From: an uncultured Syntrophobacterales bacterium
Lineage (GTDB): Bacteria; Desulfobacterota; Binatia; UBA9968; JAJDTQ01
DNA length: 64,000 bases
Direction of reading: 5' to 3'
NCBI GenBank assembly: GCA_964519455.1
Contig: CAZFIU010000012.1
Coordinates: forward strand, 2,775 to 66,774
Position 1 is the stretch's first letter. The number at the start of each line of letters is the position of its first letter. Both the position numbers and the translations under genes were made by a program. The notes under the pieces were generated by a model. That model saw only the letters and a list, made by a program, of their open reading frames with translations, was not told where the DNA came from and searched no databases. Of this stretch, positions 1 to 64,000 are shown piece by piece.

Positions 1-171
1 AACCAGATCGAACTCTCGCGTTTCATGGATTCCCCTCCCTTTCGATTTGCAGGCGTCGTCGACGCCAAGGCCCCTTGGCTACAGAAGTGACGCCGCCATG
101 TCAAGGCGCACGTTGAGAAATGCACGGGCCGATGTTATGGGGTGGATGTGAAATAACCCAGGGAGGTATCC

Positions 172-405
172 ATGGCAGAATCGGTGGTTCTGTTCACTCA
201 GCCCGGTTGACCGCCTTGTCATCGAGAGAAGGAGTATCTTTCTCAAAAAGGCGTCGATTTCGTGGAGAAGAACATTCGCGAGGACGAGGAGGCCCTGAAG
301 GACCTGCTGGCCCGCGGTTTCCAGAGCACCCCGGTGGTCATCATCGACGGGGAGGCGGTGGTCGGCTTCGATCAGGAGCGGATCGACACGCTTCTCGGGC
401 TCTGA
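172..405 (+). CDS. Glutaredoxin-like protein (YruB/NrdH type), 77 codons, with in-frame TGA at 208-210 replacing the first Cys of the CPPC active site; candidate selenoprotein (UPPC). MAESVVLFTQPG-U-PPCHREKEYLSQKGVDFVEKNIREDEEALKDLLARGFQSTPVVIIDGEAVVGFDQERIDTLLGL
   Basis: The gggagg RBS at 161-166 lies 5 nt upstream of the ATG at 172. The reading frame is continuous from 172 to the TGA stop at 403-405 if codon 208-210 is decoded. The translation shows the thioredoxin-fold beta1 motif VVLFTQPG, then xPPC, then the C-terminal VVxGFDxxxIxxLL signature of YruB-type glutaredoxins. The TGA sits exactly at the first redox Cys. Confidence 0.6.
226..244 (+). promoter_or_regulatory. Putative bacterial SECIS-like hairpin 16 nt downstream of the in-frame UGA: 5'-GAGAAGG-AGUAU-CUUUCUC-3' (7 bp stem with one G.U pair, GU in the apical loop); an outer helix CGCCUU(212-217)/AAGGCG(247-252) can extend it
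   Basis: Complementarity read directly from the sequence. The spacing from the UGA and a GU in the loop resemble known bacterial SECIS elements. No folding computation was done. Confidence 0.35.
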
Positions 406-531
406 CCCGGAGGCCGCGCCCGCGGCCTCCGAACCGTGATCGCCGCTCTCTTTCCGGCCCGGCGGACGGGGCGTTTGCCTGAGCGCGCGGGGCGCCGGGC
501 TCGACGTTCGCCCCGCGCATCCCGACGGGGG

Positions 532-2766
532 CTACGGTTGCGCCGCCCGCTTGGCCTTGAGCGCCTTGACGATCTTCTCGGGCGTGATCGGCAGGTCGTG
601 GATGCGTACGCCCACGGCATCGAACACCGCGTTGGAGATCACCGCCGGCGGCGGAATGATGGGCGGCTCGCCCACGCCCTTGGCCCCCAGCGGCCCCGAC
701 GCGCACGGGTGCTGGATCAGGTGCACTTCCACGGGCGGGGCATCCAGCGCGCTGAAGATCTTGTAATCCAGCAGGTTGGGGTTGTCCATCTTGCCGTCGG
801 TGAAGGTGCACGCCTCGCTGAGCGCCTGCCCCAGTCCCTGCAGGACCCCGCCTTCTATCTGACCGCGCACGGACAGTGGATTGACCGCGGTGCCGACGTC
901 CTGCGCCGCCACGTAGCGATGGATGCGTACGTGGCCGGTCTCCGGGTCCACGTCCACCTCGGCCGCGTGCGCGGCGATGGCCGGATGCGGCGTGAGCTGG
1001 GACACGGACTGCGTGCTCACGATGGGGCCGCGCGCGTGCTCCAGGGCCAGTTGACCCACCTCGCGCAGCGTCACGGCCCGTTCCGGGCTCCCCTTGACGA
1101 ACACCGTGTTGTCGTCGAGCTCCAGGTCGCCGGGGTCGGCTTCGAGCTTGTCCGCCGCCACCTGCTGAATCTGCCGCTTCGCCTCCCGCGCCGCCAGCAG
1201 CACCGCGCCGCCCATGCTCTTGAGCGCCTGGCTGCCCGCGCTGAGGGTGGAATGGGGCGCAAAGTCGGTGTCGGCGGTGCGTACGTGTACGTCGGCCAGC
1301 GATACGCCCAGCACCTCCGCGGCGATCTGCGCCAGGGACGTGTTGGCGCCGCTCAGGTCCACCAGGCCCGTGAGGATGGCGACGGTGCCGTCTTCGTTGA
1401 GCTTGACGCCGGCGCTGGACGCCATGCCGCCCACGAGCCAGTGGGCCATGGCGATGCCGCGCCCGACGTTCTTTCCCGCCGGCCTCGGCACCGCGTTCAT
1501 GGCCTCGGCCGCCTTGAGCAGCGTCTCCTTCGCGTGCACGTCCTCTAGCCGGGCGCCGGCGGGGGTCTCGTCGCCGTCCACCATGGCGTTGCGCAGCCGC
1601 ATCTCCACGGGGTCGATGCCCAGCTCCCGGGCGATGATGTCCATCTGCGACTCGGACGCGAAGGCGAGCTGGGGTCCCGCCGGTCCCCGGTAGGCACCGC
1701 ACGTCGCCGTGTTGGTGTAGACGCAGTAGCTGTCGATCCTGAGGTTGGGCACGCGGTAGGGTCCCGGCGCGCGCACGGCCGCGCCCTGGCTGATCATGAC
1801 GCCGGAACCGGCCGAGAAACCGGTGCCAAGCACCACCTCGATCTCCCGCGCGGTGATGGTGCCGTCGCGCTTGACCCCGGTCTTGTAGCGCAGGTGGAAC
1901 GGATGCCTGGGGTTGGTGGTCTGGAAGTCCTCGCCCCGGCTCATGACGATGCGCACCGGGCGCCGTGCCTTGCGGGCCAGGGCCACCGCCGCTGGCTCGA
2001 CGGTGGGTGACAGCTTGCCGCCGAAGCCGCCGCCGATCTCGGTGGGGATGACCCGCACCTTGGTCATGGGCATCCGCAGGATCTGCGCGATGGCGGCGCG
2101 CAACGGGAACTGGGCCTGGGTGGACGCCCACACCGTGGCCTTGCCCGAGGCGTCGAAGCGCGCCGTGGCGGTGTGCGGCTCGATGTAGGTCTGGTGCACC
2201 ATGGGCACGTGGAAGCGGTGCTCGAAGATCCGGTCGGCCTCGGCGAACCCGCGTTCCACGTCGCCGCGTACGATCTGCTTGTGGCCGCAGACGTTGCCGC
2301 GGCGGTCCAGGTCCGGCTGCGCCCAATATTCGGCGTAGTCTTCGTGCAGCAGCGGCGCGTCGGGCGCCATGGCTTCCAGGCCGGAGGTGACCGAGGGCAG
2401 CACCTCGTAGTCCACCTCGATGAGGCGCGCGGCTTCCTCCGCGGTCTCCTCGTCCACGGCGGCCACCGCGGCGATGCGGTCGCCGGCGTAGCGCGCCTTG
2501 GTGGTGGCGAAGTAGGCCTCGTCGCGGACGAAGCGGCCGTAGCGGACGGCCGGCAAGTCGGCGGCCGTGACCACCGCCTTGACGCCCGGCAACCGCTCGG
2601 CGCGCTCGGTGCGGATGGCGGCGATGCGCGCGTGGGCATGCGGGCTCAGCACCATCTTGCCGGCAAGCACCCGGCCGCCGGGCAGGACGTCCGCGCCGAA
2701 CACCGACTGTCCGGTGACCTTCTCCAGAATCTCGACCCTGGGGAGCTCCTGACCGACGACTCTCAT
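532..2766 (-). CDS. Xanthine dehydrogenase/CO dehydrogenase family molybdopterin-binding large subunit (CoxL/aldehyde oxidoreductase-like), about 744 aa
   Basis: Translation begins MRVVGQELPRVEILEKVTGQ and includes the family motif GGGFGGK. It is a long, non-repetitive ORF. Its ATG overlaps the stop of the upstream 2Fe-2S subunit gene by ATGA at 2763-2766. Confidence 0.85.
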   Translation of the reverse strand: MRVVGQELPRVEILEKVTGQSVFGADVLPGGRVLAGKMVLSPHAHARIAAIRTERAERLPGVKAVVTAADLPAVRYGRFVRDEAYFATTKARYAGDRIAAVAAVDEETAEEAARLIEVDYEVLPSVTSGLEAMAPDAPLLHEDYAEYWAQPDLDRRGNVCGHKQIVRGDVERGFAEADRIFEHRFHVPMVHQTYIEPHTATARFDASGKATVWASTQAQFPLRAAIAQILRMPMTKVRVIPTEIGGGFGGKLSPTVEPAAVALARKARRPVRIVMSRGEDFQTTNPRHPFHLRYKTGVKRDGTITAREIEVVLGTGFSAGSGVMISQGAAVRAPGPYRVPNLRIDSYCVYTNTATCGAYRGPAGPQLAFASESQMDIIARELGIDPVEMRLRNAMVDGDETPAGARLEDVHAKETLLKAAEAMNAVPRPAGKNVGRGIAMAHWLVGGMASSAGVKLNEDGTVAILTGLVDLSGANTSLAQIAAEVLGVSLADVHVRTADTDFAPHSTLSAGSQALKSMGGAVLLAAREAKRQIQQVAADKLEADPGDLELDDNTVFVKGSPERAVTLREVGQLALEHARGPIVSTQSVSQLTPHPAIAAHAAEVDVDPETGHVRIHRYVAAQDVGTAVNPLSVRGQIEGGVLQGLGQALSEACTFTDGKMDNPNLLDYKIFSALDAPPVEVHLIQHPCASGPLGAKGVGEPPIIPPPAVISNAVFDAVGVRIHDLPITPEKIVKALKAKRAAQP

Positions 2767-3236
2767 GATTCCTCCGCTGCCTCCATGACGGCTTGAACGA
2801 TGGTGCCGTAGCCGGTGCAGCGGCACAGGTTGCCGGCGATGCCGTGGGTCACTTCCTCGCGGGTGGGCGAAGGGTTGCGGTCCAGCAGGGCCTTGCTTGC
2901 CATGAGCATGCCCGGCGTGCAATAGCCGCACTGGGCCGCTCCCACAGCGGCGAAGGTACGCTGCAGCGGGTGCAGCACCTCGCCGTCGGCCAACCCCTCC
3001 ACGGTCTCTACGTTCCGGCCGTCCGCCTCCGCCGCGAGGATCAGGCAGGCGTCCACCAGCCGCCCGTCGACGATCACCGAGCACGCGCCGCATTCCCCCT
3101 CGCCGCAACCCTCCTTGGTGCCGGTGAGGCCCAGGTCGTCGCGCAGGAAATCCAGCAGCGAGCGGGTGGCCGGGACGTCCTCGCTGACGGCTTCGCCGTT
3201 GACCGTGACCGTGATGCGGATGCGTGGGGTCTCCAT
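2763..3236 (-). CDS. (2Fe-2S)-binding small subunit of molybdenum hydroxylase (CoxS-like)
   Basis: The translation carries the cysteine clusters CGEGECGACSV and CGYCTPG...CRCTGY typical of these subunits. ATGA start/stop overlaps occur at both ends. Confidence 0.85.
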   Translation of the reverse strand: METPRIRITVTVNGEAVSEDVPATRSLLDFLRDDLGLTGTKEGCGEGECGACSVIVDGRLVDACLILAAEADGRNVETVEGLADGEVLHPLQRTFAAVGAAQCGYCTPGMLMASKALLDRNPSPTREEVTHGIAGNLCRCTGYGTIVQAVMEAAEES

Positions 3237-4102
3237 CAATCCTCGCCTCGCGCGCGCCGGAACGCGCTCCGGACGGCCCGCCGGGTCAACACCCGGACCA
3301 TCTCGGTCCGATAATCCGCGCTCGCGCGCACGTCGTCGATGGGGCGGGCGTCCCTGGCGGCGCACTCACCCGCCTCCTCCACGACGCGTTCGTCCAGCCG
3401 CGCGCCCGCCAGACGGTTTTCCGCGGACGCGGCGCGCAGCGGCGTGGGCCCCACCGCGCCGAGCGCGATGCGCGCCTCCACGACGGTGTCGGGGTCGTCC
3501 TCGTCCAAGCGAACGAAGGCGGCGCAGTTCACCACCGCGATGTCCATGGCCGTGCGAACGCAGCGTTGGAACGCGCTGCCGGAGCGGGCAGGCATGGCCG
3601 GTACGTGGACCGCGGTCAAGATCTCGCCGTCCCGCAACGCGGTCCTGCCGGGCGCCAGGAACAATCGATCCACCGGCACCTGGCGGGAGCCGTTCGCGTC
3701 GGCGGCCTCCGCCGAAGCGCCCAGCGCCACCAGCGGGGTGGCCGTGTCCGCCGCCGGGGAGGCGTTGGCCAGGTTGCCGCCCAGGGTGGCGCGGTTGCGG
3801 GTCTGGATCGACCCCACCACTCGGGCGGACTGCATCAAGGCTTCGTATCGGCCGGCAATCAGTGAGGAGGCGTCCAGGCTCTCCATGAGAGCAAGGGCGC
3901 CGATCCGGACTCCGCCGTCCACTGCCTCGATCCGATCCAGTTCCGGAATCCGTTTCAGATCGACTACCGTGTCCGCCTGCGTCTGCCGGCGCTCCAACTT
4001 GAGAAACAGGTCCGTCCCTCCGGCCAGGGGAACGGCCCGAGGCGTCAGCAGTGCGAGGGCTTCGTCGAGGCTGCGCGGAGCCCGGTAGTGGAAAGGCCTC
4101 AT
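3236..4102 (-). CDS. FAD-binding subunit of molybdenum hydroxylase (CoxM-like)
   Basis: Translation MRPFHYRAPRSLDEALALL...AGGTDLF is typical of the CO dehydrogenase flavoprotein family. It is the first gene of the M-S-L operon on the minus strand. An alternative ATG lies at 4117. Confidence 0.8.
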   Translation of the reverse strand: MRPFHYRAPRSLDEALALLTPRAVPLAGGTDLFLKLERRQTQADTVVDLKRIPELDRIEAVDGGVRIGALALMESLDASSLIAGRYEALMQSARVVGSIQTRNRATLGGNLANASPAADTATPLVALGASAEAADANGSRQVPVDRLFLAPGRTALRDGEILTAVHVPAMPARSGSAFQRCVRTAMDIAVVNCAAFVRLDEDDPDTVVEARIALGAVGPTPLRAASAENRLAGARLDERVVEEAGECAARDARPIDDVRASADYRTEMVRVLTRRAVRSAFRRARGED

Positions 4103-4364
4103 GGTTTCAGCGGCCATTCATCGCACTTTTTTGCGGGGGATGCAATTCGGCCAAGATCCGGGAGGAATGTGGGAACCGGTGGAAGTCTGTAGGGAGAACG
4201 GGGACAACGAAGTGTCCGCGGCATATCTTGGCGGGAAACGGCCTTTCCTGGTAGCTCTGTTGGGGACGCAGCCGGCCGCTCGATCGGACGCGCCGTGATG
4301 GCGACGTGCCCGGGACCGTCCCCGGCACGTGTCCCGGCGCGTGAAGAAGAAGGAGAAGACGTCC

Positions 4365-4682
4365 ATGAAAACACCGACCATTGCCGATGCCGGAAACGCG
4401 CGGCGGATCGCCTCGGCCACCTACGACGGCAAGTGCGCCACGCTGACGGCGCCGGCCGCGGCGGGCGTATCCCTGGGACTGGTGGATTGTTCGAAGGACT
4501 CCGTTGCCCAGGCCTTCGACTACGATGCCGAGGCCATGGAGTTCCGGCCCGGGGCCGACAAGACGCTGTGCCTCGCGGCGGGCGCGGCCAGCAGCTCCGC
4601 CGGGCCGTTCATGTCCCGGGCTCTCGATCTCGCTCCGTGCGCGTCCACGGACCCGGCGCGCAAGCAGTGGCGCATCAAGTGA
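4365..4682 (+). CDS. Hypothetical small protein (106 aa), Cys-containing, with no recognisable family
   Basis: A GGAG RBS (aagaaggagaagacgtcc) precedes the ATG at 4365. The composition is not low-complexity. Whether it really codes for a protein is uncertain. Confidence 0.35.
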   Translation: MKTPTIADAGNARRIASATYDGKCATLTAPAAAGVSLGLVDCSKDSVAQAFDYDAEAMEFRPGADKTLCLAAGAASSSAGPFMSRALDLAPCASTDPARKQWRIK

Positions 4683-4764
4683 GTCGGGTTTCGAAGACTC
4701 GGCGTGGGGGAGGCCACGGAATGCCCGGCGCCGGAATACGGGCCCGGGTAACCGGTGACCGGAG

Positions 4765-5817
4765 ATGACGAGCCAATCCAAGACCGGCGTCGGCGGCCGC
4801 GGGAGCAGCGACAACCCCCGGAACCGTTTCGAGCCCGTCGCCTTCGTCCCGGACGATTCGCCGGACGGGCCGGCGACCACCTTCCTCAGGGACACCTCCC
4901 GGTCCATCATCGCGTACAACGACAGCCCGGACGTGGGTTTCGATGCCAGCGTCAATCCGTACCGCGGGTGCGAGCACGGCTGCATCTATTGCTATGCGCG
5001 GCCCACGCACGAGTACCTGGGTCTCTCCGCCGGCCTGGATTTCGAGTCCAGGATCCTGGTGAAGGAGCGCGCACCGGAGCTTTTGCGGAAGGAGTTGTCC
5101 TCGCCCCGCTGGAAGCCCCAGGTGGTGGCCATGTGCGGGGTGACCGACCCGTATCAGCCCGTGGAGCGGAAGCTGGAGCTGACCCGCGGCTGTCTCGAGG
5201 TCCTGGCCGCGTTCCGCAATCCGGTGGCGGTCGTCACCAAGAACCACCTGGTGACCCGGGACGTGGACGTCCTCGCGGAACTGGCGGCGCGCGACGCCGC
5301 GGTGGTGTTCATTTCGGTGACGACGCTGGACCGGGACCTCTGTGGCCGCATGGAGCCGCGTGCCTCCCAGCCGCCTCTCCGTCTGGAGGCCATACGGACC
5401 CTCCGGGAGGCAGGCATTCCCGTGGGCGTCATCGTGGCGCCGGTGATCCCGGCCCTCACCGACCACGAGCTGCCGGCGATCCTGGCGGCCGTGGCGGAAG
5501 CCGGAGCCACCACGGCCGGCTACTCGCTGGTGCGTCTGCCCTTCGGCGTCAAGGACCTGTTCGAGCGCTGGCTGGAAGAGAACTATCCCGACCGCAAGGG
5601 CAAGGTGCTGAACCGAATCCGCGAGATTCGCGGCGGCAGGCTCAACGACGCCGGCTTCAAGACCCGCATGACGGGACAGGGGATTTTCGCCGCGCAGGTG
5701 GAGGCGTTGTTCGACGGCGCTTGCCGGAAGCTGGGCCTGTCGCGCAGGAGCTGGAGCCTTTCCACGGCGTCGTTCCGGCGCCGGACCGCTCAGCGCTCGC
5801 TCTTCGACGGCGACTGA
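4765..5817 (+). CDS. Radical SAM protein, PA0069 family (spore-photoproduct-lyase-like DNA repair radical SAM)
   Basis: Translation contains CEHGCIYCYA, a CxxxCxxC radical-SAM cluster motif, in the family-typical context. Confidence 0.8.
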   Translation: MTSQSKTGVGGRGSSDNPRNRFEPVAFVPDDSPDGPATTFLRDTSRSIIAYNDSPDVGFDASVNPYRGCEHGCIYCYARPTHEYLGLSAGLDFESRILVKERAPELLRKELSSPRWKPQVVAMCGVTDPYQPVERKLELTRGCLEVLAAFRNPVAVVTKNHLVTRDVDVLAELAARDAAVVFISVTTLDRDLCGRMEPRASQPPLRLEAIRTLREAGIPVGVIVAPVIPALTDHELPAILAAVAEAGATTAGYSLVRLPFGVKDLFERWLEENYPDRKGKVLNRIREIRGGRLNDAGFKTRMTGQGIFAAQVEALFDGACRKLGLSRRSWSLSTASFRRRTAQRSLFDGD

Positions 5818-5829
5818 GGCGCGGATGAC

Positions 5830-6594
5830 TCAGGGCATCAACTCGCCGCCGTTCACTCCCACGATCTGTCCGGTCATGTAGCTGCTGGCGGGGCTCAGCA
5901 GGAACACCGCGAGGTCCGCCACTTCGCCCGGCTCGCCCAACCGTCCCATGGGCACCATCTTGGAGCGTTCCGACTTGCGCCGCTCAAGCGCTTCCCCGGT
6001 GAGGCCGCGGCGCCACATGGGCGTGTCGATGGGCCCGGGGGCCAGGGCGTTGACGCGGATGCCGTACTCCGCCACCTCCCGCGCCACCGCCTTGGTGAGG
6101 GCCGCGATCCCCGCCTTGGCGGCGGAATAGTGGGACGCCCATTCCTGCCCCTTGAGCCCGTGCATGGACGACAGGCTCGCAATGGCCCCGAACTTCGCTT
6201 CCATCATCAGCGGCAGGGCCGCGCGGATGCAGTAGAAGGTGCCGTTCAGGTGCACGTCGATCATGCGCGCCCAGTCCGCGTCGCTGATCTCGTGCGCGGG
6301 CTTCTGCTGGGAGATGCCGGCTACGTTCATGAGGTACGCCAGGCCGCCGAACTCGGAATGGGTCCTGGCGATGGCGGCGTTGACCTGGTCCGAACGGGTG
6401 ACGTCCAGGGTCAAGGGCAGGGCCGTTCCGCCACCGGCGGTGATGCGCGCGGCGGTTTCCTCGGCCTTGGCGCCGTCCACGTCGGCGACGGCCACCCGTA
6501 CCTTCTGCTCGCCGAGCTTGAGCGCGATGGCCTGGCCGATGCCGCTGCCGCCGCCCGTGACGAATGCGCTGTCGCGTTCCATGTCCCACTGCAT
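5830..6594 (-). CDS. SDR family NAD(P)-dependent oxidoreductase
   Basis: Translation shows the TGGGSGIG Rossmann motif and a YxxxK catalytic region (YSAAKAG). Confidence 0.85.
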   Translation of the reverse strand: MQWDMERDSAFVTGGGSGIGQAIALKLGEQKVRVAVADVDGAKAEETAARITAGGGTALPLTLDVTRSDQVNAAIARTHSEFGGLAYLMNVAGISQQKPAHEISDADWARMIDVHLNGTFYCIRAALPLMMEAKFGAIASLSSMHGLKGQEWASHYSAAKAGIAALTKAVAREVAEYGIRVNALAPGPIDTPMWRRGLTGEALERRKSERSKMVPMGRLGEPGEVADLAVFLLSPASSYMTGQIVGVNGGELMP

Positions 6595-6699
6595 GTTTAC
6601 CTCCGAAGTTCCGCTTGGCTGTGGCGTCGAAAGCTAACTAACACTTCGGTGTTGTCGCGGCAAATCTCCCGCGGACGCGTTCCCCGACGCCCTCCGCCC

Positions 6700-6757
6700 G
6701 GACTCCCGCCCCCGATCGGGGTCCAGGGCAAGCTTCCGCGGGAACGACGACCGCGGG
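6700..6757. repeat. Degenerate half-copy of the palindromic extragenic repeat family (module B: CCCGCCCCCGATCGGGGTCCAGGGCAAGCTTCCGCGGGAACGAC)
   Basis: The sequence matches the copies at 49071-49136 and 61081-61125. It is intergenic and divergent, between the SDR and AKR genes. Confidence 0.6.
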
Positions 6758-6831
6758 TGATCCGGTCTCTCGCCGGCCCCGGCTCGCGCCCGCGGGGCCG
6801 ATCTGGTACACAGGCGGCGGGAGGATTCTTC

Positions 6832-7770
6832 GTGGAATATCGTCAACTTGGATCTTCGGGCTTGCGGGTTTCGGCCATCGGACTGGGCACCAATCGGTTC
6901 GGTTCGCCGGCACTGCCGCGGGAACAGGTGGGCGCCATCATGGACGCGGCGGTGGAGCTGGGAGTCAACTTCATCGACACTTCCAACAGCTACCAGGGCG
7001 GACGCTCCGAAGAGACGCTGGGGGCGGCCATGAAGGGCCGCCGGGACCGCTTCGTGGTCGCCACCAAGTTCTTCTTCCCCACGGGCGACGGCCCCAACGA
7101 CCGCGGCACGTCGCGCTACCATCTCATGAACGCGGTCGAGGAGAGTCTCCGGCGTCTTCAGACCGACCACATCGACGTCTATTACATCCACCGTTGGGAT
7201 GCATCGACGCCCATCGAGGAGACCCAGCGGGCGCTGGACGACCTGGTCCGCCAGGGGAAGGTCCGCTACATCGGCGCCTCCGATTTCGCGTCGTGGCAAC
7301 TGGCGCGGGCCAACGTCGTTGCCGAGTTCCGCGGCTGGACGGCGTTCGCCGTGCTCCAGTCCCACTATCACATGCTGGAACGGGAGGTGGAACGGGAGGT
7401 GCTTCCCTATTGCGGCGCCCACGGCGTGGGTTTCGTGCCGTATTTCCCGCTGGCCGGCGGGTTTCTCACGGGCAAGTACGTCAAGGGCGAGAAGGCGCCG
7501 CCCGGCTCCCGCGGCGAGACCCAGCGCTACGTGCAGCAATACATGACGGACCGCCACTACGACGCGGTGGCCAGGCTGAAGAGTTGGGCGGAAGCCCGGG
7601 GGAAGGGGATGAACGAGTTGGCGCAGTGCTGGCTGCTGGCGCAGCCGCGGGTGTGCTCGGTGATCTCCGGCGCCACCCGCCTGACGCAGTTCCGGGACAA
7701 TGCCAAGGCCGCGGAATGGGTGCTCTCGTCCCAGGAGCTTGCGGAGGTCGACGAGATGCTGGCCGGGTGA
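6832..7770 (+). CDS. Aldo/keto reductase (AKR) family oxidoreductase
   Basis: GTG start at 6832 with an RBS ggcgggagga. Translation begins VEYRQLGSSGLRVSAIGLGT and continues through typical AKR signatures. Confidence 0.85.
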   Translation: MEYRQLGSSGLRVSAIGLGTNRFGSPALPREQVGAIMDAAVELGVNFIDTSNSYQGGRSEETLGAAMKGRRDRFVVATKFFFPTGDGPNDRGTSRYHLMNAVEESLRRLQTDHIDVYYIHRWDASTPIEETQRALDDLVRQGKVRYIGASDFASWQLARANVVAEFRGWTAFAVLQSHYHMLEREVEREVLPYCGAHGVGFVPYFPLAGGFLTGKYVKGEKAPPGSRGETQRYVQQYMTDRHYDAVARLKSWAEARGKGMNELAQCWLLAQPRVCSVISGATRLTQFRDNAKAAEWVLSSQELAEVDEMLAG

Positions 7771-7894
7771 GTCGGCGCGTGCCGGGTGTCCCGCGTCACC
7801 AACAGCTTGATGAATCCGCGGGCTTCCCTTCCCGTCCGGGCATGCCCGAGGACGCCTCCTCGTTGGCGGAGGCGGCAGGACCGCGACGGTTCCG

Positions 7895-8374
7895 TCAGTG
7901 CAGGGTACGCATGGAAGGCTTGAGCTCGATGACCGCGATCTCGGACTCGTCGTCCGCAGCGGAGTCGGGCTTTCGTCGACGGGCGGCCTCGTTCAGCAAC
8001 AGCACCACCATGCGCCACAACTCCTGCTTTTCCACCGGTGCGTGCAGCAGCAGGTCGGCACCCGCCGCGAGCGCCCGCCGATGTTCCGGCAAAAGAGCAC
8101 CCGACAGGATCAGGATGATCGGAGTGTGCTGGTGCGCGCCCTGTTTCCGGATGGCCCGGCAGAGCTCGAAGCCGTTCAGCGGGCCCTTGAGGAAGGCGTT
8201 CACGAGGAACAGGTTTATCTCCTGCGCTTCGATCCGGGACAGCGCTTCGCGGCCTTCGTTGACGCCCAGGACGTCGATGGCCGGCGACAGTTCCCGCAAG
8301 TGCGTTGACAGCGCTTCCTGCTGGCTCGTGTAGCTGTCGGCAATGAGAATTCTGGGTCGTACGCTGCGTGGCAT
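7895..8374 (-). CDS. Single-domain response regulator (CheY-like receiver), orphan
   Basis: Translation begins MPRSVRPRILIADSYTSQQEAL with the receiver-domain layout. The six-frame ORF carries an N-terminal extension that I judged spurious. Confidence 0.7.
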   Translation of the reverse strand: MPRSVRPRILIADSYTSQQEALSTHLRELSPAIDVLGVNEGREALSRIEAQEINLFLVNAFLKGPLNGFELCRAIRKQGAHQHTPIILILSGALLPEHRRALAAGADLLLHAPVEKQELWRMVVLLLNEAARRRKPDSAADDESEIAVIELKPSMRTLH

Positions 8375-8661
8375 GGCGCTCTCGTGACTGCTCCGCTGAA
8401 GACTGAAAAACCCCGGCCTGAATCCGTGGCCCTGGTCCGACTCCGGCGGGGCCCTCCTCCCCGGGACTCGGACGCGAATCGCATTCAATAATGCGGAACA
8501 GCGGGTGTCAAGACCTCGACCAAAAAAATTTCTTGTCGAGGAGCAACAATTTTCAGTCATCGGCAAGAAGAGAACTAAACGTCGTTTCCCGATGCGTGGT
8601 CTGCATCGGGACACGAGAACCAGCCGAATGCGGGAGGTGGGGCTACGTTGGCGAGTCGTTG

Positions 8662-9471
8662 TCAAACGAGTTGAAAGAACTCGCGCATAGCGACGTGGGC
8701 CGCGTCCGGATTGACGAAGAAGTAGCTGTGGCGTTCTCCGGGCAGCACGACAAGGCGGGCTCCGGGTATGCCTTGTTCGAGAATCTCCGACGAAGTCCGG
8801 TGGGATATGTCGCTGGTGACGTTGCGGTCGTGCTCGCCGACCAGGATCAAGGCAGGGCAGCGGATCTCGCCGAGGCGGCCGCTGGTGTCGTGCCCTTGCC
8901 GTGCCAGCAGGTGGCGGAAGTAGAACTCCACCGGCCCCATGTTGGCCATGCGCACGCGCAGGTAGTTCTCCACGCGGTCCGGGTGACGCTGGACGAACTC
9001 CTCGGTGAATCCGACGAGGATGGAGTGGTCACGGACATATTTCTCGTACCCCCATTCCACCATCTCCGTCGCGATCTTGAGAGGGATGCCCTTGGTGTGG
9101 GGATAGGCCGCCCCGGTGGACGCCAGGACGAGCGCCTTGATCCGCGCGGGATGATCCAATGCCATGACCTGGGCCACCCGGCCGCCCATGGAATGGCCGC
9201 AGACGATGGCCTCGCCCGCGCCGAGGTGGTCAAGGAGGGCCATGGCGTCGTCCGCGAACATCCGGGTCGTGAAGGGTATGGCCGGTTTTCCGGACTGTCC
9301 CGTGCCGCGATAGTCCATGGTGATCACCTGGTGGTCGCGGGCGAACTCCGGCACCTGATGGATTTTCCACACCTCCCCGTCGCAGTGAGTCTCGCTCAGG
9401 AAGAGCAGGGGCGCGCCCTCGCCGTGGACTTCGTAGTAGAGTTCGGTGTCGTTGACGGGTAGCAAGGGCAT
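8662..9471 (-). CDS. Alpha/beta hydrolase fold protein
   Basis: Translation begins MPLLPVNDTELYYEVHGEGAPLLFL and contains the nucleophile elbow GHSMGG. The long Arg-rich N-terminal part of the six-frame ORF was rejected. Confidence 0.8.
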   Translation of the reverse strand: MPLLPVNDTELYYEVHGEGAPLLFLSETHCDGEVWKIHQVPEFARDHQVITMDYRGTGQSGKPAIPFTTRMFADDAMALLDHLGAGEAIVCGHSMGGRVAQVMALDHPARIKALVLASTGAAYPHTKGIPLKIATEMVEWGYEKYVRDHSILVGFTEEFVQRHPDRVENYLRVRMANMGPVEFYFRHLLARQGHDTSGRLGEIRCPALILVGEHDRNVTSDISHRTSSEILEQGIPGARLVVLPGERHSYFFVNPDAAHVAMREFFQLV

Positions 9472-9527
9472 AAGGATCTCCAGCGGCGGTACAGCGGGTC
9501 GGCCGGACGTGAGCCATCCGGGCGCGG

Positions 9528-10709
9528 TCAGTCCATGTAACCGGTCTTCAACGCCCAGAGCCAGGCATAGACGATCTTCTCGTTGTAGAGCGCCCAGTGG
9601 CCCATGTGGGTGTACTTGGGCACCAGCCCCACGTGCACCCGGGCACCGCCGGCCGCGTACTTGCCGGCCATGTACATCTCGCGCTTGTCGCCCGGGCTCT
9701 TGCCGCCGATCCAGTGCCCGTGGTCGTTCTCGCCCACCATGAGCAGCACCCTGAGGTTCGCCAGCCACTCGGCGGGCGGGTCCTGCAGGTGGTCGAAGTA
9801 TTCCTCCCGCGGCAGCCCGGTGACCCGGACGTACTCCTCCAGCCGCTCGGGGAAGACGTTGTGCTGGTTGTCGCGCAGGCCGATCTTGATCTGCGGCCGG
9901 GTCTTCTCGGTGAGGCGGAAGAAGTCCTCCATGCGGCCCCAGGGCGTCAACTCCGGCAGGTCTTCGTAGTGGGAGCGCTTGTAGGCCTCCACGGTGCGCC
10001 GGGAGATCTGCGTCAGGCCGTAAGGCTTGGGCGATTCCATGCCGGTGTTCTCGCGCCATTCCCGGCGCCAGCCGTCGGGTCCGCCGCTGCCCCAGCCGAC
10101 GATGCCGATGACCTCGGCCTCGCGGGTGAAGCGGGTCAGGTGGGCGGCCATGGGGCCGCCGGTGGAGTGGCCGAAGGCGATGAGCCGACGCCCGCGCAGG
10201 TGGCGGTCGGTGAGCTGCCCGGCCCCCTGCAGGATGACGTTGAACGTGCACTTGAGCAGCCGGTCCTCCAGCTCTTCCTGGTCGATCGCGACGTCGAGGA
10301 GATAGAACGGCACCCGCTCGGCGATGGGTTTGTCCCACTCGCCGCCCGGAGGCCAGAGGCCCGGGTAGCTCAAGGTCAGCACCGTGAAGCCCTGGGCGGC
10401 CAGCCGCCGGGCCAGACCGGGACGCCCGTCCGGGGTGACGTCCATGACCGTCTCGTTGGCGCCGCCGCCGTGGAAGACGACGAAGGCGGGACGGTCGTCG
10501 CGCTCGCGCGCGGGAGTGTAGAGGGAGCCGTGCATGTCCCACTCGTAGCCGTTGCGCCGGTAGCGCTCCACCACCTCGGTGACGGTGTACGCGCCGTCGT
10601 CGTCCGGCGGCGGCATGCCGAGCCAGTCGTCCCAACCGATGGGGACGAGGGTGTCGTCGGACTCGAGGGCGCGCGTGAAGACCTGGGTTCCGGCCGGTGG
10701 TTCGGGCAT
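9528..10709 (-). CDS. Alpha/beta hydrolase family protein
   Basis: Translation contains the GHSTGG nucleophile motif. The ORF is 393 aa and not low-complexity. Confidence 0.75.
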   Translation of the reverse strand: MPEPPAGTQVFTRALESDDTLVPIGWDDWLGMPPPDDDGAYTVTEVVERYRRNGYEWDMHGSLYTPARERDDRPAFVVFHGGGANETVMDVTPDGRPGLARRLAAQGFTVLTLSYPGLWPPGGEWDKPIAERVPFYLLDVAIDQEELEDRLLKCTFNVILQGAGQLTDRHLRGRRLIAFGHSTGGPMAAHLTRFTREAEVIGIVGWGSGGPDGWRREWRENTGMESPKPYGLTQISRRTVEAYKRSHYEDLPELTPWGRMEDFFRLTEKTRPQIKIGLRDNQHNVFPERLEEYVRVTGLPREEYFDHLQDPPAEWLANLRVLLMVGENDHGHWIGGKSPGDKREMYMAGKYAAGGARVHVGLVPKYTHMGHWALYNEKIVYAWLWALKTGYMD

Positions 10710-10812
10710 GTTATTCTCCTGGTTCGGTCCTGTCCGGCAGGACGGCCGCCATCCTTGTGGCGTATAGCGGGAACCGCGGCGGAAGACAACGCGCGATCAC
10801 GGAGTGCACATC

Positions 10813-11697
10813 ATGGAGTTGGGTCTTTCCCTTTTTTCGACGGAGCGGTCCGGTCCCGTGGGCGACATCGCGCGGGAGGCCGAGGCCCTGGGCTTCGAGT
10901 CCCTGTGGTTTCCCGAGCACATGCTCATCCCGGTCCACTATGAAACGCGCTACAAGCGCACCCCGGACGGCAAGGTGCCCGAGTCCTTCGGACACCTGCC
11001 GGATCCTTTCATCGCCGCGGCCATGGCCGCTCAGGCCACGGAGCGCCTGCGCGTGGCCACCGGCATCTGCATACTGCCGCAACGCGAAGTCATCGCCACC
11101 GCCAAGGCAGCCGCCACGCTGGACCGACACAGCGGCGGACGCCTGATCATGGGGGTGGGCGCCGGCTGGTTTCCCGAAGAAGCGGCGATCCTCGGGGTCA
11201 CCGAGTTCAAGCGCCGGTGGCAGGCGTTGCGCGAGGGGGTCGAGGCGCTGCGCCTGTTGTGGACCCGGGAAGACGCCGAGTACGGTGGCGAGTTCGTTCG
11301 CTTCCCGCCGGTGCGGGTCTTCCCCAAGCCGCTCCAGAAGCCGCATCCTCCGGTCCACCTGGGGGTGCACGACCCCCGGCACGCGCCCCGGCGGGTAGCC
11401 CGGTACGCCGACGGCTGGTGTCCGGGGGACCTGCCCGTGGACGAGGCTGCGGACGCGGTGGCGAGTGTGCGGCGCGCGGCCGTGGAGAGCGGACGCGATC
11501 CCGCGGGGATCGAGTTCTCGGTGGTGCTGACGCCCGCCGAAGGCTTCCCCACCGTGGAAGACATGGCCCGTTACCGCGCGGCGGGCATGCGGCGCATCAT
11601 CCTGCGGGTGATGGAGGCCGCCACGGGGAGCGGGGTCGAAGCGGTGCGCCGGCTGCATCGCTTCATCGAACAGGCGCAACGCGTCGAACCGTGCTGA
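10813..11697 (+). CDS. LLM class (luciferase-like) flavin/F420-dependent oxidoreductase
   Basis: Translation begins MELGLSLFSTERSGPVGDIAREAEALGFESLWFPEH, which is typical of LLM/F420-dependent oxidoreductases. An RBS acggag precedes the ATG at 10813. Confidence 0.8.
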   Translation: MELGLSLFSTERSGPVGDIAREAEALGFESLWFPEHMLIPVHYETRYKRTPDGKVPESFGHLPDPFIAAAMAAQATERLRVATGICILPQREVIATAKAAATLDRHSGGRLIMGVGAGWFPEEAAILGVTEFKRRWQALREGVEALRLLWTREDAEYGGEFVRFPPVRVFPKPLQKPHPPVHLGVHDPRHAPRRVARYADGWCPGDLPVDEAADAVASVRRAAVESGRDPAGIEFSVVLTPAEGFPTVEDMARYRAAGMRRIILRVMEAATGSGVEAVRRLHRFIEQAQRVEPC

Positions 11698-11726
11698 TCG
11701 GTTTCCGGGCCGGGCGGCACGCCGGT

Positions 11727-12536
11727 CTATGCCGGCAGGCCCCTGGTGATGAGCACCGTCAGACCCAGGCCCCAGCAGTAGAGAGCGAACCAGGTGAGGC
11801 GGCGTGACAGCAGGACCCTCAGCAGCACCTCGATGCCGAGATAGCCGGTCACGAACGCGGCGACGAAGGCCACAGCGTAGCCGGGCGCGTTGATCTCGAG
11901 AGTTCCGTCCAAACCGTGGGAAAGGAGCTGGAGCGTGAATGCTCCCAGGATCGCGGGTATGGAAAGCAGGAACGAGTAACGCAGGGCGAGGTTGCGTCCG
12001 AGACCGCTCAAGACGCCCGCGGCAACGGTCGCCCCGGAGCGCGACACCCCCGGGATGATGGCCATGCCCTGGACGAGGCCGATGAGGAGGGCGTGCCAAA
12101 CGCGCATTTTCTCGATGTCCGCGCCCTTGCCGCGCGCACGATCCGTGGCTGCAAGCAGGGTGCCGGTCACCAGCAGCATGCTCGCCGCGGTGGGGACGCT
12201 GCTGAAAAGGTGCTCCAGTCCGTCCTTGAACAGCAGGCCGATCAGGGCCGTGGGCAGGGTGCCGGCCAAGACCAGCCCGAGAAGGCGGACGGCGGCCGGG
12301 TCGGAACTCCGGGGCCTCAGCCCGGCATGTGCCAACACCGCGACATCGTTGCGAAAGTACAGCAACACCGCGCCGAGCGTTGCCAAGTGTACGGTGGCAT
12401 GGAACAATACGCCGGTTTCCCGGAAGCCGGGCAGCCACGACTGAACCAGGACCAGATGGCCCGAACTGCTGACCGGAAGGAACTCGGTGAGCCCTTGAAG
12501 GATTCCCAGGGTTGCAAGAGTCAGGGTAGGGCTCAC
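11727..12536 (-). CDS. uppP: Undecaprenyl-diphosphate phosphatase (BacA/UppP)
   Basis: Translation contains the UppP motifs LGILQGLTEFLPVSSSGH and PGVSRSG. The protein is about 269 aa and predicted to be multi-pass membrane. Confidence 0.85.
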   Translation of the reverse strand: MSPTLTLATLGILQGLTEFLPVSSSGHLVLVQSWLPGFRETGVLFHATVHLATLGAVLLYFRNDVAVLAHAGLRPRSSDPAAVRLLGLVLAGTLPTALIGLLFKDGLEHLFSSVPTAASMLLVTGTLLAATDRARGKGADIEKMRVWHALLIGLVQGMAIIPGVSRSGATVAAGVLSGLGRNLALRYSFLLSIPAILGAFTLQLLSHGLDGTLEINAPGYAVAFVAAFVTGYLGIEVLLRVLLSRRLTWFALYCWGLGLTVLITRGLPA

Positions 12537-12988
12537 GATTCGGGCTCGCGACTCATCGTCCGCCGAAAGGGCGTTGCCCCGCGCCGGGCTCGCGCGGCGT
12601 TCGGTCGGGGATCGTTGCGGAGTCTACTACGAAACGGGCCGCGAGGCCATGACAGCGGCCCGTGCGACTCGTTGCCGAGGTCCCGCTCATGACAGTGGCG
12701 AAGAACGGGGCAAGCATCGTTCGGTATGGAAGCTATTGAGTCGCAACGATCATCATTTAATTTCTCTTTCGACAAATTGTAACCAAATTGTAATAATCTA
12801 ATGTTAGCTGCGGTAACTGCTGCCTTGACTCACGTTGTTCTGCCTGTCTCTGACATGGGCTCGGGTGCTGCAAACGCGACCGCGAACCCGTATCAGAGAC
12901 AGGAAGACAGCGTGTCCAACCAAAACGGTCGGGGACGGACCCCTCCTCCCGCGTCCCCGGCCGCCTTCCTCTTCCAATCGAGACCTCA

Positions 12989-14067
12989 TGACGGTTTTTG
13001 ACGGCAGGCTCAGCCTTCAGTTCGTCACCCACCTGGCGAACCACTACACGGTCAACCGTTTTGTGGAACTGGCCGCCCTGGCCCGCGAACGCGGCTTCGA
13101 ACGTATCTGGCTCAATGACAACGCACGCTACCGGAGCCAGGTGGTGGTCCTTTCCGCCATCGCCGCGCGCGTGCCCATCGGCGTGGGTACGGCCGTGCTG
13201 GTGCCCTACTTCCATCATCCCATCGAGGTGGTGGACTCGCTGGCGGCTCTTTCGGAGCTGAGCGACGGGCGCGAAGTGGGGTTCGGGCTGGCGCGAGGTT
13301 CCACCACCCAGACGCCGCAGCACGTGACCATGCACCGGCCCCTGGCGCTGGTGCGGGAGTTGGCCGTGTTCGTGTCGCGGGCGCTGGCCGGGGAGAGCGT
13401 GAACTACGCGGACTTCCCCGTGCTGTGCGAGCACTACCACTTCAATCCCGCGGGCAGGTTCAAGCTCGCGTTCACGCCCAAGTCCCCCGTGGTCATCTAT
13501 TCGGGCGGCAACGGCCCCCGGTCGCTGCGCATGGGCGGCCGGGTCATGGACGGCCTCATCAGCTCGGGGACCTTCATTCCCATGCTTCGGGCGGGCCGGC
13601 TCAAGGGGATGATCGAGAGGGCCGAGGCCGGGGCGCGCAGCGCCGATCCCGGCAAGACCCTGCGCAAGATGGTGGAGCTCAACGTGTCGGTATCGCGCGA
13701 CCGGGACGCGGCCATGGAGTTCCCCAAGCGCCAGGTGGCCCACTCGATCCCCCAGTGGGAGTCGCTCGGGTTCACACCCGACGAGTACGCCCGGCTCGGC
13801 GTGGAGCGGGGGCGCGTGCTCGATCTCAAGGACGCCTTCGCCCATGGCGCCACCATCGAGGAGGCCGCGGCCCTCGTTACCGAGCAGATGGTCCTGTCGT
13901 ATTACGTCGCCGGCACCCCCACCGAGGTCGCCGACCAGGTCGTGGAGCTGGCCGTCCAGGCCCGGGAGATGGGCTACCACGAGATCGCCTTCGCCAAGCT
14001 CGGCCCCGACTACGAGGAGGCCATCGAGATGCTGGCGGAAAGTGTCATGCCACGGCTGAACGGGTAG
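12989..14067 (+). CDS. LLM class flavin-dependent oxidoreductase, tandem paralog 1
   Basis: Translation begins MTVFDGRLSLQFVTHLANHYTVNRFVELAALARERGFERIWLNDN. It is about 75% identical to the downstream paralog. Confidence 0.85.
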
Positions 14068-14108
14068 GCTCGACACCCGGTTCCGGTCGTTCGGAGGAAA
14101 GGGATTCC

Positions 14109-15188
14109 ATGGCGGCATTCGAGGGAAAGCTCGGTCTCCAGTTCGTCATCCACTTGGCGAACCAGTACACGGTGAACCAACTGGTGGAGCTGGCCGAACT
14201 GGCGCACAGGCGCGGCTTCGAGCGCATCTGGGTCAACGACAACGCGCGTTACCGGAGTCAGGTGGTCGTGCTCTCGGCCATCGCGGCGCGCGTCCCCATC
14301 GGCATCGGCACCGCCATCCTGGTGCCTTATCTGCATCATCCCATCGAAGTCGTGGACTCGCTCGCGGCGCTGTCCGAACTGAGCGAGGGGCGCGAGATAG
14401 GGTTCGGGCTCGCGCGCGGCGATCTGGCGCAGACCCCGCAGCACGTGGCCGTGGACCGGCCCATCTCGCTGGTGCGGGAACTGGCCGTGTTCGCGCGGCG
14501 CGCGCTCGCCGGCGAGCGGGTTCCCTACGGCGAATTCCCGGTGCTGTGCGAATACTACCACCTGAATCCCCGGGGCAGGTTCGAGTTGGCGTTCACGCCC
14601 AAGTCTCCGGTGGTGATCTATTCCGGCGGCAACGGACCCCAATCGCTGCGCATGGGCGGACAGGCGATGGACGGGCTCATCAGCTCCGGCACTTTCATCC
14701 CCATGCTCCGGGCGGGCCGTTTGAAGGAGATGCACGAGATGATCGAGGCCGGCGCCCGCAGCGTCGACCCCGACAAGAAGCTGCGCAAGATGGTGGAACT
14801 CAACGTGTCGATAGCGCGCGACCGGGACGCCGCCATCGAGTTTCCCAAGCGCCAGGTGTCCCACTCCATCCTCCAGTGGGAGGCGCTCGGGTTCACCGCC
14901 GAAGAGTACGACCGGCTGGGCGTGGAGCGGCAGAAGGTGTTCGACCTGAAGGAGGCCTTCGCCCGCGGCGCCACCGTCGAGGAAGCCGCGGAGATGGTGA
15001 CCGAGGAGATGGTCCTCAACTACTACGTCGCCGGGCGTCCCGAGGAAGTGGCCGATCAGATCGTGGAGTTGGCGGGAGAGGCCGGGGAACTGGGATACGA
15101 TGAGATCGCCTTCGCCAAGCTCGGCCCCGACTACGGGGAAGCCATCGAAATGCTGGCGGAGAGTGTGATGCCGCGCCTGCGGGGATAG
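14109..15188 (+). CDS. LLM class flavin-dependent oxidoreductase, tandem paralog 2
   Basis: Translation begins MAAFEGKLGLQFVIHLANQYTVNQLVELAELAHRRGFERIWVNDN. An RBS ggaggaaaggg lies upstream. Confidence 0.85.
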   Translation: MAAFEGKLGLQFVIHLANQYTVNQLVELAELAHRRGFERIWVNDNARYRSQVVVLSAIAARVPIGIGTAILVPYLHHPIEVVDSLAALSELSEGREIGFGLARGDLAQTPQHVAVDRPISLVRELAVFARRALAGERVPYGEFPVLCEYYHLNPRGRFELAFTPKSPVVIYSGGNGPQSLRMGGQAMDGLISSGTFIPMLRAGRLKEMHEMIEAGARSVDPDKKLRKMVELNVSIARDRDAAIEFPKRQVSHSILQWEALGFTAEEYDRLGVERQKVFDLKEAFARGATVEEAAEMVTEEMVLNYYVAGRPEEVADQIVELAGEAGELGYDEIAFAKLGPDYGEAIEMLAESVMPRLRG

Positions 15189-15239
15189 CGTTCACCCTCC
15201 GGCAGAGTCACTTCCAACCGGTTCGGGAGAGGACACCGT

Positions 15240-15785
15240 CTACAGGCTGCGCTTCTTCTGCCGCGCGCGCAGCGCCTCCAGGTTCTGGCGCGCGCCTCCG
15301 GCGAAGGGATGGACGGCGAGGGTGGCCTCGAACGCGGCGATGGCGGCCTCGTCGTTGCCCATGGCGGTCATGATGAGGCCGAGCCCGGAGAGGGCGCCGA
15401 AGTGGCGCGGCTCGAGCTCCAGGGTGCGGTCGATGTCCTTCACCGACGCGCCGTACTCGCCCATGAGGTAGTAGACGGTGGCACGCTTGTTCCAGGCCTC
15501 GGCGAAGCCCGCGTCGAGCTCGGTCATCTCGCTGAAGGTCTTCACCGCCGCCGCGTAGTTCTGCGCGGACATCTCCGCAAGCCCCCGGCGCATGAGCTCG
15601 TTGACGTCGTCATCGTCCGACTGATGCCAGATGGCCCAGATCAGGTTGGTGACCGCCGCGGCGTGGTGTGCGTCGTCCGTGGTGTGGAGGCGGGCGAACA
15701 GGGCGTCGAGCCGCGGGTCTGTCTGATCGGCCATGAGGATTGGGGACGACGTCAGGAATAAAGCAATCAGTACCGCTCCAACCAT
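15240..15785 (-). CDS. TPR-repeat protein with N-terminal signal/anchor
   Basis: Translation contains TPR-like helical repeats (AAAVKTFSEMTELDAGFAEAWNKRATVYYLMGEY...). The start is uncertain: a TTG at 15830 is an alternative. Confidence 0.6.
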   Translation of the reverse strand: MVGAVLIALFLTSSPILMADQTDPRLDALFARLHTTDDAHHAAAVTNLIWAIWHQSDDDDVNELMRRGLAEMSAQNYAAAVKTFSEMTELDAGFAEAWNKRATVYYLMGEYGASVKDIDRTLELEPRHFGALSGLGLIMTAMGNDEAAIAAFEATLAVHPFAGGARQNLEALRARQKKRSL

Positions 15786-15974
15786 GATCACGGCGCCACC
15801 ATACAGGCTCGGGTTTCCGCGCGTCAACACGCGGCGGACCGTGCCGGGCGTGTTTGCCGGCGGCGGCCAAGTCGGTTATGGATGGGGCTGTGCCAAGCCG
15901 GAGGACGCCGCGCCGGACGCCGGCCGTGCGCGTCCTGGATTCCAACACAGTTCCAACCAAGGAGTCAGGCAATC

Positions 15975-16922
15975 ATGGGAACGACACTTGTCACCGGAGT
16001 GGGCCTCGTCGGCACCTCGTTCGCGCAATGGGCGCTGAAGCGCAAGGAGAAGCTGGTCTTCTATGACTTCATGCCGCGCACGGAGTACTTGCACCGCAAG
16101 CTCGGAACGGCGGACGTGGAGGTGGTTCAGAAGGACGTCCGGGACCTGCCGGCGCTCACGGAGGCGATGCTGCGCTTCCGGCCGGAGACCGTGGTGCATA
16201 CCGCCGGACTGATCGGCGGCCGGGTGGTGGAATCGCTCTACAACGGCATGCAGATCAACGTGATGGGCACCATCAACGTGCTCGAAGCCGCGCGGCTCAC
16301 CGGGGTGAAGCGGTTCGTCCTGATCAGCACCTTCGGTGCCTATGACCGGCGGCGTGCCGGGGATCAACCCACCCACGAGGACATGCCGCGGGGGCCGGGC
16401 GCCGGCTACGGCAACTCCAAGGCCACCAAGGAGCTGATGGCGGAGGCATACCAGCGCCTGTACGGGTTCGAGCTGCTGACGCTGCGGCTGGCCAACGCCT
16501 ACGGGCTCGGGCACTTCTGGGGCGGCTCCGGCGGCGGCGAGAAGGTGCAGATGCTCCTGGAGGCGGGCATCCGCGGCGAGGTGGCGCGGATTCCCCAGGC
16601 CCAGACCATGACCTTCGAGTACGTCTACGCCAAGGACATGGGGCGCGCCGTGGACCTGGCGACGACGGCGCCGATGCCCGAGAAGACCACCTTCAACATC
16701 GGCTCCGGCCAGGTGACGACCTTCGACGAACTGGTGGCGGCGGTGGAGCGGCAGTTTCCCAAGCTGGAGGTGGAGGTGATTCCCGGAAGGCCGCCGGACG
16801 TGTCGGCCAGCGTGCCGCTGGACATCTCCCGGGCGAAACAATACCTGGGCTGGGAGCCGCGGTACACCATGGATACGGCGTTCGAGGACTACGTCAAGGA
16901 CCTCCGGGCGGTGATGGAGTAG
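15975..16922 (+). CDS. NAD-dependent epimerase/dehydratase family protein
   Basis: Translation begins MGTTLVTGVGLVGTS with a GxGxxG motif and carries the extended-SDR signature YGNSK. An RBS aaggag lies upstream. Confidence 0.8.
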   Translation: MGTTLVTGVGLVGTSFAQWALKRKEKLVFYDFMPRTEYLHRKLGTADVEVVQKDVRDLPALTEAMLRFRPETVVHTAGLIGGRVVESLYNGMQINVMGTINVLEAARLTGVKRFVLISTFGAYDRRRAGDQPTHEDMPRGPGAGYGNSKATKELMAEAYQRLYGFELLTLRLANAYGLGHFWGGSGGGEKVQMLLEAGIRGEVARIPQAQTMTFEYVYAKDMGRAVDLATTAPMPEKTTFNIGSGQVTTFDELVAAVERQFPKLEVEVIPGRPPDVSASVPLDISRAKQYLGWEPRYTMDTAFEDYVKDLRAVME

Positions 16923-16924
16923 GC

Positions 16925-17575
16925 ATGGAACTGCTCCACTGCGTTTACGAGCCCGAGGGGGATGGCCCCCACCCGACGATTCTGGCGCTGCACGGCCGTG
17001 GCGCCAATGCCATGGACCTGCTGGGCCTGGCGCCGCACCTGGGCGGCGGCGCGTTCCGGGTCATCTGTCCGCAGGCGCCGCTGGAGGTGCAGTTGGGCCC
17101 GGGCGTGACCGGCTACGCCTGGTTCCCCATGTCCCTGGGCGGCGAGATCGACACCGGCGCGTTCCTGTCCGCCCGCGACCGGCTCCGCTCTTTCGTGGAC
17201 CAGTGCGCCGGGCAGTACCCTTTGGGCGGCCGCAAGCTCACTCTGCTGGGCTTCAGTCAGGGCGGAGGCATGGCATACAGCCTGGGCCTGTCCGAGCCGG
17301 ACCGCTTCGCGGGCATGTGCATTCTGAGTTCGTGGCTCCGGGAGGGGACCCTGTCGGCGCTGGGCGTGGCCGACCGGGTCGACTCCCTGCCGACCCTCGT
17401 GCAGCACGGCAGGCGCGACGAGCTGATCGAGCTGGCGCGGGCCAAACACTCGATCGAGTTGCTGGAGAGACTTCAGGTGCCGGTGGAGTACCGCGAGTAC
17501 GACATGGGGCACGAGATCAACTCGCGGAGCCTGGGCGATCTGTCGGCGTGGCTCAGTGAGAAGGTGCTGGCGTAG
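16925..17575 (+). CDS. Phospholipase/carboxylesterase-type alpha/beta hydrolase
   Basis: Translation contains the GFSQGG nucleophile elbow and is about 216 aa. The start is tightly spaced with the epimerase stop. Confidence 0.75.
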   Translation: MELLHCVYEPEGDGPHPTILALHGRGANAMDLLGLAPHLGGGAFRVICPQAPLEVQLGPGVTGYAWFPMSLGGEIDTGAFLSARDRLRSFVDQCAGQYPLGGRKLTLLGFSQGGGMAYSLGLSEPDRFAGMCILSSWLREGTLSALGVADRVDSLPTLVQHGRRDELIELARAKHSIELLERLQVPVEYREYDMGHEINSRSLGDLSAWLSEKVLA

Positions 17576-17630
17576 CTCCAGCCTCTCCGCACATCCTGCC
17601 GCCCAATTGACCGGACACCACACCAGCGTT

Positions 17631-17700
17631 CGTATTCCCGGCCCTCCAGTTTGTATTCCCGGCCCTCCAATACGTCATTCCCGGCCCTCCAATACATTGG
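17631..17700. repeat. Three tandem copies of a ~21-bp unit GT(C)ATTCCCGGCCCTCCAATAC
   Basis: The copies read gtattcccggccctccag / gtattcccggccctccaatac / gtcattcccggccctccaatac. They are intergenic, between the convergent esterase and DMT transporter genes. Confidence 0.7.
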
Positions 17701-17782
17701 GGGGCGTAAGTCTCCTTTTCATTGCCCCCATTGGGTAGGGCTTGCCGCGCATCACGGACTTTCTTGCAACATCGGGGTTTGA

Positions 17783-18640
17783 CTACGCCAGGTAGATGGC
17801 GATGATTCCCGCGATGACGAAGATGGTGGCGACACCGGTGCGGAGAGAGACCTGCTCGATGTCGCGGGAGAAGAGGAGCGTGCCCAGCAGCACCCACAGC
17901 GGGGCGACACAGACGATGGGGCCGACCACCACGACGTTGCCCACACCCAGGGCCTTGACCAGCGCCCAGATCCCGATGGCCTCGAAGACGCCCGTGGCCA
18001 GGAAATAGGGCATGGCGCGGCGGTCGAGCACGATGTTCGCGCGCGCCTTGGGGTTGAGGAGATTGAGCAGCATGGGGGCCAGGGCGGATATGCCCATGAC
18101 CGCGCTCAGGAACAGCGGCTCGTTGGCGAGGGTGAGGCCGTAGCGCCGGATCGGGTGGTTGACGCCGGCGGTGAGGGCGGCGATCACCGGGAAGATGAGC
18201 TCCCATGTCTTGTAGGTCGCCTGCTGCCCCGGGTTCCACGAGAGCAGGGTGATGCCGAACACCACCGATCCGGTGCCGAAGACGATGAACGGCGTCAGGG
18301 TTTCGTGCAGGAACATGACCGCCAGGGCGGTGCCGAAGATCGGGTTGGTGGCCTGGACGGTGCTGGTGACGCTGGCGCCCAGGCGGGCGACCCCGTGGTA
18401 GGCGAACATGCGCGTGCCGAGCTGGAGCCAGCCGCCGACGATGAAGCAGAGGATGGCCAGCAGGGGGACGGCGGGGGCGCCGCCGGTGGCGAAGACGATG
18501 GTCCAGAGGATGGTGCTGTTGACGGTCAGCGCGACATAGGCAGCGGTGGCCGGGGTGGAGTACACCAGTCCGCGCCGGGTGGCCAGGAAGCAGCCGGCGT
18601 AGAAGAACGAAGTCACCAGGGCGAGGAACTGAGGTGTCAT
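17783..18640 (-). CDS. DMT superfamily (EamA-like) transporter
   Basis: The protein is about 285 aa with multiple hydrophobic spans. Its ATG overlaps the stop of the upstream gene (ATGA). Confidence 0.8.
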   Translation of the reverse strand: MTPQFLALVTSFFYAGCFLATRRGLVYSTPATAAYVALTVNSTILWTIVFATGGAPAVPLLAILCFIVGGWLQLGTRMFAYHGVARLGASVTSTVQATNPIFGTALAVMFLHETLTPFIVFGTGSVVFGITLLSWNPGQQATYKTWELIFPVIAALTAGVNHPIRRYGLTLANEPLFLSAVMGISALAPMLLNLLNPKARANIVLDRRAMPYFLATGVFEAIGIWALVKALGVGNVVVVGPIVCVAPLWVLLGTLLFSRDIEQVSLRTGVATIFVIAGIIAIYLA

Positions 18641-19395
18641 CCCCGGGTCAAGTCCCTGCTCAGTCCGATGCGCGCGGCGAACGGAAGCTTGAGAGCGGGC
18701 CGCGCCACGTCGACGCCGAACACCAGCCCGAGGAGGTTTATCTCCAGCCCTTCCTGCAACGCCAGTGTGACGCCCAGGACGCCGTAGAGCGAGACTTGCC
18801 ATCCGCTGCGGCTCGGCGCGGGCGCGAGAATGCGGCCCCCGTCCAGGTAGTCCTTGCCGAGGGCGTTGGAGGGCAACGCGGCGCCCAGCTCCGGGACGTT
18901 GCGGGCGACGTAGGCCGTGAACGTGTTGCTGTTGGGTCCGGGCCACAGGCGGTACTCTTCCGGATAGGGATAGCTCCGGGCGGCTTTCCGGATGCCCTCG
19001 ATGGCGCGTTCGGCGACGGCTCCGCGCAGGTCCGCCAGCACCCGGGGACGGCTGTCGAACCACAGCCGATCGGGGATGTCCTCGTGCACCGCCACTACCG
19101 GCAGACCGCGGTACAAGCGCCAACCGACCACCTGGTACACGACGTACGAAGAGGCCCCGGCCTCCTTCGAGGCGATCCAGGTGTGGACGCCGAATATGCC
19201 GCGCCAGTTGAAGGCGCGGGCGGCGTACATCTGCACGACCGCCTCCGGCGTCACCGCGGGCTCCGGCGCGATGCCGGAGCTTTCGCGGCTGGCTGTGCGC
19301 CAGTCCCGGTTCCACGCCCCGGACGCGCCGACCGCGAACACAGAGACGAGCGCCAGGGACAGAAGAATCAGCAAGGTGGTCAGAATGTTCCGCAC
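18637..19395 (-). CDS. Membrane-anchored hypothetical protein (DUF3750-like)
   Basis: It has an N-terminal transmembrane segment MRNILTTLLILLSLALVSVFAV and is translationally coupled to the DMT transporter. The family assignment is from memory only. Confidence 0.5.
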   Translation of the reverse strand: MRNILTTLLILLSLALVSVFAVGASGAWNRDWRTASRESSGIAPEPAVTPEAVVQMYAARAFNWRGIFGVHTWIASKEAGASSYVVYQVVGWRLYRGLPVVAVHEDIPDRLWFDSRPRVLADLRGAVAERAIEGIRKAARSYPYPEEYRLWPGPNSNTFTAYVARNVPELGAALPSNALGKDYLDGGRILAPAPSRSGWQVSLYGVLGVTLALQEGLEINLLGLVFGVDVARPALKLPFAARIGLSRDLTRG

Positions 19396-19545
19396 GGGGC
19401 TGCCGTATGGGCGTCCCCTACACGTGGGACGCGCCCCGCAAACTTCTTGACACCCAATCCAAGGGTTCGTTAACTAGTGCTGGTGTGCGGGGTAGAGAGA
19501 GATTCCTGGTGCGAGTCTAGGTGAATTCCGCCGAGGAGACAAATC

Positions 19546-20634
19546 ATGACACGGAACGGACATCGCATGGTGGTGGACGCGGACGCCCACGTCCTCGAGA
19601 CCGAGCGCACCTGGGACTACCTCGAAGGGTCCGACAGGAAGTTCAGGCCCGCGCTGTTCGGCTCGCCGGACATGGACATGCAGTACTGGGTCATGGACGG
19701 CAAGATCCGCGGCGCGCGTTTCGCCACCCTGAGCGAGCAGCAGCTCGACGCGCTGTCCGAGAAGGCGGGGCGGCGGCTCACCACGCCGCAGGCCTCCCGC
19801 GAGATGGATGACGTGGACCTGCGCCTGGCGCACCTCGACGAGCTGGGCGTGGACGTGCAGGTGATGCACAACACCATGTGGATCGAGCGGGTGACCGACC
19901 GGGCGGACGCCGAAGTCGCGCTGTGCCTCGCGTGGAACCGCTGGATGGCGGACGTGTGGAAGGCGGGGGAGGGGCGGCTCCGGTGGTCCTGCGTGATCCC
20001 GGCCATGGCCCTGGACGAGGCGGTGCAGCAGATGCGCTTCGCGCGCGAGCACGGCGCGGTGGCGGTGTGCATGCGCCCCTTCGAGGGCGACCGGCACATG
20101 GTGGACCCTTACTTCTATCCCGTGTTCGAGGAGGCCTCGGCGCTGGACCTGGCCATGGGCGTGCACATCGCCAACGCGAGCACGGGACTCATGGCGCACT
20201 TCCGCCCGCGCTACGACAAGACCGGCGGCTTCGCGCCGTTCCGCATCCCCACGGTGATTGCCTGCCTCTCGCTCATCATGAGCGAGGTGCCACACGTTTT
20301 CCCCAAGCTTCGCTGGGGGTTCATCGAGACTTCGGCCCAGTGGATCCCCTGGATCGTCAACGAGGCCCGGCGGCGCTCCGGCACGGCCGACTATCCCGAC
20401 AATCCGCTCAAGGAGTACAACGTCTACGTCACCGCCCAGTGCGACGACGATTTCCCCTACGTGCTGAAGTACGCGGGCGAGGACAACATCGTCATCGGCA
20501 CCGACTACGGCCACACCGACACGTCCAGCGAGGTGGACGCCATCACGCGATTCAAGGCCGAGCCGACGGTGGACGACGCGGCGCGCTGGAAGATCCTGAG
20601 CGACAACCCGAAGGAACTCTACGGCATCGAATAG
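19546..20634 (+). CDS. Amidohydrolase-2 family (ACMSD-like metal-dependent hydrolase), paralog 1
   Basis: Translation begins MTRNGHRMVVDADAHVLETERTWDYL and ends with ...GTDYGHTD, with the HxH and D metal ligands of PF04909-type enzymes. Confidence 0.8.
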   Translation: MTRNGHRMVVDADAHVLETERTWDYLEGSDRKFRPALFGSPDMDMQYWVMDGKIRGARFATLSEQQLDALSEKAGRRLTTPQASREMDDVDLRLAHLDELGVDVQVMHNTMWIERVTDRADAEVALCLAWNRWMADVWKAGEGRLRWSCVIPAMALDEAVQQMRFAREHGAVAVCMRPFEGDRHMVDPYFYPVFEEASALDLAMGVHIANASTGLMAHFRPRYDKTGGFAPFRIPTVIACLSLIMSEVPHVFPKLRWGFIETSAQWIPWIVNEARRRSGTADYPDNPLKEYNVYVTAQCDDDFPYVLKYAGEDNIVIGTDYGHTDTSSEVDAITRFKAEPTVDDAARWKILSDNPKELYGIE

Positions 20635-20672
20635 GGGCCGGCCCGCGGGTCGCGCACGAAAGGAGAAGGAAC

Positions 20673-21758
20673 ATGTCCGGCAACGGCAAGACCTTGGTGG
20701 TGGACTCGGACGCCCACGTGGTGGAGACCGAGCACACGTGGGACTACCTGGAAGCGTCCGAGAAGAAGTTCCGCCCGCAGCTCTTCGCCCCCGAGGACTC
20801 CACGACACAGTACTGGGTGCTGGACGGGAAGGTGCTGGGGTTCCGTTTCCGCACCCTGAGCGAGCAGCAGCTCGACGAGGTCTCGGCCCAGGCCGGGCGG
20901 CAGATGCAGACGCCCAAGGAGGCGCGGGAACTGCGCGACGTGCAGCTCCGCGTCGACCACCTGGACAAGCTCGGCATCGATGTCCAGGTCCTCTACAACA
21001 CGCTCTGGATAGAGCAGGTGACCGACCGCGTCGACGTCGAGATCGCCCTGTGCGCGAGCTGGAACCGCTGGATGGCGGACGTGTGGAAACAGGGGGGCAA
21101 CCGGCTCCGCTGGGTGTGCGTGGTGCCGGCCATGACCATCTCCGAAGCGCTGGAGCAGATCCGCTTCAGCAAGGAGAACGGCGCGGTGGGCGTGTGCCTG
21201 CGCCCCTTCGAGGACGACCGGCACCTGGTGGACCCCTACTTCTACCCGATCTTCGACGAGGCCATGCGCCTCGACATGATGATGGGCATCCACATCGCCA
21301 TCGGCAGCCCCAGGATGGCCTCGCAGTTCCGGCCGCGCTACGACAGCGGCGGCGGACTGCCGGTGTTCCGCATCCCCACGGTCTCCCAGTGCTTCACGCT
21401 GATGATGAGCGAGGTGCCCAAGGTCTTTCCGGACCTGCGCTGGGGCTTCATCGAGTCATCGGCCCAGTGGGTGCCGTGGGTGGTGAACGAGACCATCCGG
21501 AGGTCCGGGACCGCGGAATACCCCAGGGATCCCATGAAAGCGTTCAACATCTACGTGTCGGCCCAGACCGACGACGACTTCCCTTACGTCCTCAAGTACG
21601 CGGGCGACGACAATATCGTCATCGGCACGGACTACGGCCACACCGACGCCTCCAGCGAGGTGGACGCCTTCACCATCTTCAACGGCAACGACACCATTTC
21701 GGCGGAACAGAAGCGGAAGATCCTGAGCGACAACGGACGGGCGCTGTACGGACTGTAG
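20673..21758 (+). CDS. Amidohydrolase-2 family, paralog 2
   Basis: Translation begins MSGNGKTLVVDSDAHVVETEHTWDYL. An RBS aggagaagga lies upstream. It is highly similar to paralog 1. Confidence 0.8.
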   Translation: MSGNGKTLVVDSDAHVVETEHTWDYLEASEKKFRPQLFAPEDSTTQYWVLDGKVLGFRFRTLSEQQLDEVSAQAGRQMQTPKEARELRDVQLRVDHLDKLGIDVQVLYNTLWIEQVTDRVDVEIALCASWNRWMADVWKQGGNRLRWVCVVPAMTISEALEQIRFSKENGAVGVCLRPFEDDRHLVDPYFYPIFDEAMRLDMMMGIHIAIGSPRMASQFRPRYDSGGGLPVFRIPTVSQCFTLMMSEVPKVFPDLRWGFIESSAQWVPWVVNETIRRSGTAEYPRDPMKAFNIYVSAQTDDDFPYVLKYAGDDNIVIGTDYGHTDASSEVDAFTIFNGNDTISAEQKRKILSDNGRALYGL

Positions 21759-21825
21759 GTGGTGCAGGATTCGGATTCGATGGGCTGTTCCGGCTCCATG
21801 CTTCCAGCTTCCGCAACCTTGGGGT

Positions 21826-22395
21826 TCACTTGGCTCCGACCAGCACCGACACGTTGTAGCAGACGCTGGTGAACAGCGGGCTCGTGCTCAGCCCGGTCCA
21901 GACGAAGAGCTTGCCCTCGGCGAAGAAGATGTGCATGCCGCAGTCGAACGCCAGCACCACGGCGCCGAGCACCGCCGCGGTAATGGAGATGACCGCGAAC
22001 CAGTTCTCGCCGGCGCTCTTGAGGTAGAGGAAGGTCATCAGCCCTACGCCGAACTGGAAGCCGAGGAGCCAGATGGCCGCGGCGAAACCGAGGATCCAGC
22101 CGATGATCCCCGCGGTGCGGCGCCGTTCCTCCGCCGGGTCGATGTCCTCGCTTTCCTGCTCCAAGAGCGCCGCGTTGAAAGCGGTCGGTTCCTCGCCGTC
22201 CGCCTGCGCGGGTTTCTCGTCGGTCCCCATGAGCTGTCGCCCGAGCTGGAGCCCCAGCAAGGCCACCGTGGGGAGACCGATCATCCACGCCATGAGGCTT
22301 GCCTGCAACTCCCACTTCGAGGCTTCCCACAGCCCCCAGGCGATCATCAGGAACAACGCGCCGGTGAAGGCGGTGGAGTATCCGCGGAAGCTCAT
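21826..22395 (-). CDS. Tripartite tricarboxylate transporter small subunit (TctB-like)
   Basis: It is a small hydrophobic protein directly downstream of TctA with an ATGA overlap. Confidence 0.65.
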   Translation of the reverse strand: MSFRGYSTAFTGALFLMIAWGLWEASKWELQASLMAWMIGLPTVALLGLQLGRQLMGTDEKPAQADGEEPTAFNAALLEQESEDIDPAEERRRTAGIIGWILGFAAAIWLLGFQFGVGLMTFLYLKSAGENWFAVISITAAVLGAVVLAFDCGMHIFFAEGKLFVWTGLSTSPLFTSVCYNVSVLVGAK

Positions 22396-23993
22396 GAAGA
22401 CGGCTCCGCCGCCCGGCGGCGCCAGCGGTTGCCGACAAGCGGGTAGGCGATGCTCACGATGATGATGCCGAGGATGATGAGCACCCCCGGCCGCGCGAGG
22501 AAGCCGAACTCGTAGCGCGAGTAGGTGATCCACAGGTAGTTGTCGGCCAGCCGTCCCAGCACCAGCCCCAGCAGGAGCGCCGGGCGGGACCAGTCGAACA
22601 TCACCATCAGCCAGCCCAGGCCGCCGAAGATCAGCGTGATGACGATGTCGCCGATGCTGTTGCTGTGGGTGTAGGAGCCCAGGTAGATGAACAGCAACAG
22701 CGGCGGGATCAGCAGCGTCCCCTTGATCCGCGTGAGCCGCGCCAACTGGTTCAGGAACAGGAAACACACCGACACGGTGATGACGTTGGACACCACCAGC
22801 ACCCATACCAGCGAGAAGGTGACGTCCAGGTCCTTGGTGAGCATGGAGGTGCCGGGGCGCAGCCCGAGGACCAGAAACGCGCCCAGCAGGATGGCGGTGG
22901 TGACGTTGCCCGGGATGCCGAAGGCGATGGTGGGGATGAGCGCGCCGCCCAGGGTGGAGTTGTTGGCCGCGCCGGGGCCGACGACGCCCTCGATGACCCC
23001 GGTGCCCACCTGGTCCTGCTTGCCCGAGGACTGCATGGCGTGGGCGTACGCCACCCATTGGGAAACGGGTCCGCCCATGCCCGGGATGATGCCGATGTAG
23101 GTGCCCATGGCGCTGCACCGGATCACCAGCCACCAGTGGCGCAGGGCGTCCTTCACTCCCTGGAGAACGCCGCCGAGGCGCCCCACGTGGGCCTGGGCGA
23201 TGCTGCCCCCCTTGGTGGCCAGGTCGATGATCTCAGGAATGGCGAAGAGCCCCACCGTGGCGGGCACCAGCCCGATGCCCGCGCCGCCGGTCTCGCCCCC
23301 GCCCCAGAGATAGATGAAGCCGAAGGTGTAGCGCTCGGTGGCGGTCTGGAGGTCCAGCCCCACCAGCGAGAAGATGAAGCCCAGTCCGCCCGCGGCCAGC
23401 CCCTTGACCACGCTGCCGCCGCTCAGCGCGCCGACGAACGTGACCCCCGCCACGGTGAGCATGAAGAACTCCGGCGTGCCCAGGGACAGCACCAGGGGCG
23501 TGACCACCGGGATCGCCACGGCGATGGCACCGGCACCGACGAGGGCGCCCATGAGCGAGCTCATGAGCGAGGCGCCGAGGGCGCGCCCGGCCTCGCCCTT
23601 CTTGGCCATGGGGTGACCTTCGACGATGGTGGAGGCCGTGGACCCCTCGCCCGGGATGCCGAAGAGGACCGAGGTGATGTCGCCCGTGGTGGCGGTGACC
23701 GCCATCATGCCGAGCAGGAAGGAGAAGGCTTCCACCGCGTCCATCTCGAGCTGGAACGCGAACCCGAGCATGAGCGCCATGGTCACCGGGCCGCCGAGGC
23801 CGGGCAGCATGCCCACGGCGAAGCCGATGAGGTTGCCCAGCAACAGGTACCCGAAGGCGGGCCAGGCGAAGACCCGCACGAGTCCGTTCATGGACGCCGT
23901 CCCGATCTCCGCGGCCATTCCCTCGGCCAGGTAGATCCACAGCGCCAGAACGACCAGGATGACGAGCCAGGTCAGGCGTCGTTTGCCGGTCAC
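22392..23993 (-). CDS. tctA: Tripartite tricarboxylate transporter permease TctA
   Basis: The protein is about 533 aa with many transmembrane spans and is Gly-rich in the TctA pattern. Confidence 0.85.
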   Translation of the reverse strand: MTGKRRLTWLVILVVLALWIYLAEGMAAEIGTASMNGLVRVFAWPAFGYLLLGNLIGFAVGMLPGLGGPVTMALMLGFAFQLEMDAVEAFSFLLGMMAVTATTGDITSVLFGIPGEGSTASTIVEGHPMAKKGEAGRALGASLMSSLMGALVGAGAIAVAIPVVTPLVLSLGTPEFFMLTVAGVTFVGALSGGSVVKGLAAGGLGFIFSLVGLDLQTATERYTFGFIYLWGGGETGGAGIGLVPATVGLFAIPEIIDLATKGGSIAQAHVGRLGGVLQGVKDALRHWWLVIRCSAMGTYIGIIPGMGGPVSQWVAYAHAMQSSGKQDQVGTGVIEGVVGPGAANNSTLGGALIPTIAFGIPGNVTTAILLGAFLVLGLRPGTSMLTKDLDVTFSLVWVLVVSNVITVSVCFLFLNQLARLTRIKGTLLIPPLLLFIYLGSYTHSNSIGDIVITLIFGGLGWLMVMFDWSRPALLLGLVLGRLADNYLWITYSRYEFGFLARPGVLIILGIIIVSIAYPLVGNRWRRRAAEPSS

Positions 23994-24028
23994 GAGCGTG
24001 AGTGCCCCGTGTCAGCCCAAGGGCTCGT

Positions 24029-25108
24029 TCACGGCTTCTGCGCCAGCGACTTCATCAACTCGAGGGCCTCGGGGTCGCTCTTCTGGATATCCACTACCCG
24101 GTCGATGATGGCCTGGGCCTCGGGCGCGTTCAGGGAGATCACTTCATAGCCGATGGCCTTCTTGAAGTGCGCCCGCATGTCGGGGTCCTTCAGGAAGCGA
24201 TCAAAGGCCGCCGCCATGGTGTTGAAGGTCTCGTCGGGCACGCGCGGCGCGTAGACCCAGCCCCGGCGGACGCCGGCCAGGTACGCCAGCAATTCCATGG
24301 CGCGGAAGCGCACGTCCTTGCGGATGGACTCGCCCTTGAGCTCCAGGACGATCTCGAAGTAGGTGGGGATGTCCGGCAGACGCGGATCCCGGATGATCTT
24401 GCCGTCCTGAACCGTGCCTTCCTGGGCCAGGGGGACCGCGATGCCTTCCTTGATCATGGGCTCCACCGCCGTGAAGTACGAGGCCTGGCTGTCGTTGGTC
24501 ATGTTCAATTCGCCTCGACGGATCGCCGCGCGCATGTCGCCGCTGCCGCCGTAGCCGGTGACCACTTTGTGGTCGAGGTCCAGGATCTTCATGAGCAGGC
24601 GCGGCAGCATGGCCCGCGGGCTCTGGATCGACGTGGTGCCGAAGAAAACTTTCTTCTTCAGCCCCGCCAGATCCGTGCCCTTGCTCACTCCCAGGTCCTT
24701 GCTGGCGAAGGCGATGGTGGTTTCACGCACGCCGCCGATCCAGCGCAGCTTGGCGAGCTCGAACTTGACCTTGTCGGGCTTGAAGATGCTGTCCGTGACC
24801 GAGGTGGAAAACTGGCCGATGATGGTGCCGTCTGCCGGCGCCGAGTTGTAGACCCAGTTCTCGCCCACGATTCCGCCCCCGCCGGGCATGTTGCGGATGA
24901 TCATCGTGGGGTTGCCGGGGACCTGCCTGCCGATGAACGGCAGCATCTGGCGCGCCATGATGTCGGCGGCCCCGCCCACGGTGTAGGGGATCAGGATGGC
25001 GACGGTCTTGCCTTCGAAGGAAACCTCGGCGGCCGTGCGGGCGGCGCTTCCGAAGACGAGGCACAGGACGGCGATGACGGTTGCAAGGGCTGCGGAAAGT
25101 CGTTTCAT
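24029..25108 (-). CDS. Tripartite tricarboxylate transporter substrate-binding protein (TctC/Bug family)
   Basis: It has a signal peptide MKRLSAALATVIAVLCLVFGSAA and the Bug-family-like region NMPGGGGIVGENWVYNSAPADGTIIG. An RBS aaggaaggag lies upstream. Confidence 0.7.
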   Translation of the reverse strand: MKRLSAALATVIAVLCLVFGSAARTAAEVSFEGKTVAILIPYTVGGAADIMARQMLPFIGRQVPGNPTMIIRNMPGGGGIVGENWVYNSAPADGTIIGQFSTSVTDSIFKPDKVKFELAKLRWIGGVRETTIAFASKDLGVSKGTDLAGLKKKVFFGTTSIQSPRAMLPRLLMKILDLDHKVVTGYGGSGDMRAAIRRGELNMTNDSQASYFTAVEPMIKEGIAVPLAQEGTVQDGKIIRDPRLPDIPTYFEIVLELKGESIRKDVRFRAMELLAYLAGVRRGWVYAPRVPDETFNTMAAAFDRFLKDPDMRAHFKKAIGYEVISLNAPEAQAIIDRVVDIQKSDPEALELMKSLAQKP

Positions 25109-25278
25109 GGATTGCTCCTTCCTTGGTTGATCCAAGGTCCTTGTATTGCGGGCCGGGGCTGGATGTCAACCCGGCAAACGCCTCCGGGTGCGGTTTGACA
25201 ACCTCCCGCCCTTCGGCTAAGAACGCGAAATCTTCGGAGAAACCAACTTCCACTCAACAAGTGCGAGAGAGGTGACAC

Positions 25279-26724
25279 ATGCCCAAGAGCCTGGGATCGT
25301 TTCTGGAGGACTGCCGTCGGGAGATTCCCAACGAGGTGGTCCACGTGACCAAGCAGGTGGACCCGGCCCACTACGACGTGAGCGCGCTCATCAAGCACCT
25401 GGACGAGATGCGCAAGTTCCCCATCCTGGTGTTCGACAACCCGCTCAACCTCCACGGACAACCGTCCGACATCAAGCTGACCATGAACTGCGAGATTTCC
25501 CAGGGCAAGACGCAGGTGGCTCTCGGCCTGGACAAGGACACGAGCCGCGAGGTCATGACCGACATCTGCCTGGAACGGGAAGAGCACCGGGTCGAGCCGG
25601 TGGTCATCGAACGGGACCAGGCGCCGGTCATGCAGAACGTCCAGACCGGCAAGGACGTGGACATCTACCAGATCCCGGTGATGCGGCACCATTACATGGA
25701 CGGCGGTCCCTACATTGTCATGTCCACCATCACCAAGGAGCGGCAATCCGGCATCTACAACTGCTCGTACCACCGCATGGAGGTGAAATCGCCCCAGAGC
25801 ACGGCGCTGTACGCCTCGCCGCGCCACCTGTGGAAGATCTTCAAGGACTATGAAGACAACAACATGGAGTGCCCCGTGGCCACCGTGCTGGGACATCACC
25901 CGGCGTACCACATGGGCGCGTGCTACAGCGGCCCGTTCGAGGTGAGCGAGTTCGACATCATCGGCGGCTACATGCAGGAGCCGCTGCGGCTGACGCCGTC
26001 CTCCACCTGGGGCGACAACTTCCTCATCCCGGCCGATGCCGAGGTGGTGATCGAGGGGTTGCTCCAGCCCAACAAGCGCGTGGTGGAAGGCCCCTTCGGC
26101 GAGGCGCCGGGCTACCTCGGGCCGCAGCGCTACACCACCTGCGTGGAGTACAAGGTCACGGCCATGAACTGGCGCAAGGGCGCCATGTTCCAGTCCATCA
26201 TCACTCCGGAAGGGGACAAGCCGTGGATGGACCTGCCGCGCGAGGGCGCCTACCTGCGCCGTTGCCGCGAGGCGGTCCCCGGCGTGACCGCGGTGTGCAA
26301 GATGGGGCGCCACGCCCACTACAACGTCTTCATCGCCATGAAGAAGATGTCCGAGGGCGACCCCGGGCGCGCGGCGGCCGCGGCCCTGACCTTCGACCAC
26401 ACCAAGAACGTCTTCGTGTTCGACGAGGACATCAACGTGTACAACCCCACGGACATCCTGTGGGCGCTGGCCACGCGCGTGCAGCCGCACCGGCAGATCT
26501 CGATCCTGCAGCCGCTGTTCCGCGGCAACTTCCTGGATCCGTCGCTGGTGGACGAGATCAAGACCTCCGGCATGATCGTCGACGCCACGCGGCCGCTGGA
26601 CCGGCCCTTCTCGCCGGTGTCCAAGGTGCCGGACGAGGCCATGGAGCGCGTCAAGGTCGAGGACTTCATCCCGGGCGAGATCCTGTCGCACATCCCCATC
26701 GACCGGACCACGTACTGGTCGTAG
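25279..26724 (+). CDS. UbiD family decarboxylase (prFMN-dependent), paralog 1
   Basis: The protein is 481 aa and carries the UbiD-like segment EGPFGEAPGY, corresponding to E. coli UbiD EGPYGDHTGYY. Confidence 0.85.
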   Translation: MPKSLGSFLEDCRREIPNEVVHVTKQVDPAHYDVSALIKHLDEMRKFPILVFDNPLNLHGQPSDIKLTMNCEISQGKTQVALGLDKDTSREVMTDICLEREEHRVEPVVIERDQAPVMQNVQTGKDVDIYQIPVMRHHYMDGGPYIVMSTITKERQSGIYNCSYHRMEVKSPQSTALYASPRHLWKIFKDYEDNNMECPVATVLGHHPAYHMGACYSGPFEVSEFDIIGGYMQEPLRLTPSSTWGDNFLIPADAEVVIEGLLQPNKRVVEGPFGEAPGYLGPQRYTTCVEYKVTAMNWRKGAMFQSIITPEGDKPWMDLPREGAYLRRCREAVPGVTAVCKMGRHAHYNVFIAMKKMSEGDPGRAAAAALTFDHTKNVFVFDEDINVYNPTDILWALATRVQPHRQISILQPLFRGNFLDPSLVDEIKTSGMIVDATRPLDRPFSPVSKVPDEAMERVKVEDFIPGEILSHIPIDRTTYWS

Positions 26725-26791
26725 GGAGACGGATCCATCCGGCGGCTGCGTAGCGCACCCCGCGGTATCATTCAGGACGAAAGGAACCCTC

Positions 26792-26938
26792 ATGGGTCAG
26801 GCTGTTGAAATCACTTGTCCGAAATGCAGTGAGAAGTTCGTGGTGAACCCGCACATGCTGGGCTCCGGCATGGAGTTTCACTGCCCCTTCTGCGGCGTCT
26901 ACTTCCCCGAGGAAGAGAGTCCCCACATCTGGAAATAG
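26792..26938 (+). CDS. Small zinc-ribbon protein (48 aa): MGQAVEITCPKCSEKFVVNPHMLGSGMEFHCPFCGVYFPEEESPHIWK
   Basis: The translation has two CxxC pairs. An RBS aaaggaa lies upstream. The ORF is too short for the six-frame track. It sits just upstream of the nucleotidyltransferase gene. Confidence 0.45.
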   Translation: MGQAVEITCPKCSEKFVVNPHMLGSGMEFHCPFCGVYFPEEESPHIWK

Positions 26939-26968
26939 GAGAGTTCGTCGTCCCACGACTTCTTCGAT

Positions 26969-27898
26969 TTGAGGCGCCTCTTCGCTTTCCGGGAGGCGCT
27001 GGAACGGATCGAGGCCGCGGATGTGCCCGAGGCCGTCCTGGTGGACGGCCGGGAGCCCGTCCGCGGCGGCCGTGTGGGCGTCTTGCCGGGTTCCTTCAAC
27101 CCGCCTACCGTCGCCCACCTGGAGCTGGCCCGGGCGGCCCGGCGCCGGTTTGAACTCGACACCGTCGCCTTCTCCCTCAGCAGCGTCATCGTCGACAAGG
27201 AACGCGTGGAAGGGCTGTGCCGCGAGGACCGGCTCCTGCTGCTCAGCCTGTTGAGCGCGGACGACGCCGGGGCCGCGGCCGTCGTGGTCAACCGCGGCCT
27301 CTACTCCGAACAGGCGCCGGCGTTCCGCGCGTGCTTCGGCGGAGACGCGGACTTGTGGTTCATCGTGGGCATGGACAAGGTGCTGCAGATCTTCGACCGC
27401 AAGTACTACGAAGACCGCGACGCCGCCCTGGACACGCTGTTTGCGCACGCGCGGTTGATCGCCGCCAACCGCGAAACCTGGGGCGGCGAGGCGCTCCGCG
27501 CACTGCTGGACCGGCCCGAGAACGCTCCTTACAAGGACCGGGTGGAACCGCTGGCGTTGCCGCCGCACCTCCGGCACCAGTCTTCCAGCGCCGTGCGGCA
27601 CGGAATCGAGGGTGGGGAGCCGGCGGCCGATGTCATCCCGCCGCGGGTGCGGGAGTTCATCGAAGCCACGGGCGCGTACAGGGAGCCCTACGCGCTGCGT
27701 GTGGCGGCCCTCGACACCCTCTATCCGGTGCGTGAATGGGCGGAGGCGGAGGTGGCCGTGGACGCGTTGCTGGCGCGAGCGGGGGAATCCGGTGCGGCAG
27801 GTGGGCGTGTACGTGAGATCCTCCACTCGCCGATGGCGTCCGAGGACCTCAAGACCGGGCTGGCGACGCTGGGCCTCACGCGTTCCCGTGTTCGATGA
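26969..27898 (+). CDS. Cytidylyltransferase-like nucleotidyltransferase (NadD/NMNAT-like) with a ~120-aa C-terminal extension
   Basis: Translation contains GVLPGSFNPPTVAHLELA, which matches the (H/T)xGH nucleotidyltransferase motif. The start codon is uncertain (TTG at 26969). Confidence 0.6.
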   Translation: MRRLFAFREALERIEAADVPEAVLVDGREPVRGGRVGVLPGSFNPPTVAHLELARAARRRFELDTVAFSLSSVIVDKERVEGLCREDRLLLLSLLSADDAGAAAVVVNRGLYSEQAPAFRACFGGDADLWFIVGMDKVLQIFDRKYYEDRDAALDTLFAHARLIAANRETWGGEALRALLDRPENAPYKDRVEPLALPPHLRHQSSSAVRHGIEGGEPAADVIPPRVREFIEATGAYREPYALRVAALDTLYPVREWAEAEVAVDALLARAGESGAAGGRVREILHSPMASEDLKTGLATLGLTRSRVR

Positions 27899-27956
27899 CG
27901 CGAAACACCTCGAAACGTCATCGATAGAACAATAAAGTGTTGTTCAGTGATTTCTG

Positions 27957-28145
27957 GTAGTTACGGAATCCCGCTACACCCCGGCGAGTCATTCCCGCGG
28001 AAGCGGGAATCCAGGCGGGGTGGGGCCGGGCAATGAGGCCCCCCCACCCCTGGATTCCCGCTTCCGCGGGAATGACGTTTCGGTGGGGGGTGGCTCCCTC
28101 AGATGACGTTTGACACGGTCTGTTTCGCGGGAATGACGAAACGGG
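27957..28145. repeat. Composite palindromic extragenic repeat: module A TACGGAATCCCGCTACACC...GTCATTCCCGCGGAAGCGGGAATCCAGG (27988-28015) with its inverted copy (28049-28076), plus module C GTTTGACACGGTCTGTTTCGCGGGAATGACG (28108-28138)
   Basis: Inverted repeats read directly. It is intergenic, between convergent genes, and the same modules recur elsewhere in the window. Confidence 0.8.
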
Positions 28146-28166
28146 GCGTCCACGTGAGTTGGGCAT

Positions 28167-29021
28167 TCAACCCGCCGTGGCGGTCCGCCCCTCCGGAGTG
28201 AGGACGCACACCGGCATCTCCCCGGCGTTGTGGGCGAAGCCGACGGCGCCGTAGCGGTCCACCAGGATGAGGCCGGCTTGCGCGCCGGTCTGCCGCTCCA
28301 GCAACTCCAGGGCGCGCCGGGCCGCGGTGGCGGGAATCAGCCCCGAGGCCAGGAGGTCCACCGCGGTCTTGGCCAGCAGGACCTTGATGATGGCCTCGCC
28401 CTCGCCGGTGCACGAGGCGGCGCCGACGGCGTCGGCGTAGGTGCCGCAACCGATGAGCGGCGAGTCCCCGATACGGCCGGGGAGCTTTCCCAGGGTGCCG
28501 CCGGTGGAGGTGCCGGCGGCGAGGCGGCCGCGGGCGTCGAGGACTACGCAGCCCACCGTGCCGTGGGCGGCGTTCCAGCGTTTGCGTTGCGCCGGAGTGA
28601 TCAAGTAATCCCCCCGCACCGGGTCGATGCCCGCCCGGCGCGCGAAGTCACGCGCGCCCTGACCCGCCAGCATCACGTGACGGCCGTCGTCGAGCACTTT
28701 CCGCGCCAGCCGGATGGGGTTGCGGATGCCGGAAACCGCGGCCACGGCGCCGGCCTCGAGGGTGTCGTACATGAGCGCCGCATCCATCTCCACCTCCCCG
28801 GCCGCGTTCAACGACGAACCGGTGCCGGCGTTGAACAGCGGGTTGTCCTCGAGCACGGCCACGGCCTCTTCCACCGCCTCCAGCGCCGAGCGCCCGCGTC
28901 GTACCGCCGTCCAGCCGGTTCGGGCCGCCGCCAGGCAACCGGCAAGGCGGTCGGGCCGCTCGGTGCCCGATTCGCGCCCGGCGCCGCCGTGCACGATGAT
29001 GGCCGGCTGGAACTTCACCAT
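28167..29021 (-). CDS. Isoaspartyl peptidase/L-asparaginase (Ntn-hydrolase, asparaginase-2 family)
   Basis: Translation begins MVKFQPAIIVHGGAG and contains GTVGCVVLD, the autoproteolytic Thr context. The six-frame ORF's N-terminal extension was rejected. Confidence 0.8.
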   Translation of the reverse strand: MVKFQPAIIVHGGAGRESGTERPDRLAGCLAAARTGWTAVRRGRSALEAVEEAVAVLEDNPLFNAGTGSSLNAAGEVEMDAALMYDTLEAGAVAAVSGIRNPIRLARKVLDDGRHVMLAGQGARDFARRAGIDPVRGDYLITPAQRKRWNAAHGTVGCVVLDARGRLAAGTSTGGTLGKLPGRIGDSPLIGCGTYADAVGAASCTGEGEAIIKVLLAKTAVDLLASGLIPATAARRALELLERQTGAQAGLILVDRYGAVGFAHNAGEMPVCVLTPEGRTATAG

Positions 29022-30088
29022 GCCGCCAGCTCTCCGCCGTGGCCGGCGCTGACATGCGCGAGTTCGTAGCGCGGTCCGTCCACGCCGTACCCGCCGCGAA
29101 CCGGGTCCTCGGCCAGCAGCAGGGGCGTGTCCAGGTCGATCCACTGGAAGGCGCCGGTGCCGGCCGCCAGATGGACGCTGAAGCCCATGGCCAGACGGGT
29201 CTCCACCATGCCGCCGATCATGAGCCCGAGGCCGGCGGCACGGGCGATGGCGATGATCTCCAGCGCCTGGGCGACGCCGCACTTGGCGAGCTTGATGTTG
29301 ATCACCTGCGCGAGACCGTCGCGCGCGATGCGCGCGGCGTCGTCGGCGGAGCGGCAGGACTCGTCCGCCGCCACCGGCACTCCCGCCTCCCGCGCCAGCC
29401 GCGCCTGGCCGTTCCAGTCTTCTCGCGGGACCGGCTGCTCCAGCAGGGCAGGCTCCAGCCCCAGGCGGCGCAACGTACCCAGCACGGCCAGTGCGCGTTC
29501 CGCATCGTAGCCTTCGTTGGCGTCAAGGATGAGACGGCATCCGGGATGACCCGCGCGGATGGCGCGGACGCGGTCGATGTCTTCGTCGGTGTCGCCGCCG
29601 ACCTTGGTCTTCAGCGTGGTGAACCCGCGGGCGCGGTATTCCGTGGCGCGGGCCTCGGCCTCCGCCGGACCGCACATGGGAATGGTGATGTCGGTCTCCA
29701 GGGACGTCGAGGCGCCGCCGAAGTACTCGGAGAGGGCAATGCCGTGGCTCCGTGCGAGGGCGTCGAAGAGCGCCATCTCCAGGCCTGCCCGGACCGTGGG
29801 GGCGCGGGGCAGGGTGGCGGAGAGCGCTTCCAGGAGCGGACGCCAGCGCAGCGCCTCCTTGCCGGTCCATTCCGCGGCCGCCCGGCCGGCCGCCGCCAGT
29901 GCCGTGGCTTGATCTTCCGGCGTGACAGTGGGCAGGGTCGGTATCTCCCCCCAACCGCTTGCGCCGCCCGCCAGGTCCAGTCGCACGGCGACGTTGGACA
30001 CCGTGTCGAGGCTCGCCCCGGCAATGGTGAAAGGCGCCTTCAGCGCGACGTCCAGGGGACGCGCTTCGATTCGAGTAATGCGTGGCAT
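29015..30088 (-). CDS. Dipeptide epimerase (enolase superfamily; L-Ala-D/L-Glu epimerase-like)
   Basis: Translation shows MR/MLE-subgroup features (KxK...D...E...D...K). It is 357 aa and overlaps the asparaginase start by 7 nt. Confidence 0.8.
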   Translation of the reverse strand: MPRITRIEARPLDVALKAPFTIAGASLDTVSNVAVRLDLAGGASGWGEIPTLPTVTPEDQATALAAAGRAAAEWTGKEALRWRPLLEALSATLPRAPTVRAGLEMALFDALARSHGIALSEYFGGASTSLETDITIPMCGPAEAEARATEYRARGFTTLKTKVGGDTDEDIDRVRAIRAGHPGCRLILDANEGYDAERALAVLGTLRRLGLEPALLEQPVPREDWNGQARLAREAGVPVAADESCRSADDAARIARDGLAQVINIKLAKCGVAQALEIIAIARAAGLGLMIGGMVETRLAMGFSVHLAAGTGAFQWIDLDTPLLLAEDPVRGGYGVDGPRYELAHVSAGHGGELAAW

Positions 30089-30341
30089 GGGCGATTCGAG
30101 GCAAGGGACCGGCCGGTAGCGTACAATTTCGCGTCATTTCCCGCAAATTCGTTCAACAATCTTCGTATTCGTCCAATCGGCCGTGGTGCTCGCCGGCGTG
30201 GCATGCGCGGGCGATACGCGCTCGCGTCGAAGGGCAATCGCTTCACAAGCCCGGATCTGTTACGTTTCCCGTGCATCATGGAAACGTGCGTCCACGGCGT
30301 CCTTGCCGCGGGACTGCACGGCCGACGAAGGAGGACCGCAC

Positions 30342-31139
30342 ATGATATCCGAGGTCGAGTTCGCTCCGGGCAAGAGGGGTTACCTGGCGAGACCGGCGGA
30401 AGGCGCCCGCCACCCCGCAGTGATCCAGCTCCACGAGCGCTACGGCGTCGTCCGGCACACCACGGACATTGCCGAGCGACTGGCGCGGAACGGCTACGTG
30501 ACCCTGGCCCCGGACATGTTCTCCCGCTTCACGGGCGATCGGGAAGCGCTGGCCCGCGGCGATGTCGGCGTCGGCATCCGCGACGACGAAGCGCTGACGG
30601 ACCTGGACGAATGCGTCCGCTACCTGCGCGGCCTCGACGACGTCGACGGCGGGCGTCTCGCGGTGATGGGCGTATGCCAGACGGGACGGCAGCCCCTGCT
30701 GGCGGCGGCCCACCGGGACGACCTGCGCTGCGCCGTGGTGTTCTACGGCGGCATCTATCAACGCGACTGGGAGCCCCACGAGGAGCGCCCGACGTCGGTG
30801 GGAGAGTTCATCCAGCGCCTGTCCTGCCCGGTGCTCGGGGTGTTCGGCGACAACGACCACATCATCTCGGTGGATGACGTGCGTCGTTTCCGGCGCGCGC
30901 TGGAGGACGCCTGGAAGACCTACAACATCCGCATCTTCCGGGACGCTCCCCACGGCTGGCTCAACGACACCATGCCGGGGCGCTACCGGCCGGAAGCGGC
31001 CGAGGACGCCTGGGTGCTCCTGCTGCGCTTCCTCGAAAGGCACATGGCGGAAGAGCCCGACGCGTCCCGTGTCGAATGGGAGTTCGAGGGCGACGTCCCC
31101 GCCGCATACGACTTCTCGAAAATGGTCCGGCTGGCCTGA
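30342..31139 (+). CDS. Dienelactone hydrolase family protein
   Basis: Translation begins MISEVEFAPGKRGYLARPAEG with a Cys nucleophile context GVCQTG. An RBS gaaggagg lies upstream. Confidence 0.8.
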   Translation: MISEVEFAPGKRGYLARPAEGARHPAVIQLHERYGVVRHTTDIAERLARNGYVTLAPDMFSRFTGDREALARGDVGVGIRDDEALTDLDECVRYLRGLDDVDGGRLAVMGVCQTGRQPLLAAAHRDDLRCAVVFYGGIYQRDWEPHEERPTSVGEFIQRLSCPVLGVFGDNDHIISVDDVRRFRRALEDAWKTYNIRIFRDAPHGWLNDTMPGRYRPEAAEDAWVLLLRFLERHMAEEPDASRVEWEFEGDVPAAYDFSKMVRLA

Positions 31140-31239
31140 CTTCCGATACCTCGTTCCCTTCGGCCTTGCGCGGCCGTGCCGAGCGCGTCTTGTTTGGCTT
31201 CCCGGGGAGAATCGCTTAGATTGGGTGAGTCAGGGTGTC

Positions 31240-31860
31240 ATGGAGCGGACATTTGCGGAAATGCGAGGCGCACGCGTGAGCTCCGGACGCTCGTGGCTGT
31301 GCGTGTTGCTGTGGGTGGCCTGTTGCCTGGTGCCGACCGCGTGGGCGGAGGAGGGTCCCAGGAGCGGGGTCGAGCAGGCGTTGCGCGCCGGGCTCGCGAT
31401 CCTCAACGACCCGAGCCTCCAGGAGGACGTCAAGATCGAAGGGGTCAGGGCGGTCTTTCTGCCGCTCTTCGACTTCTCCGAGATGGCCCGGCGTTCGCTG
31501 GGCTCGCACTGGCGCCGGCGCACGCCGGAGGAGCGTACGGAGTTCACCCGCCTCTTCGGCGCACTGTTGGAGAAAAGCTATACGAGCCGTATCGCCGGCT
31601 TCAGGAGCCAGCGGATGCATTTCACCGCCGAGGAGGTCGACGGCCGTTACGCACAGGTGGATACCCGGATCGTGGACCGGCAAGGACGCCGCTTCGACAT
31701 CGACTACCGGCTGCACCGCGTGGAGGCCTCCGGCAAGTGGCTCATCTATGACGTCATCGTCCAGGGCATCAGCCTGGTCAACAACTATCGCGCCCAGTTC
31801 AACCGCGTGATCAACCGGAGTTCCTACGAGAGCCTGGTGGCAAAGCTTCGCGCGCGGTAA
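31240..31860 (+). CDS. MlaC/Ttg2D family phospholipid-binding periplasmic protein
   Basis: It has a signal peptide and MlaC-like features (...FDFSEMARRSLGSHW...YDVIVQGISLVNNYRAQF). Confidence 0.7.
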   Translation: MERTFAEMRGARVSSGRSWLCVLLWVACCLVPTAWAEEGPRSGVEQALRAGLAILNDPSLQEDVKIEGVRAVFLPLFDFSEMARRSLGSHWRRRTPEERTEFTRLFGALLEKSYTSRIAGFRSQRMHFTAEEVDGRYAQVDTRIVDRQGRRFDIDYRLHRVEASGKWLIYDVIVQGISLVNNYRAQFNRVINRSSYESLVAKLRAR

Positions 31861-31902
31861 CGTCGCGGTCGCCGGCCCGCCCCCGGTGGCACCGAAGGAC
31901 AA

Positions 31903-32640
31903 ATGCAGGAAATGTCGGTCCCGTCCGTTCCCAGGAGAGCCTCCACGCTTGTGCTCGTGCGTCCGGCGCGGGCCGGCGCGTTCGAGATTTTCATGACGAG
32001 ACGCCCGCGGGAGATGCGTTTCCTCGGGGGATTTTTCGTCTTTCCGGGAGGCGCCGTCAAGGGGGCGGATGCTTCGCCGGCGATGCTGGATATGTGTCAC
32101 GGGCTCACGCCGGCGGACGCCCGCATGCGGCTCGGGGACGAGTTGAGCGCCGAGGATGCCATGGGCCACTGGGTGGCCGCCATACGCGAGCTCTACGAGG
32201 AGGTGGGGGTGCTGCTGTGCGTGGCGCGGGAGAACGGCGCTGCCGTCGCCCCGGAAGCCTGGGAGCGCGTGGTGGCAAGGCGCACGGCGCTGCTGGGCCG
32301 TGAAGTGAGCTTCCCGGAACTGCTGGCGTCCGAAGGGCTTTGCTGTGACGTCGGCAAGCTGGTCTATTTCTACCACCGCACCACGCCCGAGCGTTATGCC
32401 ATGCGCTTCGATACCCGCTTTTTCCTGGCCGCCCTGCCGGACGGGCAGACGCCGCTGGAAGTGTCGGAAGAGGTGACGGAAAGCCTGTGGCTCACCCCGA
32501 CCGAGGGGCTGCAACGGGCCGAGCGGGGGCGCATGGCGATCATCCCGCCGACCCTCGCGACGCTGCGAACGCTGGCCGAGCTGGGCACGTGGGACGCGCT
32601 CTGCCGGGACTTCGCGCTGCCGCTGCCGGAGAACGCATGA
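31903..32640 (+). CDS. NUDIX hydrolase
   Basis: Translation carries a Nudix box: GGFFVFPGG...AAIRELYEEVGV. Confidence 0.75.
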   Translation: MQEMSVPSVPRRASTLVLVRPARAGAFEIFMTRRPREMRFLGGFFVFPGGAVKGADASPAMLDMCHGLTPADARMRLGDELSAEDAMGHWVAAIRELYEEVGVLLCVARENGAAVAPEAWERVVARRTALLGREVSFPELLASEGLCCDVGKLVYFYHRTTPERYAMRFDTRFFLAALPDGQTPLEVSEEVTESLWLTPTEGLQRAERGRMAIIPPTLATLRTLAELGTWDALCRDFALPLPENA

Positions 32641-32677
32641 ACCTGTCCGGAAGGGCTGGGAGGGAGCAGTCGATACC

Positions 32678-34324
32678 ATGAGAACGGTGGACGTCATCGC
32701 CGAGATCCTGAAGCGCGAAGGGGTGCCTTACCTGAGTGCCTTCCCCACGTCGACCCTGATCGAAGCGGCGGCCGCGGCCGGCATCCGTCCGGTCATCTGC
32801 CGCCAGGAGCGGGTGGGGGTGGGGATCGCGGACGGCTACAGCCGGGTCAACAACGGCGCGCCGCCGGGCGTGTTCGCCATGCAGTTCGGGCCCGGGGCGG
32901 AGAACGCCTACGCGGGCGTGGCCACGGCCTTCTCGGACGCCGTGCCGATGCTGCTGCTGCCGCTGGGGCACACGCGCGAACGGGAGGGCGTCTTTCCCCA
33001 GTTCAGCTCCCTCAGGAACTACGCGCCGGTCACCAAGTTCGTGGAGCAGGTCACCACGGCGGACCGGGTCGTCGACACCATGAGGCGGGCGTTCGCGCGG
33101 CTCAAGATGGGACGTCCCGGCCCGGTGATGGTGGAGATCCCCGCGGACGTGGCCGGGGAAGAGCTCGATGCCGCGGTGGTGGAGCGCTACCGTCCGGTAA
33201 AGGCGGCGGTGTCGCAGGCGGACCCGCGCGACGTCACGGCGGCGGCGAAAGCGCTGCTGGAAGCGCGGCATCCCGTGATACTGGCGGGCCAGGGGGTGCT
33301 CTACGCCGAGGCCGCGCCCGAGCTGCTGGAGCTGGCGGAACTCACCCGTATGCCCGTGGTCACCACCATGGGCGGCAAGAGCGCGTTCCCCGAGTCCCAT
33401 CCGCAGGCGCTGGGCAGCGCTTCCGGCGTCATGAACCGGCCGGTGTACCACTTCCTCAAGCAGGCCGACGTGGTGCTGGCGGCGGGCACGAGTCTCACCC
33501 GGCATCCCATGACCACGCCCATTCCCGCGGACAAGACCTTCATCCAGGTGACGGACGATCCCATCGACGTGGGCAAGAACTACGACGTCGAGCACCCGGT
33601 AATCGGCGACGCCCGGCTCGTGCTGCGCCAGTTCGTCGAGGCGGCCAAGGACCTGCTGAACGGCCGCTCCCGGGACGACCGTTCCCCCGCCGGCGCCATC
33701 GCCGAGATGCGCGCCGCGTGGCTGGCGGAGTGGGACGCGAAGCTCACCTCCGACGAGGTGCCCATCAACCCGTACCGGGTCGTCGCCGAGTTCATGAGGG
33801 CAGTGGACCCGGCCGAGGCCATCGTCACCCACGACTCCGGCAGTCCGCGGGACCAGATCATGCCCTTCTACCGTTCGGCCGGGCCGCGGTCATACCTCGG
33901 ATGGGGCAAGTCCCACGGCCTGGGCACCGGCCTGGGATTGAATATCGGCGCCAAGCTGGCGGCGCCGGACAAGTTCGTGGTGAACTTCATGGGCGACGCC
34001 GCGTTCGGCATGACCGGGCTCGACTTCGAGACCGCGGTGCGCTCGAACCTGCCGATCCTGACCATCGTGCTCAACAACTCCACCATGGCGGTGGAGACGC
34101 GCCACATGACGGTGTCGCACGAGCGCTACGGCAGCCGCGATCTGGGCGGCAACTATGCGGACATGGCGCGCGCCATGGGCGGATGGGCCGAGCGCGTGGA
34201 GGACCCGGCCGAGGTGGGCCGCGCCATCGTGCGCGCCCGGCGCGCCACCGAAGAGGGCAGGGCGGCACTGCTGGAGTTCATCACCAGCGCCGAGATCGAG
34301 TATTCCCACAAGGGCGCCTTCTAG
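32678..34324 (+). CDS. Thiamine pyrophosphate-dependent enzyme (acetolactate synthase-like family)
   Basis: The 548-aa protein has the three-domain TPP-enzyme layout, with the TPP-binding region GDAAFGMTGLDFETAVRSNLP. Confidence 0.85.
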   Translation: MRTVDVIAEILKREGVPYLSAFPTSTLIEAAAAAGIRPVICRQERVGVGIADGYSRVNNGAPPGVFAMQFGPGAENAYAGVATAFSDAVPMLLLPLGHTREREGVFPQFSSLRNYAPVTKFVEQVTTADRVVDTMRRAFARLKMGRPGPVMVEIPADVAGEELDAAVVERYRPVKAAVSQADPRDVTAAAKALLEARHPVILAGQGVLYAEAAPELLELAELTRMPVVTTMGGKSAFPESHPQALGSASGVMNRPVYHFLKQADVVLAAGTSLTRHPMTTPIPADKTFIQVTDDPIDVGKNYDVEHPVIGDARLVLRQFVEAAKDLLNGRSRDDRSPAGAIAEMRAAWLAEWDAKLTSDEVPINPYRVVAEFMRAVDPAEAIVTHDSGSPRDQIMPFYRSAGPRSYLGWGKSHGLGTGLGLNIGAKLAAPDKFVVNFMGDAAFGMTGLDFETAVRSNLPILTIVLNNSTMAVETRHMTVSHERYGSRDLGGNYADMARAMGGWAERVEDPAEVGRAIVRARRATEEGRAALLEFITSAEIEYSHKGAF

Positions 34325-34358
34325 GCCGCACCGGCGGCCCGGGCGCTGAGAGGATTCC

Positions 34359-37049
34359 ATGCGAAGATCCATCGGTTTGATCGCGCTCGGCGCGTTTATC
34401 CTGTTCTCGCTCGTGGGCGAGGCCGTCTACCTCTACACGGACTATCTCTGGTTCCGTGAGATCGGCTATTCCGGTGTGTTCACCAAGACGCTGTGGATCA
34501 AGGTGCTGCTGGGGGTGATCTCCGGGGTCCTGTTCTTCGCGCTCTTCTATTTCAACATCAAGCTTGCGGCGCGCCGGCGCGAAGGGGTGGTGCCGCTCCA
34601 GACCAGCAACCCGGAAGTGCCGGGCTTCGAGGATCTGGATCCGCTCATCCGCCGGCTGCTCCTGCCGGTGGCGCTGGTGCTGGGGTTCCTGGCCGCGCCC
34701 CAGGCGGCCATGCACTGGGAGTCCGTGCTGCTCTACTTCAACGGGCTTCCCTTCGGCATGCAGGACCCGCTCCTGGACAAGGACATCGGTTTCTACCTGT
34801 TCCAGCTGCCGGCCCTGGATGCCCTCTACCGCTGGTTCCTGGTGGCCCTGGGCGTGATTTTCGTGGCCACGGCGTTCGTCTATCTCCTCTACGGCGGGGT
34901 CCAGTACTCGGAGAACGGCCTGTCGGTGCACCGCGCCGCCAAGGTGCACCTGTCCGTGCTCCTGGCCCTGGTGTTGCTGGTCCAGTGCGGCGGCTACCTG
35001 CTGGACGCCTACAAGCTCCTCTATTCGCACAACGGCGTGGTGTTCGGCGCCGGTTATACCGACATTCATGCCCGCCTCCCGGCGTTGCGCGTGCTCGCGG
35101 TGGTGGCGGCACTGGTGTCGGTGCTGGTCCTGGTGCAGATGCGCCGGCCGGGTTTGCGGCTCCTGTTCATCGGCCTCGGCGCCCTGGCGGCGGTGCACGC
35201 CGTGGGGATGTATGCTTATCCGTCCTTCCTGCAGCAGTTCCACGTCGTCCCCAACGAGTTGGTGGCGGAAACCCCCTACATCGAACGCAACATCCGCTCG
35301 ACCCGGCATGCCTACGGGCTCGACCGGGTGGAGGCGCAGGTGTTCCCGGTGAACGAGGTGCTGACGGCGGACGACCTGAAAGAGAACGACGCCACCGTCA
35401 AGAACATCCGCCTGTGGAACTACCAGCCGCTGCTGTCCACCTATGCGCAGTTGCAGCAGATCCGCACCTACTACGAGTTCGTGGACGTGGACAACGACCG
35501 CTACAAGATCGACGGCGAATACCGCCAGGTGATGCTCTCGGCGCGCGAGCTGTCCCACGAGCAGCTCCCGAGCCGCATCTGGATCAACGAGCACCTGGTG
35601 TACACCCACGGCTACGGCGTGGTCTTCAGCCCGGTGAACCAGATCAGCAAGGAGGGTTTGCCCGAGTTCTTCGTCAAGAACATTCCGCCGGTATCCGACG
35701 GCTTCATCAAGGTGACGCGGCCGGAGATCTACTTCGGCGAGGTGGCCAACGACTACGTGTTCGTCAAGACGCGGGCGCGCGAGCTGGACTACCCGGCGGG
35801 CGACCAGAACGTCTACACGACCTACGAGGGCGAGGGCGGGGTGCCGTTGCGCTCGTTCTGGCGCAAACTCCTGTTCTCCGCGCGCTTCGCGACGCTGCGC
35901 ATCTCCCTGTCCAACGACCTCACTCCCGAGAGCCGGATACTCTACTACCGCAAGATCCAGGACCGGGTGCGGAAGCTGGCGCCGTTCCTCGACTTCGACG
36001 AAGATCCGTACCTGGTGGCGACGCCGGAGGGGCGGCTCTTCTGGATCATCGACGGTTACACCACCTCCGACCGCTATCCCTACTCCGAACCCACGGAGGG
36101 GCTCGGCAACTACATGCGCAACTCCGTAAAGGCCGTGGTGGACACGTACAACGGCACGGTGGACTTCTACATCGCCGACGCGGACGATCCCGTGGTGAGG
36201 GCCTACGCCAGCGGGTTCCCGGGGCTGTTCAAGCCCATGGAGACCTTGCCCGACGCGCTGCGCAGCCACGTCCGCTATCCGCAGGACTTCTTCAAGGTGC
36301 AGGCGCAAATGTACGCCACCTACCACATGCAGGACCCGCAGGTCTTCTACAACAAGGAGGACCTGCTGAGCATCCCCATCCGCACGGTGGACGAGCAAGA
36401 GAGCCAGATGGAGCCGTACTACACCATCATGCGTCTGCCGGGGGAGGAGAACGAGGAGTTCGTGCTGCTCCTGCCCTTCACTCCCAACAACCGCGACAAC
36501 ATGCGCGCGTGGCTGGCGGCGCGCAGCGACGGCACCCACTACGGCAAGCTCCTGGCCCTCAACTTCCCCAAGGCCCGGCTGGTGTACGGCCCCAAGCAGG
36601 TCGACGCCCGCATCGACCAGGACGCCTTCATCTCGCAGCAGTTGAGCCTGTGGGGCCAGCGCGGCTCCGAGGTCATCCGCGGCAGCCTGCTGGCGATTCC
36701 CATCCAGGACTCGCTGCTGTACGTTCAGTCGCTGTACCTGGCGGCGGAACAGGGATCGCTGCCCGAGCTCAAGCGGGTGGTCGCCGTGTTCGGCAACCGC
36801 ATCGCCATGCGCGAGAACCTGGAGGACGCGCTGCGCGAGCTGTTCGGTTCCACGGTGAACGTGGACGGCGCGACCCCGGCGCCGGCAGTCACCTCCGCGG
36901 CGGCCACGCAGCAGGACGGTGATCCCACGACCCGTGCACTGGAGCATTACCGGCGCTCGATGGAGCGCCTGCGCGCCGGGGACTGGGCGGGCTTCGGCGA
37001 CGCCCTGCGCCAGCTCGAGCAGTCGCTCCAGGCCATGCAGTCGCGGTAA
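34359..37049 (+). CDS. UPF0182 family membrane protein
   Basis: The 896-aa protein has N-terminal transmembrane helices followed by a large conserved soluble region, as in the UPF0182 family. Confidence 0.8.
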   Translation: MRRSIGLIALGAFILFSLVGEAVYLYTDYLWFREIGYSGVFTKTLWIKVLLGVISGVLFFALFYFNIKLAARRREGVVPLQTSNPEVPGFEDLDPLIRRLLLPVALVLGFLAAPQAAMHWESVLLYFNGLPFGMQDPLLDKDIGFYLFQLPALDALYRWFLVALGVIFVATAFVYLLYGGVQYSENGLSVHRAAKVHLSVLLALVLLVQCGGYLLDAYKLLYSHNGVVFGAGYTDIHARLPALRVLAVVAALVSVLVLVQMRRPGLRLLFIGLGALAAVHAVGMYAYPSFLQQFHVVPNELVAETPYIERNIRSTRHAYGLDRVEAQVFPVNEVLTADDLKENDATVKNIRLWNYQPLLSTYAQLQQIRTYYEFVDVDNDRYKIDGEYRQVMLSARELSHEQLPSRIWINEHLVYTHGYGVVFSPVNQISKEGLPEFFVKNIPPVSDGFIKVTRPEIYFGEVANDYVFVKTRARELDYPAGDQNVYTTYEGEGGVPLRSFWRKLLFSARFATLRISLSNDLTPESRILYYRKIQDRVRKLAPFLDFDEDPYLVATPEGRLFWIIDGYTTSDRYPYSEPTEGLGNYMRNSVKAVVDTYNGTVDFYIADADDPVVRAYASGFPGLFKPMETLPDALRSHVRYPQDFFKVQAQMYATYHMQDPQVFYNKEDLLSIPIRTVDEQESQMEPYYTIMRLPGEENEEFVLLLPFTPNNRDNMRAWLAARSDGTHYGKLLALNFPKARLVYGPKQVDARIDQDAFISQQLSLWGQRGSEVIRGSLLAIPIQDSLLYVQSLYLAAEQGSLPELKRVVAVFGNRIAMRENLEDALRELFGSTVNVDGATPAPAVTSAAATQQDGDPTTRALEHYRRSMERLRAGDWAGFGDALRQLEQSLQAMQSR

Positions 37050-37157
37050 GCGGGGCTTCGCGGCCATGTCCGCGCGGGCCGCGGGCGTCGTGGTGGGTCG
37101 CCTCGGCACCGCGCCGGTGGCAGCGAGACAGTCGCGGGCGGGGATACGAGAGGACAC

Positions 37158-37994
37158 ATGAGAAGCATGACCGGCTTTGGCCAGGCCATCCTCCAGGACA
37201 GGCGGGTCAAGGTTTCAGTACAGATTCGCACCGTCAACCATCGCCACGCGGACATTCACCTGCGCGTGCCCAAGCTTTACCTGAGCCTGGAGGACGAGTT
37301 GCGGGAGCAGGCGCGCACGAGGATCCAGCGGGGACGGGCCGACGTGTACGTGGATAGGACGCCGCTCAAGGGGCGCGGCTACCGCTTGGAGGTGGACGAT
37401 GCCCTGATGGAGCAGTACTGCGAAGCGCTCCGGCGCATCAAGGAACGCTTTCGGCTGCAGGGCGACGTCGACCTCCAGTTGGTGCCGCGCCTGCCGGATC
37501 TCTTCCAGTTCAAGGAACCGGACGAGATCGAAGCGAGCGAGCGGCGGCTCGCGCTGCGGGCGCTGGAGGCGGCTCTCAAGGCGCTCACGCGCTCGCGCGA
37601 CCGCGAGGGGCGCAACCTCAAGCGCGACATGACCGCGGAGGCGCGCCGGCTCGACCGGACGGCCCGGCAGCTCGGGAAGCACGCCGAGCTCATCGATCAG
37701 CGTCTCCAGCAGCAGAACGCCGCCGCCAACCCGGTCGGCGAGGCCGGTAGCGCGGCGTTCAAGGGAAGCATCAACGAGGAGGTGGTGCGGCTCCGCAGCC
37801 ACGGGGAGATGCTCGCCGGCCTGATGCGCGAGCGCGAGCCCGTGGGCAAGAAGATCGACTTTCTGCTGCAGGAGGTCCAGCGTGAGTTGACCACCATCGG
37901 CGCCAAGGCACCGCACCTCGAAGTCGTGCGGCTGGTGCTGGGCGGCAAGGAAAGCGTGGAGAAGGTCCGCGAACAGGTCCAGAACGTGGAATGA
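37158..37994 (+). CDS. yicC: YicC family stress-induced protein
   Basis: Translation begins MRSMTGFGQA. The protein is 278 aa and overlaps the gmk start (ATGA). Confidence 0.85.
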   Translation: MRSMTGFGQAILQDRRVKVSVQIRTVNHRHADIHLRVPKLYLSLEDELREQARTRIQRGRADVYVDRTPLKGRGYRLEVDDALMEQYCEALRRIKERFRLQGDVDLQLVPRLPDLFQFKEPDEIEASERRLALRALEAALKALTRSRDREGRNLKRDMTAEARRLDRTARQLGKHAELIDQRLQQQNAAANPVGEAGSAAFKGSINEEVVRLRSHGEMLAGLMREREPVGKKIDFLLQEVQRELTTIGAKAPHLEVVRLVLGGKESVEKVREQVQNVE

Positions 37995-38617
37995 CCGTCA
38001 AGATCGGCAGCTTTACGCGGAGCGGTCCGGGCATCGTCTTCATCGTGTCGGCTCCGTCGGGTGCGGGCAAGACGACGTTGACGCGCGAGGTCCTCGGCCT
38101 CTATCCCGAGATGAGCCTGTCCGTCTCCTGCACCACGCGGGCGCCACGTGCCGGCGAGACTCCGGGCGAGGACTATCACTTCGTGTCCGAACGGGTCTTC
38201 AGGCGAATGCTCGGATCGGGTGAATTCGCGGAGTGGGCGGAGGTGCACGGAAGCCTCTACGGCACGCCGCGCCGCGTGCTTGAAAGGCAGCTCCGGAAGG
38301 GCCGGGACGTGCTGCTGGACATCGACGTGCAGGGGGCGCGTCAGATGAAGCAGCACTTTCAAAGCGCCGTCGCCATCTTCGTGCTGCCGCCGTCGCTGAA
38401 AGAGTTGCGCCGCCGGCTGGCGGCGCGGGGGACGGACGCGCGCAAGACCATCGAACAACGCTGGCAGCGGGCGCGGCATGAAATTCAGGAAATAGAAGGG
38501 TATGATTATTTCATAGTGAACCGCGATGTCGAAGAGGCGGTAACGCGGCTTGCCGCCATCATCGCGGCTGAAAGGGTCAAGGTTTGCAGGTTCACCCAGA
38601 GACGGAAGCCCGAGTAA
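37991..38617 (+). CDS. gmk: Guanylate kinase
   Basis: Translation carries the P-loop SAPSGAGKTTL and the guanylate-kinase motif VSCTTRAPRAGE. Confidence 0.9.
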   Translation: MTVKIGSFTRSGPGIVFIVSAPSGAGKTTLTREVLGLYPEMSLSVSCTTRAPRAGETPGEDYHFVSERVFRRMLGSGEFAEWAEVHGSLYGTPRRVLERQLRKGRDVLLDIDVQGARQMKQHFQSAVAIFVLPPSLKELRRRLAARGTDARKTIEQRWQRARHEIQEIEGYDYFIVNRDVEEAVTRLAAIIAAERVKVCRFTQRRKPE

Positions 38618-40794
38618 GGCCCCGCCGCCGGTCCCGTGGCACGGCCGGCCAAGGCGCCGCCGGCGAGCTGGTCGAAAAGGTCCTCCAGTACCAGCCGGCG
38701 GTGGACGTGGAGCCGTTGCGCCAGGCGTACCAGTTCACCGCGGAGGTTCACGCGGGGCAGAAGCGCCTGTCCGGGGAACCCTACGTAACCCATCCCCTCG
38801 CGGTGGCGGGAATACTGGCGGACCTGAAGCTGGATCTTCCCAGCATCATCGGCGCCATGTTGCACGACACCGTCGAGGATACCCTGGCCACGCTGCCGCA
38901 GATCGAGGAACGGTTCGGTCCGGAGATCGCGGTGCTGGTGGACGGCGTCACCAAGCTTAGCCAGGTCAATTTCAACAGCCGCGAGGAAAAGCAGGCCGAG
39001 AACTTCCGCAAGATGATTCTCGCCATGGCCAACGACATCCGGGTGGTCCTCATCAAGCTGGCCGACCGCACCCACAACATGCGCACGTTGCAGTACCTTT
39101 CCGTAGAGAAGCAGCGGCGCATCGCGCAGGAAACCCTGGACATCTACGCTCCCATCGCGCACCGGCTGGGGATCTACTGGATCAAGAGCGAGCTGGAGGA
39201 CCTTGCGCTCAAGTATCTGCGCCCGGAGGTCTACGCCGAGCTGAAGGACAACGTGGCGCAGAAGCGCAAGAACCGGGAGAAGTACACCAACGACGTCATC
39301 TCGCGGATGAGCAAGGCCCTGGCCGAAGAGGGCATCGACGGCGAGGTGAGCGGACGCCCGAAGCATTTCTACAGCATCTTCCGCAAGATGGAGAACCAGA
39401 GCCTGGACTTCAGCCAGGTGTACGACCTCGTGGCCTTTCGGGTGCTGGTCGACACCCAGCGAGAGTGTTACGAGGCCATGGGCGTCGTCCACTCCAAGTG
39501 GCGCCCGGTGCCGGGCCGGTTCAAGGACTACATCGCGCTCCCCAAGGCGAACATGTACCAGTCGTTGCACACCACCGTCATCGGCCCCAACGCGCAACGC
39601 ATCGAAATCCAGATCCGCACCCACGACATGCACCGCGTGGCCGAGGAGGGCATCGCTTCCCACTGGCGTTACAAGAAGGGCCAGGACCTGCAGGTAACGG
39701 ACTTCCAGCGGTTCACATGGCTGCGCCAACTCCTCGAATGGCAACAGCACCTGTCCGATCCTCAGGAGTTCCTGCACAGCATCAAGGAGGACCTGTTCCC
39801 CGACGAAGTGTACGTGTTCACGCCCGGGGGTGACCTGCACAGCTTTCCCAAGGGCGCCACCATCATCGACTTCGCCTACCGGATTCACTCCGACATCGGA
39901 CAGCACTGCTCCGGCGCGCGGGTGAACGGGCGCCTCGTCCCCCTCAAGTACATACTGCGGAGCGGCGATACCGTGGAGATCATCACCACCCAGGAGCAGA
40001 CCCCGAGCCGGGACTGGCTCAAGGTGGCGAAGACGCCCCGCGCCAAGTCCCGGATACGTGCCTGGATGGCCGCGCAGCAGCGCGAACGCAGCGTCGCGCT
40101 GGGTCGCGAGATCCTCGAAGGGGACCTGGCCCGCCACGGTCTCGAATACCAGGCGCTCCAGGGCCAGGGGACCATCACGGCGCTGGGACGGGAGCTGGGA
40201 GTCCGGAACGAGGAAGGCCTCCTGGCGGGCATCGGCTACGGCAAGGTGATGTCGCACCAGGTGCTGGCCAAGCTGCTCCCGCCGGAACAGATCCACAAGG
40301 ACAACGAGCAGATCGAGGGCGGGCTGGAGCGGCTGTTCCGGCTGGTGGGTTCGCGCGACCGCGGCGTGCGCGTCAAGGGCATCGACGACGTCCTGGTGCG
40401 GTTCGCGCGCTGCTGCCATCCGCTGCCGGGCGAGGACATCGCCGGCATCATTACGCGCGGGCGAGGGGTGACGGTCCACGTGGCGGGGTGCCCCACGGCC
40501 CTGGAGAGCGATCCGGCCAGGAAGGTGGAAGTGAGCTGGGCGGACGACGTGCGGATGCCGCGGGGGGTAAAGATCGAGGTGACCTGCGCGGACAAGCCCG
40601 GCCTCCTCGCGGCCATCAGCTCGGCCATCTCCGAGGCGGGGGTCAACATCGCCCGCGCTCACATACGAACGTTCGACGACAGGGCCGTGAACACCTTCGA
40701 GATCATGATCGGCAGCTTCGATCAGTTGGGGCAGGTGCTGCGGGACATCTCGCGGGTGAAGGGAGTGTACAGGGCGAGCCGCGTTCAGGGATAG
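38584..40794 (+). CDS. Bifunctional (p)ppGpp synthetase/hydrolase RelA/SpoT family
   Basis: Translation has the HD domain (HPLAVAGILADL...HDTVEDT), the synthetase domain, and TGS and ACT regions. The only in-frame start is the ATG at 38584, which overlaps the gmk 3' end by 34 nt. Confidence 0.85.
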   Translation: MQVHPETEARVRPRRRSRGTAGQGAAGELVEKVLQYQPAVDVEPLRQAYQFTAEVHAGQKRLSGEPYVTHPLAVAGILADLKLDLPSIIGAMLHDTVEDTLATLPQIEERFGPEIAVLVDGVTKLSQVNFNSREEKQAENFRKMILAMANDIRVVLIKLADRTHNMRTLQYLSVEKQRRIAQETLDIYAPIAHRLGIYWIKSELEDLALKYLRPEVYAELKDNVAQKRKNREKYTNDVISRMSKALAEEGIDGEVSGRPKHFYSIFRKMENQSLDFSQVYDLVAFRVLVDTQRECYEAMGVVHSKWRPVPGRFKDYIALPKANMYQSLHTTVIGPNAQRIEIQIRTHDMHRVAEEGIASHWRYKKGQDLQVTDFQRFTWLRQLLEWQQHLSDPQEFLHSIKEDLFPDEVYVFTPGGDLHSFPKGATIIDFAYRIHSDIGQHCSGARVNGRLVPLKYILRSGDTVEIITTQEQTPSRDWLKVAKTPRAKSRIRAWMAAQQRERSVALGREILEGDLARHGLEYQALQGQGTITALGRELGVRNEEGLLAGIGYGKVMSHQVLAKLLPPEQIHKDNEQIEGGLERLFRLVGSRDRGVRVKGIDDVLVRFARCCHPLPGEDIAGIITRGRGVTVHVAGCPTALESDPARKVEVSWADDVRMPRGVKIEVTCADKPGLLAAISSAISEAGVNIARAHIRTFDDRAVNTFEIMIGSFDQLGQVLRDISRVKGVYRASRVQG

Positions 40795-40800
40795 TCCCCG

Positions 40801-40992
40801 TCAAGCGACCTTTTCCACCTTGCCGGAACGCAGACAGCGGGTGCATACCCGGATGCGCTTCACTCCCCCGTTCAAGCGGGCGCGAACCTGCTGCAGGTTG
40901 GGGAGCCAGCGGCGCCGGGTCTTGTTGTTGGCATGGCTGACGTTGTTGCCCACGGAGGGTCCCTTGCCGCAAATGGTGCATTTTCTAGCCAT
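40801..40992 (-). CDS. rpmB: 50S ribosomal protein L28
   Basis: Translation is [29 protein letters not shown]...[12 protein letters not shown], 63 aa. Confidence 0.85.
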
Positions 40993-41259
40993 GTCCGTAT
41001 GATACCACATAGCTCCGCATTTGCGAAGCAGGCGACGCGGTCGGCCATCCCGGGGCGGCGGGCGCCTCCACGCGGTCGTTCGGCGTTGAAACGGGACGGG
41101 CTTCAACCGTGATACCGGTCGCGGCCACGGCGTTCACATAACGATGGCGGAAGGATCGAATTGATACAGGATAGCACCTTCCTCCGATGACTTGCGCGTT
41201 GTGTTTTGTCCCGGGCCATGTTAAGGCGTAGGAAAACAATTCGGTCATGGGGGAGCCAA

Positions 41260-41640
41260 ATGGCATTGGACTTGCGAGACAGCGTTCGGAAGCAGATCGA
41301 TCTCTTGAAGAAGGAACTGGCCGCCGCCACCGAGCGCGTGAACGGTTTGAACGATGAGATCAAGCGGCATGAGGTCATCTACGGAATGCTGGCCGGCGAC
41401 GCCAGGCCGGCGCCCCGCAGGGGCCGGCCCCGCGGACCGCAGAAACGCGGTCCGAGCGGTTCCATGATCGACTGGAACGCCATCTTCGAAACGCTGCCCA
41501 ACGAGTTCACCCTCGACACCATCGGCGCCAACGAGACCGCCCGGGAGAAGCCGCGCGCCTACCTCAGGCAGGTGGTGGTGCGCTGGTCGAAGGAAGGCCG
41601 CATCGTCCGTACGGGAAGAGGGCAGTACCGGAAGGCCTGA
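41260..41640 (+). CDS. Hypothetical protein with a basic RGRPRGPQKRGP segment
   Basis: An RBS ggggga precedes the ATG at 41260. The ORF is 126 aa. Confidence 0.4.
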   Translation: MALDLRDSVRKQIDLLKKELAAATERVNGLNDEIKRHEVIYGMLAGDARPAPRRGRPRGPQKRGPSGSMIDWNAIFETLPNEFTLDTIGANETAREKPRAYLRQVVVRWSKEGRIVRTGRGQYRKA

Positions 41641-41805
41641 TCCTCGCTTTTTTCACGCGCGTCACGCGCGCCGGCCGGAGGCCTTTCCGGTCCGCGGCAC
41701 CCGTCGCGCGGGCCGGGCCGACGGCCCGGACTCTTTCCCGGCCGCATGCTTTCGGGCCGGCGGCGCCAACCAACGAAAAGTCAAACGCCAGGGATTGGAG
41801 GTCCT

Positions 41806-43248
41806 ATGCAATTCAATGATTGTCGTGAGTGGATCGAGAAGGCCGATGCCATGGGCGAACTCAAGACCCTGAAGGGGTGCAACTGGGATCTTGAGATCGG
41901 CGCCATCACCGAAATGGTCATGCGCAGGGAAGACGGCCCGGCCGTATTATTCGACGAGATCAAGGACTATCCCGCGGGCTACCGGGTCCTGTCCAACACG
42001 TTGACCTCGCGCAAGCGCATCGGCCTCACGCTGAATCTGCCGCCGGGCGACAGCAAGATGGAGTTCGTCAATACCTGGCGCAATCACTACAAGAACATCA
42101 AGCCCGTGCCCGCGAAGGTGCTCAAGGACAGCCCTCTGTTCGAGAACGTCTTCGAGGAGGGCAACATCGACCTGCTCAAGTTCCCCACGCCCCGCTGGCA
42201 CGAACGCGACGGCGGCCGCTACATCGGCACCGGGAGCATCGACATCACCTCCGACCGTGACGAGGGCTGGACCAACTGGGGTACGTATCGCGTGATGGTG
42301 CACGACTCGGATACGGTGGGTTTCTATATTTCGCCGGGCAAGCACGGCCGCATTCACCGGGACAAGTATCAACAGACCGGTGAGTCCTTCAAGATGGCCA
42401 TGTCCTTCGGGCACGATCCCCTGGTCTTCCTGGGCGGCAGCATCGAGGTTCCCTACGGGGTGCCCGAGTACGATTTCCTGGGTGGCGTCCGCGGCGAACC
42501 CCTGGAGGTGGTGAAGGCGCCGTACTCCGGCCTCATGGTCCCGGCCAACGCCGAGATCGTGGTCGAGGGCGACGTGATCTTCAACGAAGACCGCGTGGAG
42601 GGTCCCTTCGGTGAGTGGACCGGCTACTACGCCAGCGCCGAGCGCAACGAGCCCATCGTCAAGATCAAGCGGCTGTACCATCGCAACGATCCCATCATCC
42701 TGGGGTCGCCTCCGGGCAGGCCCCCGGCCGAGCTGGGCTGGTACCGGTCGTACCTGCGGTCCGCGCTGATCTGGGACGAGATGGAGAAGGCGGGCGTGCC
42801 GGACGTAAGGGGCGTGTGGCTGATGGTGGCCGGCGGCAGCCGCCTGGTCATGGTGGTTTCCATCAAGCAGCGCTACCCCGGACATGCGCGCCAGGCCGCG
42901 GTGGTGGCATCGCAGTGCCACGCCGGCGCCTACCTCGGCCGTTACGTCATCGTCGTGGACGACGACATCGATCCCTCCAACACGGACGACGTCATCTGGG
43001 CCATGGCGACGCGTTCGGATCCGGATGCCGACATCGACATCATCCGGCGCTGTTGGAGCGGTCCCCTGGACCCGATCGTGCATCCCACGAAGAAGGGCTT
43101 CAACTCCCGCGCCATCATCGACGCGTGCCGTCCCTACGAGTGGATGGACGAGTTTCCTCCGGTGGCGGAATCGCCCCGCGAAGTGCTCGACGCCACCGAG
43201 AAGAAGTGGGGCAAGGTCCTCTTCAGCACCAACGGCACGGGCGCATAG
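41806..43248 (+). CDS. UbiD family decarboxylase, paralog 2
   Basis: Translation contains EGPFGEWTGYY and KQRYPGHARQ, which match the UbiD core motifs. An RBS ggattggagg lies upstream. Confidence 0.85.
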   Translation: MQFNDCREWIEKADAMGELKTLKGCNWDLEIGAITEMVMRREDGPAVLFDEIKDYPAGYRVLSNTLTSRKRIGLTLNLPPGDSKMEFVNTWRNHYKNIKPVPAKVLKDSPLFENVFEEGNIDLLKFPTPRWHERDGGRYIGTGSIDITSDRDEGWTNWGTYRVMVHDSDTVGFYISPGKHGRIHRDKYQQTGESFKMAMSFGHDPLVFLGGSIEVPYGVPEYDFLGGVRGEPLEVVKAPYSGLMVPANAEIVVEGDVIFNEDRVEGPFGEWTGYYASAERNEPIVKIKRLYHRNDPIILGSPPGRPPAELGWYRSYLRSALIWDEMEKAGVPDVRGVWLMVAGGSRLVMVVSIKQRYPGHARQAAVVASQCHAGAYLGRYVIVVDDDIDPSNTDDVIWAMATRSDPDADIDIIRRCWSGPLDPIVHPTKKGFNSRAIIDACRPYEWMDEFPPVAESPREVLDATEKKWGKVLFSTNGTGA

Positions 43249-43268
43249 CCTGAAGTCGAAATCCGGGT

Positions 43269-44141
43269 TTATCGAGACGGCGGGTTCGTCATTATGGTGA
43301 CGAACTCGCCGTTTCTTTGTATGCCCAGGATGCGAACCGGCCTTGTCGCGGGGGCCTGCAACTCTTGCAGCAGATCGCGGGAATTCCTCACGGGCGTGTC
43401 GTCCACCCGGATGACCACATCGCCACGCCGGAGCCCGAGCCTGGCGGCGGGGCTGTCTCGCTCCACGTGAGCGACGAGGGCGCCGGCGTCGACGGTGGCG
43501 CCAAACAACCGCGCCAAGTCCGCGGTCAGGTCCTGTACCTGCAAACCCTGTATCCGCGAAACCCTGTCCCGCGGCTCCGATTGCCGCCTGTCCATGCGCA
43601 CGCCCTGTTGGAGGACCTCGGGTGTCGCATAGATCGGCGTGCCCGTCCGTAGTGCCACGGCGATGGCGTCGCTCGGGCGCGCGTCGAGGCGAATGCGCCG
43701 CCCCTTTCGCTTGATGGCGACCTCCGCGAAGAAGGTGCTGTCGCGCAACTCCGTGACGGTCACCCGCTCCAGCTCGGCCTCGAGGCCCCGCAACACACTT
43801 TGAATCAAGTCGTGCGTATCGGGTCTCGGAAATTCCTCTCCGGCAAGGGCGCGAGCGATGGAGGCGGCTTCGGCCTCGCCGATCCAGATGGGCAGCAACC
43901 ATTCGCCGCCGGCCAACAGCACCACGGGCGTCCCCCGCGTCGGATCCACGACCACTTGCCGCACTTCCATGCGGACGGGTTCCGCGCGCGCACTCCCCTC
44001 CGGGAGCCCCAGCCCCAGGAGCGCCCCGAACGCGACGCCGCGCAGGGTGCGCTCCAGCCCCCTCGTGAACAGCTCACTTCGGAACCGGCGCCGCTCGGTT
44101 GGCCAAACGCCCCGCATGCCGCGGAGCTTAGTCACCGGCAT
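43269..44141 (-). CDS. Bifunctional nuclease (BFN/DUF151) domain protein with C-terminal PDZ domain and Tat-like N-terminal signal
   Basis: Translation shows BFN-like VVLLAGGEWLLPIWIGEAEAASIARAL and a PDZ-like C-terminus. The N-terminus contains ERRRFRS followed by a hydrophobic stretch. The start is uncertain: 44141 or 44117. Confidence 0.65.
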   Translation of the reverse strand: MPVTKLRGMRGVWPTERRRFRSELFTRGLERTLRGVAFGALLGLGLPEGSARAEPVRMEVRQVVVDPTRGTPVVLLAGGEWLLPIWIGEAEAASIARALAGEEFPRPDTHDLIQSVLRGLEAELERVTVTELRDSTFFAEVAIKRKGRRIRLDARPSDAIAVALRTGTPIYATPEVLQQGVRMDRRQSEPRDRVSRIQGLQVQDLTADLARLFGATVDAGALVAHVERDSPAARLGLRRGDVVIRVDDTPVRNSRDLLQELQAPATRPVRILGIQRNGEFVTIMTNPPSR

Positions 44142-44150
44142 CGCGCGGTG

Positions 44151-45107
44151 TCAACAACGTTCCCGAGAGGTTGAACCGCCTTCGGCATCCCGCTGACGGC
44201 CCACCAGAAAACGGGGGTTGTCCTTCATGGCCGTGTCGATGTCCGCGCGCGGGATTCCCTCGGCCAGCAGCCCCGTCGCGAGCCGCGCCAGTCCCTCCGC
44301 CGGGGCCGCCCGGTCCACCTGACCCACGTCCGTGGACAGGATCGTCCGGTTCGTGCCTGCCCGTCTGAATATCATCGCGGTCTCAGCGAACGATACCAGG
44401 CCCATGTCCACCAGGATGAAGCTCAGCTCGATGTAGGCGCCGGCATTGGCCAGTTCGACAAGCTCCGGGACGGGTATGGCCGGAGGGTCGTAGCACGGGT
44501 GCGTGACGATGACCTTGCGCACGCCCAGGGCGCCGGCCCGTTCCATCACGTGGAACACCTCATCGCGTCCTGCGTGGCCGGTGGCCAGCACCAGGTCGTG
44601 GTCCGCGACGATCCGCAGGATCTCGTCCAGTGGCGGTCGGAGGTGGGCGGCGAGCACGTTGATGGGCTCTATCTCGCCCAGCGGCCGGGCCAAGGGGGAC
44701 ACCGTGCCGCCGCACCACTCGGGCGGGATGTCGTATCGCTCGGCCTCGTGATGCCGCGCCGTGAGATGCGCGGCCGCGTGGACGGTGGGCAGCCACACCA
44801 CCTTGAGGCAGGGTTCGCCGTCGGCCGACGGACCCAACGCCCCGAGAACGGCCGCGGGATTGACGCCGCCGAGGTAGTGGTTCAGCACCACCGAGCCGTG
44901 GAGGCGGACGCCGGTGGCGTCGTACGCCATCTGTACCCAGCTCGATGTCGGGGCCACGTGCGACTTCAGCACGACGCCGCCGAGCCCCGTCTCCTCCACG
45001 TGCCGGGCCAGGGATAGCGCGTCGAAACGCCGCGGTATCCCTTCGGGGCCGCAGTGCACGTGCAGGTCCACCGCGCCGGTGACGTCGTAGTCGAAGCCCG
45101 CCTTCAT
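44151..45107 (-). CDS. TIM-barrel metal-dependent hydrolase (amidohydrolase superfamily, uncharacterised subfamily)
   Basis: Translation begins MKAGFDYDVTGAVDLHVHCGPE and contains VIVTHP. It is translationally coupled (ATGA) to the upstream M20 peptidase gene. The Arg-rich 5' extension of the six-frame ORF was rejected. Confidence 0.55.
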   Translation of the reverse strand: MKAGFDYDVTGAVDLHVHCGPEGIPRRFDALSLARHVEETGLGGVVLKSHVAPTSSWVQMAYDATGVRLHGSVVLNHYLGGVNPAAVLGALGPSADGEPCLKVVWLPTVHAAAHLTARHHEAERYDIPPEWCGGTVSPLARPLGEIEPINVLAAHLRPPLDEILRIVADHDLVLATGHAGRDEVFHVMERAGALGVRKVIVTHPCYDPPAIPVPELVELANAGAYIELSFILVDMGLVSFAETAMIFRRAGTNRTILSTDVGQVDRAAPAEGLARLATGLLAEGIPRADIDTAMKDNPRFLVGRQRDAEGGSTSRERC

Positions 45108-46333
45108 GCCGTGCCGCACACGTCCAGGGCCGTGTGCGCCAGCACCTCGGCGCACGCCGCCATCTCGCTGATGAAGATGTAGCCGCCGTCCGGTCCGGGG
45201 TCCAGGAAGCCGCCCCCGGGGCCGTAGTGGAGGCAGGGGATGCCGTGCTTCCACAGCCAGCAACTGTCGCCGGCGGAGTAGGACATGGGCAGGTGGGCGC
45301 CGATGAGCCCGGGCGGCGCGCCCGTGACCTTCTCGTGGTTGCGCGCCACCGCTCGGACGATGGCCGCGTCCGCGGGTACGTCCAGCGGGTCCATCACCAG
45401 CCGCCGGCAGCCCTTGAAAAAGGCCGGCGGCGGGATCTCGATAGAGTAGTCGAACTTCGGATACTGGTCCCTCAGGGGGTCGAGGGCGCGCCTGACGTCG
45501 GCGACGACCGAGTCCGCGGTCTGTCCGGGCACGAAGTGGACGTCCACGATGACGGTGCAGAGGTCGGGCACGTAGGGCGGCTCCGTCAGTACGTAACTCT
45601 CGCCGCGCCCGCCGATGATGCTGCCGACGTTCAGGCGGGGCAGGGCGGGAAGGTCCTCCCGAGGCACGTAGGTGAACTCCACGTTTCCCAGCGCCTCGAT
45701 GACGCGTGTCATTTGCTCCACGGCGTTGACGGTCTCCTCGACCTTGCTCACGTGGCCGGTGATGCCATGGGTGTGGACGGCGAAGTGTACGATGCCGCCG
45801 TGCACGGTCACGAGATTTCCCAGGCCGAAAGGCTCCGGCAGCACCGCCATGTCGGTGCGAAAGCCGCTCTCCATGAGGTGGTGGGTGCCCTCGCCGCCCT
45901 GGGTCTCGCCCACCACGCAGGCCAGCACCAGGTCTCCGCGCAGCTTCACGCCGGCACGCCGCACCGCCTCGGCCGCGCCGATCATGGCGGCCACGCCGCC
46001 CTTCATGTTCTGTACGCCGTGGCCGTAGAGCCGGTCCCCCTCCACCACCGGGGTCCAGGGGTCGCGCTTGCCGCCGCGGGTGAGTGAATTGATGTCGATG
46101 TGGCCGTTGAACATGAGGCTCGGACCGCCGCCCGTTCCCTCGAGGATGGCGATGGTCTGGCACCGCCCGGGCTCCACTTCCTGAAGCGTCACCCGGTAGC
46201 CGCGCTCGGACAGGTAGTCCCGCAGGAAAAGCGCCACCGGCGTTTCATCGGGGCAGAAGCTCGGGATCCGGATGAGTTCGCCGGCCAAGCGTACCAACTC
46301 CGCCGAGTCGATCTTGATGTCAGGTGTGGTCAT
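45104..46333 (-). CDS. M20 family metallopeptidase (ArgE/DapE/acetylornithine deacetylase-like)
   Basis: Translation carries the metal ligands HIDIN, GxQNMKGG and VVGETQGGEG. Confidence 0.8.
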   Translation of the reverse strand: MTTPDIKIDSAELVRLAGELIRIPSFCPDETPVALFLRDYLSERGYRVTLQEVEPGRCQTIAILEGTGGGPSLMFNGHIDINSLTRGGKRDPWTPVVEGDRLYGHGVQNMKGGVAAMIGAAEAVRRAGVKLRGDLVLACVVGETQGGEGTHHLMESGFRTDMAVLPEPFGLGNLVTVHGGIVHFAVHTHGITGHVSKVEETVNAVEQMTRVIEALGNVEFTYVPREDLPALPRLNVGSIIGGRGESYVLTEPPYVPDLCTVIVDVHFVPGQTADSVVADVRRALDPLRDQYPKFDYSIEIPPPAFFKGCRRLVMDPLDVPADAAIVRAVARNHEKVTGAPPGLIGAHLPMSYSAGDSCWLWKHGIPCLHYGPGGGFLDPGPDGGYIFISEMAACAEVLAHTALDVCGTA

Positions 46334-46420
46334 CGATGCGTCCGACCAGAGTGTCCTTCCCGCCCCCCGGACCGTCAACCCCGCGGAACAGGCTTTGTCG
46401 AGACTCCCAAGGCAGAGACC

Positions 46421-46460
46421 CTTGAGTCGTCATTCCCGCTTTTCGCGGGACTGACGCTTC
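46421..46460. repeat. Single hairpin copy of the repeat family: GTCATTCCCGCTTTTCGCGGGACTGAC
   Basis: The palindrome is read directly. It is intergenic, between the M20 and M20D genes. Confidence 0.6.
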
Positions 46461-46469
46461 AAGTCTCCT

Positions 46470-47777
46470 TCATCCGTCCGCGTTGGACGCCGTAAGCCGC
46501 AGCACGAGTCCCGCCATGAGCATGGCGCCGTGGGCCAGGGCGCGCTCGTCCACGTCGAAGGTGGACGTGTGGTGCCCCGTGGGGGTGCTCCCGCCGAGCA
46601 GGAAGTAGAGGGACTTGCCGCCGCGTTCCTGGACCCGGCGCATGAAGTAGGTGGCGTCCTCTCCGCCGCCCAGGGGCCGGGCGTCGTGCACGCGGAAGTC
46701 CACGGGCGAAGACCCGGCGACCCGGGCCAGGTGGTCCTTCATCTCGCCGTCGGACTTGGCGCCGATGGTGCGGCCGGTGATCTCGCTGGCGACCTCGACC
46801 CCCTGGAGCGTGGCCGCGCCTTCGATGCAGCGGCGCGCGCCTTCTTCCATGAGCTCGCAGATCTCGTCGGTGCCGCCGCGCACCTCGTATTTCATGTGGG
46901 CCTCGGACGGTACCACGTTGGTGCCGGTGCCGGCGTTCAGCACGCCCACGTTGACGAAGGTGGCGCCCTGACCGTTCCGCGGCAGGGCGTGCAGCGCCAG
47001 GGTGGCCTGGCACGCCGCCAGGAGCGCGTTGCGGCCCCGCTCCGGCGCGCCGCCCGCGTGGGAGGCCACACCGCGGAAACGCGCCTCCATCTTAACGGAC
47101 GAGAGGAAGTGCGTGGCCTCCAGTGCCACTTCGCCCAGCGGCAGGGTGGGCCCGCCCATGTGCAGGCAGGCGAAGTAGTCGGCATCGTCCACCACTCCGG
47201 CCTCCACCATGGGATGGGCGCCGCGGCCGCCTTCCTCCGCCGGCTGGAACAGGAGCTTCACGCGTCCGCGCCAGTCCGGGCTGGCGGCCAGCAGCTCGGC
47301 CGCGCCCAGTCCGATGGTCACGTGGGCATCGTGGCCGCACGCGTGCATGACGTCGGGCTTGCCGGAAGCGAAACCTTGGGCCACCGGCGGGTGCGCCGGG
47401 TCTTGGGACTCGGCCACCTCGGTAGCGTCCATGTCGAAGCGCAACGCCACGGTGGGGCCGTCGCCGCGCTCGATGATGCCCACCGCTCCTGGGACGTCGA
47501 TATCCCGCGCCAGCTCGCCCGCCTGGGCGCGGCTCTCCCGCACCACCGCCTCCTCGGGCCAGCCGCGCACCGCGTCCGGGTGGATGCAGTCGGAACCCGT
47601 CTCTACCCGGTAGCCCAGCTCGCGCAGCCGCTGCACCACCATGCCGGTGGTGCGGAACTCGGTCCAGCCCGCCTCGGGGTGGCGATGCAGGCTGCGCCGG
47701 GTGTCGGTCAAATCGGGGAGTCTCGACTCGGCTTGGCGTGTCAGCTCTTTCAGGTATTCATTGAGTTGTTGTGCCAT
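46470..47777 (-). CDS. M20D family amidohydrolase (hippurate hydrolase/aminoacylase-like)
   Basis: Translation carries the HACGHDAH metal-binding motif. The protein is 435 aa. Confidence 0.8.
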   Translation of the reverse strand: MAQQLNEYLKELTRQAESRLPDLTDTRRSLHRHPEAGWTEFRTTGMVVQRLRELGYRVETGSDCIHPDAVRGWPEEAVVRESRAQAGELARDIDVPGAVGIIERGDGPTVALRFDMDATEVAESQDPAHPPVAQGFASGKPDVMHACGHDAHVTIGLGAAELLAASPDWRGRVKLLFQPAEEGGRGAHPMVEAGVVDDADYFACLHMGGPTLPLGEVALEATHFLSSVKMEARFRGVASHAGGAPERGRNALLAACQATLALHALPRNGQGATFVNVGVLNAGTGTNVVPSEAHMKYEVRGGTDEICELMEEGARRCIEGAATLQGVEVASEITGRTIGAKSDGEMKDHLARVAGSSPVDFRVHDARPLGGGEDATYFMRRVQERGGKSLYFLLGGSTPTGHHTSTFDVDERALAHGAMLMAGLVLRLTASNADG

Positions 47778-47908
47778 AATCTACCAATTTTCCTGGGAAG
47801 CCGCTGGTCAATTGTGCTGGCGCCTTTTGTCCCGAGCGTAACGAAACGCAGTCGAAGGGCACCGTCTCGCTCGGCGGCAATCGATCAGAGTCTTCCATCA
47901 GTGGATCT

Positions 47909-48883
47909 CTACCCGTCCCGCGCGATCTCCACCACGCGCCTGCGCTGCTCCTGGGTGCCCAGGGGCATCAGCAAGGGCAGGTCGAGGCCGCCCTGGACGA
48001 ACTCGTCCAGGCGCCGGCGGCATTCGTCCGGCGTTCCGGTGACGGAGTGCGCGTACACCACTTCGTCACTGATGAGGCCCTTGGCCTCGTCCCAGGCGCG
48101 CCGGCCGATGGCGTCGGCGAGGCGGTCCTGGTCCACGGCGCCGCCGCCGAGACGGATGTTCTCGGCGTGATGCTTGTTGCGGAAGATGTACGCCAGGAAG
48201 GTCTTGGTGGCATCCATGGCCTCCCGCGGGTCGTCGGATACCGAGGCCGCGATGAAGCCGGCGACTTCACATTTGGTGGCCTTCCCGGCGCGGCCGGCCC
48301 CCGCCTCCACCTCGCCGACGCAGCGCCGGATGTACGACGGCGTGCAGCCGGCGGAGAGCAGCGCGCCGTCGGCCACCTCGCCCGCCAAGCGCAGCATCCC
48401 GGGCCGCACCGCCGTCATGTAGATGGGTATATCGGTCGCCGGTGTGAGCCCCATGCTCGCCCCGTTGATGATGAAGACCTCGCCCTCGAACCGCACCGTC
48501 TCGCCCGCCAGGAGCGCGCGCAGCAGCGTCATGTACTCGCGCATGGTCCTGAGCATACGCTCGGCTTCGATGCCGATTTCCCGGAGCGCCGTCGGGTTGG
48601 CCGTGCCCGCCGTCGCCGCCACCCGTCCGGGCGCGAACTCTTCCATGGTGGCCAGCGCCATGGCCGTGACCATGGGGTGGCGCGAGTAGGGGCTGAGGGG
48701 CGCGGGGTTGACCTTGATGCGAGGGGTCCGGGCCAGGAACGCCATGGCCGAGGCGATGGAATCCCGGAAGCAGATGTGATCGGACATCCAGATGGAGTCC
48801 ATACCGATCTCGTCGGCCAGTTGTGCCAACTCGATCATCTCCTGGATCGAGTAGAAACCGTCGAAACACAAGCCCGCGCGCAT
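47909..48883 (-). CDS. LLM class flavin/F420-dependent oxidoreductase
   Basis: Translation begins MRAGLCFDGFYSIQEMIELAQLADEIGMDSIWMSDH, as in the luciferase-like family. Confidence 0.8.
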   Translation of the reverse strand: MRAGLCFDGFYSIQEMIELAQLADEIGMDSIWMSDHICFRDSIASAMAFLARTPRIKVNPAPLSPYSRHPMVTAMALATMEEFAPGRVAATAGTANPTALREIGIEAERMLRTMREYMTLLRALLAGETVRFEGEVFIINGASMGLTPATDIPIYMTAVRPGMLRLAGEVADGALLSAGCTPSYIRRCVGEVEAGAGRAGKATKCEVAGFIAASVSDDPREAMDATKTFLAYIFRNKHHAENIRLGGGAVDQDRLADAIGRRAWDEAKGLISDEVVYAHSVTGTPDECRRRLDEFVQGGLDLPLLMPLGTQEQRRRVVEIARDG

Positions 48884-49007
48884 GGCCGACAGAGTAGAAC
48901 AACGGCGATGGGAATGAAAGGAGACGAGAGCGGCCCATCCGCCGTAATTTCTGCGGAGCCGGCGGTGTCAACACTCCGCTCGGCCATGAGGTGGCACCGT
49001 CACCCCG

Positions 49008-49172
49008 GATCGTGATTCCCGCGGAACGGGCTGTGTCAAAAGGCTGCTTCCTGGCGACTACACCCCAATCCGTCATTCCCGCGAAAGCTTGCCCCCGCCC
49101 CCGATCGGGGTCGAGGGCAAGCTTTCGCGGGAATGACGGATTGGGGTGTAGCAGGATTCCGTATCTACCAGA
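49008..49172. repeat. Composite palindromic repeat: reverse-complement module C (49011-49047); large module-B palindrome CTACACCCCAATCCGTCATTCCCGCGAAAGCTTGCCC...GGGCAAGCTTTCGCGGGAATGACGGATTGGGGTGTAG centred near 49105; reverse-complement module-A tail
   Basis: A perfect long inverted repeat is read directly. It is intergenic. Confidence 0.8.
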
Positions 49173-49306
49173 GATCACTGAACAAGATTTATCTTCATAT
49201 CAATGACGGTTTGGGGCGCGGGGTGTTCTTAGTCTGGGTGGAGTTTCGACACAGTCTGGCAAGCGGGAGTCCACGGGTGGGGTGCTGCTCGTACGAGTGG
49301 TTTAGT

Positions 49307-50416
49307 TTAGGGGAATCCCGTCTCGAGGACAGACTGAAGTTCGGCCGGGCCTGTCCCCTCCAACCCCATGTCGGCCAGGGTAAGGCCGTCGCGACGGTAG
49401 TCGGTACTATTCATCTCCGAGGCCAGGGTGATGAGCGCGTCGATGACAGGAGTTTCCACCCCCAGCAGGGAGGCCAACTCGGCCATGGGCACGAGGCCGT
49501 AGCCCACGTCCTCGTGCACGTAGCGGTGATCGTGGGTGGTGGGCGACACGATGGTCTTGTTGGGCTCGCTTTCCTGCGTGGCCTGGTGGACGTCGCCGCT
49601 TGCGAGGGCAGCGTCGGAGGTGAGGCCGGCGGCGTGGAAGATCTCCACGAAGGTGCGGGGCCGGAGCCCCAGCGCTTGCACGACGGCCAGCCGTTCCCGG
49701 TCCACCCCTTCGATCATGCGCGCCACCGAGGGCGAGAGGGCCTCCCGGTAGAACAGCATCGTGCCGCCGTGCTGTTCGATCCAGCCGGCGTTCCCCACCA
49801 TGCCCGCGGGGTGCATGATGGCGTTGATGTTGGAGAGGCCGGTCTCCAGCACGTTGCGCGCGGGCACGACGTTGGGGAACACCGCGGCCATGTCCGGCAG
49901 GATCTCCGGTCCATGGACGGCGGGGAAGGCCGCGCAGCCGAGGTTGGCGGTGCGGCGGTACACTTCCACCCGCGCCGGCCCCGCCATGCGACAGATGCAG
50001 GTCAGGGTGACGGTCTCGCAGCAGCGGACGGGGACTCGGCAATCCGCGCGCCGCAGTTCGTGCACGAAGTGCAGGCTGCCCCCGGTCTGACCCGGGTTGA
50101 GGTGGACGATCTGCTCCTCGGTCAGGATCGGCGCCAGAGAGCGCGCCATGAACTCGTGGGCCACCGCCGGAGCGGCGATGGTGACGAGGTCGGCGCCGAC
50201 GACGGCCTCTTCCAACGCCGTCGTAATCCGGTCCGGCCGTCCGAAGCTCTCCCGGCCGCTCTCCACCAGTTCGATCCCGCCGCGCTGCACCAGCGGTGCC
50301 AGCGTCTTCTCCGAACGGGAGTAGAGCCGCGTCTCGAAACCCCTGATGGCAAGGTCCGCCGCGGTGGCGCAACCGCCGTTGCCCGCGCCGAGAATTGCTA
50401 TCGTCTGGATGCTCAT
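49307..50416 (-). CDS. NAD/NADP-dependent octopine/nopaline (opine) dehydrogenase family protein
   Basis: Translation begins with an N-terminal Rossmann fold, IAILGAGNGG. The protein is 369 aa. Confidence 0.8.
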   Translation of the reverse strand: MSIQTIAILGAGNGGCATAADLAIRGFETRLYSRSEKTLAPLVQRGGIELVESGRESFGRPDRITTALEEAVVGADLVTIAAPAVAHEFMARSLAPILTEEQIVHLNPGQTGGSLHFVHELRRADCRVPVRCCETVTLTCICRMAGPARVEVYRRTANLGCAAFPAVHGPEILPDMAAVFPNVVPARNVLETGLSNINAIMHPAGMVGNAGWIEQHGGTMLFYREALSPSVARMIEGVDRERLAVVQALGLRPRTFVEIFHAAGLTSDAALASGDVHQATQESEPNKTIVSPTTHDHRYVHEDVGYGLVPMAELASLLGVETPVIDALITLASEMNSTDYRRDGLTLADMGLEGTGPAELQSVLETGFP

Positions 50417-50429
50417 GGTTCCGAAGAGT

Positions 50430-50537
50430 CAGTCCCGCGAACGCCTGACGCGGGAATGACGATTCTGGGGGGTGGTGCCATTTCGTGTCCGAGCAGAGTC
50501 TTGACACACCCGCTTCCGCGGGAGTGACGACTCGGGG
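50430..50537. repeat. Repeat family copy: GTCAGTCCCGCGAACGCCTGACGCGGGAATGACG plus module-C variant CTTGACACACCCGCTTCCGCGGGAGTGACG
   Basis: It is intergenic within a same-strand gene run. Confidence 0.7.
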
Positions 50538-50568
50538 CTTGATTGCCATCCCAGGGACGCAGTCCCCG

Positions 50569-51726
50569 TCACTTGTCCAACCGGTACCGCTCCACCTTCT
50601 CCTCGTCCAGCTCCACGCCCAGCCCCGGCCCCCGCGGCACCTTGACGGCGCCGTCGACGAACTCGAAGGGCTCGGTGACGATGTCGTCCTTGTAGTAGAT
50701 GCCGGCGATGCGTCCGGTGGCCTCGGCGTCGGGGGTGGTGACGGGGATCACGCAGCCCAGGTTGGCGGCGGCGGTGGAGGCCGCCAGGTGGACGTTGGCG
50801 GCGTTGCCCACGCCCATCTCCACCGAGCCGTTGACGTTGCACGGGAACCCCGCGGCCTCGGCGATGGCCGCGACCTTCTTGGCCTTGAGCAGGCCGCCGG
50901 GCTTGGTGGTGTAGATGGAGACGATGTCCGCGGCCTTCTTCTCGATGATCTCCAGGACGTCCCAGGTGGTCCAGGCGCTCTCGTCGGCCATGACCGGCGT
51001 GTCCGCGCGCCGGGTGACCTCGGCCATGGCGTCGAGTCCCTCCACGGGCTGCTCCATGTAGAGGATGTTGTAGGGTTCCATGGCCTTGGTGGTGCGCACC
51101 GCTTCCTTGGCGGACTTGTAGCCGTTGTTGGCGTCCACCGTGAGGTTCATGTCCGCCCCCAGGGCCTCGCGCACACGCCGCAGCAGCTCGACGTCGCGTC
51201 CGGGTTCCACCCCGCCCTTGAGCTTGATGGTCTTGATCCCTTCCTCCTGCACCCGCCGCACCTCGGCCACCGCTTCGTCCATGCCCATGAGGCCGATGCT
51301 GTGGGAGATGGGCACGGACTCACGGTAAAGCCCGCCCAGGAGCTGGTAGGCCGGTACCCCGGCTGCCTTTCCCACCACGTCGTAGAGCGCCATGTCGATG
51401 GCCGCCTTGGAATAGGGGTATCCCTTGACCGCCTGGTCCATGAGGGTGTGGAGCCACTCGATGCGGCGCGGGTCCTCGCCCGTGAGCGTCGGTTCCAGGA
51501 TGTCGTGGATCACCGCCGCCACCGACGTGGGAGTCTCGCCGTAGTAGCGCATGTGGTCGCCGCCCCAGTCCTTGAGGGCCGGAGCCTCGCCCAAACCCGT
51601 CAATCCCTCGTCGGTCACGAGCTTCACCACCAGGTAGACGCCGATGGGGGTCTTGAGGTTGGCCCATTGGTGCGCCCGCCGCGTGGGCAGCCGGACGGGA
51701 ATGGTCTCGATGGATTGGATCTTCAT
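50569..51726 (-). CDS. Enolase-superfamily enzyme (mandelate racemase/muconate-lactonizing family; possible amino-acid-derivative racemase/epimerase or dehydratase)
   Basis: Translation begins MKIQSIETIPVRLPTRRAH and shows KxK and metal-ligand D/E spacing typical of the MR/MLE subgroup. Confidence 0.8.
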   Translation of the reverse strand: MKIQSIETIPVRLPTRRAHQWANLKTPIGVYLVVKLVTDEGLTGLGEAPALKDWGGDHMRYYGETPTSVAAVIHDILEPTLTGEDPRRIEWLHTLMDQAVKGYPYSKAAIDMALYDVVGKAAGVPAYQLLGGLYRESVPISHSIGLMGMDEAVAEVRRVQEEGIKTIKLKGGVEPGRDVELLRRVREALGADMNLTVDANNGYKSAKEAVRTTKAMEPYNILYMEQPVEGLDAMAEVTRRADTPVMADESAWTTWDVLEIIEKKAADIVSIYTTKPGGLLKAKKVAAIAEAAGFPCNVNGSVEMGVGNAANVHLAASTAAANLGCVIPVTTPDAEATGRIAGIYYKDDIVTEPFEFVDGAVKVPRGPGLGVELDEEKVERYRLDK

Positions 51727-51736
51727 CTTGGCCTCG

Positions 51737-52849
51737 TCAGCCGATGCGAATGAGCTTGTCCGTATCGGTGGCGTCGGACAAGAGCTCGCAGCCGTTCCGT
51801 GTGACCAGCAGCATGTCCTTGTTCTGGAGTCCCATGCGGCCGGGGATGTAGACCAGCGGCTCGATGGCCACCACCATGCCTTCCTCGAGCGTCTCTTCGC
51901 CGTAGCGCCCGAGGTAGGGCTCCTCGTGCAGGAACACGCCGATGCCGTGGCCCACGAAGCTGATGGGCTCCAGCCCAAGCTCGTCGAACTTCTCCAGGAA
52001 CCGGCGGTAGACCTCCTGGGCGTGGGCGCCGGGCTCGATCAGGTCCATGACCAGGTACTTGCACTCCACCAGGTTGTCCCAGATGCGCGCCTGCTCCCCG
52101 GTGGGCTCGCCCACCACCGCGGTCCGGCACACCCCGGCGTGGTAGCCGTCCAGGACGCCGAATATCTCCATGCGGATCAGGTCGCCTTGCCGGAGCGCCC
52201 GGTCGGTGGGGCCCACGTTGGGGAACTGGCTGCGCTCGCCCGAGGCGATGATCATGAGTTTGAAGTGCTCCGCGCCGCCCGCGAAGATCCGCCCGGTCAG
52301 CTCGCCCGCCATCTCCATCTCGGTCATGCCCGGCCGCGCGTGGGCCAGGGTGCCGCCGATGGCCGAGTCCGTGATCCGGCTCAGGCGGTGCAGCAGCTCG
52401 ATCTCCCGCGCGGTCTTGACCTGGCGCAGCTTGCCGAAGAGCCCGTCCGCGGCCACGAAGTCGGCCTTGGGCAGCAGCCCGCGCAGGGTGGCGAAGTCGC
52501 CCGCCGGGAGGTATTCCATCTCCACGCCCACGCGCGCCCCGGCCAGCCCGCGCGCCTCCAGGGCCGCCGCCACCTCGCGCATGGGATCGTCGGTGAACTC
52601 CCGGTACACGCGGATGTCGTCGAAGGTGGCGTGCGCCCTGACCGTGGTCTCCTCCATGTCGATGGCTACCATGGTGGTGTGTCCCGACCGGTCGACAAGG
52701 CACATGGCGTGGCGCCAGCGCATGAGGAGTTGCGATGGCACCACGAACCCCGTGGTGTAGGCGAGGTTCTCGGGCGAGCCGGCGATGAGGGCGTCGAGTC
52801 CCCGCTCCTTCATGGCGTTCTGCTGCTTCGCGATGATGTCGGCGTCCAT
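51737..52849 (-). CDS. M24 family metallopeptidase (Xaa-Pro dipeptidase/creatinase-like)
   Basis: Translation shows a creatinase-N-like N-terminus and the pita-bread fold with HGIGVFLHEEP. The six-frame ORF's 5' extension runs through a repeat and was rejected. Confidence 0.8.
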   Translation of the reverse strand: MDADIIAKQQNAMKERGLDALIAGSPENLAYTTGFVVPSQLLMRWRHAMCLVDRSGHTTMVAIDMEETTVRAHATFDDIRVYREFTDDPMREVAAALEARGLAGARVGVEMEYLPAGDFATLRGLLPKADFVAADGLFGKLRQVKTAREIELLHRLSRITDSAIGGTLAHARPGMTEMEMAGELTGRIFAGGAEHFKLMIIASGERSQFPNVGPTDRALRQGDLIRMEIFGVLDGYHAGVCRTAVVGEPTGEQARIWDNLVECKYLVMDLIEPGAHAQEVYRRFLEKFDELGLEPISFVGHGIGVFLHEEPYLGRYGEETLEEGMVVAIEPLVYIPGRMGLQNKDMLLVTRNGCELLSDATDTDKLIRIG

Positions 52850-52952
52850 GGGTTCGACTCCCGGCGGTTGGTCCGTCTCCGTCACGGTCGGCCTGAGAGC
52901 ATACAGGCCGGGTCGGCGATCATCAACTGCGTATTCGTAACGTCTCCGGGGA

Positions 52953-53010
52953 GAGTTTCGACGCAGCCTGTTCCGCGGGAATGACGGAGGAGGGTGGGAA
53001 TGACATGACG
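52953..53010. repeat. Module C copy: GTTTCGACGCAGCCTGTTCCGCGGGAATGACGGAGG
   Basis: It is intergenic and divergent, between the M24 and OCD genes. Confidence 0.7.
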
Positions 53011-53115
53011 GCCATGTCCGGATGGCCCGAGCCCGGAATCCAGGAGTCACTTTTCAACGGAAGTCCTATCGTATAGGAAGTAAGGCTTGATCCAACCGCA
53101 TCGAAAGGAACACGC

Positions 53116-54204
53116 ATGCTGCTCATCAACAACCAGGAAGTCGAAGAGCTGATGGACATGAAGGCCTGTCTCGAAGCACTGGAGACGGGTTACGAGGACC
53201 TCGCGCGCAACGACGCGGTGTACCGGCCGCGGCTCGACGTGTGGGTGCCGTGCGAGCGGCCCGACGGCTATTACCGCTGGGGCACCATGGAGGGCGCGAG
53301 CCGGACCATCGGCACGTTCGCCATCCGCATGAAGTCCGACATCGTGCACTGGCCCGGCGGCGACACCGAGGAGAAGTATTGCATGGAGCCGGGCAACTAC
53401 TGCGGGCTCATCATGGTCTTCAGCGTGGCCAACGGCGAGCCCCTGGCCATCGTCAACGACGGCGTGCTGCAGCACATGCGCGTGGGCGGGTGCGCCGGCC
53501 TTGGCGCCAAGCTGCTGGCGCGCGAGGACGCCTCCGTGGTGGGCATGTTCGGCTCGGGCGGTATGGCCGAGACCTATCTCATGGCCTTCAACGAGGTGCG
53601 GAAGCTCGAGGAAGTACGGGTCTACAGTCCCACCAAGGCCAACCGGGAGCGGTACGCGGGCAAGATGAGCGAGATGCTGGGGCTCAAGGTCACGGCCATG
53701 GACCGGCCCGAGGACGTGGTGCGCGGGGCGGACATCATCTCGGCGTGCACGGATTCCACGCGGGTGGTGTTCGACAATCCCGAGTGGCTCAAGCGCGGCG
53801 CCCATGTCACCTGCGTGCGCGCCTGCGAGATCGGCCCGCGGGTGGTGGAGGTGTGCGGCGTTTCCGTCAAGCTCGGGCGCAACACGGTGGTGACCACGGA
53901 CGAGGGGATGGTGCGGCTCCACGGCAACGTGGGTTACGTGGCGGGGCAGCCCGAGGAGATCGCGCGCATCCCGAACCCGGTGCAGGACAACTACACCGGG
54001 GACTACTTCCACTACTTCATGGACGTGAAGCTCGGCCGCCAGCCGGGCCGGACGAACGACGACCAGACCACCTTCTTCATCAACGCCGGCACCCAGGGGC
54101 TCCAGTTCGCCGCCTGCGCCGGCCGCGTCTACCAGATGGCCAGGGAGAAGGGGCTCGGGCGTGAGCTGCCCACGGAGTGGTTCACCCAGGACATCCGGGA
54201 CTGA
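53116..54204 (+). CDS. Ornithine cyclodeaminase/mu-crystallin family protein, paralog 1
   Basis: Translation has a Rossmann region GMFGSGGMAE within the OCD family layout. Confidence 0.85.
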   Translation: MLLINNQEVEELMDMKACLEALETGYEDLARNDAVYRPRLDVWVPCERPDGYYRWGTMEGASRTIGTFAIRMKSDIVHWPGGDTEEKYCMEPGNYCGLIMVFSVANGEPLAIVNDGVLQHMRVGGCAGLGAKLLAREDASVVGMFGSGGMAETYLMAFNEVRKLEEVRVYSPTKANRERYAGKMSEMLGLKVTAMDRPEDVVRGADIISACTDSTRVVFDNPEWLKRGAHVTCVRACEIGPRVVEVCGVSVKLGRNTVVTTDEGMVRLHGNVGYVAGQPEEIARIPNPVQDNYTGDYFHYFMDVKLGRQPGRTNDDQTTFFINAGTQGLQFAACAGRVYQMAREKGLGRELPTEWFTQDIRD

Positions 54205-54266
54205 GGCGGGGTCTTGGGAGCACCGGTGCCGAGGCGGGCTTCAAGCGGCCCCGCGCCCGTGACGTG

Positions 54267-55436
54267 ATGTCGGCCGACAAGGACTCCCGGCGGACCGGCG
54301 CGCCAGGGGCGTGCTTCCTGATGGCGCTCTTGGCGGCGCTTGTGCTGCTCGTCGGGTGCGGCCTCCGGCAGGACGGCCCGGCGCCGGGGGCGCCGGAAGC
54401 GATCCGTGACGATCTGGAACCCGAGTCCCTCCGCCGAGCCGTGGCCGGGAGCCTCCGGTTCCTTCACAAGGTCCCCGGAGAGTCGCGGTTGGGCGAGTGG
54501 CCCCGGGCGGTTACCGCGGCGGACCTGCGTTCGTCGCTGGCCGAGTTCCTGGAGATCCTGGACCGTACGGCGGAAGCGGACCCGTCCTGGCCGGATCGGG
54601 TGGCGGAACGGTTCGAGTTCCATCCCGCGCCGGCACGGTCGTCGGGGGACCCGGTCTTGTTCACCGGTTACTATCAGCCGGTGATCGAGGCGAGCGGAGT
54701 CCGCACGGAGGAGTACCGCTACCCGGTCTACCGGGCACCCGGCGCGCCGGGCTCGCGGCCCGGTACCGAGGGGTCCGCGGCCGCGTACCCGTCGCGGCAC
54801 GAGATCGACGCATTGGGAGTGCTGAAAGGCAAGGGCTACGAGATCGCGTGGCTGCGGGACCCGGTGGACCGCTTCTTCCTGCACATCCAGGGCTCCGGGC
54901 TCCTGCGCATGACCGACGGGCGCGAGTTGCCGCTCAACTTCGCCGCTTCCAACGGCAGGCCGTACACCAGCATCGGCAAGGTCCTGATCGACGAGGGCAA
55001 GGTCGACCGGGAGTCCATGTCGATGCAGCGCATTCGCGCCTGGCTGGCGGAGTTCCCGGAGGAGCGCGAGGCGCTGTTCGCGCGCAACGAGCGCTACATC
55101 TTCTTCCGGCTGGGGGAGGAGGGTCCGCTCGGAAGCCTCGGAGTGCCGCTGACCGCCGGCCGCTCCGTGGCCACCGATCCCGCGGTCTATCCCAAGGGGG
55201 CGTTGCTGTACGTGGAGACGCGGTTGCCGGTGGTGGATGACACCGGCGCGCTGGCGGGGTGGCGTCCGGTGCGGCGTTTCGTCGTCAACCAGGATGCCGG
55301 CGCGGCCATCCGTGGCCCGGGGCGCGCGGACCTTTATTTCGGCACGGGTGCCGCGGCCGGTGCGCGGGCGGGATACATGCAGAGCGAGGGAAGGCTTTAT
55401 CTGTTGATGAAGCGAAGATCGGCGCCCTTGGGTTGA
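54267..55436 (+). CDS. mltA: Murein transglycosylase A (MltA) family lipoprotein
   Basis: A possible lipobox LLVGC lies in the N-terminal region. Translation shows the MltA 3D-domain signature ...GALLYVETRLP.... An alternative start is at 54321. Confidence 0.75.
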   Translation: MSADKDSRRTGAPGACFLMALLAALVLLVGCGLRQDGPAPGAPEAIRDDLEPESLRRAVAGSLRFLHKVPGESRLGEWPRAVTAADLRSSLAEFLEILDRTAEADPSWPDRVAERFEFHPAPARSSGDPVLFTGYYQPVIEASGVRTEEYRYPVYRAPGAPGSRPGTEGSAAAYPSRHEIDALGVLKGKGYEIAWLRDPVDRFFLHIQGSGLLRMTDGRELPLNFAASNGRPYTSIGKVLIDEGKVDRESMSMQRIRAWLAEFPEEREALFARNERYIFFRLGEEGPLGSLGVPLTAGRSVATDPAVYPKGALLYVETRLPVVDDTGALAGWRPVRRFVVNQDAGAAIRGPGRADLYFGTGAAAGARAGYMQSEGRLYLLMKRRSAPLG

Positions 55437-55478
55437 AGGACGTCGGGGTATTGCGAATCAATCGGTCAGGAGGCAATC

Positions 55479-56567
55479 ATGGCATCGGTTTTGTTGTTGG
55501 GTCCGGAAGACATGAACGGGCTCATCACCATGAAGGAAGCGGTGGACGCCATGGAGCGGGGATACCTGGACTGGGCGAAGAACCGCGAGCTGGGGGCGCT
55601 GCGGCGCCGCGTCCACTCCGTGGCCAACGCCCGGGTCACGGTGCACCAGGGAGCGCCCGACACCGCCGGGGTGACGGGGGTCCTGACCCACTGCGAACAC
55701 GTCATGATCCACGACAACGGCATCCAGACCTACCAGACCCGCGGCCGTCCGGTGCGGGTGATGTTCGACGGCAACAACGCCGAGCTCAAGTGCATCACGG
55801 TGGGCGAGGTGCGGGTGGCGGAACTGCCCGACGCCAACAACGTGGTCAACGTCCAGACCGCTTGCTCCACGGCCGTGGGCATCAAGCACCTGGCGCGCCA
55901 GAGCTCCAAGGTGGTGGGGGTGCTGGGGTCCCGGGCCCAGGCGGAGTGCCAGTTGCTCGCCACCAAGGCGGTGGTCCCGGGCATCGAGGAGGCCAGGGTC
56001 TACAGTCCCAATCCGGAGAACCGCACCAGGTTCGCCGCCAAGATGACCGAGCTGCTGGACATGGAGGTGCGCCCGGTGTCCACCAACCGCGAAGCGGTCC
56101 AGGGCGTGGACATCCTGCTGTCGGTGACCAACTCCAACGTCCCCACCTTCGACGGCGACTGGCTCGAGCCCGGCGTGCACCTGTGCTCCATCGTCTCCAG
56201 CAACATCGGCCTCATGCGCGGCGGCTTCATCCAGCAGAAGCGGCGCGAGGTGGACGATAAGACGCTCAGGCGCTGCGACATCATCGTGTGCAACTCCAAG
56301 CGCCAGGAGATCCTGGACGAGCCCGGCGTGTTGTGGGACCCGGTGCAGCAGGGCGTCATCACCTGGGACGACGTGTGGGACCTGGGCGAGGTGCTCGCGG
56401 GGCAGGTGCCGGGCCGCACGTCCGAGGAGCAGATCAGCTTCTACAAGAACAACGCTTTCTGGGGCGTGGGCGACCAGGTCATCGGCCGGTTGCTCTACGA
56501 CCGCGCCGTGGAGAAGGGGCTCGGCACCGAGCTGCCCATCGACGGCGCCGAGTACCGCGAAGCGTAA
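55479..56567 (+). CDS. Ornithine cyclodeaminase/mu-crystallin family protein, paralog 2
   Basis: Translation has a Rossmann region GVLGSRAQAE within the OCD family layout. Confidence 0.85.
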   Translation: MASVLLLGPEDMNGLITMKEAVDAMERGYLDWAKNRELGALRRRVHSVANARVTVHQGAPDTAGVTGVLTHCEHVMIHDNGIQTYQTRGRPVRVMFDGNNAELKCITVGEVRVAELPDANNVVNVQTACSTAVGIKHLARQSSKVVGVLGSRAQAECQLLATKAVVPGIEEARVYSPNPENRTRFAAKMTELLDMEVRPVSTNREAVQGVDILLSVTNSNVPTFDGDWLEPGVHLCSIVSSNIGLMRGGFIQQKRREVDDKTLRRCDIIVCNSKRQEILDEPGVLWDPVQQGVITWDDVWDLGEVLAGQVPGRTSEEQISFYKNNAFWGVGDQVIGRLLYDRAVEKGLGTELPIDGAEYREA

Positions 56568-56719
56568 GCGCGCCGGACGGTCCTTCGACTTCGCTGCGCC
56601 AGGCCTGTCCCGAGCCCCGTCGAGGGGCTCGAGACGGACGGAGTTGAGGCGCGCTACGGTTCGCCTTGAGCGCATCCACCCTGGCGGAGCGGAGTCGAAG
56701 GGTACCTCGCCTACCTCGC

Positions 56720-57118
56720 CTACGTGGCATTGTTCTTTCTTTCGACGATCTCGATGCGCACGTCGTCCGGCGCGCGCACGAAGGCGATCTTGAGGCCGGG
56801 CCGGAGCAGCCGGGGCTCGGAGAAGAACTCAGCGCCGCGCTTGCGCAACTCCGCGGCGGCCTCCTCCAGGTCGTCCACCCGAAGCCCGAAGTGGTCGAGG
56901 CCGATGTAGGGGCGGTCCGGCGCGGACGGAACGTCCTGGTCGGGCTGTGCCTTGGCGATGCAGACGGTCATGCCGTCGATGTCCAGGTCGACACGGGGAC
57001 GCCCGTCGGTCTGAATCGTTTCCACGATCTTTGCGTCGAACACATCGTGATAGTACTTGGCCGTGGCCTCGGGGTCCCGGCTCCTGAGGTGGATGTGGTC
57101 CTGTCTGTACCTGGGCAT
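56720..57118 (-). CDS. VOC family protein (glyoxalase/bleomycin-resistance/dioxygenase fold)
   Basis: Translation begins MPRYRQDHIHLRSRDPEATAKYY and contains GLDHFGLRVDD, the VOC beta-alpha-beta-beta-beta module. Confidence 0.75.
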   Translation of the reverse strand: MPRYRQDHIHLRSRDPEATAKYYHDVFDAKIVETIQTDGRPRVDLDIDGMTVCIAKAQPDQDVPSAPDRPYIGLDHFGLRVDDLEEAAAELRKRGAEFFSEPRLLRPGLKIAFVRAPDDVRIEIVERKNNAT

Positions 57119-57133
57119 GGGTGTCCTCCTCTG

Positions 57134-57205
57134 TTAGTTACGGAATCCCGCTATACCCCAACGAGTCATTCCCGCGAAAGCGGGAATCCAGGGGTGGGGA
57201 GGGGG
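57134..57205. repeat. Module A copy: TTAGTTACGGAATCCCGCTATACCCCAACGAGTCATTCCCGCGAAAGCGGGAATCCAGGGGTGGGGAGGGGG
   Basis: It is near-identical to 27957-28030 and overlaps the 3' end of the MFS ORF. Confidence 0.8.
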
Positions 57206-58413
57206 TCCTTGGGCGAGTCTCCCGAGCGCAGCGCCAGCGGCGCCATCAGGCCCACGCTCACGAAGGACAGGATGCCCATGGCCTGGAACAGCGTGGACAT
57301 CTCCGTGTACGCCAGCAGCAGGCCGATACCGGAGACTCCGGCGGTCTTGGCGACCTGCTGGGTCAGGCGGTCGAGGGAGATGACCCCGCCGCGCAGCTCC
57401 AGCGGCGCGTTCTGCGTGAGCAGGCTCTTCTGCATGGGCGAGATGATTCCGTTGGCGAGGCCGTAGAGCAACAGCACCGGGACCAGGGTGCCGGTGCCGG
57501 AGGCGAAGGACACGGCCAGCAGCGCGAGGCCGCTCACCACGAAGGCGCCCAGCACCAGACGTCCCTTGTCCCATGCACGCGCGAGGCGTCCGGCCTGGCT
57601 CGACGTCACCATGGCGCCCACGGCGTGGAAGGAGCGCAGCAGGCCCGCGCCGGCGGTGGAGAAACCGTGGGCGCGCACCAGGTACAGCGGCAGATAGGTG
57701 AAGAAGCCGTAGTCCAGGAAGAAGCGCAGGAAGCCGGCGGCGAAGGCCAGCAGCAGGCGCGGGGCGCGCACCACCTTGCCCACGTCCCTGAGGTACTGGC
57801 CCGTGGACGCCGGCGCCGTGCCGCGGGTCTCCGGCATCCACGCCCAGGCGAGCAGGCCCAGTGGGATGGCGGCGGCGTAGATGAGGAAGGGCCAGCGCCA
57901 TCCCACCAGCGCCAGCGCGCCGCCCAGGGGCGGCAGCACCACTTCGCCCACCCGGTCGATGAAGACCTTCAGCCCCTGGCCGGAGACCTCGCGGCGGCCT
58001 TCCAGCAGGTCGCCGATGAGCACGATGGTGAGCGGAATCACCGCGCTGAAGCCGACGCCCTGGAGGGTGCGCAGCGCCAGCACCCATCCGAAGCTCGGCG
58101 CGAACGCCACCGCGGCGCCGGCCGCGCCGAACAGCAGCAGCCCGCCCAGCAGCAGCGGGCGCCTGCCGTAGCGGTCGGCGGCGATCCCGAAAAGCGGCGC
58201 CAGCACGATGGCGGGGGCGGTGTAGACCGCGATGACGAGCCCGACCTCCGCGTCGGTGATGCCGAACGGCTCCAGCATGACCGGGAGGACCTGCTGGACG
58301 ATGTTCACGCCCATGATCACCAGCAGGCTCGAGGCGTAGACGAGTCCCAGGGAACGCCGCAGGTCGGCGGGAAGCTCGCCCAGGTCGAACAGCGAAGTGG
58401 GAGAGAATCGCAT
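57166..58413 (-). CDS. MFS transporter
   Basis: The protein is about 415 aa with 12 predicted transmembrane spans and shows the MFS motif GIAADRYGRRP. Confidence 0.8.
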   Translation of the reverse strand: MRFSPTSLFDLGELPADLRRSLGLVYASSLLVIMGVNIVQQVLPVMLEPFGITDAEVGLVIAVYTAPAIVLAPLFGIAADRYGRRPLLLGGLLLFGAAGAAVAFAPSFGWVLALRTLQGVGFSAVIPLTIVLIGDLLEGRREVSGQGLKVFIDRVGEVVLPPLGGALALVGWRWPFLIYAAAIPLGLLAWAWMPETRGTAPASTGQYLRDVGKVVRAPRLLLAFAAGFLRFFLDYGFFTYLPLYLVRAHGFSTAGAGLLRSFHAVGAMVTSSQAGRLARAWDKGRLVLGAFVVSGLALLAVSFASGTGTLVPVLLLYGLANGIISPMQKSLLTQNAPLELRGGVISLDRLTQQVAKTAGVSGIGLLLAYTEMSTLFQAMGILSFVSVGLMAPLALRSGDSPKDPLPTPGFPLSRE

Positions 58414-58691
58414 CAAGCCCCTCACTGAAACATCGGCTCACACATCGGCTCACGGCGCCGGTTTCACAGGTCGATTTCAGCCAACCTCCATGTTGCGGTT
58501 GACCGCGACTGTCCGGGGGGCCTCCATCGAAGTGGATCCAGGTCCCCGATCAACCTGTCCTTACGCGCGAATCCGCGTGGCGGCAAGAGTACCTTGCCGG
58601 TAACGCGAAATCCTGCGCATATTATAGCCATGGGTTTGCATTCCAACGGGCGGGTTACGGTTGCGAAGACGGTGCGACGGGAGGCGCCGGA

Positions 58692-59057
58692 ATGACGCTT
58701 TCGATCTGGGTCGGCCTGTTCGGCATCGCGGCCGGGGCGGCGGCGGCCGTGTATTTCCGCGAACGCCTCGGAAAGCCGGAGTTCCTATGGATGGTGGGGC
58801 TCGCGGCCGTGGCGCCGGCGTGGCTCATCGCGCTCACCGGCCTGCTGGACGGCCTCTCCGGGGTGAACCCGGACAAGGGGCTCAAGGCGTTCCTGGCCCT
58901 GTCTTCGGCGGCGGCGCTGATCGGTGTCATCGCCACCGAGTTCTGCGTCCGCTGGCTCAAGACGCGGGCGGCGTGGGCGCCGCGCGTGCTGTACTGGTTG
59001 CTCGGCGGCGTGGCGCTGCTGCCGTCCTGGTGCCTGCTCTTGTGGAGGGTTGGGTGA
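58692..59057 (+). CDS. Small hydrophobic membrane protein (121 aa), hypothetical
   Basis: An RBS acgggagg precedes the ATG. It has about four hydrophobic spans and sits just upstream of the CtaG-like gene. Confidence 0.45.
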   Translation: MTLSIWVGLFGIAAGAAAAVYFRERLGKPEFLWMVGLAAVAPAWLIALTGLLDGLSGVNPDKGLKAFLALSSAAALIGVIATEFCVRWLKTRAAWAPRVLYWLLGGVALLPSWCLLLWRVG

Positions 59058-60094
59058 CGGAGCGGGTGACACGCGGGCGGGCGCACGCCGGTGCATCGTA
59101 CGGCGGACGCACCCGGCGTGCCGCGCGCCGCGCACGCCCGGCGGCCGCCGTCGCGGTGCTGTCGGCGCTCTCGTGGCCGGGGACTCTGCTGGCCCACGGA
59201 GGCCACGGAGCCGACGAGCCGCTGCCGTTCGACGCGCTGATCCTGCTGTTCGGCATGATGCCCTCGGGACTGCGCCTGGACATCATGCTGGTGCTGGCGC
59301 TGGCGGCGGGCGTCTACCTCACCGGCTGGGTGCGGCTGCGGGGGCAGGCGGAAGGCGCCGCCACGGTGACCGGGCTGCTGCTCTACCTGGGCGGCATCGC
59401 CGCGCTGGCGGTGGCTTTGGTGTCGCCGGTGGACCGTCTCGCGGCCGAGCGCCTCAGCATGCACATGGTGCAGCACATCCTGCTGCTGATGATCGCGCCC
59501 TTGGGCATTCTCCTGGCCAATCCCTTCCCGGTGGTGCTGTGGGGCCTCCCCGGAGGCCTTCGCGAGAGCTTCGCCGGGCTGTTTCGCGAGGGACGCATGG
59601 GGCGGTCCGTGCTGACCGCGCTCACGTCGATGCCGGTGGCCTGGAGCCTCTACGTGGTCAACCTGTGGGGGTGGCACCATCCGGCTTTGTACCAGGCGGC
59701 GCTGCGCCACTGGTGGGTGCACGATCTCGAACACTGGCTGTTCTTCACCACCGCGGTGCTCTTCTGGTGGCCCATCCTGAACGTGGCGCCGCTCTACCGC
59801 CCGGCGCGGCCGCTGGGGACAAGGGTGGTCTACCTCATCGCGGCGACCTTGCAGAACACGCTCCTGGGCATGGCCATCGCCGTGCCCGAGCGCGTGCTGT
59901 ACCCGTTCTACGCCGCCGTCCCCGGCCTCGCGGCGCTGAGCCCGATCCAGGACCAGGGGCTCGGCGGCGGCATCATGTGGGTCAGCGGCCACATGTACGT
60001 GATCCCGATCCTGGTGCTGGTGGCGCGCCGGCTCATCTCCGAGGACGAGGCCGCCAATGCCCGGGACGGCGTGGCGGGCGCGGGGGTTGGTTGA
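59056..60094 (+). CDS. Cytochrome c oxidase assembly factor CtaG (caa3-type, Cox-assembly membrane protein)
   Basis: Translation carries conserved polytopic membrane core segments: MHMVQHILLLMIAPLGILLANPFP...WSLYVVNLWGWHHPALYQAALRHWWVHDLEHWLFFTTAVLFWWPILN. The start is uncertain: GTG at 59056 or 59068. Confidence 0.65.
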
Positions 60095-60287
60095 GATGGC
60101 CTGCCGTAGCCTGATTTCATGGTACTTGCGGATGACAGGGTGTTTGCGTCCGTCGACTTCGTACACCCTCCGGCCAGCGCGGTGTCCGGCACGCGCGGAG
60201 CGAACGGGCAGGGTCTTGTCCGGCCGTATCTCTCGAGTGTCGCGGCCGACGGGAAGGGCGCCGGGCGCTTGCATCCGGTTGCCGGCG

Positions 60288-60953
60288 ATGGCGTTGCTCT
60301 TCGTGTTTTCGTGCGGCCCGGCCTGGAGCGCGGTGGAGCCGGAAAGCCTGCGCAGGCTCGGATTCCTGGTCCAGGAGGGGTTCGAGGAAGCCCCGTCGTT
60401 CAAGACGGTGGACGCGGCCGGGAAAGCAGCCACCCTGGAGGACTACCGCGGCAGGGTGGTGTTGCTCAACTTCTGGGCCACGTGGTGTCCGCCGTGCCGG
60501 CTCGAGATGCCGGACATGGAGCGGCTCTACCAGGAGTTCCGGGGGCAGGGCCTCGAAGTCGTCGCGGTGAACTTCATGGAGACGGCGGATGAGGTGAAGG
60601 CGTTCGCGGAAGAGCAGAAGCTCACTTATCCCATGTTGATGGACCCGCGCAGCGAGATCGCCGGGCAGTACGGCGTGATGCGGCTCCCGGAAACGGTTCT
60701 CATCGGCCGCCAGGGCGAGGTCCTCGGCAAGAGCATCGGGTTCAAGGCCTGGTACAAGGACGACGTGCGTGAGTTGATGGCGGCGCTGCTGGGCGACGGC
60801 GCGGCCCTGGCCGCCGTTCCGGCGGGCGCCGTCGCGGAAACAGAGCCCGCGGGCAACCACGATTCGGCGTATCTCGCCGGCGCCATCGTCCTGGTGATCG
60901 GTGTCTATCTCGCGTTTCGGCGACGGCGCGGCCGTGGAGGCGCGGGGAGCTAG
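60288..60953 (+). CDS. TlpA/ResA family thiol:disulfide oxidoreductase (thioredoxin-like), with C-terminal hydrophobic anchor
   Basis: Translation shows the redoxin active site WATWCPPCRLEMP. The N-terminus MALLFVFSCG looks like a signal or lipoprotein sequence. Confidence 0.75.
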   Translation: MALLFVFSCGPAWSAVEPESLRRLGFLVQEGFEEAPSFKTVDAAGKAATLEDYRGRVVLLNFWATWCPPCRLEMPDMERLYQEFRGQGLEVVAVNFMETADEVKAFAEEQKLTYPMLMDPRSEIAGQYGVMRLPETVLIGRQGEVLGKSIGFKAWYKDDVRELMAALLGDGAALAAVPAGAVAETEPAGNHDSAYLAGAIVLVIGVYLAFRRRRGRGGAGS

Positions 60954-61074
60954 GATCCTCCGCCGCTCCGCTTACCTGGATTGCGTTTCCCAGGCTGTGT
61001 CAAGACGCTCCAGGCGGTAACGTCACTAATCAGACCGTGTGAAAACACCATCTTGACGAGGCAATAACCCCCAG

Positions 61075-61262
61075 AAACGTCATTCCCGCGAAAGCTTGCC
61101 CTCGACCCCGATCGGGGGCGGGAATCCAGGCGGGGTGAGGCGGAATACGCCCATTCGGCCTCTCCCCACCCATGGATTCCCGCTTTCGCGGGAATGACGA
61201 TTCGAGAGGTCTCCGCCCTATGCGGTGTTGACACAGCCTGTTGCGCGGGAATGACGAATGCG
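61075..61262. repeat. Composite repeat: module B/A palindrome CGTCATTCCCGCGAAAGCTTGCCCTCGACCCCGATCGGGGGCGGGAATCCAGGCGGGGTGAGG...CCCATGGATTCCCGCTTTCGCGGGAATGACG plus module C GTTGACACAGCCTGTTGCGCGGGAATGACG (61226-61256)
   Basis: Read directly. It is intergenic, between the TlpA and lgt genes. Confidence 0.8.
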
Positions 61263-61318
61263 GCCACCGGCAGGTTCCGCATCGCGCCGGCTTAGCGGGT
61301 TGTACCGGTAACGAAACC

Positions 61319-62167
61319 ATGTGGACTTTCCCCAATATCGATCCGGTGGCGTTTCAGGTAGGACCGTTGCCGGTCCGGTGGTACGGGCTGATGTACATCT
61401 TCGGCTTCGTCGGCGGTTTTTTCATCGCCGCGTGGCTTGCGCGCAAGCGCGGTCTGGCGCTGGGAGGGGAGAAGCTGGTGGAGCTCATCAGCTACGTGGC
61501 CATCGGGGTCGTGCTGGGGGGGCGGTTGGGCTACGTGGTATTCTACAACCTCCCGTACTACCTGGCCAACCCGACACAGATCTTCGCGGTGTGGGAGGGA
61601 GGCATGTCGTTTCACGGCGGCATGCTCGGGGCCGCGCTGGCCGGCTGGTGGTACGTGCGCCAGCAGGGGATACCGTTCTATTCCGCCTCCGACTGCATCT
61701 TCGCGGCGGCGCCCCTGGGCTTGGGCCTGGGCCGGTTGGGAAACTTCATCAACGGCGAGTTGTACGGGCGCACGACGGAGGCGCCGTGGGGCATGGTGTT
61801 TCCGGGCGGCGGGCCGTTGCCGCGCCATCCCTCCCAGCTCTACGAGGCGTTTCTCGAGGGCCCGGTGCTGATGGGAGTGCTGCTGTGGCTGGGAACGCGG
61901 ACCCGGGCGCCGGGCATCGTCACATGGTCGTTCGTCGGGGGCTACGGGATCGCCCGGTTCCTGGTCGAGTTCGTGCGCGAGCCCGACGCCCACCTCGGGC
62001 TCACGTTGGGTCTGTCGCGCGGGCAGTATCTCAGCGCGGTGATGATCGCTGCGGCGGCTATCTTCCAGGGGATGCCATGGGGGCGTTCGCGAACACGACC
62101 GGCCGAATCCGGACGCGCGTCCGCGCGACGCGTGGCTACTCGTCCATCTCGCCGAAGTAGTCCCTGA
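61319..62167 (+). CDS. lgt: Prolipoprotein diacylglyceryl transferase
   Basis: Translation begins MWTFPNIDPVAFQVGPLPVRWYGLMY and contains GGRLGYVVFYN. The Lgt signature sequences G-R-L-G-N-F-I-N-G-E-L and H-P-S-Q-L-Y-E are present. Confidence 0.85.
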   Translation: MWTFPNIDPVAFQVGPLPVRWYGLMYIFGFVGGFFIAAWLARKRGLALGGEKLVELISYVAIGVVLGGRLGYVVFYNLPYYLANPTQIFAVWEGGMSFHGGMLGAALAGWWYVRQQGIPFYSASDCIFAAAPLGLGLGRLGNFINGELYGRTTEAPWGMVFPGGGPLPRHPSQLYEAFLEGPVLMGVLLWLGTRTRAPGIVTWSFVGGYGIARFLVEFVREPDAHLGLTLGLSRGQYLSAVMIAAAAIFQGMPWGRSRTRPAESGRASARRVATRPSRRSSP

Positions 62168-62381
62168 GGATCCGCTCCTTTACGTACTCCAGGGCGCCGA
62201 GGTCGTGCAGGATGTCGCCGCCGGTGTCGTAAAAGAAGATGTCACCGTTCTTGTTGCGGCCCACCGCCATCAGCCACTCCAGCTCGTCGCGGTCTTCGAG
62301 CAGGTAGTTGATGGTCTGGCTGGCGCCGTTGCTGTCGATGATGGTGACTTTCGGAGTTACCCGTTTCTTCGGCTGGGTCAT
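62136..62381 (-). CDS. Hypothetical small acidic protein (81 aa)
   Basis: The ORF is non-repetitive and not Arg-rich. It overlaps the lgt 3' end convergently by 32 nt. Confidence 0.4.
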   Translation of the reverse strand: MTQPKKRVTPKVTIIDSNGASQTINYLLEDRDELEWLMAVGRNKNGDIFFYDTGGDILHDLGALEYVKERILRDYFGEMDE

Positions 62382-62558
62382 TGCTTCCTCCCAGCACGCA
62401 GTCTACACCAGCGGGCGCCTTTGACTCAAGGGTCGGTCGCTGCCGGGCGGCAGTTTTCGCCGGGCCGGGCGCATTTCAAGTGACGATGCAGCAAAACAAT
62501 CGTAACTTGCCGTCCATACGAGCTATTCGTGAGTGACACCCGAGGCATCGCGAAGCCG

Positions 62559-63830
62559 CTACCCGCGGACCAGTTCCGCGATCGTCTCTACGTGGAACGT
62601 CTGGGGGAAGAGATCCACCGGACGCGCGCGCCGCAACGCGTAGCCCTGGGCCGCGAGCTGGCGCAGGTCGCGCGCCAATGTGGCCGGGTCGCATGAGACG
62701 TAGAGGACCTTCCCGGCCCCAAGCGCCGCCAGCCGCGGAGCCGCGTGCTTGGCCCCGGTACGGGGCGGGTTGAGCACGATGGTGGTGAAGCGGCGCTTCT
62801 GGCGGATGAACTCATCCACGGCGGCCGGGACATCGCGCCGCCACCAGCGGATGTTGCCGACGTCGTTGTCCGCGGCATTGCGCCGGCCGTTGCGCACCAG
62901 TCGCGCATCGGCTTCCACGGCGGTCACCCGCCGCGCCCTCCGGGCCGCGGGCAGGGTGAGGTTGCCGGCGCCGGCGTAGAGCTCCAGCACGTCATCCTCG
63001 GCGCCGAAGCCGCCCCAGGCCGTCACCTCGTCCACCAGGCGGCGGTTCCCCTCCGGGTCGACCTGGCTGAAAGTCCCTGCGTCGTGGGTCAGCCGAAGGT
63101 CGCCGTCCACGACACACGAAAGCGCGGTCTCGCCCCACCGCCGACGCCATCCGGGCCCCGCCATCACGATTCCCGCCACCGGGCCGCCGACCCACTCCGT
63201 GCACGCGTCGCTGTCGGCGCCCTGGTAGGCGTGCCGGCTCTTGGCCGACAGGATGACCTGCCCCGGCCGGTCGGCGCTCAGGACCTCCACCTCCGACACC
63301 GGCGTGGCCAGACGCTCCACCCATCGGGCGGCGAGCTCGATCCCGCCGTCCACGTCGGCCTCGGCGATGTGGCAACTGCGAACCTCCACGATCTCGCGGG
63401 AGAACGCCCGGTGGAACCCGATTCTTCCCTCTCCGTCCACGTGCAGCACGATGCGGCGCCGATAGTGGAACTCGCGGGACCCGGGCAGGATGGGAAGAAG
63501 CTCGAACCCGGCAAGGCCGCCGACGCGCGCCAGCGCATCCGCGACGTTCCGTTGTTTGGCCCGAAGCTGCGTCTCGTAGGCCGCCTCCTGCCATGAGCAC
63601 CCACCGCAGGCACCGGTGTAGGGGCAGGGCGCCTCCCGGCGCGCCGGCGATGGTTCCACGACCGCCCTGACCCGCGCCACGGAGTAGCGCTTGTGCTCCT
63701 CCACCACGTCCACTTCCACCCGGTCCCCGGGCACGGTCAGCGGCACCAGCACGACCTTGCCGTCGCTACGGCCGAGCCCGAAGGGGCCGTGCGTGAGCGT
63801 GTCGATGGTCAGGGCGAGTCGGGCCGTCAC
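62559..63830 (-). CDS. TRAM-domain 23S rRNA (uracil-5)-methyltransferase RumA-like class I SAM-dependent RNA methyltransferase
   Basis: Translation shows a TRAM-like N-terminus, a Cys cluster CPYTGACGGCSWQE and a SAM-methyltransferase fold. GTG start at 63830. Confidence 0.75.
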   Translation of the reverse strand: MTARLALTIDTLTHGPFGLGRSDGKVVLVPLTVPGDRVEVDVVEEHKRYSVARVRAVVEPSPARREAPCPYTGACGGCSWQEAAYETQLRAKQRNVADALARVGGLAGFELLPILPGSREFHYRRRIVLHVDGEGRIGFHRAFSREIVEVRSCHIAEADVDGGIELAARWVERLATPVSEVEVLSADRPGQVILSAKSRHAYQGADSDACTEWVGGPVAGIVMAGPGWRRRWGETALSCVVDGDLRLTHDAGTFSQVDPEGNRRLVDEVTAWGGFGAEDDVLELYAGAGNLTLPAARRARRVTAVEADARLVRNGRRNAADNDVGNIRWWRRDVPAAVDEFIRQKRRFTTIVLNPPRTGAKHAAPRLAALGAGKVLYVSCDPATLARDLRQLAAQGYALRRARPVDLFPQTFHVETIAELVRG

Positions 63831-63950
63831 TGCATCATACCGGGGCCCCCGCCGGCAGGGCTTTGCCGGGAGGGGGATATGGGGTAGGAATTGGGAATTC
63901 GAGCGCACCGGTATTCATCGGGTTCACCTGGATGGGAGGCCGCCTTTACG

Positions 63951-64000
63951 TCATGGAACACGACCCACGCTTTCTCGCCGCCATCGACGAGTTCAACCGG
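63951..64000 (+). CDS. 5' end of an unidentified gene (MEHDPRFLAAIDEFN...), truncated at the window edge
   Basis: An RBS ggatgggagg lies 8 nt upstream of the ATG. Confidence 0.25.

Follow-up and report, generated by a model that had tools for sequence, protein, structure and literature searches.

Selenoprotein glutaredoxins (PF00462), which carry a UxxC motif, have been reported in surveys of prokaryotic selenoproteomes since at least 2006, examples being the proteins of Geobacter sulfurreducens (WP_010943784.1), Moorella thermoacetica and Alkaliphilus metalliredigens, and a current review treats them as an experimentally supported family. One of them, cGrx1 of Clostridium (Alkaliphilus) oremlandii OhILAs, is a native selenoprotein with its catalytic selenocysteine (Sec, U) in a U(C)PXC motif, and has been proposed as the reductant of the selenoprotein MsrA. 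The PDB entries for its structures (7C10, 7C12 and 7C13) bear titles such as 'Dithiol cGrx1' and 'monothiol cGrx1(C16S)'. The crystal construct has Cys in place of the native catalytic Sec, and the CPHC motif of these structures starts at residue 13.

The window, meaning the whole 64-kb stretch of DNA that was analysed, carries a predicted gene for a glutaredoxin-like selenoprotein on its forward strand (nt 172-405; 77 codons plus stop), recognised by translation, Pfam matching and comparison of orthologues. The first-pass annotation had described a strong ribosome-binding site, and a Shine-Dalgarno-like GGGAGG is indeed present (nt 161-166), 5 nt upstream of the ATG at nt 172, and would be that site. 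The full frame reads MAESVVLFTQPG, an in-frame TGA at codon 13 (nt 208-210), PPCHREKEYLSQKGVDFVEKNIREDEEALKDLLARGFQSTPVVIIDGEAVVGFDQERIDTLLGL and a terminal stop, likewise TGA (nt 403-405), so that translation confirms the internal TGA and the frame that stays open beyond it. Codon 13 occupies the place of the first Cys of the CxxC motif, and the resulting motif is U13-P-P-C16 followed by HREKEY. Cys16 (TGT, nt 217-219) is Cys in 32/32 orthologues and is the predicted resolving cysteine of the UxxC motif, a role suggested by the CxxC mechanism of cGrx1. The sole in-frame start codon 3' of the internal TGA is a GTG at nt 262, and it opens a 47-aa ORF that lacks a redox motif; the earlier description of this start and its product holds, but it had been placed near nt 258.

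When scored with Cys in place of the internal stop, the protein matched the Pfam Glutaredoxin model PF00462 with an E-value of 1e-15 (58.1 bits; cutoff 22.9). The best NCBIfam match was the YruB model TIGR02196 (76.9 bits, under the curated cutoff of 88.55, with Cys in the Sec place), while the NrdH-redoxin model TIGR02194 gave 56.8 bits, under its cutoff of 85.75, again with Cys for Sec. The Uxx-star glutaredoxin-like selenoprotein model NF041212 gave 52.9 bits and did not reach its cutoff of 66; the other Uxx-star models (NF041114, NF041211 and NF047338) scored lower still and also fell short of their cutoffs. The YruB/NrdH-type label given at first was thus apt insofar as these are the nearest models, and the protein has the small size (74-81 aa) and fold of those families in common, but by the NCBI thresholds it belongs to neither, YruB being the nearer. 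In the domain scans of the window, no genes for a ribonucleotide reductase stood out. Its PF00462 score, together with the predicted fold of a homologue (below), places the deduced protein among the glutaredoxins of the thioredoxin fold.

Among proteins of solved structure, cGrx1 is the closest by sequence (E 6.6e-20). The two are of about equal length and align colinearly over residues 1-77, with ~48% identity as counted from the alignment. The residue-13 Cys of the crystal construct, Sec in the native protein, aligns with the predicted Sec codon of the window gene, and both proteins have the pattern U/C-P-x-C, which is UPHC in cGrx1 and UPPC here. A structural model of the homologue P0002 (65% identical; pLDDT 94.4) has strand b1 at residues 5-9 and helix a1 at residues 14-25, with residue 13 at the N-terminus of helix 1. 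Its top PDB match was 7C10 (TM 0.92-0.95, rmsd 0.8 Å), which suggests that the fold is shared with cGrx1. The next solved match is the thioredoxin-like protein BC3987 of Bacillus cereus (3ZIJ, 3ZIT; E 4e-13), which superimposes on the P0002 model with a TM of ~0.9 and an rmsd of 0.8-1.0 Å. It reads 'YTQPDCPPC' where the window protein reads 'FTQPGUPPC', with the same two residues inside the motif, but it has Cys instead of Sec, and neither a UGA nor a SECIS element. The two selenoprotein hosts are unlike: that of cGrx1 is an anaerobic Firmicute, whereas the window (G+C 67%) comes from a high-GC member of Candidatus Binatota. The proposed cGrx1 partner, MsrA, has no gene near the window gene. 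With the surveyed selenoprotein glutaredoxin family the window gene shares PF00462, a UxxC motif near the N-terminus, and a putative SECIS element within the coding sequence just 3' of the UGA. The gene is a Binatia homologue of an already characterised selenoprotein glutaredoxin; it is of a known kind and calls for no new mechanism.

The conservation of codon 13 was assessed in related genomes and metagenomes. In a scan of one genome per species, the gene was recovered in 25 genomes, 89-95% identical, most of which are labelled Candidatus Binatia and a few Deltaproteobacteria, Thermodesulfobacteriota or Syntrophobacterales; the two nearest relatives have ~91% DNA identity to the window, which assigns it to a Binatia species (phylum Candidatus Binatota). 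Carriers of the gene include complete Binatia chromosomes such as OZ244070.1, OZ244617.1, OX638375.1, OY729432.1 and OY761465.1. Codon 13 is TGA in 43/43 close loci, the 25 species-level Candidatus Binatia genomes among them, and always within the context QPG-U-(P/G)-P-C. Further contigs also keep it (4/4), and when the 43 close loci were collapsed to unique orthologue sequences, it was invariant in 32/32. The 80 nearest metagenome homologues (47-74% identity) have TGA in 79 cases, with motifs that include UGPC, UGAC, UASC, ULFC, UMFC, UIFC and UVFC, and TGT in one (L098, nt 1501-1719), the sole Cys form among them, which reads QPG-C-S-A-C. A Cys codon is thus the sole non-TGA codon found at this position within the family. 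Distant homologues in Omnitrophota, Wolfebacteria and one unclassified bacterium have CPYC or CPWC, and the UGA aligns with the first Cys of these motifs (L044-L046), as it does with that of CSAC in L098 and of CPHC in 7C10; comparison with Cys-containing homologues, proposed at the outset as a check, therefore came out as expected for Sec in a CxxC motif. A search of 1.8 billion cluster representatives returned many 65-aa 'MFC...' fragments (from U-M-F-C) and forms with W for TGA, and the true Cys forms among them had CPPC, CAPC or CIPC.

These data bear directly on whether the gene is a pseudogene created by a nonsense mutation. Such a reading could draw on the database records, where a protein search found 16 relatives, 14 of them gene-caller fragments of only 43-60 residues that begin 3' of the TGA. 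Against it, over 120 independent assemblies, with protein identities as low as 47%, share TGA at this codon; every copy, in close and metagenome loci alike, is free of frameshifts and additional stops; and among the 32 unique orthologues pN/pS is far under 1 on either side of the TGA, at 0.24 for codons 2-12, 0.08 for codons 14-27 and 0.14 for codons 28-77. The comparative data refute this reading, which deserves practically no credence. The decaying gene with a disabling mutation, raised in the first-pass annotation as an outcome that would count against Sec, is not what the relatives contain.

The same alignments address translation that stops at UGA13, yielding a 12-aa leader peptide and a separate 47-aa product from GTG 262, or the related notion that the hairpin described below is regulatory and not a SECIS element. 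The GTG exists, and gene callers use it. However, 8/32 orthologues have GTT or GTC, which are not start codons, at the corresponding codon 31. Codons 14-30 offer no in-frame start either and yet form the most protein-constrained part of the gene (pN/pS 0.08), and the 47-aa product would be devoid of the redox motif as well as of strand 1 and helix 1. This second explanation is therefore very improbable. Codons 2-12 vary synonymously among the 32 orthologues (e.g. ACC/ACG/ACT and CCC/CCG/CCT). Since purifying selection acts on both sides of the UGA, codons 14-27 contain no start and the GTG is not kept, the whole 77-codon frame is translated through the TGA. On this comparative evidence it is a real gene of 77 codons in which the UGA is strictly conserved and the codons before and after it are under purifying selection.

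A hairpin with a GU-containing loop had been noted at nt 226-244, and it is present in the minimum-energy fold of the window sequence. This predicted apical stem-loop of a bacterial SECIS element has the strands GAGAAGGA-GUA-UCUUUCUC, with 8 bp formed by nt 226-233 and 237-244 around the loop GUA (nt 234-236), and it begins 15 nt after the UGA, the gap to the loop being 23 nt. The bacterial SECIS consensus quoted in a 2026 review specifies a loop of 3-9 nt with G within the first two positions, a stem of 4-16 bp, a UGA-to-loop distance of 16-37 nt and a minimum free energy (MFE) of -7.5 kcal/mol or lower. The hairpin conforms to these published rules: its 3-nt loop starts with G and then U, its stem has 8 bp and the spacing is 23 nt, while the computed MFE goes from -7.0 when the 19 nt are folded alone to -8.5 once flanking nucleotides are included, and to between -11.4 and -16.3 once the lower stem is added. 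The possible lower stem (nt 213-217 with 248-252, the whole spanning nt 213-252) is likewise part of the minimum-energy fold, close to the 212-217/247-252 extension first suggested, but its comparative support is no better than chance and its pairing register differs among homologues. Searches of Rfam, at the gathering threshold over the whole window and at E up to 10 over nt 150-450, gave no SECIS or other meaningful match, as expected given the diversity of bacterial SECIS elements.

Folding of the single sequence against shuffles gave modest z-scores (-1.65 to -2.9), so the case for the hairpin rests on the comparison of homologues. Across the 32 orthologues, synonymous diversity is 0.14 in the hairpin codons and 0.47 in the remaining gene. 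Several hairpin codons are rare within their synonymous sets in the host genome (CTT 4%, TCT 1%, CAA 10%, CCT 4%, CGA 3%), yet CTT, TCT and CAA are near-invariant, the rare CTT and TCT being kept in 32/32. Out of 5000 synonymous recodings generated for codons 19-25, not one was as stable as the native sequence (-8.7, against a mean of -2.4 with an sd of 1.6). The near-invariance of rare codons indicates that the hairpin codons are under selection at the RNA level. A hairpin lies at the same place in 95/95 unique TGA-bearing homologues, the loops of which are GUU (51), GUA (19), AGUU (13), AGUUC (11) and GUG (1). In a diverse set of 31 sequences, chosen for one common pairing register, compensatory double changes were found at 4/8 pairs (A-U to U-A or C-G, G-C to A-U, and A-U to C-G at the closing pair), values that 0/500 shuffles reached, and 94.8% of cells were paired compared with 39-75% when the partner strand was slid. 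It is the unclassified metagenome sequences, which are more distant, that supply the compensatory changes; taken alone, Binatia have an invariant hairpin, without covariation. Distant Cys homologues have no hairpin at this place (0 to -0.6 kcal/mol), and in the Cys form of L098 (TGT) it is weakened (-5.9 kcal/mol), as would be expected after a change from Sec to Cys. The conservation of a downstream hairpin, a point on which the initial reading had been said to depend, is thus borne out.

Taken together, the conserved UGA at the catalytic position, the conserved and covarying hairpin and the colinearity with a native Sec glutaredoxin lead to the reading that UGA13 very probably encodes selenocysteine and that this is a genuine selenoprotein gene. 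They also uphold the original proposal of a selenoprotein glutaredoxin with Sec in place of a CxxC cysteine.

The host shows no reassignment of TGA in its genetic code. Of the 38 confident ORFs in the window, 21 end with TGA, which makes it the main stop codon there, and it also ends the glutaredoxin gene itself in the window and in 28/32 orthologues. The reading of UGA in this gene is therefore dependent on context, as one codon read in two ways within a single mRNA requires a local signal. A third explanation is that a suppressor or near-cognate tRNA inserts Trp, Cys or Gly at UGA13 and that the hairpin does no more than stimulate this read-through. In its favour, neither Sec synthesis and insertion genes nor their tRNA were found in the 64-kb window: ARAGORN detected no tRNA there, and a Pfam scan of its ~40 ORFs returned no SelA, SelB or SelD domains. 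Certain gene callers, moreover, put W at codon 13 under code 4. On the other side, TGA acts as a stop throughout the window and at the end of this very gene; the codon lies at the catalytic Cys of CxxC, a position at which Trp or Gly would abolish activity; Cys is the sole alternative meaning found at position 13; the hairpin fits a SelB-type consensus with its G-U loop; and the nearest characterised relative is a proven selenoprotein. Read-through without Sec is accordingly held to be quite unlikely, though less so than the two explanations discussed above.

The search for Sec machinery was extended to 0.9 Mb of homologue loci, in which tblastn with an E. coli SelD query found no match. Among 30 loci scanned with ARAGORN, one 97-nt 'tRNA-???' with a four-base anticodon was reported (L037, nt 7656-7752, forward strand); it lies inside the gene of an AMP-binding enzyme, has no Rfam match and is probably a false positive. 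A crude scan, which would miss short N-terminal pieces, found no other credible window ORF split by TGA.

A further gene interrupted by a conserved in-frame TGA, 191 codons long, was found outside the window, in 22 related loci, where it lies ~5 kb upstream of the glutaredoxin gene (L001, nt 4885-5460, and L012, nt 5109-5684, both on the reverse strand, and 20 others). Contigs matching the window's own 47-aa fragment were at most 5.4 kb long and did not extend as far as the OsmC-like gene. The further gene matches the NCBIfam model NF041052, 'OsmC-related (seleno)protein', with 135.7 bits (cutoff 95). The TGA, in the context …QYFVASIGF-U-MLSQVTQ…, is kept in all 22 loci, and gene callers break the gene into two ORFs of ~93 and 97 aa. 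The presence in the same genomes of two unrelated genes, each with a conserved and family-typical in-frame TGA, is hard to explain without Sec decoding, and is good indirect evidence for the Sec machinery. The literature searched held nothing that links Binatia or Binatota with selenocysteine; Binatota papers in that search that mention 'selen' do so only for SELENEBP1 or in a reference-list entry. An OsmC-like gene with a catalytic Cys was also seen a few hundred bases from a Sec-glutaredoxin gene of motif U-V-F-C in an unrelated metagenome lineage (L102, nt 2155-2790, and L105, nt 1736-2089, both on the reverse strand). This adjacency and the linkage in Binatia give a weak hint of a functional link between the two families.

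The product would be a 77-aa thiol/selenol oxidoreductase of the thioredoxin fold and glutaredoxin family, in which UGA13 is recoded to selenocysteine during translation. With the ribosome at the UGA, SelB carrying Sec-tRNA(Sec) would bind the hairpin at nt 226-244 and so supply Sec, while the UGA at nt 403-405, which has no such element, would end translation. Sec13, at the N-terminus of helix 1, would serve as the nucleophile that attacks a substrate disulfide or an oxidised Cys or Sec. Cys16 would then resolve the mixed selenenylsulfide to give an intramolecular Se-S bond, to be re-reduced by an upstream reductase or a low-molecular-weight thiol. By analogy with cGrx1 of C. oremlandii, candidate substrates are a methionine sulfoxide reductase or another Sec- or Cys-containing peroxidase, such as the OsmC-related selenoprotein of the sibling genomes.

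The genomic context gives no substrate, because the glutaredoxin gene stands alone, with a divergent gene upstream, which has merely a weak TctC-like match and offers no functional lead, and a convergent operon downstream. That operon (nt 532-4117, reverse strand) has three genes, which encode the MoCoBD, 2Fe-2S and FAD-binding subunits of a xanthine or CO dehydrogenase-type molybdenum hydroxylase, and every Binatia locus keeps it downstream of the glutaredoxin gene. A GC-rich inverted repeat seen between the convergent genes (nt 409-430) may be a terminator; for want of a T run, a consensus terminator scan made no call there. Elsewhere in the window, a TlpA/ResA-like thiol:disulfide oxidoreductase gene with AhpC-TSA/Redoxin domains (nt 60003-60953, forward strand) adjoins a gene for Caa3_CtaG cytochrome oxidase assembly (nt 58628-60094, forward strand); its WCPPC motif has the same x-x residues as the Sec-glutaredoxin but an ordinary Cys. 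Several enzyme families are repeated (nt 10768-14067, 25276-26724, 41641-43248, 47909-48967 and 53077-56567), with three luciferase-like monooxygenases and two each of UbiD-family decarboxylases, ornithine cyclodeaminase/mu-crystallin proteins, enolase-superfamily proteins and M20 peptidases. Four segments (nt 6634-9527, 16923-18636, 20635-22391 and 27899-29014) show a weak or ambiguous codon-position G+C signal and contain no confident ORF.

Public gene calls for this glutaredoxin family are systematically wrong. Besides the 14 fragments mentioned above, the two full-length database relatives (P0001 and P0002) show Trp at the Sec position, which is attributed to short contigs having been translated with genetic code 4; their DNA has TGA (L009, nt 643-876; L010, nt 169-414; L011, nt 281-526). 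With U13 in corrected models, a predicted redox-active protein would be regained for many metagenome lineages and for no fewer than 25 species of Binatia.

Looking more widely, it may be speculated that the QPG-U-x-x-C clade is a widespread and nearly always Sec-containing group of redoxins of soil, sediment and groundwater microbes, that Binatota possess a selenoproteome, and that in Binatia the glutaredoxin and the OsmC-related selenoprotein encoded 5 kb away form a selenium-to-selenium relay for peroxide reduction, like that of cGrx1 and MsrA in C. oremlandii. This scheme is put forward with low confidence. The gene and its relatives offer strong indirect evidence of selenocysteine use in the uncultured phylum Binatota, and they bring to a selenoprotein family that has been described as rare a large clade in which most members have Sec and the SECIS element is well supported.

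Follow-up and report, generated by a model that had tools for sequence, protein, structure and literature searches.

Intergenic arrays of NTS/SRM-type hairpins with a NIME-like layout in an uncultured sponge-associated bacterium

The 64-kb stretch of DNA analysed here (the window) carries palindromic repeats that recur between genes at about one locus per 7 kb, which raises the question of what these repeats are and what multiplies and reshuffles them. The reading that we prefer, and to which we give a probability of roughly 60%, is that they are intergenic arrays of DNA hairpins of the NTS/SRM type in a layout like that of the Neisseria NIMEs, and that the hairpins would be extruded, cut by an Ssn nuclease encoded elsewhere in the genome, and reshuffled at a shared arm. 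Judged from its sequence, the repeat appears to be of a kind already known, the dRS3/NTS of Neisseria, and what appears to be new is the host, an uncultured sponge-associated bacterium.

Core motif and locus structure

The arm C-GTCATTCCCGCG is the conserved unit, and together with GCGGGAATCC it makes an 8-bp stem with a GNAA loop. The 12-nt arm GTCATTCCCGCG has 11 exact copies in the window, all within the loci listed below, where an arithmetic estimate gives about 0.01 expected by chance. The 25-mer core GTCATTCCCGCGAAAGCGGGAATCC, allowing up to three mismatches, matches at four places in the window (27988+, 28052-, 57165+ and 61174-) versus none in 100 dinucleotide shuffles; the observation made from the sequence alone is confirmed. 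The degenerate SRM pattern of PMC11893778 finds 2 sites versus 0.81 in shuffles, which is not significant on its own; the pattern leaves out the copies with a GGAA loop. The core matches the published NTS motif CGTCATTCCCGCGMAVGCGGGAATCYRG, an oriented and longer form of the Neisseria dRS3 repeat (PMC11893778), and dRS3 itself (ATTCCC-N8-GGGAAT) is nested inside it, being exact at four sites (27991, 28054, 57168 and 61176). Under the search criterion of PMC11893778, by which a canonical NTS has at most one mismatch to the motif, three copies qualify in the 64-kb window (28050-, 57164+ and 61172-), and the copy at 27987+ has two mismatches to the consensus. The remaining window copies (B, C and arm-to-arm hairpins), which are the majority, are arm-only derivatives.

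Modules B, C and an AT-rich leader are lineage-specific spacer units, each of which starts at the arm. The window and 43 related loci together have 186 exact copies of the arm, which is followed by the rest of an NTS in 94, by C in 65, by B in 13 and by other forms in 14. The base before the arm is C in 171 of the 186, so that the repeat is headed by C-GTCATT in those copies, and no GTAG-type head occurs. The exact 25-mer is also present in more than 120 stretches from MAGs and genomes of many phyla, and in at least 100 viral contigs, with conserved flanks (Y preceding GTC; A and then G or T following CC). This conservation across phyla of both core and flanks fits constraint by a conserved protein, and the identical NTS core in so distant a host supports a cross-phylum constraint on the hairpin.

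All eight loci that had been listed from the sequence hold the repeats described for them (8/8), and modules A, B and C are as first given. One decayed copy, at about 17600-17730, had been missed, and two extents change: the 49-kb array extends over about 48940-49215, and the 46-kb array begins at position 46372. The features are as follows.

6677-6757, minus strand: half of a module B, now decayed, whose arm GTCGTTCCCGCG (6737-6748) is degenerate; it lies in the spacer from which an SDR gene (5830-6594, minus) and an aldo/keto reductase gene (about 6880-7770, plus) diverge.
17600-17730, plus strand: decayed relic in which tandem GTATTCCCGGCCCTCCA(A/G)T units occur with GTCATTCCCGGC and a tail of GTCTCCTTTTCATT; an array in locus L059 of a Binatia MAG is similar.
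27918-27986, plus strand: AT-rich leader module, CGTCATCGATAGAACAATAAAGTGTTGTTCAGTGATTTCTGGTAGTTACGGAATCCCGCTACACCCC, beginning directly after the stop of a cytidylyltransferase-like gene.
27987-28077, no strand assigned: head-to-head pair of NTS hairpins (27987-28014, plus; 28050-28077, minus) with a GGGGTGGGG/CCCCACCCC stem between them, a 91-nt perfect-type palindrome.
28078-28138, minus strand: spacer and module C (arm 28126-28137, then AAACAGACCGTGTCAAAC), ending 29 nt from the stop of an asparaginase gene.
46372-46460, plus strand: degenerate module C (46374-46406), spacer and short arm-to-arm hairpin GTCATTCCCGCTTTTCGCGGGACTGAC (46429-46455); an M20 peptidase gene lies on either side.
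48940-49215, no strand assigned: decayed C/spacer (48940-49008), module C (49011-49040, plus), B palindrome (49058-49151) and inverted leader (49138-49215, minus).
50428-50537, no strand assigned: arm-to-arm hairpin (50428-50460), then spacer and module C on the minus strand (arm 50517-50528).
52953-53010, minus strand: solo module C (arm 52974-52985) and a second arm, which is decayed (52993-53004); the M24 peptidase and ornithine cyclodeaminase genes diverge from this spacer.
57130-57215, plus strand: truncated leader (57130-57163), NTS (57164-57191) and half of the GGGGTGGGG stem, overlapping the last ~13 codons and stop of an MFS gene.
61075-61262, no strand assigned: NTS with a 28-nt B-type loop insertion (61078-61133, plus), stem-loop, NTS (61172-61199, minus), spacer and module C (arm 61244-61255, minus), between AhpC/TSA and Lgt genes.

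The loci separate genes that have Pfam support, at junctions of all three kinds (convergent, divergent and same-strand), as had been proposed. The accompanying claim that they occur only between genes holds for the arrays, which are intergenic and contain all 11 exact arm copies, and fails at the edges: one copy overlaps the final codons of the MFS ORF, and there may be an overlap between the Lgt start and module C at 61225-61256. When folded as DNA, the core forms a hairpin of -9 kcal/mol (z -3.2), the double-NTS palindrome at 27985-28080 reaches -51 kcal/mol (z -12) and the B palindrome at 49055-49155 reaches -58 kcal/mol (z -15); the short palindromes at 46421 and 50425 have z of about -5, and neither module C nor the leader folds alone. 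In a small, hand-picked set of variants 98.9% of cells are paired and three of eight stem pairs show double (compensatory) changes, one example being the form ATTCCGGC/GCCGGAAT that the relative L134 carries.

Turnover among relatives and likeness to NIMEs

The complete unit, as it occurs in relatives, is a ~235 bp nested palindrome that consists of C, a spacer, NTS, a stem-loop, inverted NTS, a spacer and inverted C. Arrays occupy syntenic intergenic sites with differing content and length when the window is compared with L163 (about 91% identical) and L134 (80-90%), sites are filled or empty between L059 and L139, and the strain L123 (99.6% identical) differs by a 60-nt indel, with 60 nt of extra leader at 57131/57132. 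The polymorphism of sites that the sequence-only reading proposed to look for is present, as filled, empty or remodelled arrays. The 388 kb of related loci contain 90 exact NTS copies, and independent short-read contigs terminate within the repeats, both of which indicate that the repeats are multi-copy. The leader is found three times in the 64-kb window versus zero times in the 388 kb of related loci, which are roughly 90% identical to it where they align.

This turnover matches the behaviour of NIMEs (Parkhill 2000; Bentley 2007, PMC1797815), whose arrays likewise sit at syntenic intergenic sites and vary in unit number and length among relatives. Also shared are the exact dRS3 and the presence, between repeats, of spacer modules of 30-75 nt that belong to few families. 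The RS spacers of NIMEs form families of ~50-150 bp, each bounded by dRS3. The spacer families of the window and its relatives are C with its spacer (about 70 nt), B and the leader (about 70 nt), and many of them are bounded by the arm alone and not by a complete dRS3. Unlike in NIMEs, boundaries are often half-sites, the arrays are short (60-280 bp) and their units nest as long palindromes, and the host is a bacterium distant from Neisseria. Outside that genus NIME arrays were, according to the 2007 account (PMC1797815), absent; our results extend NIME-like mosaic arrays, once thought specific to Neisseria, to a distant uncultured sponge symbiont with an identical NTS core. How arrays grow was left open by the work on Ssn (PMC11893778), and this lineage, in which genomes of 80-99.6% identity differ in whether a site is filled, empty or remodelled, offers clean natural comparisons that could show it.

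The candidate partner nuclease

The sole partner of the NTS sequence demonstrated by experiment is SsnA of Neisseria, and ssnA is the gene associated with the motif across bacteria (PMC11893778). SsnA is a GIY-YIG nuclease whose binding to NTS as single-stranded DNA has a Kd of 4.5 nM; it cuts just upstream and does not bind the RNA form (Chenal 2025, PMC11893778). The Ssn family (cd10448, about 95 aa) is encoded by 81% of genomes with more than 200 SRMs, usually from a gene that is itself flanked by the motif (PMC11893778). The arrays described here resemble that system (Chenal et al., Nat Commun 2025, PMC11893778) in the 28-nt motif with oriented flanks (CGTC before the palindrome, CYRG after), in the 8-bp stem and 4-nt loop, and in being intergenic, present in many copies and carried by a host-associated bacterium; NTS/SRM is enriched in symbionts (PMC11893778). 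They differ in that most copies are arm-only derivatives within larger nested palindromes, that modules B, C and the leader are not described in PMC11893778, and that the host lineage (Deltaproteobacteria or Ca. Binatia according to MAG records) lies outside the RefSeq genomes surveyed there. Counting against the preferred reading, the arm-only window copies are without the C that follows the palindrome, the base that mattered most when SsnA binding was examined in Neisseria (PMC11893778).

A further difference is that the sequence examined has no ssn: a profile HMM search (E<=1) that covered the 64-kb window, the syntenic locus L134 (21 kb) and the 388 kb of related loci found no ssn or other GIY-YIG gene. 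This negative is a weak one, given that ssn is present in no more than 4 of 120 and 2 of 100 of the NTS-centred loci from elsewhere (2-3%). Ssn-like GIY-YIG genes directly flanked by NTS or its variants do occur in L076, L077, L044 and L103. Since ssn is absent from the window and from about 410 kb of related sequence, the partner enzyme in this genome is one that we infer, together with its cleavage of the hairpins and any cellular role. On the reading that we prefer, the hairpin would extrude from DNA that has become single-stranded in the course of replication, repair or uptake, and would be recognised by an Ssn-family GIY-YIG endonuclease of single-stranded DNA encoded elsewhere in the genome, with the cut probably placed a few nt 5' of the arm. 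Recombination or repair at the shared arm could then gain, lose or reshuffle units, with the expected result that arrays stay at fixed intergenic sites as their content changes. In copies other than the NTS hairpin the arm is joined to B, C or leader modules, and the combined units nest as palindromes of up to about 235 bp.

Alternative explanations and effects on annotation

The nuclease by itself leaves the multiplication of the repeats unexplained. In principle, the NTS hairpin could have become, in this lineage, the building block of a self-propagating element, the ~235 bp nested palindrome (arm plus C, spacer, NTS, stem, inverted NTS, spacer, inverted C), which would multiply in a genome that has no Ssn. 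An undescribed enzyme might drive this, or else copying at the shared arm, either fold-back or hairpin-primed. We consider this unlikely; if true, it would be a route of amplification distinct from the RAYT, DDE and Ssn models, and would account for species-specific bursts such as that of the leader module.

It is also improbable that the repeats are a MITE, that is, a non-autonomous transposon of ~235 bp whose 30-bp TIRs are the arm and module C, whose transposase lies elsewhere, and of which the window copies are truncated or rearranged insertions. Such an element would suit the full-length nested palindromes of L139, L145/L170 and L171/L176, which measure 232-235 bp (295 bp in one pair of loci) and whose inverted ends are nearly identical, as well as the presence or absence of whole arrays among close relatives and the amplified leader. 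In the palindromic unit with its 30-bp inverted ends, in being present or absent among relatives, and in sometimes donating stop codons, the repeats are also like the Correia elements of Neisseria. However, there is no target-site duplication at the ends of the 232-295-bp units, no parent IS and no transposase or IS in about 470 kb, where the multi-copy proteins are amidohydrolases. The interior consists of NTS hairpins, the supposed TIR starts with the same arm as the internal NTS, this arm heads unrelated modules too, and solo C modules and hybrids are common.

Growth of the arrays by repeated recombination with incoming DNA is a quite unlikely explanation of the whole. A Piv/IS110-like transposase puts filamentous prophages into dRS3 in Neisseria; the recombination model was proposed, and the prophage integration reported, in the NIME literature (PMC1797815). 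The window copies contain the exact dRS3 sub-motif, modules switch inside a shared GCGGGAAT core (for example 61079 versus 49072), and NTS occurs in many viral contigs. Against this, no recombinase, integrase or prophage gene adjoins any array in the window or the syntenic loci, and the recombinase model was never demonstrated for the growth of NIMEs.

The sequence-only reading had favoured REP/BIME-like or MITE-like elements, which stands in so far as the repeats are an intergenic palindromic mosaic family, and had suggested a RAYT/IS200-like driver, which is not supported. REP/BIMEs of E. coli, Pseudomonas and Stenotrophomonas (SMAG), spread and maintained by a RAYT (an IS200/IS605-like Y1 transposase), are similarly dense, short extragenic palindromes in alternating orientation with mosaic linkers, and the Ssn paper itself draws the analogy (PMC11893778). 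The consensus is unrelated, being that of NTS with its exact dRS3, whose reported partner is a GIY-YIG nuclease. A GTAG-type 5' tetranucleotide is a hallmark of RAYT-linked REPs. The head found here is CGTC, not of the GTAG type, which sets the core apart from RAYT-type REPs. Pfam scans of the window ORFs show no RAYT, Y1, IS200-like or other transposase, and about 410 kb of related sequence has no RAYT or transposase gene; we regard a RAYT as very unlikely.

That the hairpins are kept as terminators or as stabilising structures at transcript 3' ends is highly improbable, since the very stable stems and the position of several arrays after gene stops (27918, 49215, 57166 and 61075) are set against copies in divergent promoter regions (6677 and 52953), sequence conserved on both strands and across phyla whatever the neighbouring genes, an RNA form that SsnA does not bind, no T-tract after any array, and no intrinsic terminator or sigma-70 promoter called at the repeats of the window, where transcription termination had been one of the functions first suggested.

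The repeats have practical consequences as well. They break short-read assemblies, and they create spurious or altered ORF ends. The MFS ORF (57166-58425, minus) runs into the repeat, so that its tail reads ...PLPTPGFPLSRE* and its stop is the TGA of GGGAATGAC. The predicted peptide debris is indeed present in ORFs, as SFPRK and IPASAGMT frames and as the MFS tail GFPLSRE*.

The repeat family and its identity with NTS/dRS3

The repeats are an NTS/dRS3-type hairpin family set in mosaic arrays like the Neisseria intergenic mosaic elements (NIMEs, dRS3 repeats joined with spacers), here in a new host far from Neisseria. The family is real and well above chance. In a window with a G+C content of about 67%, the 25-mer GTCATTCCCGCGAAAGCGGGAATCC has four matches at three or fewer mismatches (27988+, 28052-, 57165+ and 61174-) versus none in 100 dinucleotide shuffles, so the enrichment over chance expected by the sequence-only reading was observed for the core within the window. 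The 12-nt arm, or repeat half, GTCATTCCCGCG occurs in 11 exact copies, all of them within the eight loci listed by that reading, and in eight more copies with one mismatch, six of which lie in the same loci. The sequences at all eight loci agree with their earlier description, and repeat finding recovered the claimed modules A, B and C together with long inverted pairs between loci. The list is not complete, as it missed a decayed copy at about 17600-17730, and the array at 49 kb extends further than described, spanning about 48940-49215.

A full-text literature search with the arm sequence found the study of Chenal et al. 2025 (PMC11893778), in which the Neisseria Transformation Sequence (NTS) is defined as CGTCATTCCCGCGMAVGCGGGAATCYRG, a longer and oriented form of the 20-bp dRS3 repeat ATTCCC-N8-GGGAAT. 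Under the match criterion of that study, which allows up to one mismatch, the window holds three NTS copies; a fourth has two mismatches, and the exact dRS3 is present in all four. The degenerate "SRM" pattern of the same study (PMC11893778) finds two window sites versus 0.81 in shuffles, and the number is this small because the pattern leaves out the copies with a GGAA loop.

With genes located by third-position G+C and Pfam, the neighbours of the arrays are ordinary metabolic and housekeeping genes. The arrays do lie at convergent (27.9 kb), divergent (6.7 and 53.0 kb) and same-strand junctions as had been proposed, but the claim that they occur only between genes fails at an MFS transporter ORF, 57166-58425 (-), which ends inside an NTS with the TGA of GGGAATGAC as its stop. 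The repeat (57166-57205) supplies the last 13 or so codons and the stop codon of this ORF, and the resulting C-terminal tail, ending in PLPTPGFPLSRE before the stop, is wholly unlike that of the ortholog in the syntenic relative L134.

Array grammar, lineage and turnover

Scanning metagenomes with a pattern for module C gave 43 loci of the window's lineage, 388 kb in all, which contain 90 exact NTS 25-mers and 175 exact arms. For these loci and the window together (n = 186 exact arms), the arm is followed by NTS in 94 cases, by module C in 65, by module B in 13 and by other sequence in 14, and it is preceded by C in 171 of the 186. A complete unit forms a nested palindrome 232-235 bp long (295 bp in one locus pair), in the order arm plus C, spacer, NTS(+), a GGGGTGG stem-loop, NTS(-), a second spacer, and C plus arm inverted. 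No target-site duplication was visible in the complete 232-295-bp units inspected. The window arrays are partial or hybrid forms of this unit, two examples being:

27918-28138: array with the leader module in place of the left C and spacer
61078-61256: array with a B-type insertion of 28 nt in the loop of its left NTS

The leader has three copies in the window versus none in the 388 kb of relatives, and a metagenome contig search with the leader pattern gave no matches.

By exact-protein look-up, the window belongs to an uncultured bacterium for which the MAG proteins carry the NCBI label "Deltaproteobacteria bacterium". [quoted passage not shown] Two MAG loci are labelled Ca. Binatia: L059, whose genes are 88-94% identical in nucleotide sequence to those of the related metagenome loci, and L104, which has repeat modules in common with them. 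A transfer of modules B and C across phyla was suggested by L030 (JAJDVR010000071.1), a 4.7-kb contig labelled Gemmatimonadetes. This contig is probably mis-binned, as its genes are 85-93% identical in nucleotide sequence to those of the lineage to which L059 belongs. Since L030 and L059 both share genes (85-94%) with the related loci and thus belong to the same lineage, modules B and C and the spacers are restricted to one lineage, and the part found across phyla is the NTS core only.

The data suggest that units are gained and lost at the arm that they share. Short-read contigs stop inside repeats (L124 corresponds to 52958-57185 and L127 to 49122-50496, and L128-L132 all begin at about 49087), as expected for a multi-copy family. 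The comparison with related genomes that the sequence-only reading called for showed sites that are filled, empty or remodelled. The strain L123, 99.6% identical to the window, has 60 additional nt of leader at 57131/57132 (L123 56-115); this is the AT-rich part of the leader, it separates the repeat from the ribosome-binding site of a glyoxalase gene, and a CT dinucleotide stands at each boundary of the indel. The syntenic locus L163 (about 91% identity) has arrays in the same spacers with different modules, and its OctDH/MR_MLE spacer is without a 70-nt spacer-plus-C unit, the junction falling at the arm. L059 and L139 differ by an array of about 395 nt that only one of them has, and a solo C module in L059 stands where L139 has a 232-bp unit. 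The locus L134 (80-90% identity) is part of a 4.66-Mb contig. NTS is missing there from four of the spacers, and a compensatory stem variant, ATTCCGGC...GCCGGAAT (also written CGTCATTCCGGCG...GCCGGAATCCAG), with the central C-G pair flipped to G-C on both sides, occurs in two orthologous spacers:

L134 8648-8754: stem-variant site, syntenic with window 50417-50568
L134 12367-12440: stem-variant site, syntenic with window 46334-46469

The variant suggests that the repeat changed in concert across the genome, and its binding protein may have changed with it. The arrays of this lineage resemble Neisseria NIME arrays, which likewise stand at syntenic positions with variable content, with recombination suspected at dRS3 (PMC1797815).

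Two other spacers differ between the relatives. The divergent ornithine cyclodeaminase/M24 peptidase spacer holds only a solo module C in the window, about 2.2 kb extra in L163, and an inserted PIN/PhdYeFM toxin-antitoxin pair in L134 (5475-6190). At 47790-47905, in the spacer that separates the M20 peptidase gene from the luciferase-like gene, the window has about 98 nt that L163 lacks; this segment contains an inverted repeat of its own, CCGAGCG...CGCTCGG, lies outside the NTS family and has one weak match in L176, one of the 43 related loci.

Distribution of the core and its putative partner enzyme

The exact 25-mer, with A or G allowed at loop position 1, was found in more than 120 stretches of a species-representative genome collection, a lower bound. 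Among the matches listed, the hosts include Proteobacteria, Chloroflexota, CPR groups, Planctomycetota, Acidobacteriota, Nitrospirota, Omnitrophota, a Rickettsia endosymbiont and others. The flanks are conserved over 154 instances (C/T at -1, A at +1, G/T at +2), and adjacent copies are mostly head-to-head, 41-92 nt apart (14 of 23), an arrangement also seen at 27987-28077. At least 100 IMG/VR viral or prophage contigs, ranging in G+C from 32% to 71%, carry the exact 25-mer as well.

The best-supported candidate partner, from the literature and sequence identity, would be an Ssn-family single-stranded DNA nuclease. SsnA of N. meningitidis is a 94-aa single-domain GIY-YIG protein (cd10448) that binds the NTS as single-stranded DNA only (Kd 4.5 nM) and cleaves a few nucleotides upstream of it; the GTC before the palindrome is important for cutting and the C after it for binding (PMC11893778). 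SRMs occur in the flanks of 71% of ssnA homologs, and of the genomes that have over 200 SRMs, 81% encode Ssn (PMC11893778). Ssn-like genes were present in four of 120 NTS-bearing genome loci and two of 100 viral loci (L199 and L242), and in the genome loci L076 and L077 they are directly flanked by NTS and stem variants. Phages may serve as vehicles for the motif and its nuclease.

Neither tblastn, queried with E. coli YhbQ and an Ssn-like protein from locus L044, nor a profile HMM derived from 119 homologs detected an Ssn/GIY-YIG gene in the window, L134 or the 43 related loci. This absence carries little weight because ssn is present in only 2-3% of NTS-centred loci elsewhere. A protein-database search for Ssn, over all lineages, gave 7,963 matches.

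The sequence-only reading had placed the repeats with REP/BIME- or MITE-like elements and proposed a RAYT/IS200-like driver. The structural analogy is reasonable; the RAYT link is not supported, as the core matches NTS and Pfam scans of about 60 ORFs showed no transposase, whether RAYT, IS200-like, IS110/Piv or of another kind. A transposase present in many copies was also considered for the related loci, where the largest protein clusters are Amidohydro_2 paralogs.

Folding, RNA-level readings and other features of the window

Folded as single-stranded DNA, the core forms an 8-bp stem with a 4-nt loop (-9 kcal/mol, z -3.2). Larger structures are the double-NTS unit at 27985-28080 (-51 kcal/mol, z -12), the B palindrome (-58 kcal/mol, z -15) and the array at 61075-61200 (-52 kcal/mol, z -9.8); two short arm-to-arm hairpins reach a z of about -5, and module C and the leader are each unstructured alone. 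In a small, hand-picked variant alignment, three of eight stem pairs are altered on both sides and 98.9% of cells are still paired.

The proposed role in transcription termination found no support in a consensus scan, which called no window repeat as an intrinsic terminator. Module C (TTGACA...) was considered as a sigma-70 promoter, and no repeat was called as one in the consensus scan. Rfam and tRNA scans of the window, and a plasmid megablast of 27-31 kb, gave no matches.

The region 8450-9500, with lower G+C (0.64), a minus-strand codon-position signal, no clean ORF and no Pfam match, may be a degraded or frameshifted gene. Just after Lgt, an 88-aa ORF at 62136-62402 (-) with high third-position G+C is not GIY-YIG and gave no match to Pfam. 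An MltA gene lies between two ornithine cyclodeaminase genes (53116-56567), and two UbiD-family decarboxylase paralogs are found at 25279-26724 and 41746-43248. Tandem paralogs are present at 12835-15188 (luciferase-like monooxygenases, 80-82% nucleotide identity) and at 19546-21758 (Amidohydro_2 genes, 72-78%).
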